Part shown: positions 1 through 64,000 of the stretch, piece after piece
How positions within the stretch are numbered: position 1 is the first letter of the stretch
How the letters are laid out: every line of letters starts with the position of its first letter
Assembly: GCA_964465205.1 (NCBI GenBank)
Contig: CAYXJO010000005.1
Span: 4,552-68,551 of the forward strand
Length of the DNA: 64,000 nucleotides
Source: an uncultured Gammaproteobacteria bacterium
GTDB lineage: Bacteria; Patescibacteriota; Patescibacteriia; Magasanikbacterales; GWA2-37-8
Reading direction: 5' to 3'
Translations under genes and position numbers: made by a program
Notes under the pieces: generated by a model
What the model was told of the DNA's origin: nothing
The model's database searches: none
Seen by the model: the letters and a program-made list of their open reading frames with translations, nothing else

Positions 1-484
1 TACCACCGAGTGCCTGAACCGCCTCAAAGATAGGAATATAGTCCCGATCATTCACCAAAAACACAATGTTAGTTGCTTTGCCACTGGCGACCAGCATCAA
101 CACATCACAGATTAACTTGCCGTCAAGACCTTTTTCAGAGCGGGCAAAATGATCTCTGTACTGAGGGCTCAATTTTTGCAATTCTTCATCCGGAACGGTT
201 TCTATCGGTTCGCCGCACTCCTTTATTTGCCAATGATTTTTCTTGCCGGGCTCATCTGCTTCCGGCACAACAAGCATCGTTTTTATACGATTGTCATTTT
301 GTTTAAAATAATAGACAATACGAATCGTAGAGCCAACCCAAAGAGACCATTTTCGCATCAGTGCTTCTGTAAGAAGAGATATGTTCAATTTCTTATCATG
401 ATATTCCGTGTGCGTTCTCCTTATTTCATGGATGCTTGAAAATAAATGCGAACCGTCAATTATAAAATATCCTCTGTTATCCAT
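1..484 (-). CDS. NYN-domain (PIN-like) nuclease family protein, partial (runs off left edge of window)
   Basis: Not in the ORF track because it has no stop in the window. Minus-strand translation from ATG (482-484) is open to position 1: MDNRGYFIIDGSHLF...GKLICDVLMLVASGKATNIVFLVNDRDYIPIFEAVQALGG, which matches the NYN/LabA-like pattern (acidic residues, SGD-DF). Starts 1 nt after the stop of the upstream gene (TAAtATG). Confidence 0.5.
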   Translation of the reverse strand, partial: MDNRGYFIIDGSHLFSSIHEIRRTHTEYHDKKLNISLLTEALMRKWSLWVGSTIRIVYYFKQNDNRIKTMLVVPEADEPGKKNHWQIKECGEPIETVPDEELQKLSPQYRDHFARSEKGLDGKLICDVLMLVASGKATNIVFLVNDRDYIPIFEAVQALGG

Positions 485-485
485 A

Positions 486-782
486 TTATCTTTCACCACA
501 AAGAGGGTGGTATTTAGTTCTAATTAACCTTTCAAGTAATAAACGAAAGTTTTGGTCATTGCTTATATAGATATAAAGGCCGGTTTCACCAACTCCATTT
601 CTATACCAACACGTTTTTCGTTCGTGGTTTGGTATTCGAGAATTTATGTCACCCGTTTCTCCAACATCTACAACCTGATTATTATTATTTACTAATACAT
701 AAACACAGCCAAAATTTTGATTAAATTTTTTTGTGTGATAGTATGGTCCGGAAAATTGGAACCCCTCAATTTGAATAGCCAT
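486..782 (-). CDS. GIY-YIG nuclease domain protein (stand-alone, 98 aa)
   Basis: CVYVLVNNNNQVVDVGETGDINSRIPNHERK matches the GIY-(x10)-YIG-T...R...H(E) spacing of the GIY-YIG catalytic module. Confidence 0.55.
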   Translation of the reverse strand: MAIQIEGFQFSGPYYHTKKFNQNFGCVYVLVNNNNQVVDVGETGDINSRIPNHERKTCWYRNGVGETGLYIYISNDQNFRLLLERLIRTKYHPLCGER

Positions 783-790
783 ATTATTTA

Positions 791-1231
791 TTAATCAAAA
801 AATGATATCAAACAGTCATTTTTTATTTTAATATCATGTTCCCAAAATCTGCATACTTTCCAACCATTCCTTTTTAAGAAAGCGGTTGTTTTTATGTCCC
901 TTCGTCTATTGTTTTCAATTTTATTCCGCCAAAAATCATTTTTTAATAAGTGCTTCCATCTTGGATACTGCCAACCGTGCCAAAAATCACTATCTAAAAA
1001 AATACAAATTTTTTGTTTTGAAAAAACTATATCTGGATTCCCTCGCATACCACGAACATGCGTTTGAAACTTTACCTTCGTTTTTTTACGCAATTCCTTA
1101 ATAAAATCAGTTTCAAATTTGGTATTTTTTGAACGAATATGCGACATCAGCGATGATCTCTTTTTTGTCGAAAGTTTATCCGGCCTCCTCTTGGATTTGA
1201 AATTTCTGCCAAGATAATTTTTAATTACCAT
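791..1231 (-). CDS. vsr: Very-short-patch-repair (Vsr) DNA mismatch endonuclease
   Basis: MSHIRSKNTKFE...GNPDIVF...IFLDSDFWHGW...FWRNKIENNRRRD...GWKV..FWEH aligns motif-for-motif with E. coli Vsr (RSKNMR, PDFV, GCFWH, FW..KI..N..RD, GW.V..WE). Start chosen at M18 (1231), giving a TAAtATG junction with the upstream gene. Confidence 0.8.
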   Translation of the reverse strand: MVIKNYLGRNFKSKRRPDKLSTKKRSSLMSHIRSKNTKFETDFIKELRKKTKVKFQTHVRGMRGNPDIVFSKQKICIFLDSDFWHGWQYPRWKHLLKNDFWRNKIENNRRRDIKTTAFLKRNGWKVCRFWEHDIKIKNDCLISFFD

Positions 1232-1232
1232 A

Positions 1233-2264
1233 TTATAATCCCAAATGGAACACTTCGGAAGGTAAACAGCCGTCAAAATCATTCTTTTTATCGATCAAAT
1301 CCAACCACTGCTTTAATCTATTGGTGTTCACTTTGTCCACACGCCAATAATAGGCTAACTTTGCCGGATCTAAGGTGTTAATGGTGGATTTTATGTCTCC
1401 AGCGTATTCTTTGAGGTGATGCAAAATTCTTGGCACTGTTATTTTGCGTTTTCCAATTTTTACATTCTGTTGACCGCCGGCCGTGAAAGTATCTCGAATA
1501 TTCGAACTGACGGCGCCGTAGTTCGTGACTAGATACGAAGCCACTCTTTCAAATTTTAACGAGCTGGATCCAAAAATTTCAGGAAATAATATCATGCTCT
1601 CTAAAATAAATTTTGTCTTTTCTTTCTCGCTAAATTTACTAAAAGGTCGAATTATTGGATTCGCAGCGGCATCCGGCTGATCAATCCACCATAGTTCTTC
1701 ACCGTCGGTTAATTGTTTGCGATAATAATCCTTAATTCTTTGAATCGGATTTTCTTCTTTTCTTAGCGTGTCATAATCCACGCCTATCTTATTAAAAATC
1801 GACTGTCCATTCGCCAAATCCATGTTGATTTTGTAGCGAGGTGAGTGTGTCACGCCTACATCGCATAAACAGTCCTGGTATAGTCGGTATTTAATGTCGA
1901 AACCACCACCAAACTTACCGAAAAACATAAAAATTTTTTCGACCCCGTCTACCCGCGTGGTTTCTAAAACACTATTACCGGTTGACATCCACTTATCGTC
2001 TGTGGTCGCCTTAACTTCGGTCCCGAAAAATTTTTTCGCTATTATGTCAGGGAATGTCTGTGGGCCCGTTTGAACAACATCCCCCGCGAAAGCCGTGCCC
2101 TTAGATGCCTTTAACATCATCTGAAAGGTTAGATTTTCAAATTCCACTCCACCCATTTTCTTTATGGAGTTTTGTTGAATGTCCTTGACGCACAAATTTT
2201 TAGTGACTGATAGCAAACTAACAAAATCACTTTCTTTGATTTGGCCATTTTTAACGTAAATCAT
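1233..2264 (-). CDS. Putative PD-(D/E)xK type II restriction endonuclease (cognate R of the downstream/upstream Dcm-type MTase)
   Basis: 343-aa protein with no recognisable family. Contains FPDIIAKKFFGTEVK (PD...ExK spacing typical of the restriction-endonuclease fold). Sits between a C5-MTase and Vsr in one operon, which is the classic R position. Confidence 0.4.
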   Translation of the reverse strand: MIYVKNGQIKESDFVSLLSVTKNLCVKDIQQNSIKKMGGVEFENLTFQMMLKASKGTAFAGDVVQTGPQTFPDIIAKKFFGTEVKATTDDKWMSTGNSVLETTRVDGVEKIFMFFGKFGGGFDIKYRLYQDCLCDVGVTHSPRYKINMDLANGQSIFNKIGVDYDTLRKEENPIQRIKDYYRKQLTDGEELWWIDQPDAAANPIIRPFSKFSEKEKTKFILESMILFPEIFGSSSLKFERVASYLVTNYGAVSSNIRDTFTAGGQQNVKIGKRKITVPRILHHLKEYAGDIKSTINTLDPAKLAYYWRVDKVNTNRLKQWLDLIDKKNDFDGCLPSEVFHLGL

Positions 2265-2271
2265 ACTGCGA

Positions 2272-4029
2272 TTATTTTAAATTTTCATCTAAAAATTTTT
2301 CTATGGACGCGGCAACGTGCCAAGCCAAAACTGGCGGCACGGCGTTTCCGATTTGTTTGTAAGCTGCCGAGGTGGAGGGATAAAACACAAAATCATCGGG
2401 AAAAGACTGGATTCGCGCCGCTTCTCTAGCTGACAGTCTTCTTTTACCGTTCCAGTGATACTCTATATTGCCGTGATGTTCAGTGCGCATTGTTGGGCCG
2501 GGTTTATCGGGGGAAACCGTGTTGTTACCTTGTCCATTATTTTTTATCGCTTTGGACCAAAAATGATTAGGAGCGGCGCCCTCTTTCACCTTTTCTAGAT
2601 CACCGATGGCTTGTTTGAGTGGCACCCAATTATCTTTTGTTAGTATGGGATCTGGATGACTAAATGGCGGAAGTTTACTTTTGAGCGTGCCGACAATAAT
2701 AACCCTCTGCCTAATCTGTGGCACGCCGTAGTCGGCGGCGGTAAGTAATTTATATACCACATGGTACCCTAAGGCCGCAAAATCCTTTACAATTGTTTCG
2801 ATGGCCGCGCCGTCGTTCATTGTTAAAAGTCCACGAACATTTTCGGCGACAAAAAGCACCGGTTTCGTTCTTCGGATAACTTCAATCATGCTTTGATACA
2901 AAAGACCACGTTTGCTGTTAAAACCTTTGCGCTTGCCGGCGTGGCTAAAATCCTGACACGGGAATCCACCCAAAACAATGTCAACTTTCGGCGGAATCGG
3001 TTTATCTAACGAGGAAACCTTTTTGTTATCAAGAATTTGTCTAATATCACCACACACGATCGGGTGTTTGAAGTATCTTTGATAAGTAACGCAAGCGTGT
3101 TCGTCAAAATCGTTAGCCCAAACGATTTCAAATTTATTTGCTTTGTATTTTTTGCCCAAAGAATTAAATCCTCCGGTAAAGCCTAGGTCCAACCCGCCGC
3201 AACCGGCGAACAATGACGCAACTGTGTATTTGTTTTGAATATTATTTTTCATAATTAAATTTTCGTAATTTCCATAAATGTTTGCTTGGTGAGTGTCCAC
3301 CAACACATCGAATAATGTTGATAGTTGGCCTTCAGCTAAATACTTGACATTGTTAAAATCCGCGCCGTTTTTCGCCCCCAAAACGCTATGAGCGTTTTTA
3401 TCTCCTATTATTATAAAGTCCAAAACATTAATACCCATTGTTTTGCCGGCGGTGACGATCTCGCTGGCAATTTGTTCATCTTGGACGCTTGGCGTTGGAT
3501 CGCCCGACGGATGATTATGTAACAATATAACGCTGGCCGCTCTAAGTTCCAAAGCGGGCGCGAAAACGTCACGGGGGTGAATTATACTTCGATCTAAAGT
3601 GCCGACCGAAATAATTTCTTTTTTAATCAGCGCGCAACGAGCGTTTAAATATAAACAAATTAAATGCTCTTGTTTTTTATCTCTTAAATCTGACGCCATG
3701 GCGACTGCGTCGCCGGGCGACAATATAATTTTTTCCAAAATATTCTGTTTATCAAAATATCTTTTCGCCAAGGATAGCATGGCTGTTATTTGTAAGGCTT
3801 TAGCCTGGCCAATACCTTTGATTTGTTTGAGGTCGTCAACCGTTGCGTTTAGAAGATTGCCACCAAATTTATTAACAATCTTTTGCGCCAAAACTTTCAC
3901 ATTAACGCCTTTAATTCCATTGCCCAAAACAATCGCTAACAGCTCCGCGTCAATTAAGGCGTCGGGGCCTTTCTCTAAAAATTTTTCTCGAGGCCGTTCA
4001 AATTTAGGAGTATCCTTTATCTTTACCAT
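2272..4029 (-). CDS. Fusion protein: N-terminal RadC-like (HhH + JAB/MPN) domain, C-terminal C5-cytosine DNA methyltransferase (Dcm-type)
   Basis: N-terminal ELLAIVLGNGIKGVNV...LLHNHPSGDPTPS (RadC/UPF0758 JAMM motif HNHPSG). C-terminal FAGCGGLDLGF (motif I), GGFPCQDFSHAGKRKG (motif IV PCQ), FVAENVRGL (motif VI ENV), QIRQRVIIVG (VIII) and IGNAVPPVLA (X). Single uninterrupted 585-aa ORF. Confidence 0.8.
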   Translation of the reverse strand: MVKIKDTPKFERPREKFLEKGPDALIDAELLAIVLGNGIKGVNVKVLAQKIVNKFGGNLLNATVDDLKQIKGIGQAKALQITAMLSLAKRYFDKQNILEKIILSPGDAVAMASDLRDKKQEHLICLYLNARCALIKKEIISVGTLDRSIIHPRDVFAPALELRAASVILLHNHPSGDPTPSVQDEQIASEIVTAGKTMGINVLDFIIIGDKNAHSVLGAKNGADFNNVKYLAEGQLSTLFDVLVDTHQANIYGNYENLIMKNNIQNKYTVASLFAGCGGLDLGFTGGFNSLGKKYKANKFEIVWANDFDEHACVTYQRYFKHPIVCGDIRQILDNKKVSSLDKPIPPKVDIVLGGFPCQDFSHAGKRKGFNSKRGLLYQSMIEVIRRTKPVLFVAENVRGLLTMNDGAAIETIVKDFAALGYHVVYKLLTAADYGVPQIRQRVIIVGTLKSKLPPFSHPDPILTKDNWVPLKQAIGDLEKVKEGAAPNHFWSKAIKNNGQGNNTVSPDKPGPTMRTEHHGNIEYHWNGKRRLSAREAARIQSFPDDFVFYPSTSAAYKQIGNAVPPVLAWHVAASIEKFLDENLK

Positions 4030-4030
4030 A

Positions 4031-4255
4031 TCATTTGATCAATTCATCAATACTAATTTCCAACCCGGCCGCAATTTTCACGACGGTTTGTATAGATGGC
4101 TTGGTGATAACATTCGATTCAATTTTTGTGAGCGTGGCGTATGGAATATCACATTTCCGCGCCAGTTTATCCTGCGTCAAACCCTGCTTCATGCGCAGTT
4201 TTTGAATCTTATCCCCAACTGTCTCTTGTTTGTTTTTACTTTTTCCACTATCCAT
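4031..4255 (-). CDS. HTH XRE-family transcriptional regulator (controller/C-protein-like)
   Basis: 74 aa, LRMKQGLTQDKLARKCDIPYATLTKIESN is a canonical Cro/C1 HTH. First gene of the operon, 1 nt upstream of the MTase ATG. Confidence 0.7.
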   Translation of the reverse strand: MDSGKSKNKQETVGDKIQKLRMKQGLTQDKLARKCDIPYATLTKIESNVITKPSIQTVVKIAAGLEISIDELIK

Positions 4256-4308
4256 AGTATAATAGTATAATAGTATAGTTAGGAAAGCATATGTCGGTTC
4301 CCAACCGA
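4256..4308 (-). promoter_or_regulatory. Operon control region: 2.5 tandem copies of AGTATAAT (minus strand ATTATACT, -10-like) abutting the C-gene ATG, plus palindrome TCGGTTcccAACCGA (4294-4308)
   Basis: Direct read of sequence. A candidate C-protein operator or promoter for the minus-strand operon. Confidence 0.35.
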
Positions 4309-4554
4309 TAATATTCTATCACGATTCGCCAAACCAATCAACAAAGAAAAGTTTGCTTTTGGCCAACATAAAGTTCGAGCCGACATTTTTACGGGTTCTT
4401 TGGCGGTTTTTACCCGCCGGAGCCCTCGTTTGTCCGGCGCGGGCGGAAGGAAGGGGTGTGGGGAGGGAATTCCGCCCGCGCGCCCCTAAATTTCGTCCAA
4501 ATCCGTTCGTATTTTTTCGTAAGTGGTGAGCCAGTCAGGACAAGTGGGGTTTTC

Positions 4555-4602
4555 GGCGATTACGCGCCAGCCCCTTTTGGCCAAACAATCGAATTTTTTG
4601 TC
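4555..4602. repeat. Left copy of a perfect 48-bp inverted repeat (GGCGATTACGCGCCAGCCCCTTTTGGCCAAACAATCGAATTTTTTGTC)
   Basis: Exact reverse complement of 6021-6068. The imperfect match extends about 10 bp further outward (GGGGTTTTC / GAAACGGCCCC). Confidence 0.9.
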
Positions 4603-4655
4603 TTGTCCCGCCACGGCGGGACGCCAAAAGCAAACTTTTCTTAATCGTTATCAAT

Positions 4656-6131
4656 ATGTTCAAATATTTTCTCTACGCTCGCAAGTCAACAGACGAGGAA
4701 GACCGTCAGGTTTTGTCCATCGAGGCCCAACTCGACGAACTCAAAGAATTTGCCGTTAAAGAAAAACTGGAAATCGTCGCCTCGTTTCACGAGGCAAAAA
4801 CCGCCAAAGAACCCGGCCGTAATATATTCGGCGAAATGTTATCGCGAATTTCCGCCGGCGAAGCCAACGGTATTTTAGCTTGGCATCCTGATCGGCTTGC
4901 CCGCAATCCGATTGACGGTGGGCAAGTGATTTACATGGTTGATACCGGAAAAATAAATTCCCTCAAATTTCCGACCTTTTGGTTCGAAGACACTCCACAG
5001 GGCAAGTTTATGCTTAACATTGCTTTCGGGCAGAGCAAATACTTCATAGATAACCTATCGGAGAATGTAAAGCGCGGGCTACGCCAAAAACTTCGCCGAG
5101 GAGAATGGCCGGGCTGGGCCCCGATAGGTTATCTAAATGATTTACGGACTCACACCATAATCGTGGACAAAGAAAAACATAAACTTGTAAAAAGGATTTT
5201 TGAAATGTACGCGACCAGCAATTATGGTTTAAGGGAACTGGCGGGCATTGCCAATAACTATGGATTGGTAAGCCAAACAAACAAAAAGATGTCGGGCAGT
5301 ATGATCCAGCACATTTTACAAAATCCTTTTTACTGCGGAGTGTTCCGTTTTAACGGCGAACTGCACGAGGCCAAACACGAGCCGATTATTACCAAGAAAC
5401 TTTTTGAAGAAGTAAAAAATGTCCTTTTGCGCCGTGGCCGTCCGCATAAAAAGAAAAAGCACGAATATATTTTCACCGGTTTAATTAAATGCGGGGTTTG
5501 CGGGTGTTATATCACGGCCGAACGGCAAAAAGGACATATCTATTATCGCTGTACCAAAAAGAAAAGCGTTTGCGATGAAAAATATGTCCGCGAGGAAGAC
5601 ATAACCGAACAAATAAAACAATTTCTTCAAAAAGTTTCTTTACCCGACGATTGGGCCGAAAAAATGTTGAATAAAATTGAGCAAGATAAAAATAACGAGG
5701 CCCAATCTAACGGTGCCCTTGTTCAATCGTGCCAAGACGAGGTACAAATAATTGATCAAAAATTAGACAAACTTTTGGACTCTCATTTGGATGGCACGAT
5801 TGAGAAGCAAATCTATATCAAAAAGAAAGAAGTTTTTATTAACAGAAAACTAACTTTAGAGGGTAAGGTCAAAGAATTTTTGAACAAGGGCGCTAATCGG
5901 CTCGAACCGGTGAGGGAATTTATTTTATCCAATATTAAAGCCAAAAAAACCGCCTTGGCGGGCGATTTGGCGGAAATTCGCGAATCATTACAAAATGTCG
6001 GCTCGAACTTTATGTTGAAAGACAAAAAATTCGATTGTTTGGCCAAAAGGGGCTGGCGCGTAATCGCCGAAACGGCCCCACATTCGACGTGGCTCCCAGG
6101 GTCGGATTCGAACCGACGACCAACTCGTTAA
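4656..6131 (+). CDS. Large serine recombinase (resolvase/invertase catalytic domain + recombinase domain + zinc ribbon)
   Basis: N-terminal YARKSTDEEDRQ...SIEAQ (catalytic Ser motif), GILAWHPDRLARN, C-terminal Cys cluster CGVCGC...YYRC. 491 aa. The last ~14 codons are read-through into the antisense strand of the tRNA. Confidence 0.85.
   Translation: MFKYFLYARKSTDEEDRQVLSIEAQLDELKEFAVKEKLEIVASFHEAKTAKEPGRNIFGEMLSRISAGEANGILAWHPDRLARNPIDGGQVIYMVDTGKINSLKFPTFWFEDTPQGKFMLNIAFGQSKYFIDNLSENVKRGLRQKLRRGEWPGWAPIGYLNDLRTHTIIVDKEKHKLVKRIFEMYATSNYGLRELAGIANNYGLVSQTNKKMSGSMIQHILQNPFYCGVFRFNGELHEAKHEPIITKKLFEEVKNVLLRRGRPHKKKKHEYIFTGLIKCGVCGCYITAERQKGHIYYRCTKKKSVCDEKYVREEDITEQIKQFLQKVSLPDDWAEKMLNKIEQDKNNEAQSNGALVQSCQDEVQIIDQKLDKLLDSHLDGTIEKQIYIKKKEVFINRKLTLEGKVKEFLNKGANRLEPVREFILSNIKAKKTALAGDLAEIRESLQNVGSNFMLKDKKFDCLAKRGWRVIAETAPHSTWLPGSDSNRRPTR
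6021..6068. repeat. Right copy of the 48-bp inverted repeat, inside the 3-prime end of the recombinase ORF and 22 bp from the tRNA-Asn 3-prime end
   Basis: Exact reverse complement of 4555-4602. Confidence 0.9.
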
Positions 6132-6164
6132 CAGCGAGCTGCGCTACCGCTGCGCTACCTGGGA
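6090..6164 (-). tRNA. tRNA-Asn (anticodon GUU), 75 nt with encoded CCA
   Basis: Hand-folded: acceptor TCCCAGG/CCTGGGA, D stem GCGC/GCGC, anticodon stem GCTCG/CGAGT with loop CTGTTAA, T arm GTCGG-TTCGAAT-CCGAC, discriminator G, CCA. Confidence 0.85.
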
Positions 6165-6176
6165 ATTTGTGAAAAT

Positions 6177-6205
6177 ATTATACTATGAGTATTGTAAACT
6201 GTCAA
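6177..6205 (-). promoter_or_regulatory. Sigma70-type promoter for tRNA-Asn (TTGACA-17-TATAAT on minus strand)
   Basis: Minus-strand TTGACAgtttacaatactcatagTATAAT ends about 12 nt before the tRNA 5-prime end. Confidence 0.6.
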
Positions 6206-6530
6206 CAGGGAGTTATTAAAATATATTAAACTGCTAAAGATGTTGTTGTCAAGTTTGTTTATTTTAGTATTTTTTTTGTTTCCATTTTAACGTGAGATAA
6301 AAATGGCTAAGTCTAGCATTAAATAAGCCGCTTTGTCGGATTTATCCACAGATTTATTTGACACTGTTCTAGTGAGTATGTTAACGTTAATGCATATGAA
6401 TTTGTCCCAGCAAAAAAATAGTAAAAGTTTAATTCAGATTTGGATGTTGATTAGCAACGTCATGTTTTATGCGTTGTTTTTTTGGTGGGGTGAAGATGAT
6501 TTTGTGAAAGCGTAATTTTGTAAAGTCATA

Positions 6531-6570
6531 ATCACCCCACCGCAAGTGGGGTGATTTAATTTGTTCTTTA
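6531..6570 (+). terminator. Hairpin ATCACCCCAC-cgcaa-GTGGGGTGAT followed by a T-rich tract
   Basis: Perfect 10-bp stem with a 5-nt loop, then TTTAATTTGTTCTTT. Confidence 0.5.
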
Positions 6571-6725
6571 AATTTAATTTGATCAGTGCTATTGGTGCGA
6601 TTGTTATCACGGAACACCCTTTTTGGATAGAACATGTTTGTCTCCAACAAAGGTGTTCCGTCTAATTGCATGCAATAACCTAGGCGGATCATATCCGGGA
6701 TCAAAAACAAAACAGGAGTACGTAC

Positions 6726-8111
6726 ATGAACGTCGAATTGCACTCTCTCTTCACTCCGCATAATGCCGAAACCAAAAATCTGGGCCCGACGATTGATCGC
6801 AAGATTCAATCTTCGGTGATGTTGTGTCACACCTTGCCAGACTACCAGGTGGTTTATCCTCAAGCCGTGGTGCAGGCACTGTGCGAATTGTACACCGAGT
6901 ACAATCTCGCCTTCCGCAAACTGGTTGAAGCCAATAGAGAATGGTCCGACGACTACCACCACTTGATGTACGGTCCCGATTGCACCCCGGTGAACTTCGC
7001 TGTCCAGATCGACATGTTGGGGTTGCCGGAGTGGTTTCTGCAAGAGGCGACGACTATGCCCGTCAACCTGTTGCGCGAACTGTTGCGCGGTACGGTGTTC
7101 GAGATCGAAAACTCCTTGGCCATGTACCAACTGCTCGAACGTACTTGTGCCAATGGCGATGGCCCGTCGTACTTCCAGCCGCGTTTTCGTCAGGCGTTGG
7201 ACGAGTTGCGCCGGCGCCACGGTAAGCCCATCGCGTTACTGGCTGTAACCCAGCAAAAGTATCAAGCGATGCGTGAGTCCGAATTTGGCAAGCAGGATGG
7301 AGACGCGCTGTCGAACCAAGAAGTTCGTGATCTGTCCGGATTCGATTACTTCTTTGGTCCTGATGAATTCCGCCACCATGTCCAAGAGAAGGGTGGATGC
7401 GAATTCATGCTGTACGTGCGTTCATCCGATCCGGTGGCCAAACTCAAGAAACCCAAATTGAGCGTCGATCATCCGCTCCTGGGCGACGCACAAATGCGCC
7501 GTGTCATCAAAGCGAACGCGATCACGTTCAATGTGGATGCTCCGGAAATGCAATACCCGCAACGCATCAACGACACCAAAGAATACATGGGTCCGCTCGG
7601 CATGGGGTACGAAATCAGCCGTGTAGAAGACCTTATGTCCGGTGAAGTGTGCGAACACCTGGCCACCAGCCATTCGTTCGAAGAATATCATGGCCAACGT
7701 TTGTCCGACGGGTTTGCTCAATACCTGGCGCGTCGTGGAATGCCGATGCAAGCAATCGAATCCGGTTCTGTCCACTTGCGGGCCAAACCGGCCAAGGGTA
7801 CTTACGGTTGCTACGGCCATGTGCGCGGCCCCTTGTCCAGCGGCGCCAAATTCCGCAAAGATTTGGCTTACGAATTGAGGCAACGAGGTGGTACATACGT
7901 GGTGCAGCCGGAAATGACCACGCCGCAGATCGTCAATACCAAAGACGGCGTCACGTACACGTACATCGATCGCAATTTTCTCGCCTTTACCAATGGCCAT
8001 CCGGTTTTCCTCGGCGGCTTCCGTTCGATGTTGCCGGTGGACACCAACGAGGCCCACAAGGGTCGAGTGCATGGTAATCGCGACACGGTCTGGGCGGAAA
8101 TCGTAGCCTAG
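6726..8111 (+). CDS. GC-rich ORFan, possible ATP-grasp-like enzyme (461 aa)
   Basis: Composition is far GC-richer than its flanks (by eye mid-50s % versus ~40%). Strong RBS AACAGGAG before the ATG. C-terminal AKPAKGTYGCYGHV...YVVQPEM...NGHP resembles the K-P-x-x-G-s-x-G-x-G-V / Q-E ATP-grasp signature. The overlapping antisense ORFs are GC-driven shadows. Confidence 0.45.
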   Translation: MNVELHSLFTPHNAETKNLGPTIDRKIQSSVMLCHTLPDYQVVYPQAVVQALCELYTEYNLAFRKLVEANREWSDDYHHLMYGPDCTPVNFAVQIDMLGLPEWFLQEATTMPVNLLRELLRGTVFEIENSLAMYQLLERTCANGDGPSYFQPRFRQALDELRRRHGKPIALLAVTQQKYQAMRESEFGKQDGDALSNQEVRDLSGFDYFFGPDEFRHHVQEKGGCEFMLYVRSSDPVAKLKKPKLSVDHPLLGDAQMRRVIKANAITFNVDAPEMQYPQRINDTKEYMGPLGMGYEISRVEDLMSGEVCEHLATSHSFEEYHGQRLSDGFAQYLARRGMPMQAIESGSVHLRAKPAKGTYGCYGHVRGPLSSGAKFRKDLAYELRQRGGTYVVQPEMTTPQIVNTKDGVTYTYIDRNFLAFTNGHPVFLGGFRSMLPVDTNEAHKGRVHGNRDTVWAEIVA

Positions 8112-8134
8112 ACCACAGATAGCACCTATCAAAC

Positions 8135-8182
8135 GGTCGTGTGCCAATCCCAATCGGATTGACACACGACCAATTCCTTTTT
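8135..8182 (+). terminator. Nested hairpin GGTCGTGTG...CACACGACC followed by AATTCCTTTTT
   Basis: 9-bp outer stem enclosing an inner CAATCC/GGATTG palindrome, then a T-run. Lies directly after the GC-rich ORF. Confidence 0.5.
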
Positions 8183-8219
8183 AAAATATGTTAAATGGCC
8201 GTTACTTATTTAGATAATT

Positions 8220-9293
8220 ATGGCAAACGAAATTTTGTCCTTAGCTCAAAAATTAATTTCTATCAGATCAATCGCTGGGAATCATAAAGCACTTCGGCAA
8301 GTTTTAAATTTAGTATTATCAAAATTGAACAATTACACAATTGAGAATTTTGAGAACAATGGTATACCCAGTGCTTTGGTTTATAACACTCCGGTTCGTC
8401 CGGAAAAATTTAAAATTATTTTGAATGCGCACTTGGATGTAATACCAGGTAAAGAAGAACAATACTTGCCGCGAGTAGAAGGCGATAAGTTGTTTGGCGT
8501 TGGTGCTATGGACATGAAAGCCAATGCCGCTTGTATAATTATGGCGTTTAGTGAGTTAGCCAAGGATTTGTCATACCCAATCGCTTTACAATTAACCACT
8601 GATGAAGAAATTGGCGGCTTTGATGGCACCAAATACCAAATTGAGCAGGGGATAAGAGGGGATTTTGTGCTAACTAGTGAACCTACCAATTTCGATATTG
8701 TCCACGAAGCCAAAGGGATTCTGTGGTTAAAAATTTCTACCAAAGGCACAACTGCGCACGGTGCTTATCCTTGGAAAGGGCAAAATGCTATTTGGGATAT
8801 ACAGGATTTTTTAAATAAATTGAAAAAAGCATATCCCGTACCCGTAAATGAAAGTTGGTGCACTACGGTTAATTTGAGCCAAATTGGTTCCACCAATAAT
8901 GTTTATAACAAAATTCCAGCTGATTGTTGGGTGGGGTTGGATGTGCGTTTTATAGAGAATGATGGACGAGAGGTTTTGGAAACTATTAAAAATCTTTTGC
9001 CGGTTGGTGCTAGTATGGAAGTGCTTGCCAACGAACCTTCGCTACACACGGCTGCAAGCGACAATCAATTGCAATTATTAAAAAATATCGGCAGTAAAAT
9101 TTTAAGCAGAGAAATAGTCTTGCGTGGTGCCAATGGTAGTTCTGATGCGCGTCATTACGCACAGGTTGGTGGTGCCGGGATAGAATTCGGCCCGGTCGGC
9201 GGAAATATTGGTGCCGATGATGAGTGGGTTAGTATTTCGTCTTTAAATGAGTATTATCAAATTATTAAGAAGTTTTTGTTAGGTATAAATTAA
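8220..9293 (+). CDS. M20 family metallopeptidase (ArgE/DapE/acetylornithine deacetylase-like)
   Basis: NAHLDVIPG...GVGAMDMKA matches the M20 metal-binding motifs. Confidence 0.7.
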   Translation: MANEILSLAQKLISIRSIAGNHKALRQVLNLVLSKLNNYTIENFENNGIPSALVYNTPVRPEKFKIILNAHLDVIPGKEEQYLPRVEGDKLFGVGAMDMKANAACIIMAFSELAKDLSYPIALQLTTDEEIGGFDGTKYQIEQGIRGDFVLTSEPTNFDIVHEAKGILWLKISTKGTTAHGAYPWKGQNAIWDIQDFLNKLKKAYPVPVNESWCTTVNLSQIGSTNNVYNKIPADCWVGLDVRFIENDGREVLETIKNLLPVGASMEVLANEPSLHTAASDNQLQLLKNIGSKILSREIVLRGANGSSDARHYAQVGGAGIEFGPVGGNIGADDEWVSISSLNEYYQIIKKFLLGIN

Positions 9294-9360
9294 TACAATA
9301 TCGCAATTGCCCTATCTTCAGGAACGTGTACATAGTTAGGAAATTTTGTTATGATATCTG

Positions 9361-10158
9361 TTGTTAGATTTTTTTTATTTTTTTATGTCCATATTGCACG
9401 CCGTAATTCTCGGCATTGTCGAAGGTATTACCGAATTTTTGCCAATTTCTTCCACCGGCCACATGATTTTGGCCGGCGAAATATTGAAAATTCCTTCGAC
9501 CGAATTTGTCAAAAGTTTTGAGATCGTAATTCAGCTGGGGGCCATTTTGGCAATAGTGGTGTTGTATTTCCGCACCCTTACCACCAATTGGGCCGCATTA
9601 AAAAAAGTAGCGGCCGCTTTTATTCCAACTACAATTGTGGGGCTAATACTATACAAAATAGTTAAGCAATTTTTGTTAGGCAATGCGATGGTGGTAGTAT
9701 GGGCGCTCGTGATTGGTGGTATTGTTCTGATTGTTTTTGAAAAAACGTATCGAGAAAAAGATTCGGCCACGGTAGAGGTGGGCAAAATCAGTTATAGGCA
9801 AGCGGTAATAATAGGACTATGCCAATGTTTGGCCATGATCCCGGGGGTGTCGCGAAGCGCAGCTACCATTGTAGGTGGTTTGGCACTGGGTCTACGTCGT
9901 CAAACCATTGTAGATTTTTCTTTTTTACTTGCAGTACCCACTATGCTGGCGGCCGGGGCTTTGGATATTTACAAATCCGCCGATAGTTTTGTGGGGACTG
10001 ATTGGTTACCGCTCGTGGTCGGATTTGTAGTGTCGTTTGTGGTGGCGCTCGGGGTGGTAAAATGGTTGCTCAAATTTATTCAGAAAAATAACTTTGTTGG
10101 CTTCGGTATTTACCGCATCATTATCGGTGTGGTTTTTTGGTTGTTTATTTTGCGATAA
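9361..10158 (+). CDS. uppP: Undecaprenyl-diphosphatase (UppP/BacA)
   Basis: GIVEGITEFLPISSTGHMIL is the conserved UppP N-terminal motif. Polytopic membrane protein. Confidence 0.8.
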   Translation: MLDFFYFFMSILHAVILGIVEGITEFLPISSTGHMILAGEILKIPSTEFVKSFEIVIQLGAILAIVVLYFRTLTTNWAALKKVAAAFIPTTIVGLILYKIVKQFLLGNAMVVVWALVIGGIVLIVFEKTYREKDSATVEVGKISYRQAVIIGLCQCLAMIPGVSRSAATIVGGLALGLRRQTIVDFSFLLAVPTMLAAGALDIYKSADSFVGTDWLPLVVGFVVSFVVALGVVKWLLKFIQKNNFVGFGIYRIIIGVVFWLFILR

Positions 10159-10215
10159 AATAAAATATCCGCCAGAGCGTGCGCTTGGCGGAATTGGTAT
10201 CGGCAAAGTATGGGT

Positions 10216-10800
10216 CTAAGACCCAAACTCACTTCCTTTCCATTTTTTGGTGGACAAATAGTAGGTCCTCTTTCCGTCAGGAATAGGACCTGTGATATCG
10301 TTTGCGTGTTGGTTGGTGTAATCCACATGAAACAACACTGGCACTTTATGCCGAGGGAATTCTCCCTTGAGAATTTCTTTGGCTCGCATCGTCATGTTGA
10401 GCACCAGCACCAAATCCATTTTGTTGTGAGTGGCGGCTCCACAAGGAGCATGTGCCACGAGCACGATGGTCCGATCCAGCCCCTTCAACAACAGTGCGTC
10501 GCGAATGTTTTTGATTGCGACAGCACTTTGCTGTATTTCCGAATTGAGTACGGACTCAGGTGGTATCACCAATGGACCCCCGTTTAGTCCCGGGGTGTGG
10601 TGCAGACGAACAGAGCCCCGTTGGCCCAGGCCACTCAAGAACCCACGGCTATCCGGGGTTTGGTCACAGTCTGGGCAGTCGCAGACGACCGCCCCTTGGG
10701 CCAGCTCTATTGAGTTTTCCTGTACATCGTTTAGAATGCCTGCTTCTCGCAGGCGTCTGATCAGGACCAGTTGGTCCTGTGGTATCACGAGTTTGGCCAT
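10216..10800 (-). CDS. GC-rich ORFan (about 194 aa from MAKLVIPQ..., strong GGAGGG RBS)
   Basis: Local GC is clearly elevated. Contains CDCPDCD and VLVAHAPCGAATH motifs (possible metal/thiol site). No family recognised. Confidence 0.4.
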   Translation of the reverse strand: MAKLVIPQDQLVLIRRLREAGILNDVQENSIELAQGAVVCDCPDCDQTPDSRGFLSGLGQRGSVRLHHTPGLNGGPLVIPPESVLNSEIQQSAVAIKNIRDALLLKGLDRTIVLVAHAPCGAATHNKMDLVLVLNMTMRAKEILKGEFPRHKVPVLFHVDYTNQHANDITGPIPDGKRTYYLSTKKWKGSEFGS

Positions 10801-10935
10801 AATGAGCCCTCCATTTCGCCGATTCCGTCGGCTACGGTGTCCGTGTTGTATGGACATGTGTAAAAGATAGGTCAAAGAACTGTATTGGGCACCATTTTAG
10901 CACTATATTATTATAATGTCAATACTTTTTTGTTT

Positions 10936-10964
10936 TGACGCTATGGGCATAAGTTTGTATAATG
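10936..10964 (+). promoter_or_regulatory. Promoter TTGACG-17-TATAAT upstream of the nucleotidyltransferase gene
   Basis: ttgacgctatgggcataagtttgtataat. Confidence 0.5.
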
Positions 10965-10971
10965 ACCGTAT

Positions 10972-11799
10972 ATGTTGGATCAAGAAAGTGTGATCAATAT
11001 TCACCGTCAATTGCAAGCTGTTTATCTTCACGGCGATGTTTTGCTTTGTGGTAGTTATTTATCCGGCGAAGCCGGTGAAGACAGTGATTTGGATTTTACT
11101 CTTTTAACAGATAATTTTCGTTATTTTAATTTTTATCGTCGTCACAAAGAATTAATTTCGCAGATTAAATTACAAAACCCCAAAATAAGTTTAGCAATTT
11201 GGCCCAGGTGGTACTGCGCACTTGGTTGGCATTATGTATATGGTCGCAATTTGGCCGGTAAAATTTTTACTAGTCCATTGCGCAAGAAATTTGTTATTTG
11301 CACCGGTTTGAAATTGGCTTTTTTTTACTGGTTGAAATTCAGTGTTACGAAAAACGCGAAATATTTGATCCAGTCCGCTCGACAAATAGCGGCGGTACAG
11401 GTGGTAGCCAATTTAGCGGCTCACGATTTGGGTTTAGATTTTTCGCGTAAGTTTATCAATGATCATACACATTTATTGATGCCGCAGAGCACAGATGTCT
11501 TAATTCGAATTATCAATTCCCCTCCGGATTATGCACCGGGATCGGGCGATAGTTACTCGGTTTTACAAATTATTCAAGATACTTATAGACAACTACGGAG
11601 TTACTTTAGTTTTTCACCGGCCAACTATTTGTTGTACAATTTTAAATTTTTAATGCGTGGCTCAATCGAATTTGTTTTTAGAAATCCCGATAAATATTTG
11701 ATTAACATAATTGCCGGCGCCACACAAGCGGACCAGAAAGAGCGAGAGCGAATTTATCAACATCTAAATATTGTCATCTTTCCCATTATTGTGATATAA
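10972..11799 (+). CDS. Pol-beta superfamily nucleotidyltransferase domain protein with C-terminal extension
   Basis: GSYLSGEAGEDSDLDFTLL matches the minimal NTase G-S-x9-D-x-D motif. Confidence 0.5.
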   Translation: MLDQESVINIHRQLQAVYLHGDVLLCGSYLSGEAGEDSDLDFTLLTDNFRYFNFYRRHKELISQIKLQNPKISLAIWPRWYCALGWHYVYGRNLAGKIFTSPLRKKFVICTGLKLAFFYWLKFSVTKNAKYLIQSARQIAAVQVVANLAAHDLGLDFSRKFINDHTHLLMPQSTDVLIRIINSPPDYAPGSGDSYSVLQIIQDTYRQLRSYFSFSPANYLLYNFKFLMRGSIEFVFRNPDKYLINIIAGATQADQKERERIYQHLNIVIFPIIVI

Positions 11800-11879
11800 T
11801 CTTCCCACAGTTGACAAATTACCGCGGATATCATACTATATTAGTATTAGATTATTTTCTTAATTTTTGTTTATTGTCT

Positions 11880-12113
11880 ATGTCGCGTCAGATTACCATT
11901 TATTCCACACCGACTTGCCCATATTGTCATATGGCCAAAGATTTTTTTACCAAAAACGGCTTGGAATTTACCGATTATAATGTGATGGCGGATCAATCCA
12001 AAGCCCAGGAGATGGTAGAGAAATCCGGTCAAATGGGAGTACCGGTGATAGAAATTGACGGTAGAATTGTGGTAGGATTTAATCAGCCAGAAATTGAAAA
12101 GTTGTTGAATTAA
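11880..12113 (+). CDS. Glutaredoxin/NrdH-like redoxin
   Basis: ITIYSTPTCPYCHMAK (CPYC active site); 77 aa from M at 11880. Confidence 0.7.
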   Translation: MSRQITIYSTPTCPYCHMAKDFFTKNGLEFTDYNVMADQSKAQEMVEKSGQMGVPVIEIDGRIVVGFNQPEIEKLLN

Positions 12114-12115
12114 TT

Positions 12116-12703
12116 ATGACTGAAATTATTTTTGATATTGAAACTCAAAATTCTTTTGCCGAAGTAAATAACGATTTTAAAAAATTGAAAGTTTCAGTCG
12201 TATCGATATACAATACCGCTACCGATACTTACCAAAGTTTTACCGAAGATGAGCTGGGGAAGCTATGGCCGATTTTGGAGCATGCCGATCGAATTATTGG
12301 CTACAATAGCGAACATTTTGACATTCCCGTGTTGGGAAATTATTATTTGGGAGATTTATTTTCTATTCCGCACTTAGATATTATGAAAGTGGTCAAGGAT
12401 AGTCTAGGAGTGCGACTCAAATTGGCAGATTTGGCCGAAGCGACACTGGATGACGTAAATAAAAGTGCCGATGGTTTGCAGGCAATTCGTTGGTGGAAAG
12501 AAGGCAAAATTGATGAAATCAAGAAATATTGCGAACAAGATGTACGCGTCACCAAAGAGATTTATGATTTTGGTCGCAACAACAAGCAGTTATTTTATAA
12601 AAATTTTAAAGGTGAAGTAGTGCCTTTTGCGGTGAATTTTGATCCGCCCGCATCAAGCCAGCAAGTATCAGCTAAAAAAATTAATTTAACCCTACCGTTT
12701 TGA
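12116..12703 (+). CDS. DEDD-type 3-prime-5-prime exonuclease (DnaQ/RNase T-like)
   Basis: IIFDIETQ (Exo I motif DxE) and YNSEHFDIPVL (Exo II). Confidence 0.55.
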   Translation: MTEIIFDIETQNSFAEVNNDFKKLKVSVVSIYNTATDTYQSFTEDELGKLWPILEHADRIIGYNSEHFDIPVLGNYYLGDLFSIPHLDIMKVVKDSLGVRLKLADLAEATLDDVNKSADGLQAIRWWKEGKIDEIKKYCEQDVRVTKEIYDFGRNNKQLFYKNFKGEVVPFAVNFDPPASSQQVSAKKINLTLPF

Positions 12704-12704
12704 T

Positions 12705-13094
12705 ATGTTATCTTTTCGCCGTGAGACCGAATATGCCGTACAGCTATTGCGCTGTTTGGCCCTATCCAAAACCGAAAAGAGCTTGAAAGAAATTTCTGGC
12801 GAAATTGGTGTGTCTTTCCTTTTTTTACAAAAAATCGCTCGTAAATTAAGAGTAGCGAATTTGATTTCCGCCGAAAAGGGCGCGAGTGGAGGTTATCATT
12901 TAGAGGTGGCTCCCAAAAAATTGAGTTTACGTAAAATTATCGCCGTTACCGAAGCGGATTGTGCGCTTTTGCCTTGCTGTGACTCGAAATACCAATGTCA
13001 CAAAAGTAAAAGTTGCGCACTTAAGGGTAAAGTTTCAAAAGTGAATCTGGAATTAAATAAGATGTTGGATAAAATTAAATTGTCCGATTTGTAA
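12705..13094 (+). CDS. Rrf2-family transcriptional regulator (IscR-like)
   Basis: N-terminal winged-helix typical of Rrf2 (TEYAVQLLRCLA...LKEISGEIGVS) and a C-terminal Cys cluster. Lies immediately upstream of nifS-nifU. Confidence 0.65.
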   Translation: MLSFRRETEYAVQLLRCLALSKTEKSLKEISGEIGVSFLFLQKIARKLRVANLISAEKGASGGYHLEVAPKKLSLRKIIAVTEADCALLPCCDSKYQCHKSKSCALKGKVSKVNLELNKMLDKIKLSDL

Positions 13095-13096
13095 TT

Positions 13097-14338
13097 ATGT
13101 TAGTCAAGCCAAAAAAAGTTAGAAAAATATATCTGGATCATGCCGCCACCACTCCAATGGACCCGCGTGTTTTGACTGCTATGAAGCCATATTTTACTGA
13201 TAAATTTGGCAACCCATCATCTTTGTACGCGTTGGGGCGTGAATCTAATGGAGCGATAAATGACGCCCGCCGCCTAGTGGCTCAACTCATGCATGCTTTG
13301 CCGGATAATATTGTTTTTACCGGTGGCGGTACCGAATCAGACAATCTGGCAATTTATGGAATCGCGCGCGCCCACGAACAGCAGGGTAGACATATCATAT
13401 CTACCCCCATCGAACATCATGCAGTTTTACATGCTCTGGATGATTTGAAAAAACAAGGTTGGGAAATTACTTTTGTTAAAGTGGACAAAGATGGACTAGT
13501 GAATCCGGCCGATGTGATGGCCGCTATCCGTCCGGATACGGTTTTAGTTTCGGTGATGTACGCCAACAATGAGGTTGGCACAGTGGAACCAATCGCCGAT
13601 ATTGGTAGAGAAATTTTGAAATATCGCAAATCCAACAATACTATTTATCCGTTTTTCCATTCCGATGCCTGTCAGGCGGCCGGCTATTTGGATTTGGATG
13701 TAGAGAAATTACATGTTGATTTACTGGCTATAAATGGTAGTAAGATTTACGGACCAAAAGGAGTGGGAGTATTGTATGTACGCCGTGGGGTAAAAATAAA
13801 ACCATTACTAGTGGGTGGAGCACAGGAGCGACGCTTGCGTGCCGGCACCGAGAATGTTCCCGGCATAGTTGGTTTGGCGAAAGCGTTGGAATTAGCACAA
13901 AGTAAAAAAGAAAAAGAATACGCGCGCGTACAAGCCCTGGTTAAATATTTTTGGCAGGAATTACAAAATAAAATTGTCAAAATAAAATTAAACGGTCCGC
14001 AAATTGGCGACAAGCGTTTGCCGAACAATTTAAATATTACTTTTTTGGATGTAGAAGGCGAAGCGATGTTGTTGTATTTGGATGAATACGGTGTGATGTG
14101 TTCCACCGGCTCGGCCTGCACCAGCGAATCTTTGGATCCTTCACATGTTTTGGCTGCAATTGGTTTGCCCTACGAATATGCGCATGGCAGTATTCGGTTT
14201 ACTTTTGGTCACAGCAACACCAAGACTGATGTGGATTATATTATGAAATATTTACCGGCGGTGATTCAGCAGTTGCGCGAGATGAGTCCGGTAAAAATCG
14301 GCGAACGCGATCATGCCAAATATATTGGAGTAAAATAA
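13097..14338 (+). CDS. Cysteine desulfurase (NifS/IscS, class V aminotransferase)
   Basis: IYLDHAATTP..., SLYALGRES, and active-site cysteine context SACTS. Confidence 0.8.
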   Translation: MLVKPKKVRKIYLDHAATTPMDPRVLTAMKPYFTDKFGNPSSLYALGRESNGAINDARRLVAQLMHALPDNIVFTGGGTESDNLAIYGIARAHEQQGRHIISTPIEHHAVLHALDDLKKQGWEITFVKVDKDGLVNPADVMAAIRPDTVLVSVMYANNEVGTVEPIADIGREILKYRKSNNTIYPFFHSDACQAAGYLDLDVEKLHVDLLAINGSKIYGPKGVGVLYVRRGVKIKPLLVGGAQERRLRAGTENVPGIVGLAKALELAQSKKEKEYARVQALVKYFWQELQNKIVKIKLNGPQIGDKRLPNNLNITFLDVEGEAMLLYLDEYGVMCSTGSACTSESLDPSHVLAAIGLPYEYAHGSIRFTFGHSNTKTDVDYIMKYLPAVIQQLREMSPVKIGERDHAKYIGVK

Positions 14339-14339
14339 T

Positions 14340-15020
14340 ATGCCAAGAAAATCTATAAAAAAATCCAATTTGAAGGATCCGGTAGATATTCGTAGTACCG
14401 GCGGCGAGGGTTGGTTGTATTCCGAAATTGTGAAGGATCATTTTTTCAATCCACGCAATTTCATGCATTATGGTGAAGAAGAAAAGTTTAAATTTAATGG
14501 TCTGGGGAGAGTTGGTTCTCCGGCTTGTGGTGATGAAATGGTGTTGTGGATACAGATAGATCCCAAAACTGATAAAATTAAAGATTGCCGTTGGCGCACT
14601 TTTGGTTGTGGTAGCGCCATTGCCAGCACCAGCGTGCTCTCAGAGATGCTGATTGAGAAGGGCGGTATGAATGTCGATAAAGCTCTCAAAATACGTCCAC
14701 AGGACATTTTGGAACGCTTGGGAGGCCTTCCAGACCGCAAGATCCATTGTTCAGTATTAGGAGATAAAGCCTTGCAGGCGGCTATCAATGACTACTTTCG
14801 CAATACCAACCAACACAGCCGAGTAGTCACTACTGGATCGAAAATTATTGACAAAGACTTGAATATTACCGATCACGATATCGAAGAAGCGGTGCTCGAA
14901 GGTGCGCAAACTTTGGAAGACTTGCAGAGAAAATTAAAAATTGGAGTATTTGATACAAGTACAATTCCGGCAATTGAAGAGTTGTTGCGATTTTATCAAG
15001 AAAAATATTACGGCGTGTAA
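14340..15020 (+). CDS. Fe-S cluster scaffold NifU/IscU-like with C-terminal extension
   Basis: GSPACGDEM...FGCGSAIASTS...KIHCSVLGDKALQAAINDY matches the three conserved Cys motifs of IscU. Confidence 0.75.
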   Translation: MPRKSIKKSNLKDPVDIRSTGGEGWLYSEIVKDHFFNPRNFMHYGEEEKFKFNGLGRVGSPACGDEMVLWIQIDPKTDKIKDCRWRTFGCGSAIASTSVLSEMLIEKGGMNVDKALKIRPQDILERLGGLPDRKIHCSVLGDKALQAAINDYFRNTNQHSRVVTTGSKIIDKDLNITDHDIEEAVLEGAQTLEDLQRKLKIGVFDTSTIPAIEELLRFYQEKYYGV

Positions 15021-15059
15021 TTGAAAAAAATCAGTCAATTATTTTTTTAAATATTTTTT

Positions 15060-15245
15060 ATGAAAAAAGTAGTCGTCGACAAGGAGAAGTGTATTGGCTG
15101 TGGCACCTGCCCGGCGCTATGCCCGAATGTGTTCAAGATGGACGAAGATGGAAAAGCGACAGTGTATAACGAGCAAGGAGATACACCGGAAAATATTAAA
15201 ATGGCAGCCGATAGTTGCCCGGTCCAAGCGATTATTATTGAATAA
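15060..15245 (+). CDS. 4Fe-4S ferredoxin (61 aa)
   Basis: CIGCGTCPALCP ... CPVQAI. Confidence 0.7.
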   Translation: MKKVVVDKEKCIGCGTCPALCPNVFKMDEDGKATVYNEQGDTPENIKMAADSCPVQAIIIE

Positions 15246-15260
15246 ATAAAAAGAAAATTT

Positions 15261-15298
15261 AGGCCGACCCGTTATAGGGTCGGCCTTTTGCTTTTTTT
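15261..15298 (+). terminator. Rho-independent terminator AGGCCGACCC-gttata-GGGTCGGCCT + TTTGCTTTTTTT
   Basis: Perfect 10-bp GC stem followed by a T-run. Confidence 0.8.
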
Positions 15299-15322
15299 GG
15301 GCTTTTTTGATAAAATAAACAT

Positions 15323-15997
15323 ATGGAAAATTACGGAAAAATACATATTGTTGCCACTCCGATTGGCAATTTTGGTGATATTACTTTGCGCGCACTCGAA
15401 GTGTTAAAAAGCGTCGATTTTGTATTATGTGAGGATACACGCGAAGGTGGAAAATTATTAGCGCATTACGACATTAAAAAGTCGCTAATAAGCTATCACC
15501 AGCATAGTGATGCCAAAAAAATGCAAGAAATTGTCGGGCTATTAGAGCAGGGTAAAAATTTGGCATTGATTACTGATGCCGGCACGCCGGGGATATCTGA
15601 TCCGGGCGGATTGCTGGTGGCGCAAATTATCAAAAAATTACCACAAGTGGAAATTGTATCTGTGCCGGGGGCGTGTGCGGCTATTGCGGCATTGTCAATA
15701 TCCGGCTTGCCTACTGACAGATTTATTTTTATGGGTTTTCCGCCACATAAAAACAAGCGTCAGAAATTTTTCAAAGAAGTCGCTGCGACGGAGGGTACTG
15801 TGGTATTCTATGAATCCGGGCATCGAATCAAGAAATGTTTGAGTGAACTAGCGACTGTTTTGTCTGACACGGCTCGTATGGCGGTGGCGCGCGAAATTAC
15901 CAAGTTACACGAGACTGTTTATCGTGGCACAATTTCAGAAATTTTAAATCAAAATATTGACGAAAGAGGGGAGTTTGTAGTCGTTGTTAATTGTTAA
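15323..15997 (+). CDS. rsmI: 16S rRNA (cytidine1402-2-prime-O)-methyltransferase RsmI
   Basis: IVATPIGNFGDITLRALEVLK...LCEDTR...ITDAGTPGISDPG aligns with E. coli RsmI. Confidence 0.8.
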   Translation: MENYGKIHIVATPIGNFGDITLRALEVLKSVDFVLCEDTREGGKLLAHYDIKKSLISYHQHSDAKKMQEIVGLLEQGKNLALITDAGTPGISDPGGLLVAQIIKKLPQVEIVSVPGACAAIAALSISGLPTDRFIFMGFPPHKNKRQKFFKEVAATEGTVVFYESGHRIKKCLSELATVLSDTARMAVAREITKLHETVYRGTISEILNQNIDERGEFVVVVNC

Positions 15998-15999
15998 TT

Positions 16000-17511
16000 A
16001 TGTCTAAAAATAAATATTATCTCACTACTACGTTACCGTATGTAAATGCCAAACCTCATATTGGTTTTGCTTTGGAAATTATTCAGGCGGATGTTTTGGC
16101 GCGTTATCATATGTTGCGCGGCGCTGAAGTGGTTTTCAATACCGGCACCGATGAACATGGTGTCAAAATTTATCGTAAAGCCCAAGAAGAGGGTGTGGAC
16201 ACTCAGGCTTATTGCGATGAATATGCGGCCAAATTCGACGCGCTCAAATCTGCACTTAATTTATCTTACAATAAATTTATCCGCACTACCGATCCGCATC
16301 ATGTGGTGGCTGCTCAAGAGTTTTGGAAATTATGCGAACAACACGGCGATATTTACAAAAAGAAATACCAAGTGAAATATTGCGTGGGTTGTGAACTGGA
16401 AAAAACCGATTCCGAATTGGTAGATGGCAAATGTCCGGTGCACCCAAATCTGGAATTGGAATTAATCGATGAAGAAAATTATTTTTTTCGTTTTTCCAAA
16501 TACCAGCAAGCACTATTGGATCTATATGATAAAAATCCGGATTTCGTGATCCCAGACAATAGACAGCTGGAAATTCGGAATTTCGTAGCCAATGGTCTGC
16601 AAGATTTTTCTATTTCACGCGTGAAAGAAAAAATGCCCTGGGGCATACCGGTGCCGGGTGACGATGCCCAGGTGATGTATGTGTGGTTTGACGCGTTGGT
16701 TAATTATATATCCACTTTGGGGTGGCCCAACGATGCTCGCAGTTTTGCCGATTTTTGGCCGGGTATACAGGTAGCAGGTAAAGATAATTTACGCCAACAA
16801 AGTGCCATGTGGCAGGCGATGTTGTTGTCCGCACAATTGCCCACCAGTAAACAGATATTTATTCATGGATTTGTTACTTCGGGTGGACAAAAAATGAGTA
16901 AATCGCTCGGCAACGTGATTGATCCGTTTGAGGTAGTGGCCAAATACGGCACCGATGCCACCAGGTATTTTTTACTGGGCGCGATTCCGGCGCATGATGA
17001 TGGTGATGCCACTGATGAAAAAATCAAAGAATTTTACGGTGTACATCTTGCCAACGGTATTGGTAATTTAAACTCACGCATTATTACCATGATTGAAAAT
17101 TATTGCGGGGGAGTAGTGCCTGAAAGTTTTCTCAAAGCTGATATTGCCGGACCGATTTTGTGGCAACCTGGGTATGACATGTATTTAAAAAAATATCAAT
17201 TTGAATTAGTTGTGAATAGTGTGATGCGCTTAGTTAATTTTTGTGACGGTATTATATCCGAACAAAAACCCTGGGAAAAATACAAAAAAGGCGAAGATGT
17301 GTCCGGGTTGCTCTATCAACTTGCCGAAGCGTTGCGTCATATTGGTGTGGCGCTATTACCAATCATGCCGGATACAGCACAAAAAATATTAGCTCAATTT
17401 GGAATTAAAATTGATTATAATAATTTTGATTGGGAAAATGAAATAATTTGGGGCAAACTAACTACTGGAACCAAAGTCAATAAATGTGCGGCGCTTTTTC
17501 CGCGCATGTAA
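16000..17511 (+). CDS. metG: Methionyl-tRNA synthetase
   Basis: HIGFALE (HIGH motif), KMSKSLGN (KMSKS), zinc knuckle CVGCE...CPVH. ATG at 16000 is 2 nt after the rsmI stop. Confidence 0.85.
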   Translation: MSKNKYYLTTTLPYVNAKPHIGFALEIIQADVLARYHMLRGAEVVFNTGTDEHGVKIYRKAQEEGVDTQAYCDEYAAKFDALKSALNLSYNKFIRTTDPHHVVAAQEFWKLCEQHGDIYKKKYQVKYCVGCELEKTDSELVDGKCPVHPNLELELIDEENYFFRFSKYQQALLDLYDKNPDFVIPDNRQLEIRNFVANGLQDFSISRVKEKMPWGIPVPGDDAQVMYVWFDALVNYISTLGWPNDARSFADFWPGIQVAGKDNLRQQSAMWQAMLLSAQLPTSKQIFIHGFVTSGGQKMSKSLGNVIDPFEVVAKYGTDATRYFLLGAIPAHDDGDATDEKIKEFYGVHLANGIGNLNSRIITMIENYCGGVVPESFLKADIAGPILWQPGYDMYLKKYQFELVVNSVMRLVNFCDGIISEQKPWEKYKKGEDVSGLLYQLAEALRHIGVALLPIMPDTAQKILAQFGIKIDYNNFDWENEIIWGKLTTGTKVNKCAALFPRM

Positions 17512-17586
17512 TTGCGCTCTTTACAACTAAAGTGGGTGATGTTGCCCGCTTTTGCCGACCACACCCTTAACGAAAGGAGGTGTGAC

Positions 17587-17880
17587 ATGTGGTCGCATAT
17601 ACTCGATCGTTGTGTGCGGGAGATCCAGGTGGGTGGACCGGGAACAAAGCGATACCAGTTGGCGCTACTGGCATTGCGGCGGCGGCTTTTGGGTATGTTG
17701 TACAGCGTCCGGCGAAATAATTTGGAGCAGCAAATCGCCGTGCTGCGCACAGAGGTGGTAGAGTTGCGGGCCCAACAACAGCGATCGTATTCCTATGCAG
17801 TTGCCAATAGGATTCAGTCCAAGTTGTGGACGTGGCGCGCACTCGCCGAAGAATTGGAAGATCTTGTGTTTAAATTTTAA
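17587..17880 (+). CDS. GC-rich small coiled-coil ORFan (97 aa)
   Basis: AAGGAGG RBS 7 nt before the ATG. Elevated GC. LEQQIAVLRTEVVELRAQQQ heptad-like segment. Followed by an imperfect long hairpin plus a T-tract. Confidence 0.4.
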   Translation: MWSHILDRCVREIQVGGPGTKRYQLALLALRRRLLGMLYSVRRNNLEQQIAVLRTEVVELRAQQQRSYSYAVANRIQSKLWTWRALAEELEDLVFKF

Positions 17881-18001
17881 CGGAGGCGCTATGATAACAG
17901 CACATCCACTTCGGGGCGTTAAAACGTTTTTGGTCTTGGTTTTTACCAAACACGTTGCGCCCCCTTATTTGCTTTTTATTTATTATTAATTAGTTAGTTT
18001 T

Positions 18002-18526
18002 ATGTCTATTTTTGACATTGTACTAATTGTGATTATTGCCGGGTTTGCACTCGCTGGTTTGTGGTTTGGTATTGTGCACACTATTGTCTCGTTAGCCGGT
18101 TCGGTGATAGCTACTTATTTGGCTACACGTTATTACGCTCCGGTAGCGGATTGGCTAATCGGTGTTACCGGTTGGAATCCAAATTTTTCTCGAGTAGCCA
18201 TCTTCATTGTTGCTTTTATTTTGATCAATCGTTTGGTGGTTTTAATTTTTTGGCTAATCAATAAAATACTCAAAATGTTCACCGGATTGCCAGTAATAAA
18301 AGCGGCCGATCGCGCGTTGGGCGCTCTGTTTGGCATCTTAGAAGGTGTGTTAATTTTGGGTATATTCTTTTATTTTATTGTCCGTTATCCAATTGGACAA
18401 ATGTTTATGGATTGGATCGCTACTTCCCAAGTGATGCCGTATTTGGATAAAGTGACAGCAATTGTCATGCCCTTATTGCCAGATGCGCTGCGACTCATAC
18501 GTAGTACTATTGAAGGTTTATTTTAA
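18002..18526 (+). CDS. CvpA-family membrane protein
   Basis: Four predicted TM helices and the CvpA-like pattern FDIVLIVIIAGFALAG...GLPVIKAADRALGALFG. Confidence 0.5.
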   Translation: MSIFDIVLIVIIAGFALAGLWFGIVHTIVSLAGSVIATYLATRYYAPVADWLIGVTGWNPNFSRVAIFIVAFILINRLVVLIFWLINKILKMFTGLPVIKAADRALGALFGILEGVLILGIFFYFIVRYPIGQMFMDWIATSQVMPYLDKVTAIVMPLLPDALRLIRSTIEGLF

Positions 18527-18530
18527 AAAT

Positions 18531-18878
18531 ATGTTGCTTATTCAGATCGTTTTAGTAGTTTTTTTCTTGTTTGCAATACTCAAAGTATTTGGGCGTTATC
18601 GCACCAATGATTTGCGGTTGTTCGGGTTAATTTTTTGGACCGTATTCTGGATAGCTGCCGGATTGGTGGTGCTCTGGCCCAATTCCACCATGCAATTGGC
18701 AAATCTGCTCGGTGTTGGTCGAGGGGTTGATGCGATTATTTATCTCGCGCTGGCTTTGTTGTTTTTTATCTTTTTTCGCATCACTGTTCAAGTCGAGCGT
18801 TTGTCGCGTGATGTTACCAAATTAACTCGCAAAATCGCTTTGTTGGAAGAAAAAAATCGCGATACTAATCCAAAGTAG
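18531..18878 (+). CDS. Small membrane protein with C-terminal coiled coil
   Basis: Hydrophobic N-terminal half, then ERLSRDVTKLTRKIALLEEKNR. Confidence 0.35.
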   Translation: MLLIQIVLVVFFLFAILKVFGRYRTNDLRLFGLIFWTVFWIAAGLVVLWPNSTMQLANLLGVGRGVDAIIYLALALLFFIFFRITVQVERLSRDVTKLTRKIALLEEKNRDTNPK

Positions 18879-18879
18879 T

Positions 18880-19368
18880 ATGCGCGTTTTCCATATTATA
18901 CCGGCGGCATTTAATTATTTTGATGATATTCAAGACGCAGCTTTTAAATTGATTGATGAATTGAACGATTTGGGAATCGAAGTAGACGCCACCACTATCC
19001 AATATGGAACAGTAAAAAAATCCGCTGAGCGTCATATACAGAAAATAGCGCCCTCACGCGAGTATGTTGGAAATATGTCGGTAGCCGAAGCAATAGAGCG
19101 TAGTGCAGATTATGATATTATTCATGTGCACTGTCCGCTATTTGGAGTGGCCGGGAAAATTTTGAACATTAAGCACAGATTTCCACACAAACCACTGGTT
19201 GTGACTTATTATCGTGGTGTGCATTGGCAGGATTTCTTTAGCGGTTTGATCAAACTATACAACTACTACTATTTGCCCAGATTGACCAAACAAGCTGATG
19301 CAGTTATAGCAACCGACGTCTCACCGCAACAAGTTGCAGATTTATATGAAGAATTGTTAAATACTTGA
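18880..19368 (+). CDS. Hypothetical protein (resembles N-terminal half of a GT4 glycosyltransferase, no catalytic half)
   Basis: MRVFHIIPAAF...YDIIHVHCP pattern as in Glyco_trans_4-like N domains. Confidence 0.3.
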   Translation: MRVFHIIPAAFNYFDDIQDAAFKLIDELNDLGIEVDATTIQYGTVKKSAERHIQKIAPSREYVGNMSVAEAIERSADYDIIHVHCPLFGVAGKILNIKHRFPHKPLVVTYYRGVHWQDFFSGLIKLYNYYYLPRLTKQADAVIATDVSPQQVADLYEELLNT

Positions 19369-19472
19369 CATCGGACTGATTATCCACTTGACTCAATCGG
19401 TCGTGATTGATAAAATTAGTAGGTGAATTAGTTGCAAAACCAATTTTTTAATAACTTAATTTAAATAAATTT

Positions 19473-20303
19473 ATGTCAGAAAGTAAAAAAACTTTTTTTG
19501 AAAGTTTGGATCCGAAAAGCGCTTTGGTGGTTGGTTTGGTAGGTGGGTTATTAGTAATCGGTACGATAGGTTTTGTAGTATTGGGCACAATGGCTCTACG
19601 TGGAGGAGTAAACTGCGGAGTGAAGGCGACCACCGCAGGTACAGTGTCTTTACAGACGCCGACTGGTGATAACACCCAAGATGCTCAACCGGCAGTGCAA
19701 GTTAGCGCTCCGAAAGCAGACAAGCCGGTGGCGGAAGTTTTTGTTATGTCATATTGCCCTTATGGCATTCAGATGGAACAGGCGGTTTTGCCGGTTATGG
19801 ATTTGCTCAAAAACAAAGCTGATATTTCTGTCAAATTTGTGTCTTACGCCATGCATGGTTTGAAAGAGGTTGAAGAGAATACTCGTCAATATTGTATCCA
19901 AAAAGATCAACCGAGCAAGTTTGTTGCATATCTTAAATGTTTTGTTGGTTCACAAGACTATGCTAGTTGTTTGAATGCGGCTGGTGTAAATAAGGGTGCG
20001 GTGGATACTTGTGTGGCTTCGGCCAATAAGCAGTTTGGTATTATGGATAAATACAATGATCAAACTACTTGGTTGAGCGGTCGTTATCCGATTTATCCCA
20101 TTCATGAAGATTTGAATCAAAAATATGGTGTAGAAGGCTCGCCGACATTTATATTGAATGGAGCTCAGGTAAACGTGGGTCGTACCCCCGAGGCTGTGAA
20201 ACAGGCTATTTGCAGTACCTTCAATAAGGCACCGAGTGAGTGTGCTACCGTATTGGCTGGTGCTGGTGCGGCGACGGCAGCCACTGGTGGTTGTGGTGAA
20301 TAA
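19473..20303 (+). CDS. Membrane-anchored thioredoxin-fold (DsbA-like) protein
   Basis: N-terminal TM helix; VFVMSYCPYGIQ sits at the position of the thioredoxin active site; GSPTFILNG C-terminal cis-Pro-loop-like motif. Confidence 0.45.
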   Translation: MSESKKTFFESLDPKSALVVGLVGGLLVIGTIGFVVLGTMALRGGVNCGVKATTAGTVSLQTPTGDNTQDAQPAVQVSAPKADKPVAEVFVMSYCPYGIQMEQAVLPVMDLLKNKADISVKFVSYAMHGLKEVEENTRQYCIQKDQPSKFVAYLKCFVGSQDYASCLNAAGVNKGAVDTCVASANKQFGIMDKYNDQTTWLSGRYPIYPIHEDLNQKYGVEGSPTFILNGAQVNVGRTPEAVKQAICSTFNKAPSECATVLAGAGAATAATGGCGE

Positions 20304-20335
20304 TTTACTTTTTTAACAATAACCTACTTAAATGT

Positions 20336-20644
20336 ATGGGAAATTTTAAAAAAGGTTTAGTATTAGGCGGTTTGGTTGGCGCGGCGCTTATGTGGTTGAA
20401 CGTTACCCCAAAGGGTAAAGAAATGCGCGCCAAGATGTTGTCTCACGTGAACGCGCTTTATGGTGAGCTTAAAGAAAGCCTCATGCAATTAGAGGGGCCT
20501 ACGCAAGAGATGTATGATGCTTTGGTAGAACGAGCGGTAACAGAGTATGCCGCCAAAAAAGAATTAGCGATAGAAATGAAAAATTCCATGATTCGTGAAT
20601 TAAAAAAACGTTGGGTTGCTCTCGAGAAAGAATTAAAAAAATAG
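20336..20644 (+). CDS. YtxH-like small protein
   Basis: GLVLGGLVGAALMWL...PKGKEMRAKM matches the YtxH/DUF948 N-terminal pattern. Confidence 0.4.
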   Translation: MGNFKKGLVLGGLVGAALMWLNVTPKGKEMRAKMLSHVNALYGELKESLMQLEGPTQEMYDALVERAVTEYAAKKELAIEMKNSMIRELKKRWVALEKELKK

Positions 20645-20665
20645 GCTAAATAAAAAACCAAAAAT

Positions 20666-21829
20666 ATGCGATCTAATAGGGGACTTAAATTAGTATTGCT
20701 AACTTTTTTGGTTTTTTTTATTGCTGGCTGCGGTACTACCAAACAACCTGGTTTGCCGGTGCCAGAAGATTATAATCAATTGGTGTCGGAAACGACTGGT
20801 AAATTACCTATTAGCGGTGATAATTTGGATATCAGTAGTTGGAGTAAATATGCCAAGCGCGCTTACGGTTTGGCATTTGAATATCCATCTAATTGGTGGA
20901 TGCGAGTGTCGCCACAAGGAAGTAACTCGGCTTTGGTGAGTTTGGGTAATTTGAGCTGTGGTTTGCAGTGCCCGCCTCAATTTGTCGGGATAGAAATTAA
21001 ATCCGGTATTAGACGAAATACCAGCACGGATTTTGCCGACTGGATTAAGACCGCAGTGTCCAAAGGCGAAATTGCTGGGTTACCACCCGGTTCTAAATTG
21101 GATTCGTCCAAATTGGGCAAACGCAGTGCTTGGTTGGTCAACAAAAGCGTAATTGCGGGAGCGATAGACGGGCAAACATACTTGATTGAACAAGACGAAA
21201 CGCATTATGCCTATGTTAGTATTGGCTTAAACAATTTGCTGCCCAAAGCCAGATCAATTGTGGATAAAATTATAAATACTGTAAAAATAGCGCGCTTACC
21301 GGTCGATTTGTCTACACTAGCCGGTAATGGTGTTGATACTGGGGACGGTATTATAGAAGAAGGTGCAAGTATAGATAATGATAATTTTGTGGCACAGGTC
21401 GGAGAGAAGCGCTATCTCAATAATTACTATCGTTTTAGTTTGGTTTTTCCGGGGAATTGTAAATTGCTAAATGTTACAGAAGATGTGGATATGCCGATTC
21501 AGTTGGAGCTGTCTTTGTGCAGCTCTAATGGAGAATCTCCTAAAATGGGGGTTAGAATTTATAAAGATACCTCGGCCGATGTGGTGGCACAATCGATTTT
21601 TGGTGCACGTGGGCTCAATACTTATCGCGACGGAGAAACCAAAATCATGTTAGCTGATAGTGTGATTGGTAAAAATATCAATTTATTGGCTGGGGAAAAT
21701 CGCTTACCTGAGCGTTGGGTGATCGCCGAACGTGCCAACATCGTTTATGTATTGTACACGCTGGATAATACATCACCTTATAAAGGTTGGTTTGACTTTG
21801 TGATTAGAAAATTTAAGTTTTTATATTAA
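20666..21829 (+). CDS. Lipoprotein, function unknown
   Basis: Signal peptide with lipobox FIAGC. Confidence 0.5.
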   Translation: MRSNRGLKLVLLTFLVFFIAGCGTTKQPGLPVPEDYNQLVSETTGKLPISGDNLDISSWSKYAKRAYGLAFEYPSNWWMRVSPQGSNSALVSLGNLSCGLQCPPQFVGIEIKSGIRRNTSTDFADWIKTAVSKGEIAGLPPGSKLDSSKLGKRSAWLVNKSVIAGAIDGQTYLIEQDETHYAYVSIGLNNLLPKARSIVDKIINTVKIARLPVDLSTLAGNGVDTGDGIIEEGASIDNDNFVAQVGEKRYLNNYYRFSLVFPGNCKLLNVTEDVDMPIQLELSLCSSNGESPKMGVRIYKDTSADVVAQSIFGARGLNTYRDGETKIMLADSVIGKNINLLAGENRLPERWVIAERANIVYVLYTLDNTSPYKGWFDFVIRKFKFLY

Positions 21830-21845
21830 TCTCTTCTGCAAAACA

Positions 21846-21876
21846 AAAAGCCTCGATTTAGTCGAGGCTTTTTTTG
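21846..21876. terminator. Bidirectional terminator AAAAAGCCTCGA-ttta-GTCGAGGCTTTTTTT between convergent genes
   Basis: A-run, perfect stem, then T-run. Overlaps the recJ stop. Confidence 0.75.
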
Positions 21877-23669
21877 ATATCTTCAATTTTTAATTCTAGT
21901 TCACGATTACCATTCCATTCATTCACATCAATAGTGAAAGCTAAATCAATTTTATCATTCGGATGGAGTGTGACGCGCCAATTTTCCGGGTGGCGAGTAG
22001 TGTCGCCGAAGCCAAAGGCGATAGTTTTGCGCACGGTATGTGAATTGTGTTTGACCATTAGGCGTAAATGTTTACCATCTTGTCCTACGGGATCGGCTGA
22101 CACCAGTGTGAGGCCGCGTGCGGCATAGGTCGGTTCGGGGTTGTTCATACCAAAAGGTTCAAATTTTTGTAATAAATCATATAATTTCCAATTCACATCT
22201 TCCAGATTCACTTCAGCATCAATTTCGATTTGAGGAATAAGTTCGACATTTTCAAGTTCAGTTTTGGCTTTTTTGGTGATAGTGTTTTTAAATTTTTCTA
22301 AAGTTTTTTTATCAGCAATAGATAATCCGGCCGCTTGTGGGTGTCCGCCGAATTTGATAAAAAACTGAGGCATGCTTTGAATGGCAGCGATAAGATTGAA
22401 CTCGGCGATGCTGCGTCCTGAGCCCACGATATCTCCGTCTGCGCTTTTACCCAAAGCTATTACTGGTTTATAGAATTCATCTTTTAATTTACCGGCCACT
22501 AGTCCCAAAATACCGGTTGTCCAATTTTCATCAAAAACAAACAAAACAGGAGCATCAGTTTGTTTGGTGGTGGCGATTTGTTCGCGTGCAGCACTAACGA
22601 TCTGTTCGGTTAGCTTTTGTCTGTCGGTATTATTTTTATTGAGTTGTTCGGCTAATTTTTTCGCAGTAACCTTGTCGTCAGACATCAATAATTCAAAAGC
22701 GGCGTTGGCATGTTCCATACGACCAGCAGCGTTGAGGCGTGGTACGATTTGGAAACCGATAGTATGGGTGTCGCAAACGCGTTTGAGTTTGCCGCTTTCA
22801 TCGGCAATACCAGTGGTCACGAACAGTTCGCGCAATCCGATATTTTTGGTTTTATTTAATACGGTTAATCCATAGCGCGTGAGTGTGCGGCTTTCACCAA
22901 TGAGAGGTACCATATCACCCACGGTCGCAATCGCCACCAGATCAAGCAGCCACTTTTCGAAACCTTCGCAGGATTCTTGTTCGGATAATTTGCCAAAAGT
23001 GTTAGCACAGTGTTTTTGCAATAGTGCTTGAGCAAGTTTGAAAGCCACACCTGCGCCACAAAGTCCTTTGTCTGGATATGTTTCTCCGGGTAATTTGGGG
23101 TGGATAATAGCATCTGCTGGTGGCAGGTCGGCAGGTATGGCATGGTGGTCGGTGACGATTACTTGCATGCCTAGCTCTTTTGCCAGTTTGATTTCTTCCA
23201 GATTACTTACTCCACAATCACAGGTGATGATTAAATTGGTTTTATGTTTTTGGTGTAAATGAGTAATGGTGTTTTTGTTTAATCCGTAGCCGTCGATTTC
23301 TCGGTGTGGTAAAAATACCCTTGTGCCTTCTTCGTTTTCTTTTTCTGTAAACGGTTTGGCTCCCAGTTTCAGTATGGTTTTTACAAGAATTGTGGCGGCA
23401 CATACACCATCAGCATCATAATCGCCGTGCACGGTGATGTTTTTGTGATTTTGTATAGCGTCAAAAATAATTGCAATCGCTTTGTCCATATCGCGAAAAA
23501 GAAAAGGATCGTGAATGTCGGAGGAGTAATCGGGGTTTATAAATTCATCAATTTGTGTCTGGGTTTGGATGCCGCGAGTATACAAAAGACGCGCCACAAT
23601 CGGCGGTAATTCGGGATGATCGGAAATAAATTGTTCAGGTGGTGTCGATTTGATAATCCATTTCTTCAT
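21858..23669 (-). CDS. recJ: Single-stranded-DNA-specific exonuclease RecJ
   Basis: DHH motifs HGDYDADGV and DHH, DHHA1 GGHPQAAG. Confidence 0.85.
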   Translation of the reverse strand: MKKWIIKSTPPEQFISDHPELPPIVARLLYTRGIQTQTQIDEFINPDYSSDIHDPFLFRDMDKAIAIIFDAIQNHKNITVHGDYDADGVCAATILVKTILKLGAKPFTEKENEEGTRVFLPHREIDGYGLNKNTITHLHQKHKTNLIITCDCGVSNLEEIKLAKELGMQVIVTDHHAIPADLPPADAIIHPKLPGETYPDKGLCGAGVAFKLAQALLQKHCANTFGKLSEQESCEGFEKWLLDLVAIATVGDMVPLIGESRTLTRYGLTVLNKTKNIGLRELFVTTGIADESGKLKRVCDTHTIGFQIVPRLNAAGRMEHANAAFELLMSDDKVTAKKLAEQLNKNNTDRQKLTEQIVSAAREQIATTKQTDAPVLFVFDENWTTGILGLVAGKLKDEFYKPVIALGKSADGDIVGSGRSIAEFNLIAAIQSMPQFFIKFGGHPQAAGLSIADKKTLEKFKNTITKKAKTELENVELIPQIEIDAEVNLEDVNWKLYDLLQKFEPFGMNNPEPTYAARGLTLVSADPVGQDGKHLRLMVKHNSHTVRKTIAFGFGDTTRHPENWRVTLHPNDKIDLAFTIDVNEWNGNRELELKIEDIKKSLD

Positions 23670-23696
23670 AAATCATCAGAGTGTGAAACAATAAAA

Positions 23697-24089
23697 TTAT
23701 TTTTTTACAATGTTACCAAAAGTCATGGCTGTAAAATCCCAGTAACTATCTGCGAGGAAAATTGTAAAGGCGAGAAACAAAGCATTGATGGACCAGTAGT
23801 CAGAAGCGGGGACAGGTGTCTCGTATGAAGCGAAAATCATGACACCGAGCACTATCCAATAGGCGAGTGATTTGCCGGTGAGATAACGGCGATCACCGAT
23901 GCTGATAGTGGCGCGTACACGAATGAGTCCGGTGATATATAAAATCAAAAGCGGAGTCATGACATACCATTCATAGTCGTGCGGGTCCACGCCAATAAAT
24001 TTGAGAAAATAAAACATTGCCCATGTAAGTAGGAGTAGAGCAAAAAATAAGAATATAATATCCAGTTGGTATTTGCGCAGTATTTGCAT
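23697..24089 (-). CDS. Hypothetical membrane protein (130 aa)
   Basis: Three or four hydrophobic helices. Preceded by a 31-aa hydrophobic mini-ORF with a TAAtATG junction (24090-24185, not separately annotated). Confidence 0.4.
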   Translation of the reverse strand: MQILRKYQLDIIFLFFALLLLTWAMFYFLKFIGVDPHDYEWYVMTPLLILYITGLIRVRATISIGDRRYLTGKSLAYWIVLGVMIFASYETPVPASDYWSINALFLAFTIFLADSYWDFTAMTFGNIVKK

Positions 24090-24277
24090 ATTAACGGAAT
24101 GCGGGTGCGACGGTGAAGAGTACCATTGCGAAAATTCCGATAATAGCGACTAGTGCCCAGAGGGCTTTGATGGTTTTGTGTTTCACATGATTTTACTTAC
24201 GTGTCGATTCGGTATTTTTATTCGCTCCTTGTGCTTCGCAGTGTCGCTACACAAAAATCCGAATCTTCACTTTAAAA

Positions 24278-26077
24278 TTATCTTTTAAGCACCGCCAAAT
24301 ATGTCTCGGTGGGAATATCTACCTTACCGTGTGACAACATGCGGCTTTTGCCTTTTTTCTGTTTTTGCAATAATTTCATTTTACGCGTGTAATCGCCGCC
24401 GGACATTTTGGCCAAAACATCTTTACGTAGGGCCGACAGTCGTTCGGCCGCAATAACTTTGCCGCCGATAGACGCTTGTAATTTTACCACAAATTGTTGG
24501 CGAGGCAAACTGTCTTTGAGTGATTCGACGATTTTTTTGCCGGTTTTGTAGGCCTCGTCACGCCACACCAGCGTGGTTAGTTCTTCCACTGGTTCGTCAG
24601 CTACTGCGATATCCAGTTTTACCACGTCGGTCGGTTCGTAGTTTTTGTATTCATAATTCATACTAGCATAGCCACTCGTGACCGTCTTTAGTTTGTCATA
24701 AAAATCCGTGATCAAAGACGCGAGAGGGATTTCATAATGTAGTAGCGCGCGCTGATCGGCACCGGTGGATAAGTATTCGGTATTCAAATATCTACCCTTA
24801 CGTTCGGCGATCAGCCCCATGATAGCTCCCACATAATCTTTGGGAGTGATAATGTCCAAAGTCATCCAAGGCTCGGTGATTTCTCGCAGGTGTGCCGGAT
24901 CAGGCATAGTTTGTGGGCTTTTTACCACAATTTGTTCGTTATTGGTTTTGGTAATATGATAGGCAACGCTGGGTACTGTAATAATAATATCAATATCAAA
25001 TTCACGACGTAGGCGTTCTTGGAAAATGTCTAAATGCAGCATACCAAGAAATCCACAACGAAACCCAAATCCGAGGGCATGTGAGTGTTCTGGTTCAAAA
25101 GATAGTGCCGAGTCGCTTAATTTTAATTTTTCAATGGCGTCGCGTAATTCTCCGTAAGCATCACCTTCCTTTGGAAATATTCCGGCAAATACCATAGCTT
25201 TGACATCTTTGTATCCGGGCAGGGGATTACTGACTACTCCTCGGTCATTTTCTTTACTAAATATAGTAATTGTGTCGCCTACACGACAATCCGTGACTTT
25301 TTTTAAGCCAGTGACAATATAGCCGGTGTTACCGTTTTCCAATTTGGGTTGTGGAGAAAATTTGGGAGTATAGTAACCAACTTCAATAGCTTCGGCCGGA
25401 GTGTGGGTGGACATGAGAAAAATCTTGTCGCCTTTATTGATGTTTCCGTCTACCACACGCACGGCGGCCACTACTCCACGATATTCATCGTACATCGAAT
25501 CAAATATCAATGCGCGCAGTGGTTCGGATGCGGTGTTGATTGGTGGCGGTACTTGTTGTATTACGGATTGTAATATTTTTTCTACACCCTCGCCGGTTTT
25601 GGCCGAACATAAAATAATTTCTTCTTCTTTACAACCCAATAAGTGAATTATCTCGGCTTTGGTTTTGGGTACGTTCGAAATCGGCATGTCAATTTTATTG
25701 ATTACTGGAATGATGGTGAGGTTTTGTTCGAGTGCCAAGTACAAATTACCAATAGTTTGCGCTTGTACGCCTTGGGTAGCATCTACAAGCAGTATCGCAC
25801 CTTCCACAGCCGCTAGTGATCGAGACACTTCATAATTGAAATCTACGTGTCCGGGGGTATCAATCAAATTCAAAACGTATTCACCATAGTTCATGCGTAC
25901 CGGCGTGAGTTTGATCGTGATACCGCGCTCACGTTCCAAATCCATCGAATCCAGTAATTGTGCTTTCATGTCGCGTTTGTTCACCGTGCCAGTCAATTCC
26001 AAAAATCGATCAGCCAGCGTAGATTTGCCGTGATCAATGTGAGCGATTATACAGAAATTTCTAATATTAGCATTCAT
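24278..26077 (-). CDS. lepA: Elongation factor 4 (LepA)
   Basis: IRNFCIIAHIDHGKSTLADR, DTPGHVDF, and a LepA-specific C-terminal domain. Confidence 0.9.
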   Translation of the reverse strand: MNANIRNFCIIAHIDHGKSTLADRFLELTGTVNKRDMKAQLLDSMDLERERGITIKLTPVRMNYGEYVLNLIDTPGHVDFNYEVSRSLAAVEGAILLVDATQGVQAQTIGNLYLALEQNLTIIPVINKIDMPISNVPKTKAEIIHLLGCKEEEIILCSAKTGEGVEKILQSVIQQVPPPINTASEPLRALIFDSMYDEYRGVVAAVRVVDGNINKGDKIFLMSTHTPAEAIEVGYYTPKFSPQPKLENGNTGYIVTGLKKVTDCRVGDTITIFSKENDRGVVSNPLPGYKDVKAMVFAGIFPKEGDAYGELRDAIEKLKLSDSALSFEPEHSHALGFGFRCGFLGMLHLDIFQERLRREFDIDIIITVPSVAYHITKTNNEQIVVKSPQTMPDPAHLREITEPWMTLDIITPKDYVGAIMGLIAERKGRYLNTEYLSTGADQRALLHYEIPLASLITDFYDKLKTVTSGYASMNYEYKNYEPTDVVKLDIAVADEPVEELTTLVWRDEAYKTGKKIVESLKDSLPRQQFVVKLQASIGGKVIAAERLSALRKDVLAKMSGGDYTRKMKLLQKQKKGKSRMLSHGKVDIPTETYLAVLKR

Positions 26078-26082
26078 ATTTA

Positions 26083-27720
26083 TTAATTTCGAGTATCGGT
26101 TTCTACCTCGACCGGTACCTGTGTAGTACGTAACCAGCGTTTTTTGAATGATTGTACGAAAGTAAATAGTTCATCTGATTTCAGGGCATAGCATATCAGA
26201 CAATACACTATAAGTCCAGATATGCCTGCGATCGCCCCTTGTCCAAATATGCCCCAAAAGTAATCTAAATCAAATGCTTGGGCGAGTGGATATTTGAGTA
26301 GTTGTATAGTGATCGCCATTGCCAGAGCTGCCAAAGAGATTCTCCAAAGAGAAGCTAGTAGTTTGGACTCGTTTAGAGTTTTGATGCGTTCACGCAATGC
26401 GATAGCCAATAGGATTAAATTGGTAATTGCTCCGATAGAGGCGGCAAGTGCGAGACCGGAAACGCCTATTTTTTTCATCAATATTAAAGAAAAAATAATA
26501 TTGATAAGTGCCGCCACTACACCTATTACAAAGGGGGTCTTGGTGTTTTCTAGAGCATAAAATCCACGCGTAAAAATGGGATTTAGTGCCTGAGCGAACA
26601 AACCGAGCGAAAAAAAGGCCAATGCATCGGCAGTGTTGATAGTTGCGGTCCAATCAAAAGCACCCGAACCTAAAATTACACGTACGATCTGTGCTCGGAG
26701 CAACATAAAAATTACTGTTAGGGGTATGATTAGGAATAGCACTTGCCGCACTGTGTGCATTAAACTATTAATGAATCCTGGCAGGTCGTTTTCGGTATGT
26801 TTTTGAGATAGTATGGGAAATACTGCCAATGCAAATGGTATTCCGATTATACCAATTGGTACCCATTGTAAATTATCTGCATAGTTGTATGCCGCGATTG
26901 CTCCTGCCGGCAAAAGCGATGCCAGTATGGTAGTAATGATATTATTTAAATTGGATACAGCCAGACCAAGAGTGCGTGGAATCATGAGCTTACCAATAGT
27001 CCAAGTGTTTTTGTCTTTCCAATTAAGTATCGGTCGCCATTGCCAGCCAGCATTCCAGGCTCCGAAAAATTGAATCAGACAATGCATGGACGCCCCCAAC
27101 ACCACACCAATCGGCAAACCGATTATGCCAAACGTTTGAATTAGTACGGTGGCCCCAATAATAATTCCAATATTGTAAAAAATTGGTGCCAGCGAATAAA
27201 GTACAAAACGTCTGAGTGATTGCAGTATGCCCCCCACGACCATAGATATTCCTAAAAATATTGGCGATACAAACATGATACGTATGAATACTGCCACAGT
27301 CGTGCGGTTATAGTTGTCCATGCCCGGGGCGATTATTTTGGATAGGGGGTGGGCGAATATTATTCCGCCCAGTGCCAGAATTACCAAAGATAATCCGATA
27401 ATATTAATTACGTTGTTGGCCAGATCCCATGCCGGCTTTTTGTCGGCGCTCGTTTGAAAGAGTTTGGTGAATACCGGTATGAATCCGGCGGTGAGGGCAC
27501 CAACCACGAGTAAATTATAAATCAAGTCGGGGATTTTGAATGCCGCATAGTAGGCGTCCATGGTTGGGCCGGCTCCAAATTGATGTGCCAAAATACGATC
27601 GCGCGCCAAACCAACGAATTTATTAATCAAAGAAGCCGCCGCAATGATAATGGCGGCCCCGGTCACACTACTAGAAGCATGATTAAAAAATTTAGGTAAC
27701 ATCATAGTCGATACCAGCAA
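26083..27720 (-). CDS. murJ: Lipid II flippase MurJ (MviN)
   Basis: GLARDRILAHQFGAG...DAYYAAFKIPD is the MurJ N-terminal signature; about 14 TM helices. Confidence 0.8.
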   Translation of the reverse strand: MLVSTMMLPKFFNHASSSVTGAAIIIAAASLINKFVGLARDRILAHQFGAGPTMDAYYAAFKIPDLIYNLLVVGALTAGFIPVFTKLFQTSADKKPAWDLANNVINIIGLSLVILALGGIIFAHPLSKIIAPGMDNYNRTTVAVFIRIMFVSPIFLGISMVVGGILQSLRRFVLYSLAPIFYNIGIIIGATVLIQTFGIIGLPIGVVLGASMHCLIQFFGAWNAGWQWRPILNWKDKNTWTIGKLMIPRTLGLAVSNLNNIITTILASLLPAGAIAAYNYADNLQWVPIGIIGIPFALAVFPILSQKHTENDLPGFINSLMHTVRQVLFLIIPLTVIFMLLRAQIVRVILGSGAFDWTATINTADALAFFSLGLFAQALNPIFTRGFYALENTKTPFVIGVVAALINIIFSLILMKKIGVSGLALAASIGAITNLILLAIALRERIKTLNESKLLASLWRISLAALAMAITIQLLKYPLAQAFDLDYFWGIFGQGAIAGISGLIVYCLICYALKSDELFTFVQSFKKRWLRTTQVPVEVETDTRN

Positions 27721-27725
27721 AGCTG

Positions 27726-28424
27726 TTATTTGGTGGAGCTAGCGAAAGACGTGGTTGGAGAAAAGTAATTATTGACTGTCAGCAGTACGTATTGTGATCG
27801 ACTTTTATTTTCTGGAGTCCAGGCGGCATATACCGATCCAGATATGCCATCAGCGCGCGACCAGTTGATTTGTCGAAAGGTTTTACCTTCACTCTCGGTA
27901 TCGATAGAGAATTTCTTTTTATCCAATTCTTTTTTGTAATAAGAAATTAAAAAAGCCGGTGATGTGTCCAAATCACGCCATTCTACTTGTACAGTATCAT
28001 GTTGATTAGCCAATGGAGTGCTGACAACTCGCCAGATATTTTTGAGTGATGCGGAATTTTGGCTTTGATCAGTATTTGGTTCTGCTTGTGGGGCGAGACG
28101 AGCGATCAGAGGAGAGAGAATTATTTTTGGAAAAAAAGCCGCTATTTCCACGCCGCGATTTTTATAGCGGCCGGAAATATAAGTAATAGTCTCAATATTT
28201 TCGCGGTCATAAATTGGCACGTCGGCGGGAAAGTTGTCCGGTAATTTTTTCAGAGTTTTAGGTCCAGGGCCGAGAGAAAATTTTAATGCCACTATGCCTA
28301 TTATGATCAAAATGATAATAATCAGGCAGCTAGTTAGACAAGTTTTCAAAAAACCGTGACGTTTTTTGGAGAGTTCCTCAATCGGGGGTTCGACGATTTC
28401 GATGTTGTCAATATTTTTGGGCAT
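27726..28424 (-). CDS. Hypothetical membrane-anchored protein
   Basis: Single N-terminal TM helix (LIIIILIIIGIVAL); no recognisable domain. Confidence 0.35.
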   Translation of the reverse strand: MPKNIDNIEIVEPPIEELSKKRHGFLKTCLTSCLIIIILIIIGIVALKFSLGPGPKTLKKLPDNFPADVPIYDRENIETITYISGRYKNRGVEIAAFFPKIILSPLIARLAPQAEPNTDQSQNSASLKNIWRVVSTPLANQHDTVQVEWRDLDTSPAFLISYYKKELDKKKFSIDTESEGKTFRQINWSRADGISGSVYAAWTPENKSRSQYVLLTVNNYFSPTTSFASSTK

Positions 28425-28622
28425 AAGTAGGTGAAAATTGTTAGCTTCAAAATATAAAAACCGGCAATAAATGTCTGGGGTTATTCTAACAAATTTTGGC
28501 TAATTTGTACAGAATGATTTTTTTGTTTTATATCTTGACAAGAATAATAAAAAATAGTAGATTGCGAGTAGTTATTTGAACAATTTTTTAACACAATTTA
28601 GGAAACAGAACAGGAGATCGAA

Positions 28623-29261
28623 ATGAAAAAGTATTTAATCTTCGGTATGTTGTTGGTTGTGCTACTGGGTTGGTTCGAAGAGGCATCTGCTCTTAATGAC
28701 GAAACTGCTTTAGCCGATAACTTTCCGATTTATGCGGAGGGTTGTCAGCAAATAGCATCCAATGATCCCTGTAGTATTTTTTCGCCAATTATTCGAATAT
28801 CGGATATGGATCGCGCCATAGATAGATGGCGCCATTGGCAATTGTTGGAGTTGTTGATATTCGATGGTTGGTGGAGCGAGTCTGCTTGGGAGGAAACGCC
28901 CCGCGAAGCTTCCGTAAATTATAGCATCTCCTCCGCTAGTTTTAGAATTCAAGATCTGGTTGCGGAATGTGGGACAATGTGTCTTATTTGCGATGAGGAG
29001 ATCGCGGCCTCGGCGCGTGTGGCATGGAGATATCACACTCCAAACCACGGTATAATACAAGACATGTACCAACTATGGTTAAAACAACGTGAGATGGAAA
29101 GTTTCTGTGAGTTTTTGCAAGGGCTTGAAGCTCATACTGGTAGTAGCATCCGGTATATGGGGCAAGTGTGTGATTCAGCTACGTTATTAAAAGTGGAATT
29201 AGCGCATTTGAGAGTTGTGGTCATGTATCCATATGTATGCCCATACTCCTGCTCAGATTGA
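28623..29261 (+). CDS. Secreted Cys/Trp-rich hypothetical protein
   Basis: Signal peptide MKKYLIFGMLLVVLLGWFEEASA; 13 Cys and many Trp; somewhat GC-richer than flanks. Confidence 0.4.
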   Translation: MKKYLIFGMLLVVLLGWFEEASALNDETALADNFPIYAEGCQQIASNDPCSIFSPIIRISDMDRAIDRWRHWQLLELLIFDGWWSESAWEETPREASVNYSISSASFRIQDLVAECGTMCLICDEEIAASARVAWRYHTPNHGIIQDMYQLWLKQREMESFCEFLQGLEAHTGSSIRYMGQVCDSATLLKVELAHLRVVVMYPYVCPYSCSD

Positions 29262-29372
29262 ATATGGAGTAAAGCGGTATTGATATGCCGGTGTGCGTTT
29301 TTCGCCCCGGCTTTTTTAATTGCCTTTTTTTCTTTATAATGCTAAAATATCACCACTAGCTGTAAATTTTTT

Positions 29373-30761
29373 ATGCAAATCACATTTTACGGCGCGGCGC
29401 GCGAAGTTACCGGCTCATGTAATCTACTCGAAGTGGGTGGTGGCCTGTTCGGCAGCAAGCCCAAAACCAAAATTCTCATTGACTGCGGCATGTTTCAGGG
29501 CAGTGATTTTAACGAGGGCAAAAATAGTGACCCCTTGCCTTTTGACCCCCAAACTCTAAACGCAGTAATTGTTACTCATGCACATCTCGACCATGTCGGT
29601 CGGTTGCCATTACTTATTAAGGGTGGGTATTCCGGTCATTTTTATGCTACCCCGGCTACAATAGAACTCGCACAGCTTATTATGGAAGACGCGCTGTCAA
29701 TCATGGAATATAACAATCGTAAATTCGGTTCGCCCATACTATACGATACCACCGATATTGCCGGTGTGATGCAGGGGTTCAAACCATTGGATTATTACCA
29801 GGATTTTGAATTACCGGGTTTGTCGGATAAAGTAAAAATAAAATTTTACGAAGCCGGTCATATTTTTGGCAGTGTGTTTGTGGAAATTCAGGCCGATGGC
29901 AAAAAAGTGGTTTTTTCCGGCGACATCGGCAACGTCGATGTGCCGATCTTGCGCGATACGGATGTTTTGCCTTCAAATGTTGACGCGGTAGTTTGCGAGA
30001 GTACATATGGCGATCGTAATCACGAACCATTATCTACTCGCCAAAAGTTGTTGGAGGATATGATTGCACAAGCGATTGGTCGAGGTGGGGTGCTGATGAT
30101 CCCGTCATTTTCTTTGGAACGTACTCAAGAATTGCTTTATGATCTAAATGATTTAACTGATCACCAAGGCCGTTTGCCGCGTGTGCCGATTTATCTAGAT
30201 AGTCCGCTCGCTATCAATGCTACCAAAGTTTACCGTAAATATACTCAATATTACGATGAGGGCGCGCGTGACTGGCTCATATCCGGCGACGATTTGTTTC
30301 AGTTTCGTGGACTAACCATGTGTGAAACACGCGAAGAATCCAAGAAAATAAATGCCACTCCGGGACCAAAAATTATTATTGCCGGCGCTGGTATGATGAA
30401 CGGTGGGCGTATTTTACATCACGCCATGCGTTATTTATCCGACGATAAAAACACTTTGTTGATAATTGGCTATCAAGCATATGGTACATTGGGTAGGCAG
30501 ATATTAGATAAAAAATCACCAGTAATTATTATGGGTGAAAAGGTGCCCGTGCACTGTGCTATAAAATCTATTGGTGCTTTTAGTGCGCATGGCGATCAAG
30601 ACAAAATCATGGATTGGATTGGCGGGGGAGACACTGTGCCAAAAAAAGTATTTTTGAACCACGGTGAACCGCCCGCTAGTGAAGCGTTGGCCAAAAGACT
30701 ATCTGAAGAATTAAATATTAAAACAACGGTAGTGAATCCGGGGCTTACGGTAAAAATATAA
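29373..30761 (+). CDS. Beta-CASP metallo-beta-lactamase RNA-processing hydrolase (RNase J-like)
   Basis: THAHLDHVGRLP (HxHxDH); beta-CASP motifs downstream; 462 aa. Confidence 0.65.
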   Translation: MQITFYGAAREVTGSCNLLEVGGGLFGSKPKTKILIDCGMFQGSDFNEGKNSDPLPFDPQTLNAVIVTHAHLDHVGRLPLLIKGGYSGHFYATPATIELAQLIMEDALSIMEYNNRKFGSPILYDTTDIAGVMQGFKPLDYYQDFELPGLSDKVKIKFYEAGHIFGSVFVEIQADGKKVVFSGDIGNVDVPILRDTDVLPSNVDAVVCESTYGDRNHEPLSTRQKLLEDMIAQAIGRGGVLMIPSFSLERTQELLYDLNDLTDHQGRLPRVPIYLDSPLAINATKVYRKYTQYYDEGARDWLISGDDLFQFRGLTMCETREESKKINATPGPKIIIAGAGMMNGGRILHHAMRYLSDDKNTLLIIGYQAYGTLGRQILDKKSPVIIMGEKVPVHCAIKSIGAFSAHGDQDKIMDWIGGGDTVPKKVFLNHGEPPASEALAKRLSEELNIKTTVVNPGLTVKI

Positions 30762-30882
30762 ATTGTTGAATTAAAAAGTCGAGGTTAAATACCTTGACTT
30801 TTTTGTATAAAAGTAATAATATAGAATGTCCGATTGAACAGAAGTCGAATGCGAAACCACCCATGAATACAAGGAGGATGGA

Positions 30883-31362
30883 ATGAAAAAAGTTCTTTGG
30901 ATACTAATGGCAACGACCATGATCGTGTGGTTGTTTGCGGGTTGTGGTGATGCTGGTCCTGACAAAGACCCGGATGTTATAATCCCGGTTGGTGACGGCG
31001 ATGCCGATGTCACCGAGGCTGACTCCGGAAAGCAGACGGCTGACATCAGTCTGTGTGGAGTCGTCGTCACGTTCACCCTGCGCTACGGCGAAGGTGTGCA
31101 AATCGCCTTCGACAATCAGAACGATACGACCGTTATCGTTCGAGTTGGCAATGATACCACCGGCGCTTTGGTGGTGCAAGATTGCCTGTGGGCGGGCAAG
31201 CAATCGCAGCAGGAAGCGGCATTTGCTGCCGGCGACACCTTAGTCGTCGAAGTACGGCAGGGCCAAGGCCAATTTTGGCACTGGCTGTGTGCCGAGTTCA
31301 CCGACGAGGTACTAAATAACTTTCCGGTCTGTGACACCCTGGTGGTGCAGATCGGTTCATAG
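30883..31362 (+). CDS. GC-rich lipoprotein ORFan (159 aa)
   Basis: Lipobox LFAGCGD; GC visibly in the mid-50s %; GGAGG RBS (aaggaggatggaATG). Confidence 0.5.
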   Translation: MKKVLWILMATTMIVWLFAGCGDAGPDKDPDVIIPVGDGDADVTEADSGKQTADISLCGVVVTFTLRYGEGVQIAFDNQNDTTVIVRVGNDTTGALVVQDCLWAGKQSQQEAAFAAGDTLVVEVRQGQGQFWHWLCAEFTDEVLNNFPVCDTLVVQIGS

Positions 31363-31387
31363 CTTAGAGTCGGATGATAGAATCAAT

Positions 31388-31417
31388 GGGTGGGCCACAG
31401 GTCCACCCTTTTTTGTT
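31388..31417 (+). terminator. Terminator GGGTGGGCC-aca-GGTCCACCC + TTTTTTGTTT
   Basis: Stem-loop followed by a T-run, 25 nt after the lipoprotein stop. Confidence 0.7.
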
Positions 31418-31419
31418 TG

Positions 31420-31900
31420 AAAATAAAAGTGGTGCAAGAGGGGTCGCTCTTGCACCGGTGCTTTGATTGCTCCGCCAGACCCCCGAGTAGGAATTCGGCC
31501 TGGGTCCTCCAGATTGCGATAGTTGAGTTCGCTCAACTTTGGACGAGATCGCTTCTACTCCGACGAGCCGTTAGTATCGGATAATAAGCGATCAAGACCA
31601 CATTCTTCCGGATCCCATTCGTGATTCGACTGCTATCCCCAGCCGAGCCAACGCCCCGGTAGATTGCAGCTACACAGAGCGCCCGGGAAAAATCCTTAGG
31701 CCATTCGCGACCATGGTTGGCGGTGGTCTTCCACAGAAAGGATGTTCGTGCGTTAGGGACGATGGCCACCATTCTTTTGCCAGAGCCATCTTTGCGGAGA
31801 CGGACTTGTCTGGGTGCTGTGTCCCATCTCGGTATTCGTAGTGGGCGATGTCTCGCTACACTCCCTAAAAAGGGCTTCAATCAAAGCTATGGTTTATTAT
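31420..31900. other. GC-rich non-coding block (about 0.5 kb) with strong hairpins and no credible ORF
   Basis: Starts with a perfect 10-bp hairpin GGTGCAAGAG-gggtcg-CTCTTGCACC (31427-31452). Only Arg-rich shadow ORFs without an RBS. Contiguous with the GC-rich lipoprotein gene. Confidence 0.4.
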
Positions 31901-32044
31901 CACAGATATGGATTACTGTCAATATAAGCCGTTTTTTATTGGTTTTTCCTGTGGATAACTATGGTCAAAATGTGTTGACGAGTGTGGTGTGGTGGTGTAA
32001 AATGGATATAGGTGGGGAAAAGTGGTGAATATTCAAAACAGCAT

Positions 32045-32476
32045 ATGTTTATTGGTGAATATCAGCACAACTTAGATGATAAAGGACGTTTGGCTATACC
32101 AGCCAAATTTCGACGTGATTTACAAAAAGGAGCAGTGGTCACTCGCGGCCTCGACAACTGTTTATTTTTGTATACCAAAACCGAATGGGCTAAACTCGCC
32201 GAGAAGCTCGCGGCCTTGCCATTTTCACAATCTAATTCACGCGCCTTTTCTCGTCTGATGTTGGCGGGTGCTATGGACGTAGAAGTAGACAAGCAGGGTC
32301 GGGTAGTGTTGCCGGAATATTTACGAAACTTTGCTGGATTAAAAAAGAACGCAATCATTGCTGGTTTATATAGTCGTATCGAAATTTGGGATGAAACCAA
32401 ATGGAATGAATACAAAGGTCAGACCGAAGCGCAGAGCAATGAGATTGCCGAACGCATGGCTGAATTGGGTGTCTAA
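32045..32476 (+). CDS. mraZ: Transcriptional regulator MraZ
   Basis: MFIGEYQHNLDDKGRLAIPAKFR and a second repeat GRVVLPEYLR (two MraZ/AbrB-like repeats). Confidence 0.85.
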   Translation: MFIGEYQHNLDDKGRLAIPAKFRRDLQKGAVVTRGLDNCLFLYTKTEWAKLAEKLAALPFSQSNSRAFSRLMLAGAMDVEVDKQGRVVLPEYLRNFAGLKKNAIIAGLYSRIEIWDETKWNEYKGQTEAQSNEIAERMAELGV

Positions 32477-32487
32477 GCTCATTTGAT

Positions 32488-33396
32488 ATGCGACATATCC
32501 CAGTACTACCCAAAGAAGTGATAGAAGGGTTGAATTTAAAATCTAGTGATCGGGTGGTGGATTGCACTTTGGGAGATGCTGGACACAGTGAAGAAATTTT
32601 GAAAATTATTGGACCAAAAGGCAGGTTGCTTGGCATCGACGCGGACCCAGAAGCGGTGTTGCGTGCCAAACAATATCTATATGATTTTGGAGAACAGGTG
32701 GTATATGTACGTGATAATTTTAACAATTTAAAAAATATTTTAGATGAGAATAAATTCGGTTTGGTAAATGCAATTTTGGCAGATTTGGGCTGGAGTACGC
32801 CGCAATTTGGAGAGCGGGGGAGAGGATTCAGTTTTGAATCTGACGAACCTTTGGACATGCGCTATGGCGGCGCTTTGGCGCAGGGGCCAACCGCTGCCGA
32901 GGTAGTAAATAAATATTCTGTCGAAGAACTTTCTAAAATATTCAAAGATTACGGTGAAGAAAAATGGGCAAGAGAAATTGCCGAGGCGATAGTAAACGAA
33001 CGCGTCGTGCGACCTATTGAACGCACTGCGCATCTCACAGAAATTGTTCTACAAGTCTATCGTGAGAAATTGCACAGTGACAAAGAAATTCCTTGGATTG
33101 GCGGTATTCATCCGGCGACCAAAATATTCCAAGCTTTGCGCATTGCAGTAAATCATGAGTTGGAAGTAGTGAAAGAGTTGTTGCCTCAAGCGGTCGAGGC
33201 GCTCTCGAGCGGTGGGCGACTCGCGGTCATCACCTTTCATTCACTCGAAGATAGAATCGTAAAACAATATTTTCAAAAAATAAACAACAAATCAGCGCGA
33301 ATGATAAATAAAAAACCAATTATCGCGACTGAAACAGAATTAAAAAATAATCCACGCGCTCGTAGCGCCAAACTAAGAATAATTGAAAAGATTTAA
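32488..33396 (+). CDS. rsmH: 16S rRNA (cytosine1402-N4)-methyltransferase RsmH (MraW)
   Basis: HIPVLPKEVIEGL...DCTLGDAGHS...LADLGWSTPQ matches RsmH motifs. Follows mraZ. Confidence 0.85.
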   Translation: MRHIPVLPKEVIEGLNLKSSDRVVDCTLGDAGHSEEILKIIGPKGRLLGIDADPEAVLRAKQYLYDFGEQVVYVRDNFNNLKNILDENKFGLVNAILADLGWSTPQFGERGRGFSFESDEPLDMRYGGALAQGPTAAEVVNKYSVEELSKIFKDYGEEKWAREIAEAIVNERVVRPIERTAHLTEIVLQVYREKLHSDKEIPWIGGIHPATKIFQALRIAVNHELEVVKELLPQAVEALSSGGRLAVITFHSLEDRIVKQYFQKINNKSARMINKKPIIATETELKNNPRARSAKLRIIEKI

Positions 33397-33757
33397 TATG
33401 TCATTCAAACGTCGTCTCGAATCTCAAATTTATAATTTTCGTTATGCGTTGGCTACCATCCGTTTACCGGATTGGATGACCAACGTCCAGGTGCGAGTGG
33501 TTTTGACTGTGTTCTTTGTGTTTTTTACTACCGCATATATTATAAAAATGAGTTCAACGGCGGTGAGTGGCTATGACCTCCATAATTACGAAACTCAGGT
33601 TGCCGGTTTGCGCAGTGATATCCAGAAATTACAGACCGAGGTGGCAACCTATAACTCCATTAGTAATATTTCCAAACGCGCCCAAGAAACTAACATGGTA
33701 GTAGTGGGCGAAATCAAACACTTAACGCCGTCCGGCATAGCTGTGGCGGTACGCTAA
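33383..33757 (+). CDS. Cell-division protein FtsL-like (single TM + coiled coil)
   Basis: Position after mraZ-rsmH; TM helix VVLTVFFVFFTTAYII followed by coiled-coil QVAGLRSDIQKLQTEVATYN. Confidence 0.5.
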   Translation: MKRFNMSFKRRLESQIYNFRYALATIRLPDWMTNVQVRVVLTVFFVFFTTAYIIKMSSTAVSGYDLHNYETQVAGLRSDIQKLQTEVATYNSISNISKRAQETNMVVVGEIKHLTPSGIAVAVR

Positions 33758-33793
33758 GAACATAAAAGCCAAAATGCTTGTCTGGCTTTTAAA

Positions 33794-33832
33794 AGCGGAC
33801 CTGGTGCATCGCATTGGATCCGCTTTTTTATT
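33794..33832 (+). terminator. Terminator AGCGGA-cctggtgcatcgcattgg-ATCCGCT + TTTTTTATT
   Basis: Second of two consecutive hairpins after ftsL. Confidence 0.55.
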
Positions 33833-33950
33833 GTATTGACAAGTTGGTTTTTTTATATTACAATAATAAACTGTTTTGGAATTATATTAAATTTTTGTTC
33901 TTTAGTGCGGTGGAGTCCTTGGCGGGGTTTTGCATTTGAAGGAGGGTCGC

Positions 33951-34343
33951 ATGAAAAAGAAATCATTCAGCACCTGGGCCAACATGGTCGCTTACGTTCT
34001 GGCCGAATTGGGCCAGAATAAGTTGGGTAGAAAAATGAAAGGGCTTGCTGGAAGGCAAGTCCCTAAAAATGGCTATCTAGTGCTGGAAGAAATTGCGTAC
34101 AGAGAGGCAGTTCACTTCCAACATCTATTAGGGAATGTATCGGCCACCTCTTTCATCAAAGGTTGGTTGGTCCATATGTTCTATAAGAGACGTGGGACGC
34201 TACGCAAGGCGGTGCCAAAGCTGGTGATCATCCAAACCGCGGCCGTCCCACGGCCGGTTCTGACCGTAGCTCGGTATGCACCGGCTACGAACAGTTGGGT
34301 CAAAGATGAAACCGTCGCACAGGACAGTAGTAGTTATTTTTAG
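33951..34343 (+). CDS. GC-richer ORFan (130 aa, basic)
   Basis: GAAGGAGGG RBS 6 nt before the ATG at 33951; composition about 50% GC; no family recognised. Confidence 0.4.
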   Translation: MKKKSFSTWANMVAYVLAELGQNKLGRKMKGLAGRQVPKNGYLVLEEIAYREAVHFQHLLGNVSATSFIKGWLVHMFYKRRGTLRKAVPKLVIIQTAAVPRPVLTVARYAPATNSWVKDETVAQDSSSYF

Positions 34344-34484
34344 ATGTTGGCGCAAGAAGGGGTCTCGGATCCCGAGGAAGATGGTGATTTGGCAGAGCCA
34401 GCACTCCAAGAAGAAGACGACGATGATCTCGGCTTGTGGGAGGAAACCCACCACTTGGTCGGACCACCTCGTGGTCGCAGGTAA
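34344..34484 (+). CDS. 46-aa hyper-acidic peptide translationally coupled to the preceding ORFan
   Basis: TAGATG junction. Hand translation MLAQEGVSDPEEDGDLAEPALQEEDDDDLGLWEETHHLVGPPRGRR. Below the ORF-track length cutoff. Confidence 0.35.
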   Translation: MLAQEGVSDPEEDGDLAEPALQEEDDDDLGLWEETHHLVGPPRGRR

Positions 34485-34498
34485 GTTTATTTTAGGGT

Positions 34499-34530
34499 AG
34501 GGGCCATCTCGGCCCCTCTTTTTTATTTTC
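34499..34530 (+). terminator. Terminator AGGGGCC-atctc-GGCCCCT + CTTTTTTATTTT
   Basis: Perfect 7-bp GC stem then a T-run, right after the acidic-peptide stop. Confidence 0.7.
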
Positions 34531-34539
34531 CCTAAAAAT

Positions 34540-34917
34540 ATGGTATACTATTCACATATGTGGCTCTTGGTTTTACAGCGTTTATTTTTAGAAGCGGTTT
34601 TGGATGCTATCTATTTCCCGCTGTGGTGGTACACTGGCGGCACACTTCACGCCTTACAGTGGTGTTTTGGTTTGTTCCGTGCTGGCAATGACACGCTCGC
34701 GCCCGGATTGTGGCTTGCCAATATTTTTACACCAATGTACGGCCAATTCGACTGGCAAGGTCGTCTTATTTCTTTCTTCATGCGCGCGATTCAGGTATTT
34801 TTTCGTGGCATAGCGCTCGTTGGGTGGATGGTTTTTTGTGTAATATTATTTTGTTTTTGGTTAATATTTCCAGTTTTAATTATTGCCGGTTTGATCAAAG
34901 CGTTTACTTTGCGTTAA
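34540..34917 (+). CDS. Hypothetical membrane protein (125 aa)
   Basis: Two to three TM helices, Trp-rich. Confidence 0.35.
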   Translation: MVYYSHMWLLVLQRLFLEAVLDAIYFPLWWYTGGTLHALQWCFGLFRAGNDTLAPGLWLANIFTPMYGQFDWQGRLISFFMRAIQVFFRGIALVGWMVFCVILFCFWLIFPVLIIAGLIKAFTLR

Positions 34918-34928
34918 AGGCATAAATT

Positions 34929-37694
34929 ATGTTGTTTGAGAAAAAAACTCCACTGCCGATTACCAATTGTCCTGCTTGTAAAAGTGCCGGACAAGTCGGG
35001 TTTGCGCGTTGTCGTACGTGTCGCGGTATGGCGATGGGATACATTAGACGCAATCAAATACAGTTTTGGGGATACCCGATCACTAGTTATCACTTACGGC
35101 TTGAGCGCATGCGACGTATTTTTAATCGTATTCGTTTTGCCACTATATTACTATTTGGTTTAAACTTTTGGTTTTGGGTGGCTTGGGCCGGCTACAAAAA
35201 TAAATATTTAGATATTTTGACCAATCAGGGAGCAAAAAGTTTTTGGAATGTTATCACTTCAGGCGGCAATGGATTTCTGTTTTTTGCCGGCATTATCTGC
35301 TTTAGTTATTTGTTTTATCGATCTTTGGCAGAGCGTGAACATAAATTAGAGGTGGAACACCATGACTACAGGCATGAATCGAAAAGCACAGAAAATATCA
35401 GTGCGCCAATTGATTGGGCACGAGCAATAAAGGTATCTCGTAAATTACGTTTAAATATTGCCGATACTTATACCGAAGAAGCTTTGAAGATAGTGGGTGA
35501 TGCTTATCGTTTGGCGGAGAAAAATAAACAAACAACAGTAACCGCCAAACATGTGTTTTTTGCACTGCTGACTGCTAATCGAATTAGTAATATTTTTATT
35601 CGTTTGGGAATACCGGTCGCCGAGATCCAAAAACGTATGGGGCCGATAGTGTATGCCGGTGTTTCAGACAATACTCATTTGTCGCCGACAGTGGGCGAAG
35701 ATTTTGTTCAGACATTATTTCAGGCCTATGAGTGGGGATATGGCGCGCATCAAGAATATATTAGTGTTACGGAGTTGTTGGTTGCTTCGGTAGAACAATC
35801 GGCTGAAATTCAAGATTTGTTGTATGATTTTAATATTAATAAAGAAAAATTAGCCAATGTAGTGGAGTGGGCACGAATCCGCGAACGTATGTATCGTCAG
35901 TATAAGAAGTTTCGCCGGGCAGCGGGCAAACGCAGTACCCATGGCATGGATAAAGCAATGACTGCCGTAGCCACCCCATATCTCAATCATTTTAGTGACG
36001 ATCTTACATTGGCGGCCCAGTTTGGTTACTTAGATACCTGTGTGGCGCGCGAACGCGAGGTTGATGAGATATTCCGTGTAATTGAGGGCGGTCAATCCAA
36101 TGTGGTTTTGGTAGGTGAACATGGAGTGGGTAAAAAAAGTATTATCGATGGCATCGCCCAAAAAATGGTAGAAGATGATGTGCCAGATAGAATAAAAGAT
36201 AAACGTTTGGTTCAACTGAGTATTTCAGCTTTGCTCGCCGGTACCACTCCGGCCGGCGCGGTGGAGCGTCTAATTCGCATGCTCAACGAAATCGCGCGCG
36301 CGCGTAATATCGTTCTGTTTATTCACAATATCCATGAGCTTATTGGGGTGTCGGCCGGCGGTGAGCGGAGTTTGGATGTAGCTGGCACGTTGGTAGAATA
36401 TTTGGGAAAAAGCGGGTTTTTCACCATTGCGACCACCACCACCGACAATTACGCTCAGGCGATCGCGTCGTCAAATTTATCAAGTGTATTTACCAAGGTG
36501 GAAGTGCGTGAGATGGATGTTAATCAAGCGATTCAAACAGTAGAGTCAAAAATTGGCATGTTAGAATACAAGCACAATGTATTTTTTTCGTATGATGCTA
36601 TCGAAAAAACAGTGCAGTTATGTCACCGTTTTGTGCACGAGATAACTTTGCCGGGTAGTGCGATAGAAATCGCCACCGAAGCGGCTAGTTTTACGCATAG
36701 TACCAAAGGGTCAAATAGTTTGGTGACTGGCGAAGAAGTGTCAAAAGTGATTTCCGAAAAAACTCATGTTCCGGTAATGACAGTTTCGGCTGATGAGTCT
36801 ACCAAATTACTGCGTTTGGAAGAAGAAATGCATAAACGTGTGATCGGGCAGGATGAGGCGGTGGATTTGGTGGCGAATGCTCTGCGTCGAGCGCGCGCGG
36901 AAATGCGCTCCACCAATCGTCCAATTTCTAACTTTTTATTTTTGGGACCCACCGGTGTGGGTAAAACCGAACTAGCCAAGACCATTGCGGAAGTTTATTT
37001 TGGCGGTGAAGACAAAATTGTGCGTTTGGATATGAGTGAATATCAAGACAAGACCAGTATTTATCGACTGCTCGGTGCTCCAGGAGAAAAAGGCACGGGA
37101 ATTCTTACCGAAGCAGTCCGTCGCAATCCGTTCTCTTTGGTGTTACTTGATGAAATTGAAAAAGCCGATAAAGATGTTTTGAATTTGTTTTTACAAGTTA
37201 TGGACGACGGCCGTCTTACCGACAGTTCGGGGCGAGCAGTAGATTTTACGAATGTAATTTTGATTGCTACCAGTAACGCCGGCACAGCATATGTGGGAGA
37301 ACAGATTCGGGCCGGGCTATCAAGTGATGCAATAAAAGATAGATTGTTGCACGGTGAACTTAGCCAATATTTTCGTCCAGAGTTTCTGAATCGTTTCGAT
37401 GGGATAGTGCTATTTAAGGCGCTCACTCGAGATGATATAAAACGCGTGGCTTCTCTCATGATGAAACGAATCGCGCGCGATCTTGAAGCCAAAGGAATGG
37501 GGCTCGAAGTCCAGCCGGCGGCTTTGGAATTTTTGGCTGATGTTGGATTTGATCCGGAATTTGGCGCGCGGCCGATGCGTCGGGCGCTGCAAGAGCGGGT
37601 GGAAAATAAGTTGGCACAATTATTATTATCTGGTAAATTAAAAAGACGCGATACAGTGGTACTGGGTGCAGGCGGGGAGATGAGTGTAAAATAA
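34929..37694 (+). CDS. Clp/Hsp100 ATPase (ClpC/ClpB-like, two AAA+ modules) with unusual N-terminal zinc ribbon + transmembrane segment
   Basis: N-terminal CPACKS...CRTCRG, then hydrophobic helices (ILLFGLNFWFWVAWAG, FLFFAGIICFSYLFY). Clp-N repeat (EEALKIVGDAYRLAEK). AAA-1 GEHGVGKKSI, AAA-2 FLGPTGVGKTELAK. Sensor and arginine-finger region GARPMRR. Confidence 0.75.
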   Translation: MLFEKKTPLPITNCPACKSAGQVGFARCRTCRGMAMGYIRRNQIQFWGYPITSYHLRLERMRRIFNRIRFATILLFGLNFWFWVAWAGYKNKYLDILTNQGAKSFWNVITSGGNGFLFFAGIICFSYLFYRSLAEREHKLEVEHHDYRHESKSTENISAPIDWARAIKVSRKLRLNIADTYTEEALKIVGDAYRLAEKNKQTTVTAKHVFFALLTANRISNIFIRLGIPVAEIQKRMGPIVYAGVSDNTHLSPTVGEDFVQTLFQAYEWGYGAHQEYISVTELLVASVEQSAEIQDLLYDFNINKEKLANVVEWARIRERMYRQYKKFRRAAGKRSTHGMDKAMTAVATPYLNHFSDDLTLAAQFGYLDTCVAREREVDEIFRVIEGGQSNVVLVGEHGVGKKSIIDGIAQKMVEDDVPDRIKDKRLVQLSISALLAGTTPAGAVERLIRMLNEIARARNIVLFIHNIHELIGVSAGGERSLDVAGTLVEYLGKSGFFTIATTTTDNYAQAIASSNLSSVFTKVEVREMDVNQAIQTVESKIGMLEYKHNVFFSYDAIEKTVQLCHRFVHEITLPGSAIEIATEAASFTHSTKGSNSLVTGEEVSKVISEKTHVPVMTVSADESTKLLRLEEEMHKRVIGQDEAVDLVANALRRARAEMRSTNRPISNFLFLGPTGVGKTELAKTIAEVYFGGEDKIVRLDMSEYQDKTSIYRLLGAPGEKGTGILTEAVRRNPFSLVLLDEIEKADKDVLNLFLQVMDDGRLTDSSGRAVDFTNVILIATSNAGTAYVGEQIRAGLSSDAIKDRLLHGELSQYFRPEFLNRFDGIVLFKALTRDDIKRVASLMMKRIARDLEAKGMGLEVQPAALEFLADVGFDPEFGARPMRRALQERVENKLAQLLLSGKLKRRDTVVLGAGGEMSVK

Positions 37695-37696
37695 AT

Positions 37697-38242
37697 ATGA
37701 AGGAAGTCGAAGTAAAAGTTGCGTTAGACGATGTAACCAGTTGGCGTTCCAAGTTTGAGAACGCCAACTTTAATTTTGTTTCTGATACCAAACAAGATGA
37801 TCGTATTTTTTTACCACCCGGATTTAATTATGATGGTATTGTGCCCGGCACACCCGTAATACGAGTACGCAGTGAGGATGATAAAAAATTTACACTTACT
37901 CTTAAGAAGAAGTTAGTGAATGAGTTGGATAAGATAGAAATCGAACTAGTCATCAACGATCCGGAACAAGCCGCTGAATTAATCCGAGGTGTTGGATATA
38001 AAGAAATTTTACGTATTAAAAAACATCGGATAAAATTTAAAAAAGACGATATTGAATTATGTTTGGATGAAGTGGAAGAGTTGGGTGGTTTTGTAGAAGT
38101 TGAACGCATGGTAGAAAACAATGCGGACAGTACAGTGATACAAGCACAGCTTCTGGAGTTATTATCAGACATGAGTGTGGATATTGGACGTCGAACACCC
38201 AAAGGTTATGATAGTTTGTTGTATGAAAAGATAAAACTATGA
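37697..38242 (+). CDS. CYTH-domain protein (triphosphate tunnel metalloenzyme / class IV adenylate cyclase-like)
   Basis: N-terminal EVEVKV and alternating charged beta-strand pattern characteristic of CYTH. Confidence 0.5.
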   Translation: MKEVEVKVALDDVTSWRSKFENANFNFVSDTKQDDRIFLPPGFNYDGIVPGTPVIRVRSEDDKKFTLTLKKKLVNELDKIEIELVINDPEQAAELIRGVGYKEILRIKKHRIKFKKDDIELCLDEVEELGGFVEVERMVENNADSTVIQAQLLELLSDMSVDIGRRTPKGYDSLLYEKIKL

Positions 38243-39291
38243 ACAAATTACTAGTTTTGGTATCAGCATTTTGTTTAGCTGGGATATTTGCTTGGCTAGT
38301 TAAAAACATTGCCGTTAAATTTAATATTGTCGACAAGCCATCAGCACCACGCAAAAAGCACGCTCGGGCCGTGCCGATGCTGGGAGGTCTTGCGATTTGG
38401 ACAGCGTTTTGGTTGGTAGTGGGTTACTTGGCTTTGTTTACCAATCTTATCGGCAAGCATTTGGCATTGGATAGATTGTTTTGGGTATTTGTTGGTAGTA
38501 TTGTTCTAATGATTGTCGGTGTTTTGGATGATAAATATTCTCTTGGCCCAAAATTACGTCTTGTCTTTAGTATTGTGGCGGTTTTGATTGCCATGGTAGG
38601 AGGAGTGGGGATTGAAAAAATTACCAATCCATTTGGCGGAATTTGGTATTTGGATTTTTGGCAAATTCATTTTGGAGAATGGGGTACGGTTTTGGTGTTT
38701 GCCGATATGATTGTTTTGCTGTGGATATTGGGAATGACCTATACCACCAAAATTCTAGACGGCTTAGACGGTCTCACTACGGGTATTTCCGCTATTGGTG
38801 CGTTGATGATATATTTTATTGCCAATGGTGCACGTTGGCACCAACCAGATGTAGCCTTGGTAGCATTGGTGTTTGCTGGCACTTGTTTAGGATTTTTACT
38901 TTTTAATTTTAATCCAGCCAAAATATTTCTAGGGGAAAGCGGCAGTTTGTTTTTGGGGTACATGCTTGGTGTGTTATCTGTAATTTCGGGAGGGAAATTC
39001 GCTACTGCGTTGCTGGTGATGGCTGTACCAATCTTGGATTTGGCATGGGTAATCGCTTATCGTCTGCGCCAAGGTCACGCTCTTAGTCGTGGTGATCGTG
39101 CTCATTTGCATTTTCGTTTGGTGGACGCCGGCTGGAGTCAGCGCAAGACTGTGTTGTTTTTGTATGCGATAGCTATTTTGTTTGGAGTATCCACCCTGTT
39201 TTTTCAAAGTAAAGAAAAAATTATAATTTTACTAACGCTCGTAGTTTTGGTATTTGTATTTGAGCGTTTAGTGACTAAGTGGAAAAAATAA
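38239..39291 (+). CDS. Glycosyltransferase family 4 polyprenyl-phosphate phospho-sugar transferase (MraY/WecA family)
   Basis: VPMLGGLAIW, VLDDKYSLGP, GLDGLTTG motifs and about 10 TM helices. Confidence 0.65.
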   Translation: MNKLLVLVSAFCLAGIFAWLVKNIAVKFNIVDKPSAPRKKHARAVPMLGGLAIWTAFWLVVGYLALFTNLIGKHLALDRLFWVFVGSIVLMIVGVLDDKYSLGPKLRLVFSIVAVLIAMVGGVGIEKITNPFGGIWYLDFWQIHFGEWGTVLVFADMIVLLWILGMTYTTKILDGLDGLTTGISAIGALMIYFIANGARWHQPDVALVALVFAGTCLGFLLFNFNPAKIFLGESGSLFLGYMLGVLSVISGGKFATALLVMAVPILDLAWVIAYRLRQGHALSRGDRAHLHFRLVDAGWSQRKTVLFLYAIAILFGVSTLFFQSKEKIIILLTLVVLVFVFERLVTKWKK

Positions 39292-39295
39292 TTTT

Positions 39296-39853
39296 ATGTT
39301 TTTATCCAAATCACAAAATACAGACGTTACCATAAAAAGATGGCATCGATGGGTTGTTGGAATAATAGTATTATTAACTATAGTAGTGAATTTGTATTCA
39401 TTTTATTGGCCGCGTGTGCGTGTGCAAATGGTTGGGCAGGACATACGAGTCGTGGTGGCCGATACCAATAAACATCGTTTGCGCGGTCTAAGCGGGCGAG
39501 ATGATTTTCGCAATACTGGCGGGTTATTGTTTGTATTTCCTCAATCCGGTATTCACACTATGGTCATGCGCGACATGAAGATGCCAATTGATGTGGTCTG
39601 GATAGCTACTGCATCGGATAACCACAAATGTCGGGTAGGATCGTATTTTAGGCAGCTATTTTTTGGTGTTCGACCCACTTGTAAAGGGGTGGTAGTTGAG
39701 ATTGCGCCCAATATTCAGCCGGAGCCGGGGAAAACAGAAATAGAGTTGAAAAAATATTTTTCTACCAAAAATTCCACAATGGTACTGGAATTACCGGCCG
39801 GTTGGACGGAGCAGAACGGATTGAAGATAGGGGATTTAGTGCAAGTGAGGTAA
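39296..39853 (+). CDS. DUF192 (COG1430)-like protein with N-terminal TM anchor
   Basis: GLSGRDDF...GLLFVFP...PIDVVWI pattern typical of DUF192. Confidence 0.45.
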   Translation: MFLSKSQNTDVTIKRWHRWVVGIIVLLTIVVNLYSFYWPRVRVQMVGQDIRVVVADTNKHRLRGLSGRDDFRNTGGLLFVFPQSGIHTMVMRDMKMPIDVVWIATASDNHKCRVGSYFRQLFFGVRPTCKGVVVEIAPNIQPEPGKTEIELKKYFSTKNSTMVLELPAGWTEQNGLKIGDLVQVR

Positions 39854-39923
39854 AATTTTAAAATTAATTTGGCTATAATTAGCCAAGAAAATGGCTTCCT
39901 GTGGATAAGTTGAGCACACCCTC

Positions 39924-39952
39924 TTGACAAAAGAGGGATTTTGTGTTATACT
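39924..39952 (+). promoter_or_regulatory. Consensus promoter TTGACA-17-TATACT with extended -10 (TGTGtTATACT) and a 7-bp palindrome CCCTCTT/AAGAGGG straddling the -35
   Basis: Direct read of ctcTTGACAaaagagggattttgtgtTATACT. Confidence 0.6.
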
Positions 39953-39958
39953 AATCAG

Positions 39959-40203
39959 TTGCGAAAATGTAAAACGCAATACGGTCTCCCTGTTTCATCG
40001 TGTAATGAAATAGGGAATGAAGCAATTGTAAACAATGAAAGGACCAACTAATGAGGTGAGCGCAGCGCGGAGCGCGCAAAAAATCCGCGGGTGGCACCCG
40101 CACCGGAAATAGCCAGAGGCGACATCGGCCTCGACGTCGAGCCTAGCTCCGTCAAAAGGGTGTATTTTACAGGGTGGCTTCGGCCGCCCTTCTTTATTTA
40201 TTA
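39959..40203 (+). ncRNA. Candidate small RNA / leader transcript (about 240 nt) between its own promoter and an intrinsic terminator, upstream of rplU
   Basis: No ORF. Several hairpins (GTTGCG/CGCAAT, CCCTGTTTCAT/ATGAAATAGGG, GCGGG/CCCGC, CTCGAC/GTCGAG palindrome). Ends in AGGGTGGC-ttcg-GCCGCCCT + TCTTTATTTATT (40171-40203). GC-rich relative to flanks. Confidence 0.45.
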
Positions 40204-40210
40204 TCTGCTA

Positions 40211-40239
40211 TTGACATTTTTAGAGAGTTTTGGTATGAT
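40211..40239 (+). promoter_or_regulatory. Second promoter TTGACA-17-TATGAT immediately before rplU
   Basis: ttgacatttttagagagttttggtatgat. Confidence 0.5.
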
Positions 40240-40274
40240 AATCCCACTGTAAATCAATTAAATTCACTATATAT

Positions 40275-40580
40275 ATGTACGCAGTTATTGCTACCGGCGG
40301 AAAACAATATTTGGTTAAAACCGGTGAAACTATCAAGGTAGAAAAATTGGCTGTCAAAGAAGGCGAAAAATTCGCTTTTGACAAAGTGCTTCTTACTGCC
40401 AAAGATGATGGTACCGATGTCAAAGTCGGCACCCCATATTTGGAAGGAGTATCAATTGAGACCAGCGTGATCAAACAGGGTAAAAATCGTACTTTGTTGG
40501 TAGAAAAATTCAAAAACAAAGTTCGCTATCACAAAACCCACGGTCAACGCCAGAGATTTACGGAAGTGAAGATTGGATAA
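40275..40580 (+). CDS. rplU: 50S ribosomal protein L21
   Basis: MYAVIATGGKQYLVKTGETIKVEKL is the canonical L21 N-terminus. Confidence 0.9.
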   Translation: MYAVIATGGKQYLVKTGETIKVEKLAVKEGEKFAFDKVLLTAKDDGTDVKVGTPYLEGVSIETSVIKQGKNRTLLVEKFKNKVRYHKTHGQRQRFTEVKIG

Positions 40581-40590
40581 AATACAAATT

Positions 40591-40670
40591 AAACAGCGGA
40601 TACAATATATTTTAGTGCCCAAGCTCCCTGCGGTCGAAGGGCACATAAAACATGTTGTATCCGCTGTTTT
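40591..40670. repeat. Long-hairpin element copy A (outer stem AAACAGCGGATACAA/TTGTATCCGCTGTTT, inner conserved TATATTTTAGTGCC ... GGGCACATAAAACATG)
   Basis: Second copy at 63410-63510 shows compensatory stem changes; a T-run follows. Confidence 0.6.
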
Positions 40671-40681
40671 GTTTAATTTTT

Positions 40682-41284
40682 TTATTTTCTATTTTTCAAC
40701 GCACTTCCGAGTGTGATTTCGTCGGCGTATTGCAGATCCGATCCCATTGGCAGTCCACGCGCCAGGCGTGTTATTTTTATTTTAGGATTAATTTTTTTGA
40801 TATTTTTTTCCAAATACATCGCCGTAGTTTCGCCTGGCAAGTCTGGATTTAGAGCCAAAATAATTTCAGTGACTTTTATTTTGGCCATTGGGTGACTGCG
40901 TTTCAGTAATTCGCGGATTTTTACTTTGGCGAAGTTTTCTTCGTTATCTACTTCTAACACACCGCGTAGTACGTGGTAAACGCCGTTGAACTGGTCGGTC
41001 TTTTCGATAGCCGGTACATCTTGGGGGTCGGCTACTACACACACGGTGGCATGATCGCGTTTCGTATTGGCGCAAACTGGGCAGGGGGTAGAGTCGGCGA
41101 AGTTCCAGCACAGTTCACAGCTTTTGGTGTTTTTGAGTAGTTCGTCCAATGCCGCTCGTAATTCGTTCACTTCGCCCTTGCCGGATTTAAGCAATCGAAA
41201 AACATACCGTTCGGCCGTGCGTTCGCCCACCGACGGTAGCTTTTTAAAGGCATTGATGAGATTAGTGATCGAGCGGGAGTACAT
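40682..41284 (-). CDS. recR: Recombination protein RecR
   Basis: MYSRSITNLINAFKKLPSVGERTAERY (HhH), C4 zinc finger CELC...CPVC, Toprim. Confidence 0.9.
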   Translation of the reverse strand: MYSRSITNLINAFKKLPSVGERTAERYVFRLLKSGKGEVNELRAALDELLKNTKSCELCWNFADSTPCPVCANTKRDHATVCVVADPQDVPAIEKTDQFNGVYHVLRGVLEVDNEENFAKVKIRELLKRSHPMAKIKVTEIILALNPDLPGETTAMYLEKNIKKINPKIKITRLARGLPMGSDLQYADEITLGSALKNRK

Positions 41285-41365
41285 AGAAATAATAAGTCGA
41301 TTATATATGTGTCGTAGCGACACTGCGAAGCACAAGGAGCGAGGCGCATGTATAATCGGCGCATG

Positions 41366-41680
41366 TTATTTCATCCCCGGCAAATTCAAACCATCGAGTC
41401 CGCCCATTTCTTGCATTTTTCCAGCCATCACACGTTGCATTTTTTTGAGCGCTTCGGCGTGAGCTTCTTTGAATCCGTTTTGGAGCCTTTCTTTTTTGTC
41501 GGGCGATAATAGCTCATCATCAATTGCGAGTCCGGTGATTTGCAGATTACCGTCCATGGTTAGCACGATTTTATCGCCAGCAGCGCGCACGGTGATAGAT
41601 TCTTTACCCAATACATCCTGTAATTTTTTGCTTTGGTCGCGTAGATCCTTGAACTGTTTGAGCTTTGAAAACATTGACAT
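41366..41680 (-). CDS. ybaB: Nucleoid-associated protein YbaB/EbfC
   Basis: 104 aa; ...QITGLAIDDELL... and C-terminal GLNLPG typical of YbaB. Confidence 0.8.
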   Translation of the reverse strand: MSMFSKLKQFKDLRDQSKKLQDVLGKESITVRAAGDKIVLTMDGNLQITGLAIDDELLSPDKKERLQNGFKEAHAEALKKMQRVMAGKMQEMGGLDGLNLPGMK

Positions 41681-41681
41681 A

Positions 41682-42857
41682 TTATTTTATGTTAATATTT
41701 AAATTTTGATATTTATCTTTGGCAAACTCTGTCTCGAGTTTGTGACTGATTTGGGTGATCTCATCACTGTACTTATCTTTTAGTTGTCCCCACGTTAGTT
41801 TTTCTATGAGGCTAGCAGACAATATACTTAGAAAATTTTCAAGGACCCCAGCTTGTAGTAGGTATTTTTTTACCAACGCAGTACCTTCTAGATATTGTTT
41901 AGCATCACTGATTTGTCCGCTGTCCCAATCGTTTCGTAGTTTTTCTAGTTCTTCATTCATCTCACGACGCATGTGTTTGTATTCTGGGCCAATTTCTTTG
42001 AGATGGATTTCACCGCGTCTTTCCAGGGGTAAAAATTTTTCTAAAAATTCTTCGATTGGTATGTATCCTGCCGCGGCTGGATAGGGCATTTGACCAGCTT
42101 CAAGTAATTGTTTGACACGTCTTTCATTTATTTGCCCATTACGATCCATAAACTGTAACCATACGTGCATGCCGTTTTGTGGTATCGGGCTGTCAACCGG
42201 GTGGAATCCGAGTATTTGTGTACGCGGATGACTAAGTAACCAAGAAGTCCCAATTACCGCTCGTGTTTGAGGGTATTTGTCTACAATTATTTCCGCTAGT
42301 TTGCTAAGTGATTGAAATACGTCTTGATCGTTTAAATCAGCCTTACCACTTTTGAAAAAAGGTTCGAAATGCACGTCTATAAATTCGTCTTCATTTGAAT
42401 AGCCAGCAGTGTGCGCCCAAGGTAAATCGCTTTTGGGATTGTATTTGATTAATCCAGCGGACATGTTTGGATCATGTTCGTGTTCTTTTGTTGGTAGCGG
42501 TGGCCATTGATTTTCAGCCTCGTCGATTAGTTTTTTTATTTCTTGTTGCCAATTTTTAGCATGATCGGAATGTATTTGATTGACTTGTTCTTCTATTTTT
42601 TGCATGTATTCCCAAGTCGATGGCAATGTGGCATCATTATGCCTGGCCAAACTATAACGATCTTGTAGTTTGTTGAATAGAGGACTATTTTTGTATAGTA
42701 TATCACCAAAATTTTCATTTCCTGTTTCTTCCATTAATTTTTCCGCATACAAAAACATTACATCACTAAGACGTTCTTTGTAGCTCTCCATATGCCTTTC
42801 GAAGTCAGTTGCTTCAATTGGTTTGAATATCTCGGGTGAAATACTTCGATGTTCCAT
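41682..42857 (-). CDS. Hypothetical protein (391 aa) in the dnaX position of a dnaX-ybaB-recR-like operon but without AAA+ motifs
   Basis: No Walker A/B seen; acidic and Trp-rich; co-directional and 1 nt from ybaB. Confidence 0.35.
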   Translation of the reverse strand: MEHRSISPEIFKPIEATDFERHMESYKERLSDVMFLYAEKLMEETGNENFGDILYKNSPLFNKLQDRYSLARHNDATLPSTWEYMQKIEEQVNQIHSDHAKNWQQEIKKLIDEAENQWPPLPTKEHEHDPNMSAGLIKYNPKSDLPWAHTAGYSNEDEFIDVHFEPFFKSGKADLNDQDVFQSLSKLAEIIVDKYPQTRAVIGTSWLLSHPRTQILGFHPVDSPIPQNGMHVWLQFMDRNGQINERRVKQLLEAGQMPYPAAAGYIPIEEFLEKFLPLERRGEIHLKEIGPEYKHMRREMNEELEKLRNDWDSGQISDAKQYLEGTALVKKYLLQAGVLENFLSILSASLIEKLTWGQLKDKYSDEITQISHKLETEFAKDKYQNLNINIK

Positions 42858-42866
42858 AGATTATTT

Positions 42867-44381
42867 TTAAAACGCTGGCTCTGGCCCTGGTGCACGTGGT
42901 GCTGGAGGTGATCCGGCCGGCCTGGCGAAAGCGGATTTGGGTTTTAGGGCCGGTGCCGCGTTAGTGCTGCCACCACCACTTGGGGCATGAAATTGTTTGT
43001 CCAAATTACGAAAACTGGTAGTCGGTTCGTTGAAGATCATTTTTACCATGCCAGTCGGACCGTTTCTGTGTTTGGCGATATGCACCTCGGCCAAATAACG
43101 TTCGTCGGGTGGAATATCTTCTAAGCGATAGTTGCGGTCGGCTGCTTTGCGGTAGATAAATAATACCACATCCGCGTCTTGTTCGATAGATCCGGATTCA
43201 CGCAAATGTGAAAGTTTTGGTATGGCAGGCTTGCTTTGTTCTACTGTACGAGAAAGCTGGGACAGTGCGAGCACTGGCACATTTAGTTCACGCGCAATAC
43301 CTTTGAGACCGCGAGTAATTTCGGCAATTTCTTGCACGCGATTTTCTTCCCGCCCCTTGCCGCGCGATTCCATAAGTTGCAAATAGTCGATAACAATTAG
43401 TCCTAATCCGTGCTCCATTTGCAAACGACGAGCTTTGGTGCGGATTTGCATGACATTAATATTTGGAGTGTCATCGATAAAAATTGGTGCTTCAGAAAGT
43501 ATACCCATAGCATGGCCAATGCGTGGGAAGTCGTCGGATTCGGGACGATCAGATAGTCGGCCGGTACGCATGCGCCACAGATCAATATTGGCTTCGGCGC
43601 AAAGTAAGCGATCCACTAACTGTTCCTTGCTCATTTCCAAAGAAAACATACCCACGGCAGTTTTTTGTTTGGTGCCCACATGACGCACCATATCCAAAGC
43701 CAAAGAGGTTTTACCCACACTAGGGCGAGCGGCCAAAATGACCAGGTCGGATTTTTGTAAACCGGCAAGCAAATTGTCCAAATCAGCAAAACCGGTAGGT
43801 ACGCCACGCAGTTTACCTTTATTGCGGTGTAGTTCGTCGATACGATCAAACGCCCCAGCCAACACACCGCGAATAGGTGTAAAGGCTTGTTTCATATACA
43901 CCTGCGAAACGCCAAAAATTTGTTTTTGAGCGTCATCAAGAATTTTTTCTACATCACCATCGTCTTCCTGAAAACTGAGACGAGTAATTTCTTGCGAAGC
44001 GGCCAGTAGTCGGCGACGTGTAGCCTTGCGGTGAATGATTTCCGCATAATGATTAGCATTGCTAGCCGTAGGCACGGCGTTGGATAATGCAGCCAAATAA
44101 GAACGTCCGCCCACATTTTCCAAAATTCCTTTTTCTTCCAAACGATTGGCGAGAGTGAGTAGGTCGATCGGGTCATTTTTGGAATATAGTTCTACAAATA
44201 TTTCATAGATACGACGGTGACCATCTTTATAAAAATCTTCCGCACTCACAATATCTGCCACGCGTAACATGGCATCTTTATCTATTAAAACCGAACCTAG
44301 TAGCGACATTTCTGCCTCTAGGTTTTGTGGGGGTATTTTTTCGATTTCGGTGATATCTGACATAGCTAAGTCATTGTACAA
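42867..44381 (-). CDS. dnaB: Replicative DNA helicase DnaB with Pro/Ala-rich GC-rich C-terminal tail
   Basis: N-terminal IPPQNLEAEMSLLGSVLID, Walker A ARPSVGKTSLALD, Walker B LIVIDYLQLM. The last ~40 aa, GGGSTNAAPALKPKSAFARPAGSPPAPRAPGPEPAF, are encoded by strikingly GC-rich DNA. Confidence 0.85.
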   Translation of the reverse strand: MYNDLAMSDITEIEKIPPQNLEAEMSLLGSVLIDKDAMLRVADIVSAEDFYKDGHRRIYEIFVELYSKNDPIDLLTLANRLEEKGILENVGGRSYLAALSNAVPTASNANHYAEIIHRKATRRRLLAASQEITRLSFQEDDGDVEKILDDAQKQIFGVSQVYMKQAFTPIRGVLAGAFDRIDELHRNKGKLRGVPTGFADLDNLLAGLQKSDLVILAARPSVGKTSLALDMVRHVGTKQKTAVGMFSLEMSKEQLVDRLLCAEANIDLWRMRTGRLSDRPESDDFPRIGHAMGILSEAPIFIDDTPNINVMQIRTKARRLQMEHGLGLIVIDYLQLMESRGKGREENRVQEIAEITRGLKGIARELNVPVLALSQLSRTVEQSKPAIPKLSHLRESGSIEQDADVVLFIYRKAADRNYRLEDIPPDERYLAEVHIAKHRNGPTGMVKMIFNEPTTSFRNLDKQFHAPSGGGSTNAAPALKPKSAFARPAGSPPAPRAPGPEPAF

Positions 44382-44481
44382 GATTGGTTATTTGGGCGCA
44401 ATAGTTTGCCTGGGGAAAAAGTGTGGAGAGAGTGTGCAGTAGTTGTGATTATTTTTTAGGTCTTCTCATATTGATAAAATT

Positions 44482-46686
44482 ATGGCACAATATCTTGGTA
44501 TGATCCGTAAATTGTCTACCGAATTTTTTGGTTTAGCAATATTGGCTATTTTAATATATTTCAACATTGATCGTTGGCACAGTTTTTGGCTGGGCGGATT
44601 TTTGTTTTTGGTTTATTTGTTGGTTTTGGGCACATATTACCGTCGGGTACTGACCAAATTTTTTAATTTTTTGGACAAGACCACCACTGTGTTTGTAGGT
44701 GCGTTTCTTGGTCTGTTTATTTTTGCGGGATTAAGTGGTGTGGGGGTGGTATTTTATCGTTTGGACGCTGCGGTTATTGCTGGTGCGATTTTTATTTCTG
44801 GTGCGTTGGGTAGTGTATCGCACGAATGGGCCGAACGAGCTCGTCGTGCCCACACCGAAGTTTCCGATTTGGATGATAATATAGCCAAAGAACAAATTCC
44901 TAATGTACATTTTGGTGCTTTAGTGTTTTTGGTATTAACAGCTTACGGATTTTATTTATTAGCGCACTCGGTCACTGGTACGGCCATTGATACGCCATGG
45001 TGGGCTATTCATCCGTATTTTTTGTATGTCTTTATAATAGCTACCCTAATTATAGGTGTATTAGTCTTCTCACAATTACGCGCTCGCACCATCTTGTTGT
45101 TGTTAATAATTTATACATTTTTGCTACATTCGTATTTGCCTCTGACACATGAATTGTTTTACGGCGCAGATCAGTGGCGTCATTTGGCGGCTGAGAGCCG
45201 TATTGTGCAAGGGCTCAATCCAGGCACGGTATCTATCGAAAGTGCTGATACGCCATTTTTTCTTTCCAGTACGCCCGGGTCACTTTTCTATAGTCAGTTT
45301 TGGGGGTTATCGGTGGCATTGGGGCAAGTTTTACAAGTGGATTTAATTACGATTGCCAAATGGCTTTTGCCAATTATTTGGTCGATTATATTTCCGTTAT
45401 TAGTTTACAATATAGGTTTACGAATTTTTTTGCATAAAAAATTGGTTTTATTTTTAATCTGGCTAACCGCTTTGCCGTTTGCGCTGACAGTAAGCGGTTC
45501 ACTCACTTTGCCGTCCAATCTAGGGTTTTTGTTTTGGTTGTTGACCATTGTGTTGATATTGTCTCGGTTGAAAGAAAAAAGATATGAACAAATAATTATT
45601 TTATCTATTTTGGGAATTTTTTCTGTTTTTGGATATGGCTTGTATTTGCTTTTATTTATCGGTGCGTGGATATTGGCCGAAATATTGTCTGCTAAATTTT
45701 TTATAAAACATAAAAAATATTTAGCTTGGATGTTAGGAGTGGGTGTGGCAGTAGCTTTGCCAACGGTTGAATTGGTTGTGAAATATAGTGAATGGGGGAG
45801 TAGGTTTGGTTTTTGGGGCGGTATAAAACAATTTTTTGGGAATTTCACCGCGTGGTATTTGGCTACCGGCCCGCGCCCGCACACTATAGACACCGGTAAT
45901 GTGTTTTTTAATCAGGTGCCCGCCGCGGCTTTTGTTGCCAATTTTTTTAATCAGGATTTATGGTGGTTGGTAATATTGGCAAGTACGATACTCCTTATGG
46001 GCTTAGTTGGATTGGTAGTTGCTTTACGCAGTCGTGATAGTCGCCATCAATTTTTTGCGTTTTTGTTTATTGCTTTGTTCGGCGGTTATTTTGTTTGCCG
46101 TTATTTGCTCAGCGGGGCCAATATTATTTCTCGTCGACTAGATGCACCACTCGCGTTTTTGATAATAGTGTTAGTGATGTTAGCTGCCCAAACAATCTGG
46201 TTGAAATATTTTGAAAAGATTCAAAATTGGCAAAGACGCACAGTGCTATTAATTTGTATTGCAGTCTTGTCTATTGGAGTAGGTGTTTCGTATAGTTTGG
46301 GACCGAATTTAAATACCACCTCCACTGATGCCTGGCGAGCTATGAAATATGTGTACGAACAGACTACAATGTATGTAGGCGCTCCGTGCGTTTTGGCCGA
46401 TACCTATCCTTTGTTGGGTTTGGAGTATTTGTCTAGCAAAAAAATAGTGGGTGGGGGGTTCCCAATGGGTGATAATTTCTCTCAAGTTGAACGAGTGAAA
46501 CTGTTTGAGAGTATGAAGTCTGATCCTGCCGCCGATATTTTTGTCCGCGCTCACGGAATCACGGGCGCCAATATTTGTTATTTTGTAGTAGGTAGTAAAG
46601 AAATAAAGTACAACGGTTATACTTATCGCGAGAGTGATGGTTGGAAATTGTTTGGTGATTATATTGTTTGGAAGAATGTTAAATAA
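44482..46686 (+). CDS. Large polytopic membrane protein (734 aa), possible GT-C-like glycosyltransferase/polymerase
   Basis: More than 12 hydrophobic helices plus a C-terminal soluble domain; no motif confidently recognised. Confidence 0.3.
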   Translation: MAQYLGMIRKLSTEFFGLAILAILIYFNIDRWHSFWLGGFLFLVYLLVLGTYYRRVLTKFFNFLDKTTTVFVGAFLGLFIFAGLSGVGVVFYRLDAAVIAGAIFISGALGSVSHEWAERARRAHTEVSDLDDNIAKEQIPNVHFGALVFLVLTAYGFYLLAHSVTGTAIDTPWWAIHPYFLYVFIIATLIIGVLVFSQLRARTILLLLIIYTFLLHSYLPLTHELFYGADQWRHLAAESRIVQGLNPGTVSIESADTPFFLSSTPGSLFYSQFWGLSVALGQVLQVDLITIAKWLLPIIWSIIFPLLVYNIGLRIFLHKKLVLFLIWLTALPFALTVSGSLTLPSNLGFLFWLLTIVLILSRLKEKRYEQIIILSILGIFSVFGYGLYLLLFIGAWILAEILSAKFFIKHKKYLAWMLGVGVAVALPTVELVVKYSEWGSRFGFWGGIKQFFGNFTAWYLATGPRPHTIDTGNVFFNQVPAAAFVANFFNQDLWWLVILASTILLMGLVGLVVALRSRDSRHQFFAFLFIALFGGYFVCRYLLSGANIISRRLDAPLAFLIIVLVMLAAQTIWLKYFEKIQNWQRRTVLLICIAVLSIGVGVSYSLGPNLNTTSTDAWRAMKYVYEQTTMYVGAPCVLADTYPLLGLEYLSSKKIVGGGFPMGDNFSQVERVKLFESMKSDPAADIFVRAHGITGANICYFVVGSKEIKYNGYTYRESDGWKLFGDYIVWKNVK

Positions 46687-46723
46687 TTAGGTTTAATAAT
46701 TTATTCAAATTAATCAATAATTT

Positions 46724-47125
46724 ATGTCCGATTGTTTATTTTGCAAGATCGTTGCCGGAGAAATTCCGTGCTACAAAGTCTACGAAGATGATTGCGCGCT
46801 TGCGTTTTTGGATATTCACCCGTGTTCTAAAGGGCACACGGTAGTGATCCCCAAGAAACATTTTACGAATATAGAGGCGATGGATATAGAAAATTGGAAA
46901 TATGTCGCGGCGGCAGTGAAAACAGCGGCCGATCGAGTGAACCAGGTGGTAAAATGCGAAGGCATGAATGTTGGTTTAAACAATAACCCAGTAGCTGGCC
47001 AAGCAGTGTTGCATTTACATTGGCATATTATTCCACGTTATTATAATGACGGCGGTGGCAATATGCATTCCATAGTGCGCACTACAGACGCAGGCGACGT
47101 TGGTGCCTTGGCCAAGCAATTTTAG
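46724..47125 (+). CDS. HIT-family nucleotide hydrolase
   Basis: Histidine triad HLHWHIIPR; CLFCKI N-terminus. Confidence 0.8.
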   Translation: MSDCLFCKIVAGEIPCYKVYEDDCALAFLDIHPCSKGHTVVIPKKHFTNIEAMDIENWKYVAAAVKTAADRVNQVVKCEGMNVGLNNNPVAGQAVLHLHWHIIPRYYNDGGGNMHSIVRTTDAGDVGALAKQF

Positions 47126-47129
47126 TATT

Positions 47130-47690
47130 ATGAATCGTGATCAATTCTACAAAAAACAGAGCAAAGAAATTATTCACGAAAATCCGTGGTGGAAATATGT
47201 TTGTGAAAAATATAAAACCCCAAATGGAGAATTGTGTGATTATTTTTATGGAGAAACTAACGGCAATGTAATGGTGGTGCCGGTTTTGCCGGATGGCCGA
47301 CTAGTGCTGGTTTCACAATATCGTTATTTGAGAGACAAAATGAGTGTGGAGTTGCCCGGTGGTGGTATCAAGCCGGGTGAGTCCACTCGTGCGGCCGCAC
47401 TGCGTGAGCTACAAGAAGAAACCGGCTACCACACCGATGAATTGACCATGATTGGTAATTTTGAGCCGGATATTGGTTTGGTAAAAGACGAAACTCATGT
47501 TTTTTTGGCTTTGAATGTTGAATTAGTTGGCCCGGCTAATCCCGATAATACCGAAATTTTGGAGACTATTTTGCGTCGTCCGGACGAATTTGATGAGATG
47601 ATCAGACGGGGAGAGGTTTGGGATGGGCAAATTTTGGCAGTCTGGGCGCTGGCGCGTGATTATATTAAACAGAGATACGAAATTAGATAG
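47130..47690 (+). CDS. NUDIX hydrolase
   Basis: Nudix box GGGIKPGESTRAAALRELQEETGY (GX5EX7REUXEEXGU). Confidence 0.8.
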   Translation: MNRDQFYKKQSKEIIHENPWWKYVCEKYKTPNGELCDYFYGETNGNVMVVPVLPDGRLVLVSQYRYLRDKMSVELPGGGIKPGESTRAAALRELQEETGYHTDELTMIGNFEPDIGLVKDETHVFLALNVELVGPANPDNTEILETILRRPDEFDEMIRRGEVWDGQILAVWALARDYIKQRYEIR

Positions 47691-47696
47691 AGTCAG

Positions 47697-47725
47697 TTAC
47701 AAATTTTATAATTTTGTGCTATAAT
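47697..47725 (+). promoter_or_regulatory. Promoter TTACAA-17-TATAAT (extended TGTGcTATAAT); -10 ends 6 nt before the ATG, implying a leaderless mRNA
   Basis: ttacaaattttataattttgtgcTATAATatccgcATG. Confidence 0.45.
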
Positions 47726-47731
47726 ATCCGC

Positions 47732-49666
47732 ATGCCAGAAAACACTAATTCTAGCGGTACACCCAATCAAATTCTCGGCAATCCCGAGGTGAATTTTTTT
47801 GGCGTCACCAATTATCGTAATCAAAATCGCAAATTTGGTATTAAGCTCGACGACCGTCGCCGGCATGTTTATGTTATCGGAAAAACCGGCATGGGCAAAA
47901 CTACATTGCTCGAAAACATGATCCTCAACGATATTTATGCCGGGCATGGAGTGGGTTATGTGGATCCGCATGGTGACACAGCCGAGAAACTACTCGACTA
48001 TATTCCACCTCATCGTATTAATGATGTGGTGTATTTCAATCCGGCGGACATGGATTATCCGATCGGTTTTAATATTCTAGAAACTATTCGTCCGGAACAG
48101 AAACATTTGGTAGCGTCGGGCCTGATGGGAGTATTTAAGAAAATTTGGCCGGATGTCTGGAGTGCCCGTATGGAATATATTTTGAATAATTCTATTTTGG
48201 CATTGATTGATTTTCCTAATTCCACACTACTCGGTATCAATCGTTTGCTTGCTGATGACGAGTTTCGCGCCCGTGTGGTGGGTAATACCAAGGATCCGGT
48301 GGTAAAAGCTTTTTGGATGAATGAATTTGCCGGTTACAACGATCGTTATAAACAAGAAGCGGTCGCGCCTATCCAGAATAAAATCGGTCAGTTTTTGTCC
48401 GCGTCTATTATCCGCAATATCGTAGCGCAGGTAAAATCCAGTATCGACATCCGCGATATCATGGATCACAAAAAGATTTTTATCATGAATTTGTCCAAGG
48501 GCCGTATTGGTGAAGATAATTCGCGCTTGCTTGGTGGTATGCTTATCACCAAATTACAATTATCGGCAATGGAGCGTGTAGATATTCCCGAAAAAGATCG
48601 CAATGATTTCTTTTTATACGTTGATGAGTTCCAAAACTTTGCCACTGAAAGTTTTTCCAATATATTATCCGAGGCACGCAAATACCGTTTGGGGCTTATT
48701 ATGGCGCATCAGTATATGGAACAGCTGTCTGAAGAAGTACTCGCCGCCGTCATCGGTAACGTCGGTACGATTATTTCATTTCGTGTTGGTTCGACTGATT
48801 CGGAAATTTTGGAAAAAGAATTTGCCCCGGTTTTTATGGCGACGGATATTGTCAATCTGGCCAAATTTCAAATATTTTTAAAACTAATGATTGACGGTGT
48901 GGCTTCACAACCTTTTTCCGCCATGACTTTACCACCCATCGCTCAGCGCACTGCCAGTCTAGACAAAGTAATTCGGGTTTCTCGTGAACGCTATGCGGTG
49001 TCACGCGACAAGATTGAAGACAAGATAGCACGATGGAGCGGCATGACTATTGGTGAAGATGGTAATGGATCGGATGACGAATTTGATGTAGATACCACTA
49101 CAGAAAAAAAGGTGCCAGATACCGTCGGTGCGGTATTGCTACGACCGAAATCAGCATCCGCCCCCGTGCGTAGTGCCGAACCGAATCGTGTGCCAAATAA
49201 AAATTTTTCCAATGATAAAAAATCTTTTGGTGGTAGCATGACCAGTGCCAAACCGAAATCAGAAAATCGGCCACCAGTCAGCGGGGGAGACCGAAGCGGT
49301 CGAGGGACAAATTCTGAGCGTGTGGCACCAAATCGTGATACGCGACCGGTTCGTAAACCAGATAATAATCGCAATAATAAAATTGATAAACCTAATCATG
49401 CCCCCAAGCCCGAAATAAATGTACCGCCTTCCCAAGCGATGCCGATCGAGCTTGTAGATACTACCCAACCCGGTATTAGTTTGATGGCTGCTATGCATAC
49501 CAATCCGCTGGCCAAACCAGAGCCTTCAGAACCAGAGGAAATTCAACCACAGCAACAAGTAATCTCGCCACCGCCAGCCACAGACCCACAACCTACCAAA
49601 CCATCGATTTTACCGTCATCTTCGCCGAGAAATATCAATTCTGGGCAAATTGTAAAATTAGATTAA
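47732..49666 (+). CDS. AAA-like ATPase of the TraD/VirD4/DUF87 coupling-protein type with about 180-aa disordered Pro/Ser/Asn-rich C-terminal tail
   Basis: Walker A VIGKTGMGKTTLL, Walker B FFLYVDEFQNF; the region after ~aa 470 is low-complexity (PKSEN, RPV repeats, QPQQQ). Confidence 0.5.
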   Translation: MPENTNSSGTPNQILGNPEVNFFGVTNYRNQNRKFGIKLDDRRRHVYVIGKTGMGKTTLLENMILNDIYAGHGVGYVDPHGDTAEKLLDYIPPHRINDVVYFNPADMDYPIGFNILETIRPEQKHLVASGLMGVFKKIWPDVWSARMEYILNNSILALIDFPNSTLLGINRLLADDEFRARVVGNTKDPVVKAFWMNEFAGYNDRYKQEAVAPIQNKIGQFLSASIIRNIVAQVKSSIDIRDIMDHKKIFIMNLSKGRIGEDNSRLLGGMLITKLQLSAMERVDIPEKDRNDFFLYVDEFQNFATESFSNILSEARKYRLGLIMAHQYMEQLSEEVLAAVIGNVGTIISFRVGSTDSEILEKEFAPVFMATDIVNLAKFQIFLKLMIDGVASQPFSAMTLPPIAQRTASLDKVIRVSRERYAVSRDKIEDKIARWSGMTIGEDGNGSDDEFDVDTTTEKKVPDTVGAVLLRPKSASAPVRSAEPNRVPNKNFSNDKKSFGGSMTSAKPKSENRPPVSGGDRSGRGTNSERVAPNRDTRPVRKPDNNRNNKIDKPNHAPKPEINVPPSQAMPIELVDTTQPGISLMAAMHTNPLAKPEPSEPEEIQPQQQVISPPPATDPQPTKPSILPSSSPRNINSGQIVKLD

Positions 49667-49698
49667 TAGGCTAGCCATAGCCAATATTCGTTTTAGGC

Positions 49699-49727
49699 TT
49701 GACAAAAAGCTATTTTTGTGCTATAAT
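49699..49727 (+). promoter_or_regulatory. Promoter TTGACA-17-TATAAT (extended TGTGcTATAAT) driving a ~140-nt structured leader
   Basis: ttgacaaaaagctatttttgtgctataat; the leader contains hairpin CCTCAAAACACATTTTGAGGG. Confidence 0.55.
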
Positions 49728-49874
49728 ATATCCGAGTGAAAATTACTTTAATTAAGCAATTTTCTCTAAATTGGGTACAAAACCTATAGTTTCAAAAAGA
49801 CGTAAAGTGGAGTCCCCAAGGGTCGTTTAAATAATTTCCTCAAAACACATTTTGAGGGCAAAACAAAAAACGTT

Positions 49875-50201
49875 ATGTCTTTTGGAAACGATAGGCAAAT
49901 GTACGATGTGGATCTTTCCTGCGCCAAATGCGGGTCCCACATTTCTCAATTGCCATTTCAACCGTCTGGAGATCGCCCGGTGTATTGCAACGAATGCAAT
50001 CGCGCCTTCCGCGCTTCTCGTGATGGCGGTGCTTCCCGTGGGGGTTTCTCTCGCGGTCCGCGCGCTCCGAGACAGATGTTCGCCGTGAATTTGACCTGTG
50101 CCGATTGTGGCCAGGCCATCACCGAACTTCCGTTTCAGCCGTCCGGTGACAAGCCGGTGTATTGCAAGGATTGTATCCGCAATCATCGTCCTGCTAGATA
50201 A
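49875..50201 (+). CDS. GC-rich tandem zinc-ribbon protein (108 aa, two CxxC...CxxC repeats)
   Basis: Two near-identical modules, SCAKCGSHISQLPFQPSGDRPVYCNECNR and TCADCGQAITELPFQPSGDKPVYCKDCIR. GC about mid-50s %. Confidence 0.5.
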   Translation: MSFGNDRQMYDVDLSCAKCGSHISQLPFQPSGDRPVYCNECNRAFRASRDGGASRGGFSRGPRAPRQMFAVNLTCADCGQAITELPFQPSGDKPVYCKDCIRNHRPAR

Positions 50202-50291
50202 TCGAAATGAGTGAGGAAATGAACAAGTTTACTTGTACATTTCTGAGCGAATGAGATTATGTCGCTAGATATAATTCTAGAAAACAATTAA

Positions 50292-50325
50292 CCCCGAGCC
50301 GTAAGGCCCGGGGTTTTGTTTTCCA
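50292..50325 (+). terminator. Terminator CCCCGAGCC-gtaa-GGCCCGGGG + TTTTGTTTT
   Basis: GC stem with one mismatch, then a T-run, 90 nt after the zinc-ribbon gene. Confidence 0.55.
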
Positions 50326-50620
50326 ATTTTTGAATAAAAAAATAGACCTGACGTCGGCAGTCTATTTTGCGGTGCACCAGCATATAGGTGGTGTCGATAT
50401 GCAAGCCGGAAGGCACGTAGCCGATTTAGTAAAAAATCGGACAAGAACGCGCACAGAGGCTTACAGGGATCAACCCTTTTGTTTGCTGGTGATTGGCAAA
50501 CCGCATGTTTAGATGTCGACGTCAGGCACTCGGGACGAGATTAAATATAACAAATTGATAATATTATTGTCAATATATTACCTTGAACTTATCCACAGAT
50601 TGGGTTATAATGTTTTTATT

Positions 50621-51664
50621 ATGCCTAAAAAACAAGCTAAAATTCTCATCGCCATGTCTGGCGGTGTGGACTCATCGGTCGCGGCCGCACTACTCGTGCG
50701 TGCCGGTTTTGATGTTACTGGAATGTATGCGGTAAATTATGATGACCCCACCAGAGATAAAACAAGTTGTTGGCGAGGGGATTATGAAGATGCTTTGCGA
50801 GTGGCGGCTAAATTGGGGATAAAATTATTGCGTTGGAATTTTGTTCGTGAATACGAACGTGATGTATTGGATTATATGTACCACGAGTATGAATCTGGCA
50901 ATACCCCTAATCCCGATGTGCTTTGTAATAAATTTGTGAAATTTGGCGCTTGGATGAAAAAGGCGCAGTCGGAAGGTTTCGATTTTATTGCCACCGGCCA
51001 CTATGCCCAGACTAAAAACGGAAAGTTACTGTGTGCCAAAGATACAGACAAAGATCAAACATATTTTTTACACCAATTATCCAATGAACAATTAAAGTAT
51101 TCAATGTTTCCGATCGGTAAATACACCAAAACCCAAGTACGCGCATTGGCCAAAAAATTTAAATTACCTACTGCCGAAAAAGCCGAGAGTATGGGAATAT
51201 GTTTTGTCGGCGAAGTGCCGATGAAGGAATTTTTGGAGAAAAAAATAAAACCATCTCCAGGGAAAATTATGTTAAACGGCAAGGTGGTGGGGGAACATCG
51301 TGGTCTGCCTTTTTATACAATTGGCGAACGTATTGGCGTGGCCGGGCACAACCAAACTCTACTCTATGTGGTGGATAAGGATTTGTCTCAGAATATTTTG
51401 GTAGTGGGCGAAGAGCATGACCCGGCATTGTATAAAAAAGAAATTTTGGTATCCAATGTAAATTGGATTATAGCGTCCAGCAAATTTCCACTAAGTTGTT
51501 CGGTGCGTCTTCGTCATCGTCAGGCACTGCGTTCGGCAATAGTTTCTCCGGTTGGAAAAGATTTTTTGATAAAATTTAAAAAACCAGAACGCGCTGTCAC
51601 CCCCGGACAGTTCGCGGTATTTTATAAAAATAATATTTGTTTGGGTGGGGGAGCGATTAAATAA
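50621..51664 (+). CDS. mnmA: tRNA-specific 2-thiouridylase MnmA
   Basis: PP-loop ILIAMSGGVDSSV, PNPDVLCNKFVKF, ATGHYA. Confidence 0.85.
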   Translation: MPKKQAKILIAMSGGVDSSVAAALLVRAGFDVTGMYAVNYDDPTRDKTSCWRGDYEDALRVAAKLGIKLLRWNFVREYERDVLDYMYHEYESGNTPNPDVLCNKFVKFGAWMKKAQSEGFDFIATGHYAQTKNGKLLCAKDTDKDQTYFLHQLSNEQLKYSMFPIGKYTKTQVRALAKKFKLPTAEKAESMGICFVGEVPMKEFLEKKIKPSPGKIMLNGKVVGEHRGLPFYTIGERIGVAGHNQTLLYVVDKDLSQNILVVGEEHDPALYKKEILVSNVNWIIASSKFPLSCSVRLRHRQALRSAIVSPVGKDFLIKFKKPERAVTPGQFAVFYKNNICLGGGAIK

Positions 51665-51667
51665 ATT

Positions 51668-52321
51668 ATGTCCATCGGACAAATGTGTCGTAAAATTTTG
51701 GGCCCAAAATATTTCAAACACGTCGGTAAGATTTATCGACGATTTTTTGTAGATTTGGAAGCGGTGGCCAGTGCTTTGCCTGCGATTCCAGCTGGCGGTC
51801 ATCTGTTGGATGTTGGTGGTGGTGATGGTGAGTTAATTAATCATATTGTCACCAGGTTTCCAAATATTAAAATTACCATGATAGATATCGCACCGAAGAT
51901 TGGTAATTTTATCGACCCTAATTTTAAAAGTAAGGTGACTATTTTGCCGGGCGTGAGTATGGCGGATTATAAAATAAAGTATTTGTCAGAAAACGGTCCG
52001 ATTGATTATATTTTAATTAGCGATGTTTTACACCATGTGATGCCCGCTGACCGAGCAGTGTTTTTTTGTGATTTGGCGGCATTGGTAAATGCAAACACAA
52101 AAATAATTATTAAGGATATTGAACCTGGTTATTTGAAATCCCATTTGTCGTATTGGGCGGATAAATATATTAGTGGCGACAAAACAGTTAGTTTGATCGG
52201 TCGAGATGTGGTGGTGACAAGTTTGCGAAAAATTTTTCCTCAAATTAATTATTACGAAACTGATTTGTTGCAAAAAAATAAACCAAATTACTGTTTGGTT
52301 TTTTCTTCGGGGAAAAAATAG
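51668..52321 (+). CDS. Class I SAM-dependent methyltransferase
   Basis: Motif I LLDVGGGDGEL. Confidence 0.6.
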   Translation: MSIGQMCRKILGPKYFKHVGKIYRRFFVDLEAVASALPAIPAGGHLLDVGGGDGELINHIVTRFPNIKITMIDIAPKIGNFIDPNFKSKVTILPGVSMADYKIKYLSENGPIDYILISDVLHHVMPADRAVFFCDLAALVNANTKIIIKDIEPGYLKSHLSYWADKYISGDKTVSLIGRDVVVTSLRKIFPQINYYETDLLQKNKPNYCLVFSSGKK

Positions 52322-52345
52322 GCGTACCCAAGGTGGGTACGCCAT
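52322..52345 (-). terminator. Perfect 10-bp hairpin GGCGTACCCA-agg-TGGGTACGCC, T-run on the minus strand
   Basis: Lies between convergent genes; the T-run (tattttttcccc) follows it in the minus-strand sense. Confidence 0.6.
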
Positions 52346-52375
52346 GCTCGATGAAGCGGGGCATCAAGAAGTTGC

Positions 52376-52789
52376 TTACGCCGGGGCCGGGCCGGTTTGG
52401 GCAATGGGGAGGAGGGGAATGTTGTTGATCTGGTGATGCAGGTCGTATTTGGTCTGGTGAAAAACCTCGCCGGTGTCGCAGTCGATATGTCCGACGGCCG
52501 CGAATCCCGGGTATTCAGGTTTGTGCACCAAGCACACCAGCAGCCCGCGCGGTTTTTTTCCCGAGGCCGCCTCTTTGCAAAATTGGTCTTTGGGAATGAC
52601 TGGAAAGCTCGGTTGGGCCGCGATTTCGTGAAACATATCGTCATCAGAGATGATAATAAGTTCACGGGATTTTGAGCCTTCTTGAGCGCGGGCGAAGTCC
52701 ACGATGTCGCCGATGGGCAGCTTTGCGTCCACTGCCAGAATGGGAACGTAAGCACCTTTTTTCTCTTCGGTCGCGATCGGTGCAAGCAT
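52376..52789 (-). CDS. GC-rich ORFan (137 aa)
   Basis: GGAGGAGG RBS directly before the ATG; GC by eye in the high 50s %; no family recognised. Confidence 0.4.
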   Translation of the reverse strand: MLAPIATEEKKGAYVPILAVDAKLPIGDIVDFARAQEGSKSRELIIISDDDMFHEIAAQPSFPVIPKDQFCKEAASGKKPRGLLVCLVHKPEYPGFAAVGHIDCDTGEVFHQTKYDLHHQINNIPLLPIAQTGPAPA

Positions 52790-52945
52790 GGGTTCCTCCT
52801 CCTAAAATCGGTAAAAAGGGCGTGGTTTCTGCCTGTTAAGTTGCCCCCAGTATAGCATATTTTCTTGCATTTGTCAATGTTTTTTGATACAATATTTTAA
52901 GGAGGACAGAAATAATTCTGTTGTTTTTAGTGAATAAGTATTTGT

Positions 52946-54796
52946 ATGATAACTTCTCGTGAACTTCGTCAAAAATATTTAGAATTTTTTGCCAGCAAGG
53001 GTCATAAAATATTACCTTCGGCTTCACTGGTGCCGGAAAATGATCCTACGGCTTTGTTTACTATGGCCGGCATGCATCCGCTCGTGCCGTATTTGCTTGG
53101 TGAGAAGCACCCTGAAGGTACACGTCTGGTCGATGTGCAGAAATGTATTCGTTTGGGAGATATCGACGAAGTGGGCGACAATCGTCATGACACTTTTTTT
53201 GAAATGCTTGGCAACTGGTCGCTTGGTGATTATTTCAAAAAAGAAGCTATTCAATGGAGTTGGGAATTTCTCACCGATACCAAATGGCTCGGACTTGATC
53301 CGCGTAAATTGGCGGTGTCAGTTTTTGAGGGTGACGAAAGTGCTCCGCGCGATGAAGAATCGGCCGATGTCTGGAAAAGTTGTGGCGTACCTACTCACAA
53401 AATCGCGTATTTACCAAAAAATAATAATTGGTGGGGTCCAGCTGGACAAACTGGTCCGTGCGGTCCGGATACTGAAATGTTTTTTTGGAAAGGTGAGACC
53501 GAATTTCCCCCCGAGAGTAATAATCCAGCGACCGACGAAGATAATTGGCTCGAGATTTGGAATGATGTATTCATGCAATACAACAAAACTACCGAAGGTA
53601 AATATGTACCGTTGGTTCAGACCAACGTTGACACGGGTATGGGGCTCGAACGCACCCTTATGACTCTAAATGGCTATGCGGATGTTTTTCAAATTGATAC
53701 TTTTTGGCCATTGATTCAAAAGATCCAAGATATTTCCGGGCATGAATATATCGAAAATACAGAAATCACCAAAGCAATGCGCGTAGTGGCCGACCATGTG
53801 CGCAGTGCCACCATGATCATGGGTGATGATCGCAAAATAGCACCCTCTAATGTTGATCAGGGTTATATTGTCCGCAGGTTGATTCGTCGAGCGGTGCGTT
53901 ATGGACGTAATTTGGGAATCCATGAAAACTTTTGTTCTCAAATTGCCGAAGAAGTGATAAAAATTTTTGCCGACGTCTATCCTGAAGTGGTTCGCAATCG
54001 TGAATTTGTGCTCACTGAGATGGCGAGAGAAGAAAGTAAATTTCGCAATACTTTGGAACAAGGATTTAAAGAATTTGAAAAGTTGCTTGACGGCTTTCGT
54101 AAGGCACTCGAGAAAACCGGCCTGGTGATTAGTGAAATTTCCGGTAAACAAGCGTTTAAATTGTATGATACCTATGGTTTTCCGTTGGAGATGACTGTTG
54201 AGCTCGCTAATGAAAATAGTTTGCGAGTGGATGTGAACGCATTTGACGAAGCCTTCAAAGCTCACCAGGATATGTCTCGCTCCGGTGCCGAAGCCAAGTT
54301 TAAAGGTGGTTTGGCGGATCACGGTGAAATGTCTACCAAGTATCACACAGCGACTCATTTACTGCACGCGGCCCTGCGGGCAGTGCTGGGTACCCATGTG
54401 GAACAGCGCGGCAGCAATATTACCGCCGAACGCCTTCGTTTTGATTTTTCTCATCCCGAAAAAATGACCGATGAACAAAAACAAAAAGTAGAGGCATTGG
54501 TGAACTACGCTATTTCTAAAGATTATCATGTCGATTGCGCTGAAATGACAGTGATCGAAGCCAAGGCCAAAGGGGCGATGGGGTTATTCGAAGATAAATA
54601 TGGCACCAAAATAAAAGTTTACAGTGTTGGCGATCCCATCGAATATCCGTCTGCTCACGAGAACTCACTTACTTTTTCCAAAGAAATTTGCGGTGGTCCG
54701 CATGTGGAACATACCGGTGTCTTGGGAAGATTTAAAATTACCAAAGAAGAAGCAGTTAGCGCCGGAGTACGGCGTATTAAAGCAATATTGGAATAA
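52946..54796 (+). CDS. alaS: Alanyl-tRNA synthetase, short form lacking the C-terminal C-Ala domain
   Basis: N-terminal catalytic core (FFASKGHKILPSASLVP, WGPAGQTGPCGPDTE), editing-domain HxxxH...C motifs (HTATHLLHAAL, CGGPHV); 616 aa. Confidence 0.8.
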   Translation: MITSRELRQKYLEFFASKGHKILPSASLVPENDPTALFTMAGMHPLVPYLLGEKHPEGTRLVDVQKCIRLGDIDEVGDNRHDTFFEMLGNWSLGDYFKKEAIQWSWEFLTDTKWLGLDPRKLAVSVFEGDESAPRDEESADVWKSCGVPTHKIAYLPKNNNWWGPAGQTGPCGPDTEMFFWKGETEFPPESNNPATDEDNWLEIWNDVFMQYNKTTEGKYVPLVQTNVDTGMGLERTLMTLNGYADVFQIDTFWPLIQKIQDISGHEYIENTEITKAMRVVADHVRSATMIMGDDRKIAPSNVDQGYIVRRLIRRAVRYGRNLGIHENFCSQIAEEVIKIFADVYPEVVRNREFVLTEMAREESKFRNTLEQGFKEFEKLLDGFRKALEKTGLVISEISGKQAFKLYDTYGFPLEMTVELANENSLRVDVNAFDEAFKAHQDMSRSGAEAKFKGGLADHGEMSTKYHTATHLLHAALRAVLGTHVEQRGSNITAERLRFDFSHPEKMTDEQKQKVEALVNYAISKDYHVDCAEMTVIEAKAKGAMGLFEDKYGTKIKVYSVGDPIEYPSAHENSLTFSKEICGGPHVEHTGVLGRFKITKEEAVSAGVRRIKAILE

Positions 54797-54803
54797 TATT
54801 TAC

Positions 54804-54911
54804 GCCTAACAGTATTAATTTTCTTGCGGCCAGACTTGCGCCGGATTGTCGGCGCTACGCCCCGCGCGGCGGGGTGCGATGGCCGCTGGCCAAAATCAAT
54901 ACATGTTAGGC
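54804..54911. repeat. MITE-like element: ~20-bp imperfect terminal inverted repeats (GCCTAACAGTATTAATTTT / AAAATCAATACATGTTAGGC) around a 65-bp GC-rich nested-hairpin core
   Basis: Direct read. The core contains GCGGCCA...TGGCCGC and GCCCCGC-gcg-GCGGGGT stems. Sits in an otherwise AT-rich spacer. Confidence 0.5.
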
Positions 54912-54927
54912 TACAAGTTAATTATTT

Positions 54928-55413
54928 GTGCGTAAAATCTTCGACTACTTTTGGTCGGTGCGCAAACAATTTACAAACTATTTTATCACCGGTATTAGTG
55001 GTACGGTTTTGGATATCGGTACTTTGTATCTGCTTACTATGGTTTGGCAGGTGCGTCCTGTGTATGCTGTCATGCTCAACGGCTTGCTTACTTTTTGTTA
55101 CATTTTTTTACTCAACAAGTATTGGACGTTCAAGGCCACTGGCATGACCCATCTCCAGGTAATTCGTTTTTTGTTGGTGTATGCCGGTAATTATTTGTTT
55201 GCCATTACTTGGATGTGGTTTTTTACCGAAGTGCTAAATTTGAAATCCACTTTCGCTAATGTTTGGATTTTACTAGAAGTGTACTATAATTTAATAGTCA
55301 GAATAGTGAATATCGCCATGTCGATTTGTTGGAATTTTCTTATTTATAAATATTTTGTATACAAAATCGAACCTGGTTTACCAAATAATCATGGGTCGGT
55401 AATAACTAACTAA
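54928..55413 (+). CDS. GtrA-family membrane protein
   Basis: Four TM helices with YxxxGxxxxxxNY-like GtrA pattern (FITGISGTVLDIGTLYLL...NKYWTF). Confidence 0.55.
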   Translation: MRKIFDYFWSVRKQFTNYFITGISGTVLDIGTLYLLTMVWQVRPVYAVMLNGLLTFCYIFLLNKYWTFKATGMTHLQVIRFLLVYAGNYLFAITWMWFFTEVLNLKSTFANVWILLEVYYNLIVRIVNIAMSICWNFLIYKYFVYKIEPGLPNNHGSVITN

Positions 55414-55422
55414 AATATTCAT

Positions 55423-58400
55423 ATGCCCAAGAAACAACAATCAGGAGAAGCTGGCGTGAAACCAGAACATGGATTTGTTGGTAAAAATGATGGTGTACGT
55501 CGAGATCGTACTCGTAAAAAAACTCACCAAGACACAGGAGAAATGTCGGAACATTATGATTCGCAGGAAGTCAGACTGGATGCGGATGTGTTGGCCACTT
55601 GGGATACTGTCGAATATAAAATCAACAATCTTTCGCAAAGTAACCTAGATCATTTTTTGGCAACTGGGGCGCAGTGGGGGTGGTTTTCTGCTTCTGATAT
55701 GGAAAGCGATCTTGGAAACAAGCTAGCATTGATTGACGAGATTAAGACAAAAGACAATATTACAAAAGACGAAGCAAGAAAATTTCGTAATCTTGTGAAA
55801 GAGTTGGGTGAACATTTGGAAGAAATGGATAAAATCTACGGTTGGTTGTCAGAGCCAGCAATCGCCGAAGCCCCGGTGACAGTGGAGGAAAAACCAGAAT
55901 CCCCAAAAGAATTTTCTGCCGATGACCAAAAAATGTGGGAAGAGATTTTGGTAGAAGTAGAGGACGGATGGGCCAATCCAGCACAAGATGTGGAAGGTGT
56001 AGAAGTGGACAAGGCTGCATACGATACTACCCAATCTATACCCGAAAAAGCGACGAAAGAAGATTTGGCTAGTAAAGATAAGAGAATTCGCGATAAAGAA
56101 AAATTGGGATATTTTTTTGATTCCAAAACCGGTTTGTTAAAAATTGGATCAAAAGTAGAAGTTAACTTAAGTGTTCCTGGTACAGAATTAATTTATACGC
56201 CGGTACGTTTGAGTGAAGATAAAAAAACTCCACGCGGTTTTGAAATTGCTTGGAAGAAAACTACCGATAGCACAGTGATACAAGCTTTGGATATTGCGAT
56301 GGATGAGTTTGGTAGATTGTCTATGAAAATGAAGGGCCAGGCGGTAGAGGGTGGTAGGTCTGGCTTTAGAACTAAATCTACCAGAGATGCAAGTGCCGCT
56401 GATATAGATGAAGACCTGGACCAACTGAAAGCTTCTTTAGATTTTTTAGTTTTTAAAATAAGAAGAATGTTTGCACTGGCTGGTGTAGAACAGGCATTTT
56501 ATACACACGAAGAATCACAGGCGGTAGCGGCAGAAATACCTCTTGTGCAATCTACCGAAGAAATTTTAAATGAAGACAATGATCCGCCGCGCGCCAAATT
56601 GCGAGAAACCAAAATACATCAATTAGTAGAATCTGCCAAAAAGACCACTAACGAAAAAAAGCGGCACAAACTTTTGTCCGAAGCCATGAATAAAATAACC
56701 AAAAGGTTAACTGTCTTACCGAACGCGACTCATTGGTGGGTTTATATGGCTTATGTCGGTCATTTATTGGGCGATACTCAAACAGTGAAAGAAGCCTTAA
56801 ATAAGGTAGTTGAAAAAGACCCAAACAACGAAGTGGCCAAAAAGATTTTGGATAAAATGGAAAAAGGCGAAACGAATGTTGAACCGGCTGGGGCGGAAGC
56901 GATGAAAGTGACGGCAGAGGCGGATAATGCCAGTGTGGTAGCGACAGAAAAAGACACACCGAAAAAAGTTGATGCACCCGCCAAAAAAGAAAAATTACCC
57001 AAACCAGTTGCTGTCAAAACAGCGGTCGAGCCAGCCACAGAACCGGCAGTAGAACAAAAGGAAGATAGTCTGGAGTTAACCAGAGAAAGATTGGTAGATG
57101 CTGTAGAAAAAGGTGTGGATATTTTGAAAACCGCCATTCGCAAAGCCGCTGGTGAAAAGAAAAATAGACTTGATTGGGTGGTGGATGCAGTTAATCGCGC
57201 ATTGGCAGTAGCCAAAGGCGCCGAAGATGGAAAAATCGAAGTGTCAGCTGGTGGGCAAACCCAACGTGAAGGTGTGCCAGTGGATGACTTGATAGAAGAA
57301 TTGCAGATTTTGGCAATTAATACCAAAAAGAAAAAAGAGCAGGATGAGATTAATCATATTGTTAAACTGTTGAGTGATAATAGTTTGCGTTATTTTGAAG
57401 ACGCCCATCCGGAAGTAATGGATGAAGTGGGAAAACCGTGGAACAGGCAACATTGGCGTACCCAGCTTGAGGCGTATTATATTTCTGGTGACAAAGATTA
57501 TCGCCGTACCGGTAACATGGAAGAAGATTATAAGAAAGCAATGGAAGCAATGAGTAAGCGTCGCGAGTTAAATTTGGATCAATTTAACAAACCAAAAAAG
57601 ACAACCAAACCAGATAATTTTCAACCAGTGGCGGTTATTAAAGGACACACAGCCCCTATTTCATCGGTTGAGCCAAACGGCGCATCGGTTGCGACAGAAC
57701 CTCAAGACATGTCAGTGCCAGACAACCAAAATATTTCAGTGTCGTCCGCAGAAGCCCAACATAATGCCGGTGTAGATAAAAAGAAAAACCAAAAACAAGA
57801 GGAAACCGTTTCCTCTGATTGGTCTTCGTCGTATTTTAGAAAAGAAAATGAAATAGTGCCAACCACAGGGGTCATGTCTAAAATGACTACAGCTGAATTG
57901 GCTCGCTGGCGCGAGTATAATGAATGGGCGGTGTGTTTGGCGGCCGCCTCTGAGGGTGGTTTAGCGCAATTGGCCGATCCCAAGTTGGAAGATCGTGTGG
58001 AATTCAATGATATGATACGCGGTTTGGTGGATGTTTTTGCTGTTCATGGACGTGTACAAGAAAAAAGTGGGCAGGTAAAAAAGATGGATTATGCCGATTT
58101 AGATGGTCGTACGTGTATCAAGTTGTTATCAATGGCTGGTTTTAAAACCAATCTACAAGAGGGTGAAAATAAAGAAACTGGCAATGTAGATTTTTCTGTA
58201 CCGGGTAAGGCGGTAAAAAATGCTTTTAACACCGACACGGGTGGTCGTGACGGGTTTAGTTTTAACGTGTCTTTGGCCAAAGACGCCAATCCAAGATGGC
58301 AAAATATTGCTTATAACAAAATTCGCGGTGTTACGACCGTACTCGATCATCATGCGTGGTTTTCCAATCCTGATTCTTCGGCTGCCAGTTTTGTGTATGG

Positions 58401-59238
58401 GTGGCTTACCGAACATGGTTATTTGAAAAGAACTAAGGAGCTAGATCGTATTATGGATTTTGTCACCACCATTGATTCGATGTCTAATTTTGGTTATGGC
58501 TACAATAGACGTGGGGATACCAAATTGCGTACTGAAATTAAGCATGTTTTTGAGAGATCATATCGAACTTTGGTTGGTATGGCTAGATATGTACCGTTTG
58601 AAAAATACGATGAATTGTTTCGTCTGGTTTCGAGAAAAGATTTTGATATACACAAAGAACTGACTAATGATGAAATGGTAATGTTAGGTATTGTGGAACA
58701 CGAAGATATTTTGCGCGCGGTGGACGGGGGATTTGCCTCGGGTGAGAGTCGGACCAACCCTTATTACAAAGAAAAAACGAATGTTGAAAATACCGCCGCT
58801 GTATTTGAAGAAATGAAAAAAAATGGGTTAGTAATTTCTGTGGATCCGCCCGATAAAAAAGGTCCACCAGTGAAAGTTGCTATCAATTTACGCGGGCAAG
58901 GATTTCCACAGTTGCCAACCGGTTTCAATGGTGCGGTGGCTTGTGGCGCTGATATTTTTGTGGATTGGAATGAAAAACAACAAAGTTTTTTTGTTTCGTC
59001 GGCGTTTAAGTTACCAAAAGATATTAGAAATGTGGAGGGACTGACCGACAAGGATGGAGTTTATTTTGTACGCCAAACCATGCTTATCAAACCACTCACA
59101 TTAGACAGGCAAGATAGAAAAGATAGAAAAATAATCCCTTTCAAAATCAGTCTGGGTAATTTGTTAGACAATGTGGTGGGGACAAATTGGGAGCCAAATG
59201 GTGTGTTGAAGGATTATTTGGATAATCATAAGGTTTAA
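55423..59238 (+). CDS. Giant hypothetical protein (1271 aa), acidic N-terminal half with coiled coils, C-terminal globular region with a possible DHH-like motif
   Basis: Single uninterrupted ORF. The C-terminal VLDHHAWFSNPD and DxD-like patches hint at a DHH phosphoesterase-like domain (weak). Confidence 0.5.
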   Translation: MPKKQQSGEAGVKPEHGFVGKNDGVRRDRTRKKTHQDTGEMSEHYDSQEVRLDADVLATWDTVEYKINNLSQSNLDHFLATGAQWGWFSASDMESDLGNKLALIDEIKTKDNITKDEARKFRNLVKELGEHLEEMDKIYGWLSEPAIAEAPVTVEEKPESPKEFSADDQKMWEEILVEVEDGWANPAQDVEGVEVDKAAYDTTQSIPEKATKEDLASKDKRIRDKEKLGYFFDSKTGLLKIGSKVEVNLSVPGTELIYTPVRLSEDKKTPRGFEIAWKKTTDSTVIQALDIAMDEFGRLSMKMKGQAVEGGRSGFRTKSTRDASAADIDEDLDQLKASLDFLVFKIRRMFALAGVEQAFYTHEESQAVAAEIPLVQSTEEILNEDNDPPRAKLRETKIHQLVESAKKTTNEKKRHKLLSEAMNKITKRLTVLPNATHWWVYMAYVGHLLGDTQTVKEALNKVVEKDPNNEVAKKILDKMEKGETNVEPAGAEAMKVTAEADNASVVATEKDTPKKVDAPAKKEKLPKPVAVKTAVEPATEPAVEQKEDSLELTRERLVDAVEKGVDILKTAIRKAAGEKKNRLDWVVDAVNRALAVAKGAEDGKIEVSAGGQTQREGVPVDDLIEELQILAINTKKKKEQDEINHIVKLLSDNSLRYFEDAHPEVMDEVGKPWNRQHWRTQLEAYYISGDKDYRRTGNMEEDYKKAMEAMSKRRELNLDQFNKPKKTTKPDNFQPVAVIKGHTAPISSVEPNGASVATEPQDMSVPDNQNISVSSAEAQHNAGVDKKKNQKQEETVSSDWSSSYFRKENEIVPTTGVMSKMTTAELARWREYNEWAVCLAAASEGGLAQLADPKLEDRVEFNDMIRGLVDVFAVHGRVQEKSGQVKKMDYADLDGRTCIKLLSMAGFKTNLQEGENKETGNVDFSVPGKAVKNAFNTDTGGRDGFSFNVSLAKDANPRWQNIAYNKIRGVTTVLDHHAWFSNPDSSAASFVYGWLTEHGYLKRTKELDRIMDFVTTIDSMSNFGYGYNRRGDTKLRTEIKHVFERSYRTLVGMARYVPFEKYDELFRLVSRKDFDIHKELTNDEMVMLGIVEHEDILRAVDGGFASGESRTNPYYKEKTNVENTAAVFEEMKKNGLVISVDPPDKKGPPVKVAINLRGQGFPQLPTGFNGAVACGADIFVDWNEKQQSFFVSSAFKLPKDIRNVEGLTDKDGVYFVRQTMLIKPLTLDRQDRKDRKIIPFKISLGNLLDNVVGTNWEPNGVLKDYLDNHKV

Positions 59239-59335
59239 TTTGGCTAATTTTGGCCAAATTATAGTTTTGTGGCCAAAGACTCTTGACTAATTCTATTATT
59301 TCCGCTAAAATAATAGCGGATTAAGTTTTTTACAA

Positions 59336-59554
59336 ATGGTAAAGAATAATGACAATATCGAGCTGACTGGTAAAATTGCAGAACTTCTTCCAGCCGGGAC
59401 TTTTCGAGTAACTCTCGAAAGTGGGCAGACAATCGTCGCTCACTTGGCTGGCAAGATGCGTCTCAACAAAATCAGACTTGGCATCGGCGATAAAGTAAAG
59501 ATAGAAATGACGCCATATGATTTGACCAAGGGTCGAATCACTTATCGTTACTAA
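59336..59554 (+). CDS. infA: Translation initiation factor IF-1
   Basis: [35 protein letters not shown] is the canonical IF-1 S1 fold. Confidence 0.9.
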
Positions 59555-59715
59555 TCCAAACAATACAACTAAATAATATATCAACCAGTGCGGTGGAGTT
59601 CCCGCTTTAGGGCAATATGTCTAAAGGGGACGAGGATATCGCGGCAGTGGTTGGTATTTTAGCTTACCTATTAATTTAATATAAAGAAGTTTTCATTAAT
59701 TTCATTTTAATTCCT

Positions 59716-59829
59716 ATGAAAGTGTGTGCTTCGGTAAAAAAAGTGTGCGCCAAGTGTAAAACAGTGCGCCGCAAAGGAAGAGTACAAGTAATTTGTGCTA
59801 ATCCAAAACATAAACAACGTCAAGGTTAA
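59716..59829 (+). CDS. rpmJ: 50S ribosomal protein L36
   Basis: Hand translation [37 protein letters not shown]; below the ORF-track size cutoff. Confidence 0.9.
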
Positions 59830-59846
59830 TTAATTACCCAATTTTT

Positions 59847-60233
59847 ATGCGTATCAGTGGTATCAACATTCCCAAGGAGAAAAAAGTGCGGATTTCACTC
59901 CGTTATCTTTATGGTATCGGTCCGGCTTTGGCCGATCAAATATTGGAGAAAGCAGGTATCGATGGCAATATTCGCGTGAAAGACCTAACTACCGCGCAAC
60001 AAGATAAGCTGCGTGAATTGGTAGAAAAAAATCACAAAACCGAAGGTGATTTGCGTCGTGAAGTAATCGCGAATATCAAGCGTATGAAAGATGTAAAGTG
60101 CTATCGCGGCATTCGTCATATGAAACATTTGCCAGTACGTGGTCAACGCACCAAAACTAATTCTCGTACTGTACGTGGCAATGTGCGCAAGACAGCTGTT
60201 TCCGGTAAAAAACCAGCAGCCCAGAAGACCTAG
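59847..60233 (+). CDS. rpsM: 30S ribosomal protein S13
   Basis: MRISGINIPKEKKVRISLRYLYGIGPALADQIL. Confidence 0.9.
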   Translation: MRISGINIPKEKKVRISLRYLYGIGPALADQILEKAGIDGNIRVKDLTTAQQDKLRELVEKNHKTEGDLRREVIANIKRMKDVKCYRGIRHMKHLPVRGQRTKTNSRTVRGNVRKTAVSGKKPAAQKT

Positions 60234-60273
60234 TATAATAATTTTATTTACGAAAAAAGAATAATTTAAAATT

Positions 60274-60732
60274 ATGTCAGAAGAAGTAAAGCAAGCTGTG
60301 GTAGCGGCAGCCGATCCGGCTACTGCGTCCACCGTAGAAGAAAAGACGCCCAAAACCAAAAAAAGCAACAAAAAAGCGGTCAAACAAGTAGTGCGTGGCA
60401 ATGTCTATATTCAAGCTAGCTACAACAATACTATTGTGACCATTACTGATCCAAACGGCAATGCTTTGGCTTGGTCTTCGGCTGGTATTGCAGGGTTTAA
60501 AGGACCAAAGAAAGCCACTCCTTATGCCGCTAGTATGGTGGTGAAGGCTGTGGTGGACAAGTGTGCTCAATACGGACTCAAAGATGTTACTATCTATGTC
60601 AAGGGTATTGGTGGTGGTCGCGAAGGCGCTATCCGTGCTTTGCATGCCAATGGTTTGAATGTAGCTTCAATTAACGAAGTTACCCCAATCCCACACAATG
60701 GCTGTCGTGCTCCGAAACGTCGCCGTGTTTAA
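60274..60732 (+). CDS. rpsK: 30S ribosomal protein S11 (with N-terminal Ala/Lys-rich extension)
   Basis: GNVYIQASYNNTIVTITDPNGNALAWSSAG...KGPKKATPYAA. Confidence 0.9.
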   Translation: MSEEVKQAVVAAADPATASTVEEKTPKTKKSNKKAVKQVVRGNVYIQASYNNTIVTITDPNGNALAWSSAGIAGFKGPKKATPYAASMVVKAVVDKCAQYGLKDVTIYVKGIGGGREGAIRALHANGLNVASINEVTPIPHNGCRAPKRRRV

Positions 60733-60756
60733 TTTGTTTATTTCCTCACTTTAAAT

Positions 60757-61383
60757 ATGACTCAAGAATTAGACTCCAAATGTTCCAAATGCCGACGCGC
60801 CGGGGAAAAATTGTTTTTGAAAGGCGATAAGTGTTTGGGACCAAAATGCCCCATACTCAAGCGTAATTTTCCGCCTGGACAACATGGTGTGGCGAGCAAA
60901 CGCAATAAACCATCAAGTTATGGCCGTCAATTGCGTGAAAAACAAGAAGCCAAACAACACTATGGTTTGCGTGAACGACAATTTGAGAACTATGTAGAAG
61001 AAGCCGCTCGTAAAATTGGTGATACTAGCAAGTATCTTATCAATTATTTGGAATCACGTTTGGACAATGTGGTGTTCCGCATGGGTTTTGCTCCTTCGCG
61101 CAGTATGGCTCGTCAATTGGTAAGCCATGGACATATCACTGTTAATGGTAAAAAATTAGACATTGCCTCTTATCGCGTGAAAGTCGGCGATGAGATTGCG
61201 TTGTCTACCAAAGCTCATTCCAAAAAAGCTTTTGAAAATTTGGCTGAAAAATTAGGCAAATACGAAGCTCCAAGCTGGCTTCACGTAGATGCCAAAAAGT
61301 TCGCTGCCAAAGTACTCAACACACCCACGGTCGATGTGGTTCCGTTTAATCCAAAAGCGATTATTGAATTTTATTCTCGTTAA
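60757..61383 (+). CDS. rpsD: 30S ribosomal protein S4
   Basis: Zn-ribbon CSKCRRAGEKLFLKGDKC, ...YGLRERQF.... Confidence 0.9.
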   Translation: MTQELDSKCSKCRRAGEKLFLKGDKCLGPKCPILKRNFPPGQHGVASKRNKPSSYGRQLREKQEAKQHYGLRERQFENYVEEAARKIGDTSKYLINYLESRLDNVVFRMGFAPSRSMARQLVSHGHITVNGKKLDIASYRVKVGDEIALSTKAHSKKAFENLAEKLGKYEAPSWLHVDAKKFAAKVLNTPTVDVVPFNPKAIIEFYSR

Positions 61384-61427
61384 TTTTCTCGTCCGACTTT
61401 GTGCGGATGGGGTAATTTAAATTACCT

Positions 61428-62255
61428 ATGGAAAATATACTCTTGCCCTCCAAAGTGGAGTTCATGGAGGGTGCCAATCCGAATATGGGGACTGCTATCA
61501 TCACCCCTTGTTATCACGGATATGGTACCACTTTAGGCAATGGTTTGCGTCGCGTGCTTTTATCTTCTTTGCCGGGCGCAGCTGTTGAGGCCTTCAAAAT
61601 CAAAGGCGTACAGCATGAGTTTAGCGCTGTTGAGGGTGTTCAGGAAGATGTGGTGGAAATTATGCTTAACTTAAAACAAGTAGCGGTGAAAGTGTTTACC
61701 GATGAACCGGTGGTTTTGACAATTAATAAAAAAGGTCCTGGTAAAGTGACTGCTGGCGATATTGCTCGCGATGCTAATGTGGAAATTATCAACAAAGATT
61801 TGGTTATTGCCAATCTTACCACCAATAAAGCTTTTGAGATGGAAATCACTGTCGGTCGTGGTCGTGGTTTTAAACCGGTAGAAGAGAAAAATCGTCAAAA
61901 TTACGATTTGGGAACTATCGTGATTGATTCTATTTACACTCCTATTAAGGATGTTGGTTACAAAGTGGAATACACCCGCGTGGGCGATATTACCAACTTC
62001 GAAAAATTGACTATTAATATCGAAACCAACGGCACCATCACTCCTCAAGCAGCGCTCTATCAATCCACTCAGATTCTCATGGATCATTTTTCGGTAGTGC
62101 TTAATGGTATTGGTGCTCAAGAAGAAGTCCGTGTAATGGAAGAATCTGTTACTGAGGATAATGACGATGAATCAAGCGAAGAAAACACCGGCGATGAAGA
62201 AATCGAAAAGAAAGAGAAGAAACCTCATGCCAAAAAGACAACTAAAAAGAAATAA
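61428..62255 (+). CDS. rpoA: DNA-directed RNA polymerase alpha subunit, N-terminal domain only; C-terminus replaced by an acidic/basic low-complexity tail
   Basis: Alpha-NTD motifs are present (GTTLGNGLRRVLLSS, ...EVVEIMLNLK...). After ~aa 235 the sequence is EESVTEDNDDESSEENTGDEEIEKKEKKPHAKKTTKKK, with no helix-hairpin-helix alpha-CTD. Confidence 0.8.
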   Translation: MENILLPSKVEFMEGANPNMGTAIITPCYHGYGTTLGNGLRRVLLSSLPGAAVEAFKIKGVQHEFSAVEGVQEDVVEIMLNLKQVAVKVFTDEPVVLTINKKGPGKVTAGDIARDANVEIINKDLVIANLTTNKAFEMEITVGRGRGFKPVEEKNRQNYDLGTIVIDSIYTPIKDVGYKVEYTRVGDITNFEKLTINIETNGTITPQAALYQSTQILMDHFSVVLNGIGAQEEVRVMEESVTEDNDDESSEENTGDEEIEKKEKKPHAKKTTKKK

Positions 62256-62265
62256 TTTTTAAAAT

Positions 62266-62616
62266 ATGCGCCATCAAATGAAAAAGGTGAAATTAGACCG
62301 TAAGGCGGGACCGCGCAAAGCGCTTCTGGCGAGTTTAGCGGCGAGTCTAGTTTTGTACGAAAAAATTAAAACCACCAAGGCAAAAGCCAAAGCTTTGAAA
62401 TCTTTGGTCGAAAAAATGATTACCAAAGCCAAAGCCAATACTTTGGCTGGTCGTCGCGCCATCGCTGCGGAACTTAAACAAGAGAATGCCGTACGAAAAC
62501 TCATGGAAGTATTGGGACCGCGTTATGCCGAACGAAAAGGCGGGTATACTCGTATTGTACTTCTCAAAAATCGTAAAGGTGACGGAGCCGAAGAAGTATT
62601 GATTGAATTTGTGTAA
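62266..62616 (+). CDS. rplQ: 50S ribosomal protein L17
   Basis: MRHQMKKVKLDRKAGPRKALLASLA.... Confidence 0.9.
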   Translation: MRHQMKKVKLDRKAGPRKALLASLAASLVLYEKIKTTKAKAKALKSLVEKMITKAKANTLAGRRAIAAELKQENAVRKLMEVLGPRYAERKGGYTRIVLLKNRKGDGAEEVLIEFV

Positions 62617-62629
62617 TTAATTTTGTAAT

Positions 62630-62977
62630 ATGACCAAAAGAAAAGCAATCGAAATTGATGCTACCGGCATGGCTCCCGGACGTCTTGCCTCTCAAATTGC
62701 GGGTTTGATTATGGGCAAGGGTAAACCTAGCTATGTCCCATATAAAGATATGGGGGACAAGGTAGTGGTAAAAAATGTGAAATACATTAAATTTACCGGT
62801 AAAAAAATTGATCAAAAAGTCTATCGTCATCACAGTAATTATCCGGGTGGTCTAAAAGAAATTCCAGCCAAGAAAATGATGGAAAAACCGGACAAAGTCG
62901 TACTGCATGCGGTAGCCAAGATGATTCCGAAGAATAAAATGCGCACTGATCGTTTGCGCAGAGTATCCTTTAAGTAA
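62630..62977 (+). CDS. rplM: 50S ribosomal protein L13
   Basis: IDATGMAPGRLASQIAGLIMGK...YRHHSNYPGGLKE. Confidence 0.85.
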   Translation: MTKRKAIEIDATGMAPGRLASQIAGLIMGKGKPSYVPYKDMGDKVVVKNVKYIKFTGKKIDQKVYRHHSNYPGGLKEIPAKKMMEKPDKVVLHAVAKMIPKNKMRTDRLRRVSFK

Positions 62978-62988
62978 TTCTGATACCT

Positions 62989-63396
62989 ATGACTAAAATA
63001 AATCGTGGTAAAGAAGTGTATCGCGCAGTTGGTCGCCGCAAGACATCAGCCGCCCGCGTACGCATCGATAAGGGTAGTGGTAACATTACCGTTAATGGTG
63101 TGGATTATAAAGAGTATTTTCCATATTTTGAAATGCGTGATGCCATTATCGCCCCACTCAAAGCTTTGGCCAAAGAAAAAGATTTGGATGTGTCCGCCAA
63201 AGTTAGTGGATCTGGTAAAAAAGCGCAATCTGTTGCCGTACAACACGGCATCGCGCGCGCTTTGGTGGTGTGGAATGATGAATTCCGCAAGACCCTCAAA
63301 ACTCTTGGTTTTTTGACTCGAGACGCTCGTGCCAAAGAACGCAAGAAATTCGGTCTCAAACGCGCTCGTCGCGCACCGCAGTGGAGCAAACGCTAA
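62989..63396 (+). CDS. rpsI: 30S ribosomal protein S9
   Basis: AVGRRKTSAARVRI..., C-terminal KFGLKRARRAPQWSKR. Confidence 0.9.
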   Translation: MTKINRGKEVYRAVGRRKTSAARVRIDKGSGNITVNGVDYKEYFPYFEMRDAIIAPLKALAKEKDLDVSAKVSGSGKKAQSVAVQHGIARALVVWNDEFRKTLKTLGFLTRDARAKERKKFGLKRARRAPQWSKR

Positions 63397-63409
63397 ATTC
63401 TATATTTTC

Positions 63410-63510
63410 AAAGACGGATAGAATATATTTTAGTGCCTAGTTCGCCCGAATATTAATTTTAAATTAATGTGGGCTCATAAGTCACAAAAATATGTTCTAT
63501 CCGTCTTTTT
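63410..63510. repeat. Long-hairpin element copy B (outer stem AAGACGGATAGAA/TTCTATCCGTCTT, inner conserved TATATTTTAGTGCC ... GGGCTCATAA...ATATG)
   Basis: Shares architecture and the 14-nt core TATATTTTAGTGCC with copy A at 40591-40670; a T-run follows. Confidence 0.6.
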
Positions 63511-63570
63511 GTATATTTACATAATCTTCCCCTGTTATTTTTGCGAACCATATGTTATTATGCATATTAT

Positions 63571-64000
63571 ATGGATCAAAAACGTATTATTTGCGATAAA
63601 GTTTCTAAGGAAAACATCAATTTGGCCATTGAGATACAACATACTATTTTTCCCAAAGAAAATGATGCTTTGAATTTGAAGGCGTCGGCTGATAAAAGTC
63701 TGATTACAGAGGTTTATGGTAATAATTTTAGAAAGAGTGTTGATTTTTGGATATGTAAAGATGAAAACAATATTCCAATAGGCATCACCGGAATTTATTC
63801 TTATTTTGAATATCCGGATGATGCCTGGTGTGGTTGGTATGGTATTTTGCCGCAGTATCAAGGAATGGGATATGGTAAAGAACTGTTGCTTTGGACTATG
63901 GCCAAAGCCAAGGAAATGGGTTATAAGAATTTTCGTTTATACACCGATTTGATAGATAATCAGGTGGCTGTGGATCTGTATAGAAAGATTGGGATGATTG
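63571..64000 (+). CDS. GNAT-family N-acetyltransferase, partial (runs off right edge)
   Basis: Open frame from ATG 63571 to the window end; GWYGILPQYQGMGYGKELL is acetyl-CoA-binding motif A. Confidence 0.6.
   Translation, partial: MDQKRIICDKVSKENINLAIEIQHTIFPKENDALNLKASADKSLITEVYGNNFRKSVDFWICKDENNIPIGITGIYSYFEYPDDAWCGWYGILPQYQGMGYGKELLLWTMAKAKEMGYKNFRLYTDLIDNQVAVDLYRKIGMI

Follow-up and report, generated by a model that had tools for sequence, protein, structure and literature searches.

Two long hairpins stand out in the 64,000-nucleotide stretch of DNA analysed here (the window), one (copy A) directly after rplU and the other (copy B) directly after rpsI. Their position and their similarity raise the question of whether they are terminators, structured RNAs, or copies of a repeat that has spread. 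On comparison of the sequences, they are most likely duplicative repeats with a MITE/REPIN-like architecture that would terminate transcription independently of Rho and stabilise 3′ ends. That they belong to a lineage-restricted family of long modular palindromic repeats of Candidatus Magasanikbacteria (Patescibacteria) is, in our judgement, an even bet.

The two copies and their surroundings

Copy A lies between rplU and the convergent recR.

40275..40580, plus strand: rplU, ribosomal protein L21 (Pfam Ribosomal_L21p, E 3e-31)
40591..40670, plus strand: copy A, whole hairpin (MFE -42.4 kcal/mol, z -8.6; inverted repeat I2; covariance model R1, 66.1 bits)
40591..40608, plus strand: A-tract and basal 5′ arm of A, AAACAGCGGATACAATAT (fold; partner strand 40652-40669)
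40610..40620, plus strand: core 5′ arm of A, TTTTAGTGCCC (fold; pairs with GGGCAC and TAAAA, 40639-40650)
40621..40638, plus strand: apical segment of A, AAGCTCCCTGCGGTCGAA (sequence and alignment)
40652..40683, plus strand: basal 3′ arm of A, ATGTTGTATCCGCTGTTT, running into the T-rich tract TTTTGTTTAATTTTTTT (sequence and fold)
40682..41335, minus strand: recR, convergent with rplU (Pfam RecR domains)

A promoter scan assigns rplU a promoter-like site of its own (40211-40239). The hairpin begins 10 nt past the stop codon of rplU and has the outer stem CAGCGGATACAA/TTGTATCCGCTG; on the 3′ side of its core, the A at 40645 is bulged in the fold. The T-rich tract extends to the recR stop codon. 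For recR, on the minus strand, the hairpin comes 11 nt past the stop codon, with GTTTAATTTGTATTTT behind it.

Copy B closes the ribosomal-protein cluster infA-rpsM-rpsK-rpsD-rpoA-rplQ-rplM-rpsI and is followed by a GNAT gene.

62989..63396, plus strand: rpsI, ribosomal protein S9 (Pfam)
63410..63510, plus strand: copy B, hairpin and T-run (MFE -44.6 kcal/mol, z -11.3; inverted repeat I1; covariance model R1, 105 bits)
63410..63431, plus strand: basal 5′ arm of B, AAAGACGGATAGAATATATTTT (fold; 22 bp with 63487-63508)
63433..63447, plus strand: core GTGCC, internal-loop strand TAGTTC and helix GCCC of B (alignment)
63450..63470, plus strand: AT-only apical hairpin of B, ATATTAATT-TTA-AATTAATGT (fold)
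63471..63485, plus strand: GGGC, internal-loop strand TCATAA and GTCAC of B (fold and alignment)
63487..63510, plus strand: basal 3′ arm of B, AAAATATGTTCTATCCGTCTTT, its last letters being TTTTT (sequence and fold)

Its outer stem is AGACGGATAGAA/TTCTATCCGTCT, it begins 13 nt past the stop codon of rpsI, and its GTCAC/GTGCC pairing contains one C/U mismatch. The apical segment of A has no kinship to the inner module of B. The stems, core, 3′ segments and T-runs named in a preliminary description of this DNA are all in place, and the Pfam assignments of L21 and S9 bear out its statement that both copies follow ribosomal-protein operons; the place they occupy is the terminator slot. An independent small-RNA gene, which it had also considered, is unlikely because the 10-13 nt between stop codon and hairpin leave no room for a promoter.

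The core TATATTTTAGTGCC, described as an identical 14-mer, is exact at 40606-40619 and 63424-63437 and occurs only these two times in the 64 kb. The corresponding 3′ segments are GGGCACATAA (40639-40648) and GGGCTCATAA (63471-63480). The common stretch proved to be longer than claimed, a 23-nt arm, CGGATA[C/G]AATATATTTTAGTGCC, with 22/23 identical positions, which is the sole significant cross-match between A and B in the window (blastn E ~1e-3). The two copies are the longest and strongest inverted repeats of the window, and none of 200 shuffles folded as stably as either. When the covariance model was run over the whole 64 kb with filters off, A and B were the only significant matches. The best other match (18.8 bits, E 0.07) was the following.

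33790..33829, plus strand: possible minimal relative, short terminator AAAAGCGGAC...GATCCGCTTTTTT

Its basal stem is A-like, weakly supported at this score, and it may be an ordinary generic terminator. Short GC-rich terminators with 7-11-bp stems are found at six or more of the other gene ends between 30 and 64 kb. No second hairpin lies between A or B and the next gene.

A search of Rfam 15 returned no family, only generic miRNA-precursor hairpin models far under threshold. When GTDB genomes, JGI metagenomes and IMG/VR were scanned for exact matches to a few short arm or core patterns, chance matches alone came back. No transposase or RAYT gene was found by Pfam among the ~65 ORFs of the window, no recombinase or relaxase gene adjoins A or B, and no autonomous element with the same terminal inverted repeats was found in the window, in the relatives' loci or in phage and plasmid collections.

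Copies in related Magasanikbacteria and paired changes

The proposal of a family extending beyond two copies is upheld by homologous copies in other species, which the covariance model recovers with E-values of 1e-11 to 1e-15. At locus L078, and in the independent assembly L079, two copies stand in tandem after rplU, c1 (543-632; 75.9 bits) and c2 (650-827; 61 bits), the latter with a 75-nt insertion within the conserved loop. Short forms occur in two further species, with the basal stem of B (L080) or of A (L010), and their loops keep vestiges of longer arms. The L080 rplU hairpin (E 0.002) has as its stem the ACGGA(G)TAGAATA of B's basal arm. L010 is the closest relative (86% L21 identity); the left flank and first 10 nt of its short rplU terminator are identical to those of copy A, and its loop CATAATGATTGCG is still similar to the next stem layer of A. 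All these copies, full-length or short, have a U/T-run directly after the stem. As a separate observation, the apical segment of copy A looks like the second terminator of L010.

The same slots are otherwise filled by plain terminators, which are short, GC-rich and unrelated after rplU in L020, L147 and L148, and are also found after rpsI in L005 and L008. L147 and L148 are without the element though they are closest to L078 (L21 identity 91% and 88%). Every copy so far follows rplU or rpsI, but the sample is biased in location since relatives' sequence was taken only around these two genes, and this distribution fits a dedicated function as well as mobility.

The likeness between copies is a mosaic. 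The inner cores of B and c1 agree at 38/41 positions (93%) while their basal stems differ, and rplU third-codon identity between the core-sharing species is only 58%. The core 5′ arm of A is also present in B and c1, and CCTAGTTCG of copy B is identical in c1 and c2. B and c2 match at 18/20 positions in the apical hairpin, with one U-A to A-U swap, but at only 18/38 in the basal stem, where A and B match at 29/38. From the outside inwards, an element consists of an A-tract, a basal stem of 18-29 bp that varies in sequence but is always paired, a conserved core (AUUUUAGUGCC ... GGCAC-AAAAAU) and an inner part; the far side is the mirror-image arm followed by a T-tract. In the B type, the inner module begins with a 6x6 internal loop that is invariant (UAGUUC / UCAURA), continues as a GYCC/GGRC helix and ends in an AU-only apical hairpin.

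The compensatory changes reported for the outer stems are real: in alignment A2 four basal pairs differ between A and B, all on both sides (C-G to A-U, A-U to G-C, G-C to A-U, C-G to G-C). An alignment of A, B, c1 and c2 has 40 pairs, of which 17 are altered in both partners; no pair is altered in one partner only. In this alignment 92% of the cells are still paired, as against 37-50% in slid controls, and none of 500 shuffles reaches this value; RNAalifold independently predicts the same helix. G-U pairs occur on the plus strand in A (1), B (2) and c2 (1) and on the minus strand in A (1) and c1 (1), a plus-strand excess too slight to separate selection on RNA from selection on DNA. Double changes without one-sided intermediates fit an arm-uniform DNA palindrome as well as selection on RNA. 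The contention that selection acts on structure rather than sequence is not supported: pairing is kept, but the core arms and the internal loop are conserved in primary sequence across species.

Likeness to terminators and mobile palindromes

The elements resemble intrinsic terminators in being stem-loops followed by a U-tract (TTTTGTTT after A, TTTTT after B; stems of -42 and -45 kcal/mol), a few nt past a stop codon and in the slot of the relatives' canonical terminators. Copy A, with its upstream A-tract, also mirrors a terminator for the convergent recR, as in bidirectional terminators. They differ in having interrupted, AT-rich helices of 29-40 bp instead of a short GC-rich stem (~5-14 bp) with a small loop, and a consensus terminator scan reported the short GC-rich terminators of other genes but neither A nor B. 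They also keep their inner sequence across loci and species, whereas that of ordinary terminators is normally not conserved in this way.

RAYT-mobilised REP/REPIN sequences (PMC3116915, PMC3337134, PMC3733652, PMC2817692) are extragenic palindromes with long hairpins and compensatory pairing, found alone or as tandem copies in 3′ intergenic regions, with proposed roles in termination and mRNA stability. Our elements share the extragenic palindrome, the long hairpin, the compensatory change and the single or tandem occurrence. Membership in the REP/BIME class, as first suggested, is not borne out: in place of a conserved GTAG/CGTC tag there is ATAC (A), ATAG (B), GTAG (c1, L080) or GTAC (c2), the arms are not GC-rich REP units of 20-40 nt, and we see two copies per 64 kb rather than hundreds per genome, with no RAYT in the window. 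The preliminary description is confirmed as an observation and partly supported as an interpretation.

A further comparison is with MITE-type small palindromic repeats (general reviews: PMC2229807, PMC3184786). The present elements have arms of 22-29 nt with at most one mismatch, interiors of 18-130 nt with no ORF above 43 aa, filled (L078, two copies) and empty (L147, L148) sites, and both an rplU and an rpsI locus in the window. Among repeats of this type, Correia/NEMIS of Neisseria and ERIC of enterobacteria and Yersinia double as RNA elements. The likeness to them covers size (80-190 nt), terminal inverted repeats, a variable, modular interior (the additional 75 nt of c2), presence that varies among relatives, and co-transcribed long hairpins able to terminate or be processed. 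In contrast to them, no demonstrable target-site duplication, cognate transposase or high copy number was found, all copies follow rplU or rpsI, and the arms co-vary perfectly with no independent decay. No target-site duplication is unambiguous: the A/T tracts belong to the palindrome, the TA..TA of A and of B lies within the stem and is indistinguishable from the palindrome itself, and four copies are too few to fix the boundaries.

Inverted pairs of uptake sequences (Neisseria DUS, Haemophilus USS) likewise form terminators after genes from a conserved short sequence, and CCGTCT in the basal arms recalls the DUS. Uptake sequences occur about once per kb, and this reading was rejected since the conserved 14-mer is present only twice in 64 kb. 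An autoregulatory leader of ribosomal-protein genes was likewise ruled out: the copies are 3′ of the last cistron, not in a 5′ UTR or between cistrons, and A faces a convergent gene.

Copies at two non-homologous loci in one genome and a tandem pair in another are repeat-like, and so, to judge from the aligned loci, are the mosaic likeness and the filled L078 beside its empty near relatives. Only two copies in 64 kb and the lack of a transposase or RAYT in the window count against a repeat family. If the elements are repeats acting as terminators, RNA polymerase would transcribe them on leaving rplU or, at the end of the S13-S9 operon, rpsI, and the nascent RNA would fold into an interrupted hairpin of 30-40 bp with U's directly behind, causing factor-independent termination. 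At copy A the upstream A-tract would give the mirror arrangement for recR and thus termination in both directions. The long stem may guard the 3′ end from exonucleases or be a substrate of RNase III. Comparison of the copies suggests that duplication, transposition or gene conversion spreads them or keeps them uniform, as with MITE, REPIN or ERIC-type repeats, and decay by apical deletion could yield short terminators of ordinary look. The invariant core and internal loop may be recognised by a putative protein that either mobilises the element or is an RNA-binding factor.

Alternative readings

A possible though unlikely alternative is a structured 3′-UTR RNA of ribosomal-protein operons, a cis-regulator or 3′-derived small RNA that is mostly inherited vertically and occasionally duplicated, and whose invariant loop and core would serve as the binding site of a specific protein (such as an RNase, a ribosomal protein or a chaperone). 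Both copies in the unbiased 64-kb window follow rplU or rpsI and no other gene end has one. B, c1 and c2 have the same unpaired UAGUUC and UCAU while half of the basal pairs have changed, and an invariant loop amid a changed stem is how a functional motif usually shows itself. B and c1 fold more stably on the plus than on the minus strand, and one U-G pair is conserved in position between A and B, a second one between B and c2. However, the element is patchy in close relatives (missing from L147, L148, L020, L005 and L008), and copy A wholly lacks the inner module. The tandem arrangement and the loop insertion of c2 would be odd for a tuned regulatory RNA. Likeness does not go by locus, B (rpsI) being nearer to c1 (rplU) than A is; there is no Rfam family, and inspection revealed no K-turn, loop-E or hammerhead consensus.

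It is quite doubtful that the element is only the inner 60-80 nt (TA-[C/G]AATATATTTTAGTGCC ... ATGTT[G/C]-TA), a mobile hairpin entering the loops of host terminators. The basal stems would then be host-owned and the outer-stem covariation of A and B would simply reflect two unrelated terminators. This would account for the flank and basal stem of A (ATTAAACAGCGGA ... TCCGCTGTTTT) being identical to the stand-alone terminator of L010, for the 93% core identity of B and c1 on different basal stems, and for the TA dinucleotides bounding the shared part in A and B. Against it, the basal stem of B together with its AT-rich layer (ACGGA-TAGAATA / TATGTTCTA-TCCGT) makes up the whole of the L080 rplU hairpin, where both the species and the locus are different. 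The likeness of the L010 loop to A's next stem layer is better matched by apical deletion in L010 than by an insertion in A. Directly inside the putative TA, A has C...G where B has G...C, an uncommon situation for the ends of a transposon.

We regard as improbable a DNA-level element, a cruciform or single-strand hairpin for recombination, replication or protein binding with incidental termination. All 17 varying pairs are double-changed, as arm-to-arm templated correction of a palindrome would give, and the minus strand folds almost as stably as the plus strand, for A and c2 even slightly more so. However, in every copy the T-run lies on the sense side with respect to the gene upstream; B, which has no convergent gene to serve, has a weak A-tract; and conserved G-U pairs would turn into A-C mismatches if the other strand were read. 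No recombinase or relaxase gene is adjacent, and an attC R-box consensus is absent by inspection.

Chance similarity of two independently evolved ordinary terminators has next to no probability and is already refuted by the copies in relatives, with their covariance-model E-values, and the pairing statistics: AT-rich 14-mers do recur (1 of 100 shuffles gave at least four matches at up to two mismatches), but the exact common stretch of A and B covers 22/23 nt, their 3′ arms are homologous too, and both head the inverted repeats of the window.

In summary, our preferred reading is that of duplicative repeats acting as terminators, a small family that is undescribed, new in sequence and familiar in general kind. 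We think it unlikely that the elements are not selfish DNA and instead constitute a Patescibacteria-specific 3′-UTR RNA in which the loop UAGUUC/UCAURA and the GUGCC/GGCAC clamp bind a putative trans-acting protein or RNase. If true, such an RNA would couple termination, mRNA stability or the output of 3′-derived sRNA to ribosome synthesis, and it would represent a new class of ribosomal-protein cis-regulator, situated at the 3′ rather than the 5′ end.

The two long hairpins and other features of the window

The preliminary description had proposed two copies of one long-hairpin element, and on reading the sequence all the parts that it described are present in both regions. The 14-mer core TATATTTTAGTGCC occurs exactly at 40606-40619 and at 63424-63437. 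The stretch common to the two copies is longer than had been described (CGGATA[C/G]AATATATTTTAGTGCC, 22 of 23 positions identical), and in a blastn comparison it is the sole notable cross-match of either copy within the window. The hairpins and the genes which they follow are:

40275-40580, rplU, product L21 (Pfam)
40591-40670, copy A, long hairpin after rplU
62989-63396, rpsI, product S9 (Pfam)
63410-63510, copy B, long hairpin after rpsI

A and B are the two longest inverted repeats of the 64 kb (I2 and I1, respectively), and they fold with -42.4 kcal/mol (z -8.6) and -44.6 kcal/mol (z -11.3). Copy A is followed by recR, which is convergent with rplU; after copy B comes a GNAT gene in the same direction as rpsI. 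The hairpins start 10 nt (A) and 13 nt (B) past the stop codon, and a T-tract follows each. As short GC-rich terminators are found at the other gene ends of the window, A and B represent a distinct class. When the covariance model of the family (CM R1) was run with filters off, A and B were its sole finds within the window; the next match (E 0.07), a short terminator at 33790-33829 whose basal stem is like that of A, may be generic.

On the left, positions 1-6164 of the window probably represent an integrated island next to a tRNA-Asn gene (6090-6164, minus strand). It carries the only recombinase that Pfam finds among the approximately 65 ORFs of the window:

791-1282, Vsr endonuclease
2272-4029, fusion of RadC-JAB and C5 cytosine methylase
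4031-4255, HTH regulator
4656-6131, large serine recombinase, its end overlapping tRNA-Asn

Just past the island there are further long hairpins (6484-6541 and 6609-6661). A strong sigma70-like promoter (39924-39952, TTGACA-17-TATACT with TG) is followed by about 235 nt without a credible ORF and then by a GC-rich terminator (40171-40190). This unit (39924-40195), which directly precedes the promoter belonging to rplU itself (40211-40239), is a candidate for a small RNA or an rplU leader; Rfam finds nothing in it and its fold z-score is -2.8. In L010, a contig from a relative, just 64 nt separate the DUF192 gene from rplU. A VirD4/TraG-like coupling ATPase (47714-49666) lies amid otherwise housekeeping genes, and two large ORFs (44482-46686, 734 aa; 55423-59238, 1271 aa) are without a Pfam match.

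Family members, short forms and empty sites in relatives

The nearest homologues of S9 and L21 come from MAGs of Candidatus Magasanikbacteria (Patescibacteria); in the protein collection, the proteins of the window itself occur only as singletons from one contig. Synteny around rplU is kept in relatives, where GT4, DUF192 and rplU are followed by convergent recR-ybaB-dnaB. In contig L078 and in the independent assembly L079 (L21 82% identical), two tandem copies of the family follow rplU:

L078 543-632, copy c1, sequence AAAAACGAGTAGCATTTTAGTGCCTAGTTCGCCAGATATTTAAAAATATTTGTGGGCTCATGAGGCACAAAAATACTACTCGTTTTT
L078 650-827, copy c2, 29-bp basal stem, same inner module as c1, extra 75-nt branched insert

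An assembly artefact was discarded, as independent JGI and ENA assemblies give an identical c1. The 75-nt insert of c2 (L078 703-790) interrupts the conserved internal loop on the 3′ strand and forms its own 10-bp hairpin (GAATAGCAAAT-TTAT-TTGCTATTC). It makes c2 a multi-branched structure about 187 nt long, and it matches nothing in Rfam.

Two other relatives carry shorter forms after rplU. In L010 (L21 86% identical) there is a short hairpin, AAACAGCGGAC-ataatgattgc-GTCCGCTGTTTTTT, which agrees exactly with the basal stem of A in its stem and left flank. In L080 (81%) a 20-bp hairpin is found, AAAAAAACGGAGTAGAATA-caatgaaaaaaa-TATTCTACTCCGTTTTTTT (E 0.002 with CM R1). Its stem matches the basal stem of B (ACGGA-TAGAATA) and its loop still holds the 3′-arm motif of B, CA..AAAAATAT.

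Unrelated short GC-rich terminators occur downstream of rplU in L020, L147 and L148; the L078 species has its nearest relatives in L147 and L148 (L21 91% and 88%). On the 3′ side of rpsI, plain terminators are found in relatives whose S9 is 80% and 76% identical. In the closest relative by S9 (L009, 91%) the contig ends 29 nt past the rpsI stop; the region begins with ACAAAAGCCGGTACCA, which is like the basal arm of c2 at 11 of 13 positions, a likeness that is suggestive only.

The spacer between rplU and recR is also a hotspot of lineage-specific orphan genes (L010 2860-3034; L020 2992-3189; L078 856-1173), with 181 aa in L010 and 65 aa in L020. They are found beside the element (L078), beside a short form (L010) and after an unrelated short terminator (L020). 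What is seen of the L078 orphan, 105 aa up to the contig end, is the C-terminal part of an unrelated gene. Pfam finds nothing for it, NCBIfam finds nothing for any of the three, and the L078 and L010 orphans have no mutual similarity. On the minus strand of L010 there are two terminators in succession, spaced by about 100 nt. A second, minus-strand terminator of L010, AAGCTCCC-CGAAGGGAGC (L010 2865-2885), lies outside the rplU hairpin and resembles the apical segment of A (40621-40638, AAGCTCCC-tgcggt-CGAAGGG). Hairpins may have exchanged modules here, or the resemblance may be due to chance.

Conservation of pairing and of sequence

Pairing was analysed in an alignment of A, B, c1 and c2 (A2; the c2 insert removed), with the hairpin structure imposed for the pair counts; CM R1 combines this alignment and structure. 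Standard pairs occur in 92% of the cells. Pairs have changed on both sides in 17 of 40 cases and on one side only in none, and the observed pairing values were not attained in any of 500 shuffles. When the 3′ partner is slid by 1-3 columns, pairing falls to 37-50%. RNAalifold independently predicts the same helix; 17 of its 31 pairs are compensatory. Pairing maintained through compensatory stem changes, proposed earlier from two copies, was thus correctly concluded and is now far better supported; four sequences are still few, however. Strictly double changes without G-U intermediates would be equally expected from arm-to-arm correction of a DNA palindrome. On the plus strand, G-U pairs number one in A, two in B and one in c2, a slight excess over the minus strand, where A and c1 have one exclusive G-U pair each. 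The plus-strand fold is the more stable one for B and c1 and not for A and c2. Both observations are weak evidence as to the strand.

The preliminary description had seen selection on structure rather than sequence. In the basal stem only pairing is indeed conserved, whereas the 6x6 internal loop (UAGUUC / UCAURA) and the arms of the core also keep their primary sequence.

Table. Likeness between copies by segment.
Segment; copies compared; matching positions
Core arms and internal loop; B and c1; 38/41
Apical hairpin; B and c2; 18/20
Basal stem; B and c2; 18/38
Basal stem; A and B (one genome, different loci); 29/38

For rplU, identity between the window and L078 amounts to 77% overall and 58% at third codon positions, so the core is conserved far beyond neutral sites. 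The likeness does not follow orthology of the loci: c1, which follows rplU, is nearer to B, which follows rpsI, than to A. The pattern suggests that copies exchange sequence or move, that the core is strongly constrained, or both.

Function and classification of the family

The elements occupy the exact slot of the relatives' terminators and have a U-tract. In A there is also an upstream A-tract, as the convergent gene needs; B, without a convergent neighbour, has only a weak one. There is no other terminator between either hairpin and the next gene. From this we infer that A would be the Rho-independent terminator of rplU and B that of the S13-S9 operon, with A probably acting in both directions, for rplU and for convergent recR. 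The elements probably also protect 3′ ends from exonucleases.

Database scans returned no further relatives. With Rfam, at gathering and permissive thresholds alike, nothing but noise from miRNA-like hairpins came up for the window, the two copies and L078. In GTDB genomes, the pattern ATATTTTAGTGCCN{12,42}GGCNCATAA, too specific to A and B, gave four matches, all by chance. In metagenomes the 22-mer had no match, and none of the 55 matches to TANAATATATTTTAGTGCC had a hairpin partner. In IMG/VR a 16-mer gave 63 chance matches, the B/c2 module none, and a gapped module pattern nine, which represent two phage coding-sequence families. A distant BLAST of phages and plasmids with c1 plus c2 was without a match.

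Upon inspection, K-turn (tandem GA on both strands), Loop E/sarcin-ricin (AGUA/GAA), hammerhead (CUGAUGA) and integron attC (RYYYAAC/GTTRRRY boxes) were discarded because the respective motifs are absent. DNA uptake sequences were rejected as the element is too rare, and an attenuator of the downstream gene as A faces a convergent gene. A promoter within the core was also rejected, as TACAAT and TAGAAT are -10-like but a -35 element is absent. Small ORFs are spurious.

An invariant unpaired loop, and the position of all copies seen behind rplU or rpsI, would suit an RNA dedicated to the 3′-UTR of ribosomal-protein genes; given the patchy distribution, the lack of the inner module in A, the tandem copy and the 75-nt insertion within the c2 loop, we consider this unlikely. 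Somewhat less probable still is a smaller hairpin inserted into the loops of host terminators: it would account for the identity between A and L010, but the basal stem of B matches the L080 hairpin from a different locus, and the loops of the short forms hold vestiges of longer arms. That the element is a DNA-level site is improbable, and chance similarity of A and B is excluded.

The family is real, structurally conserved and previously undescribed. In its evolutionary behaviour it matches, by analogy, families of small palindromic repeats (MITEs, REPINs, ERIC and Correia elements, for example): one genome has paralogues and another a tandem pair, sites are filled in some close relatives and empty in others, some forms are derived by deletion, and the likeness between copies is mosaic. 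It shares inverted terminal arms and site polymorphism with MITEs. The REP/BIME-like membership suggested earlier could not be upheld. Unlike REP and REPIN elements, the family has no conserved GTAG/CGTC tag, and Pfam finds neither a transposase nor a RAYT gene among the approximately 65 ORFs of the window. The family is best filed under palindromic intergenic repeats that double as terminators, a category well known from proteobacteria and Neisseria.

Patescibacteria (CPR) have tiny genomes, in which repeats and regulatory RNA are considered scarce. Here, a long conserved hairpin family is defined with 17 compensatory pairs from four copies only. Among the copies seen, it stands in for ordinary terminators specifically at the ends of ribosomal-protein operons, and it yields a concrete covariance model for scans of CPR genomes. 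If dispersed, it would be the first described MITE/REPIN-like terminator repeat of the phylum and would be useful for tracing genome dynamics; if confined to ribosomal-protein operons, it would represent a new 3′-end regulatory RNA.
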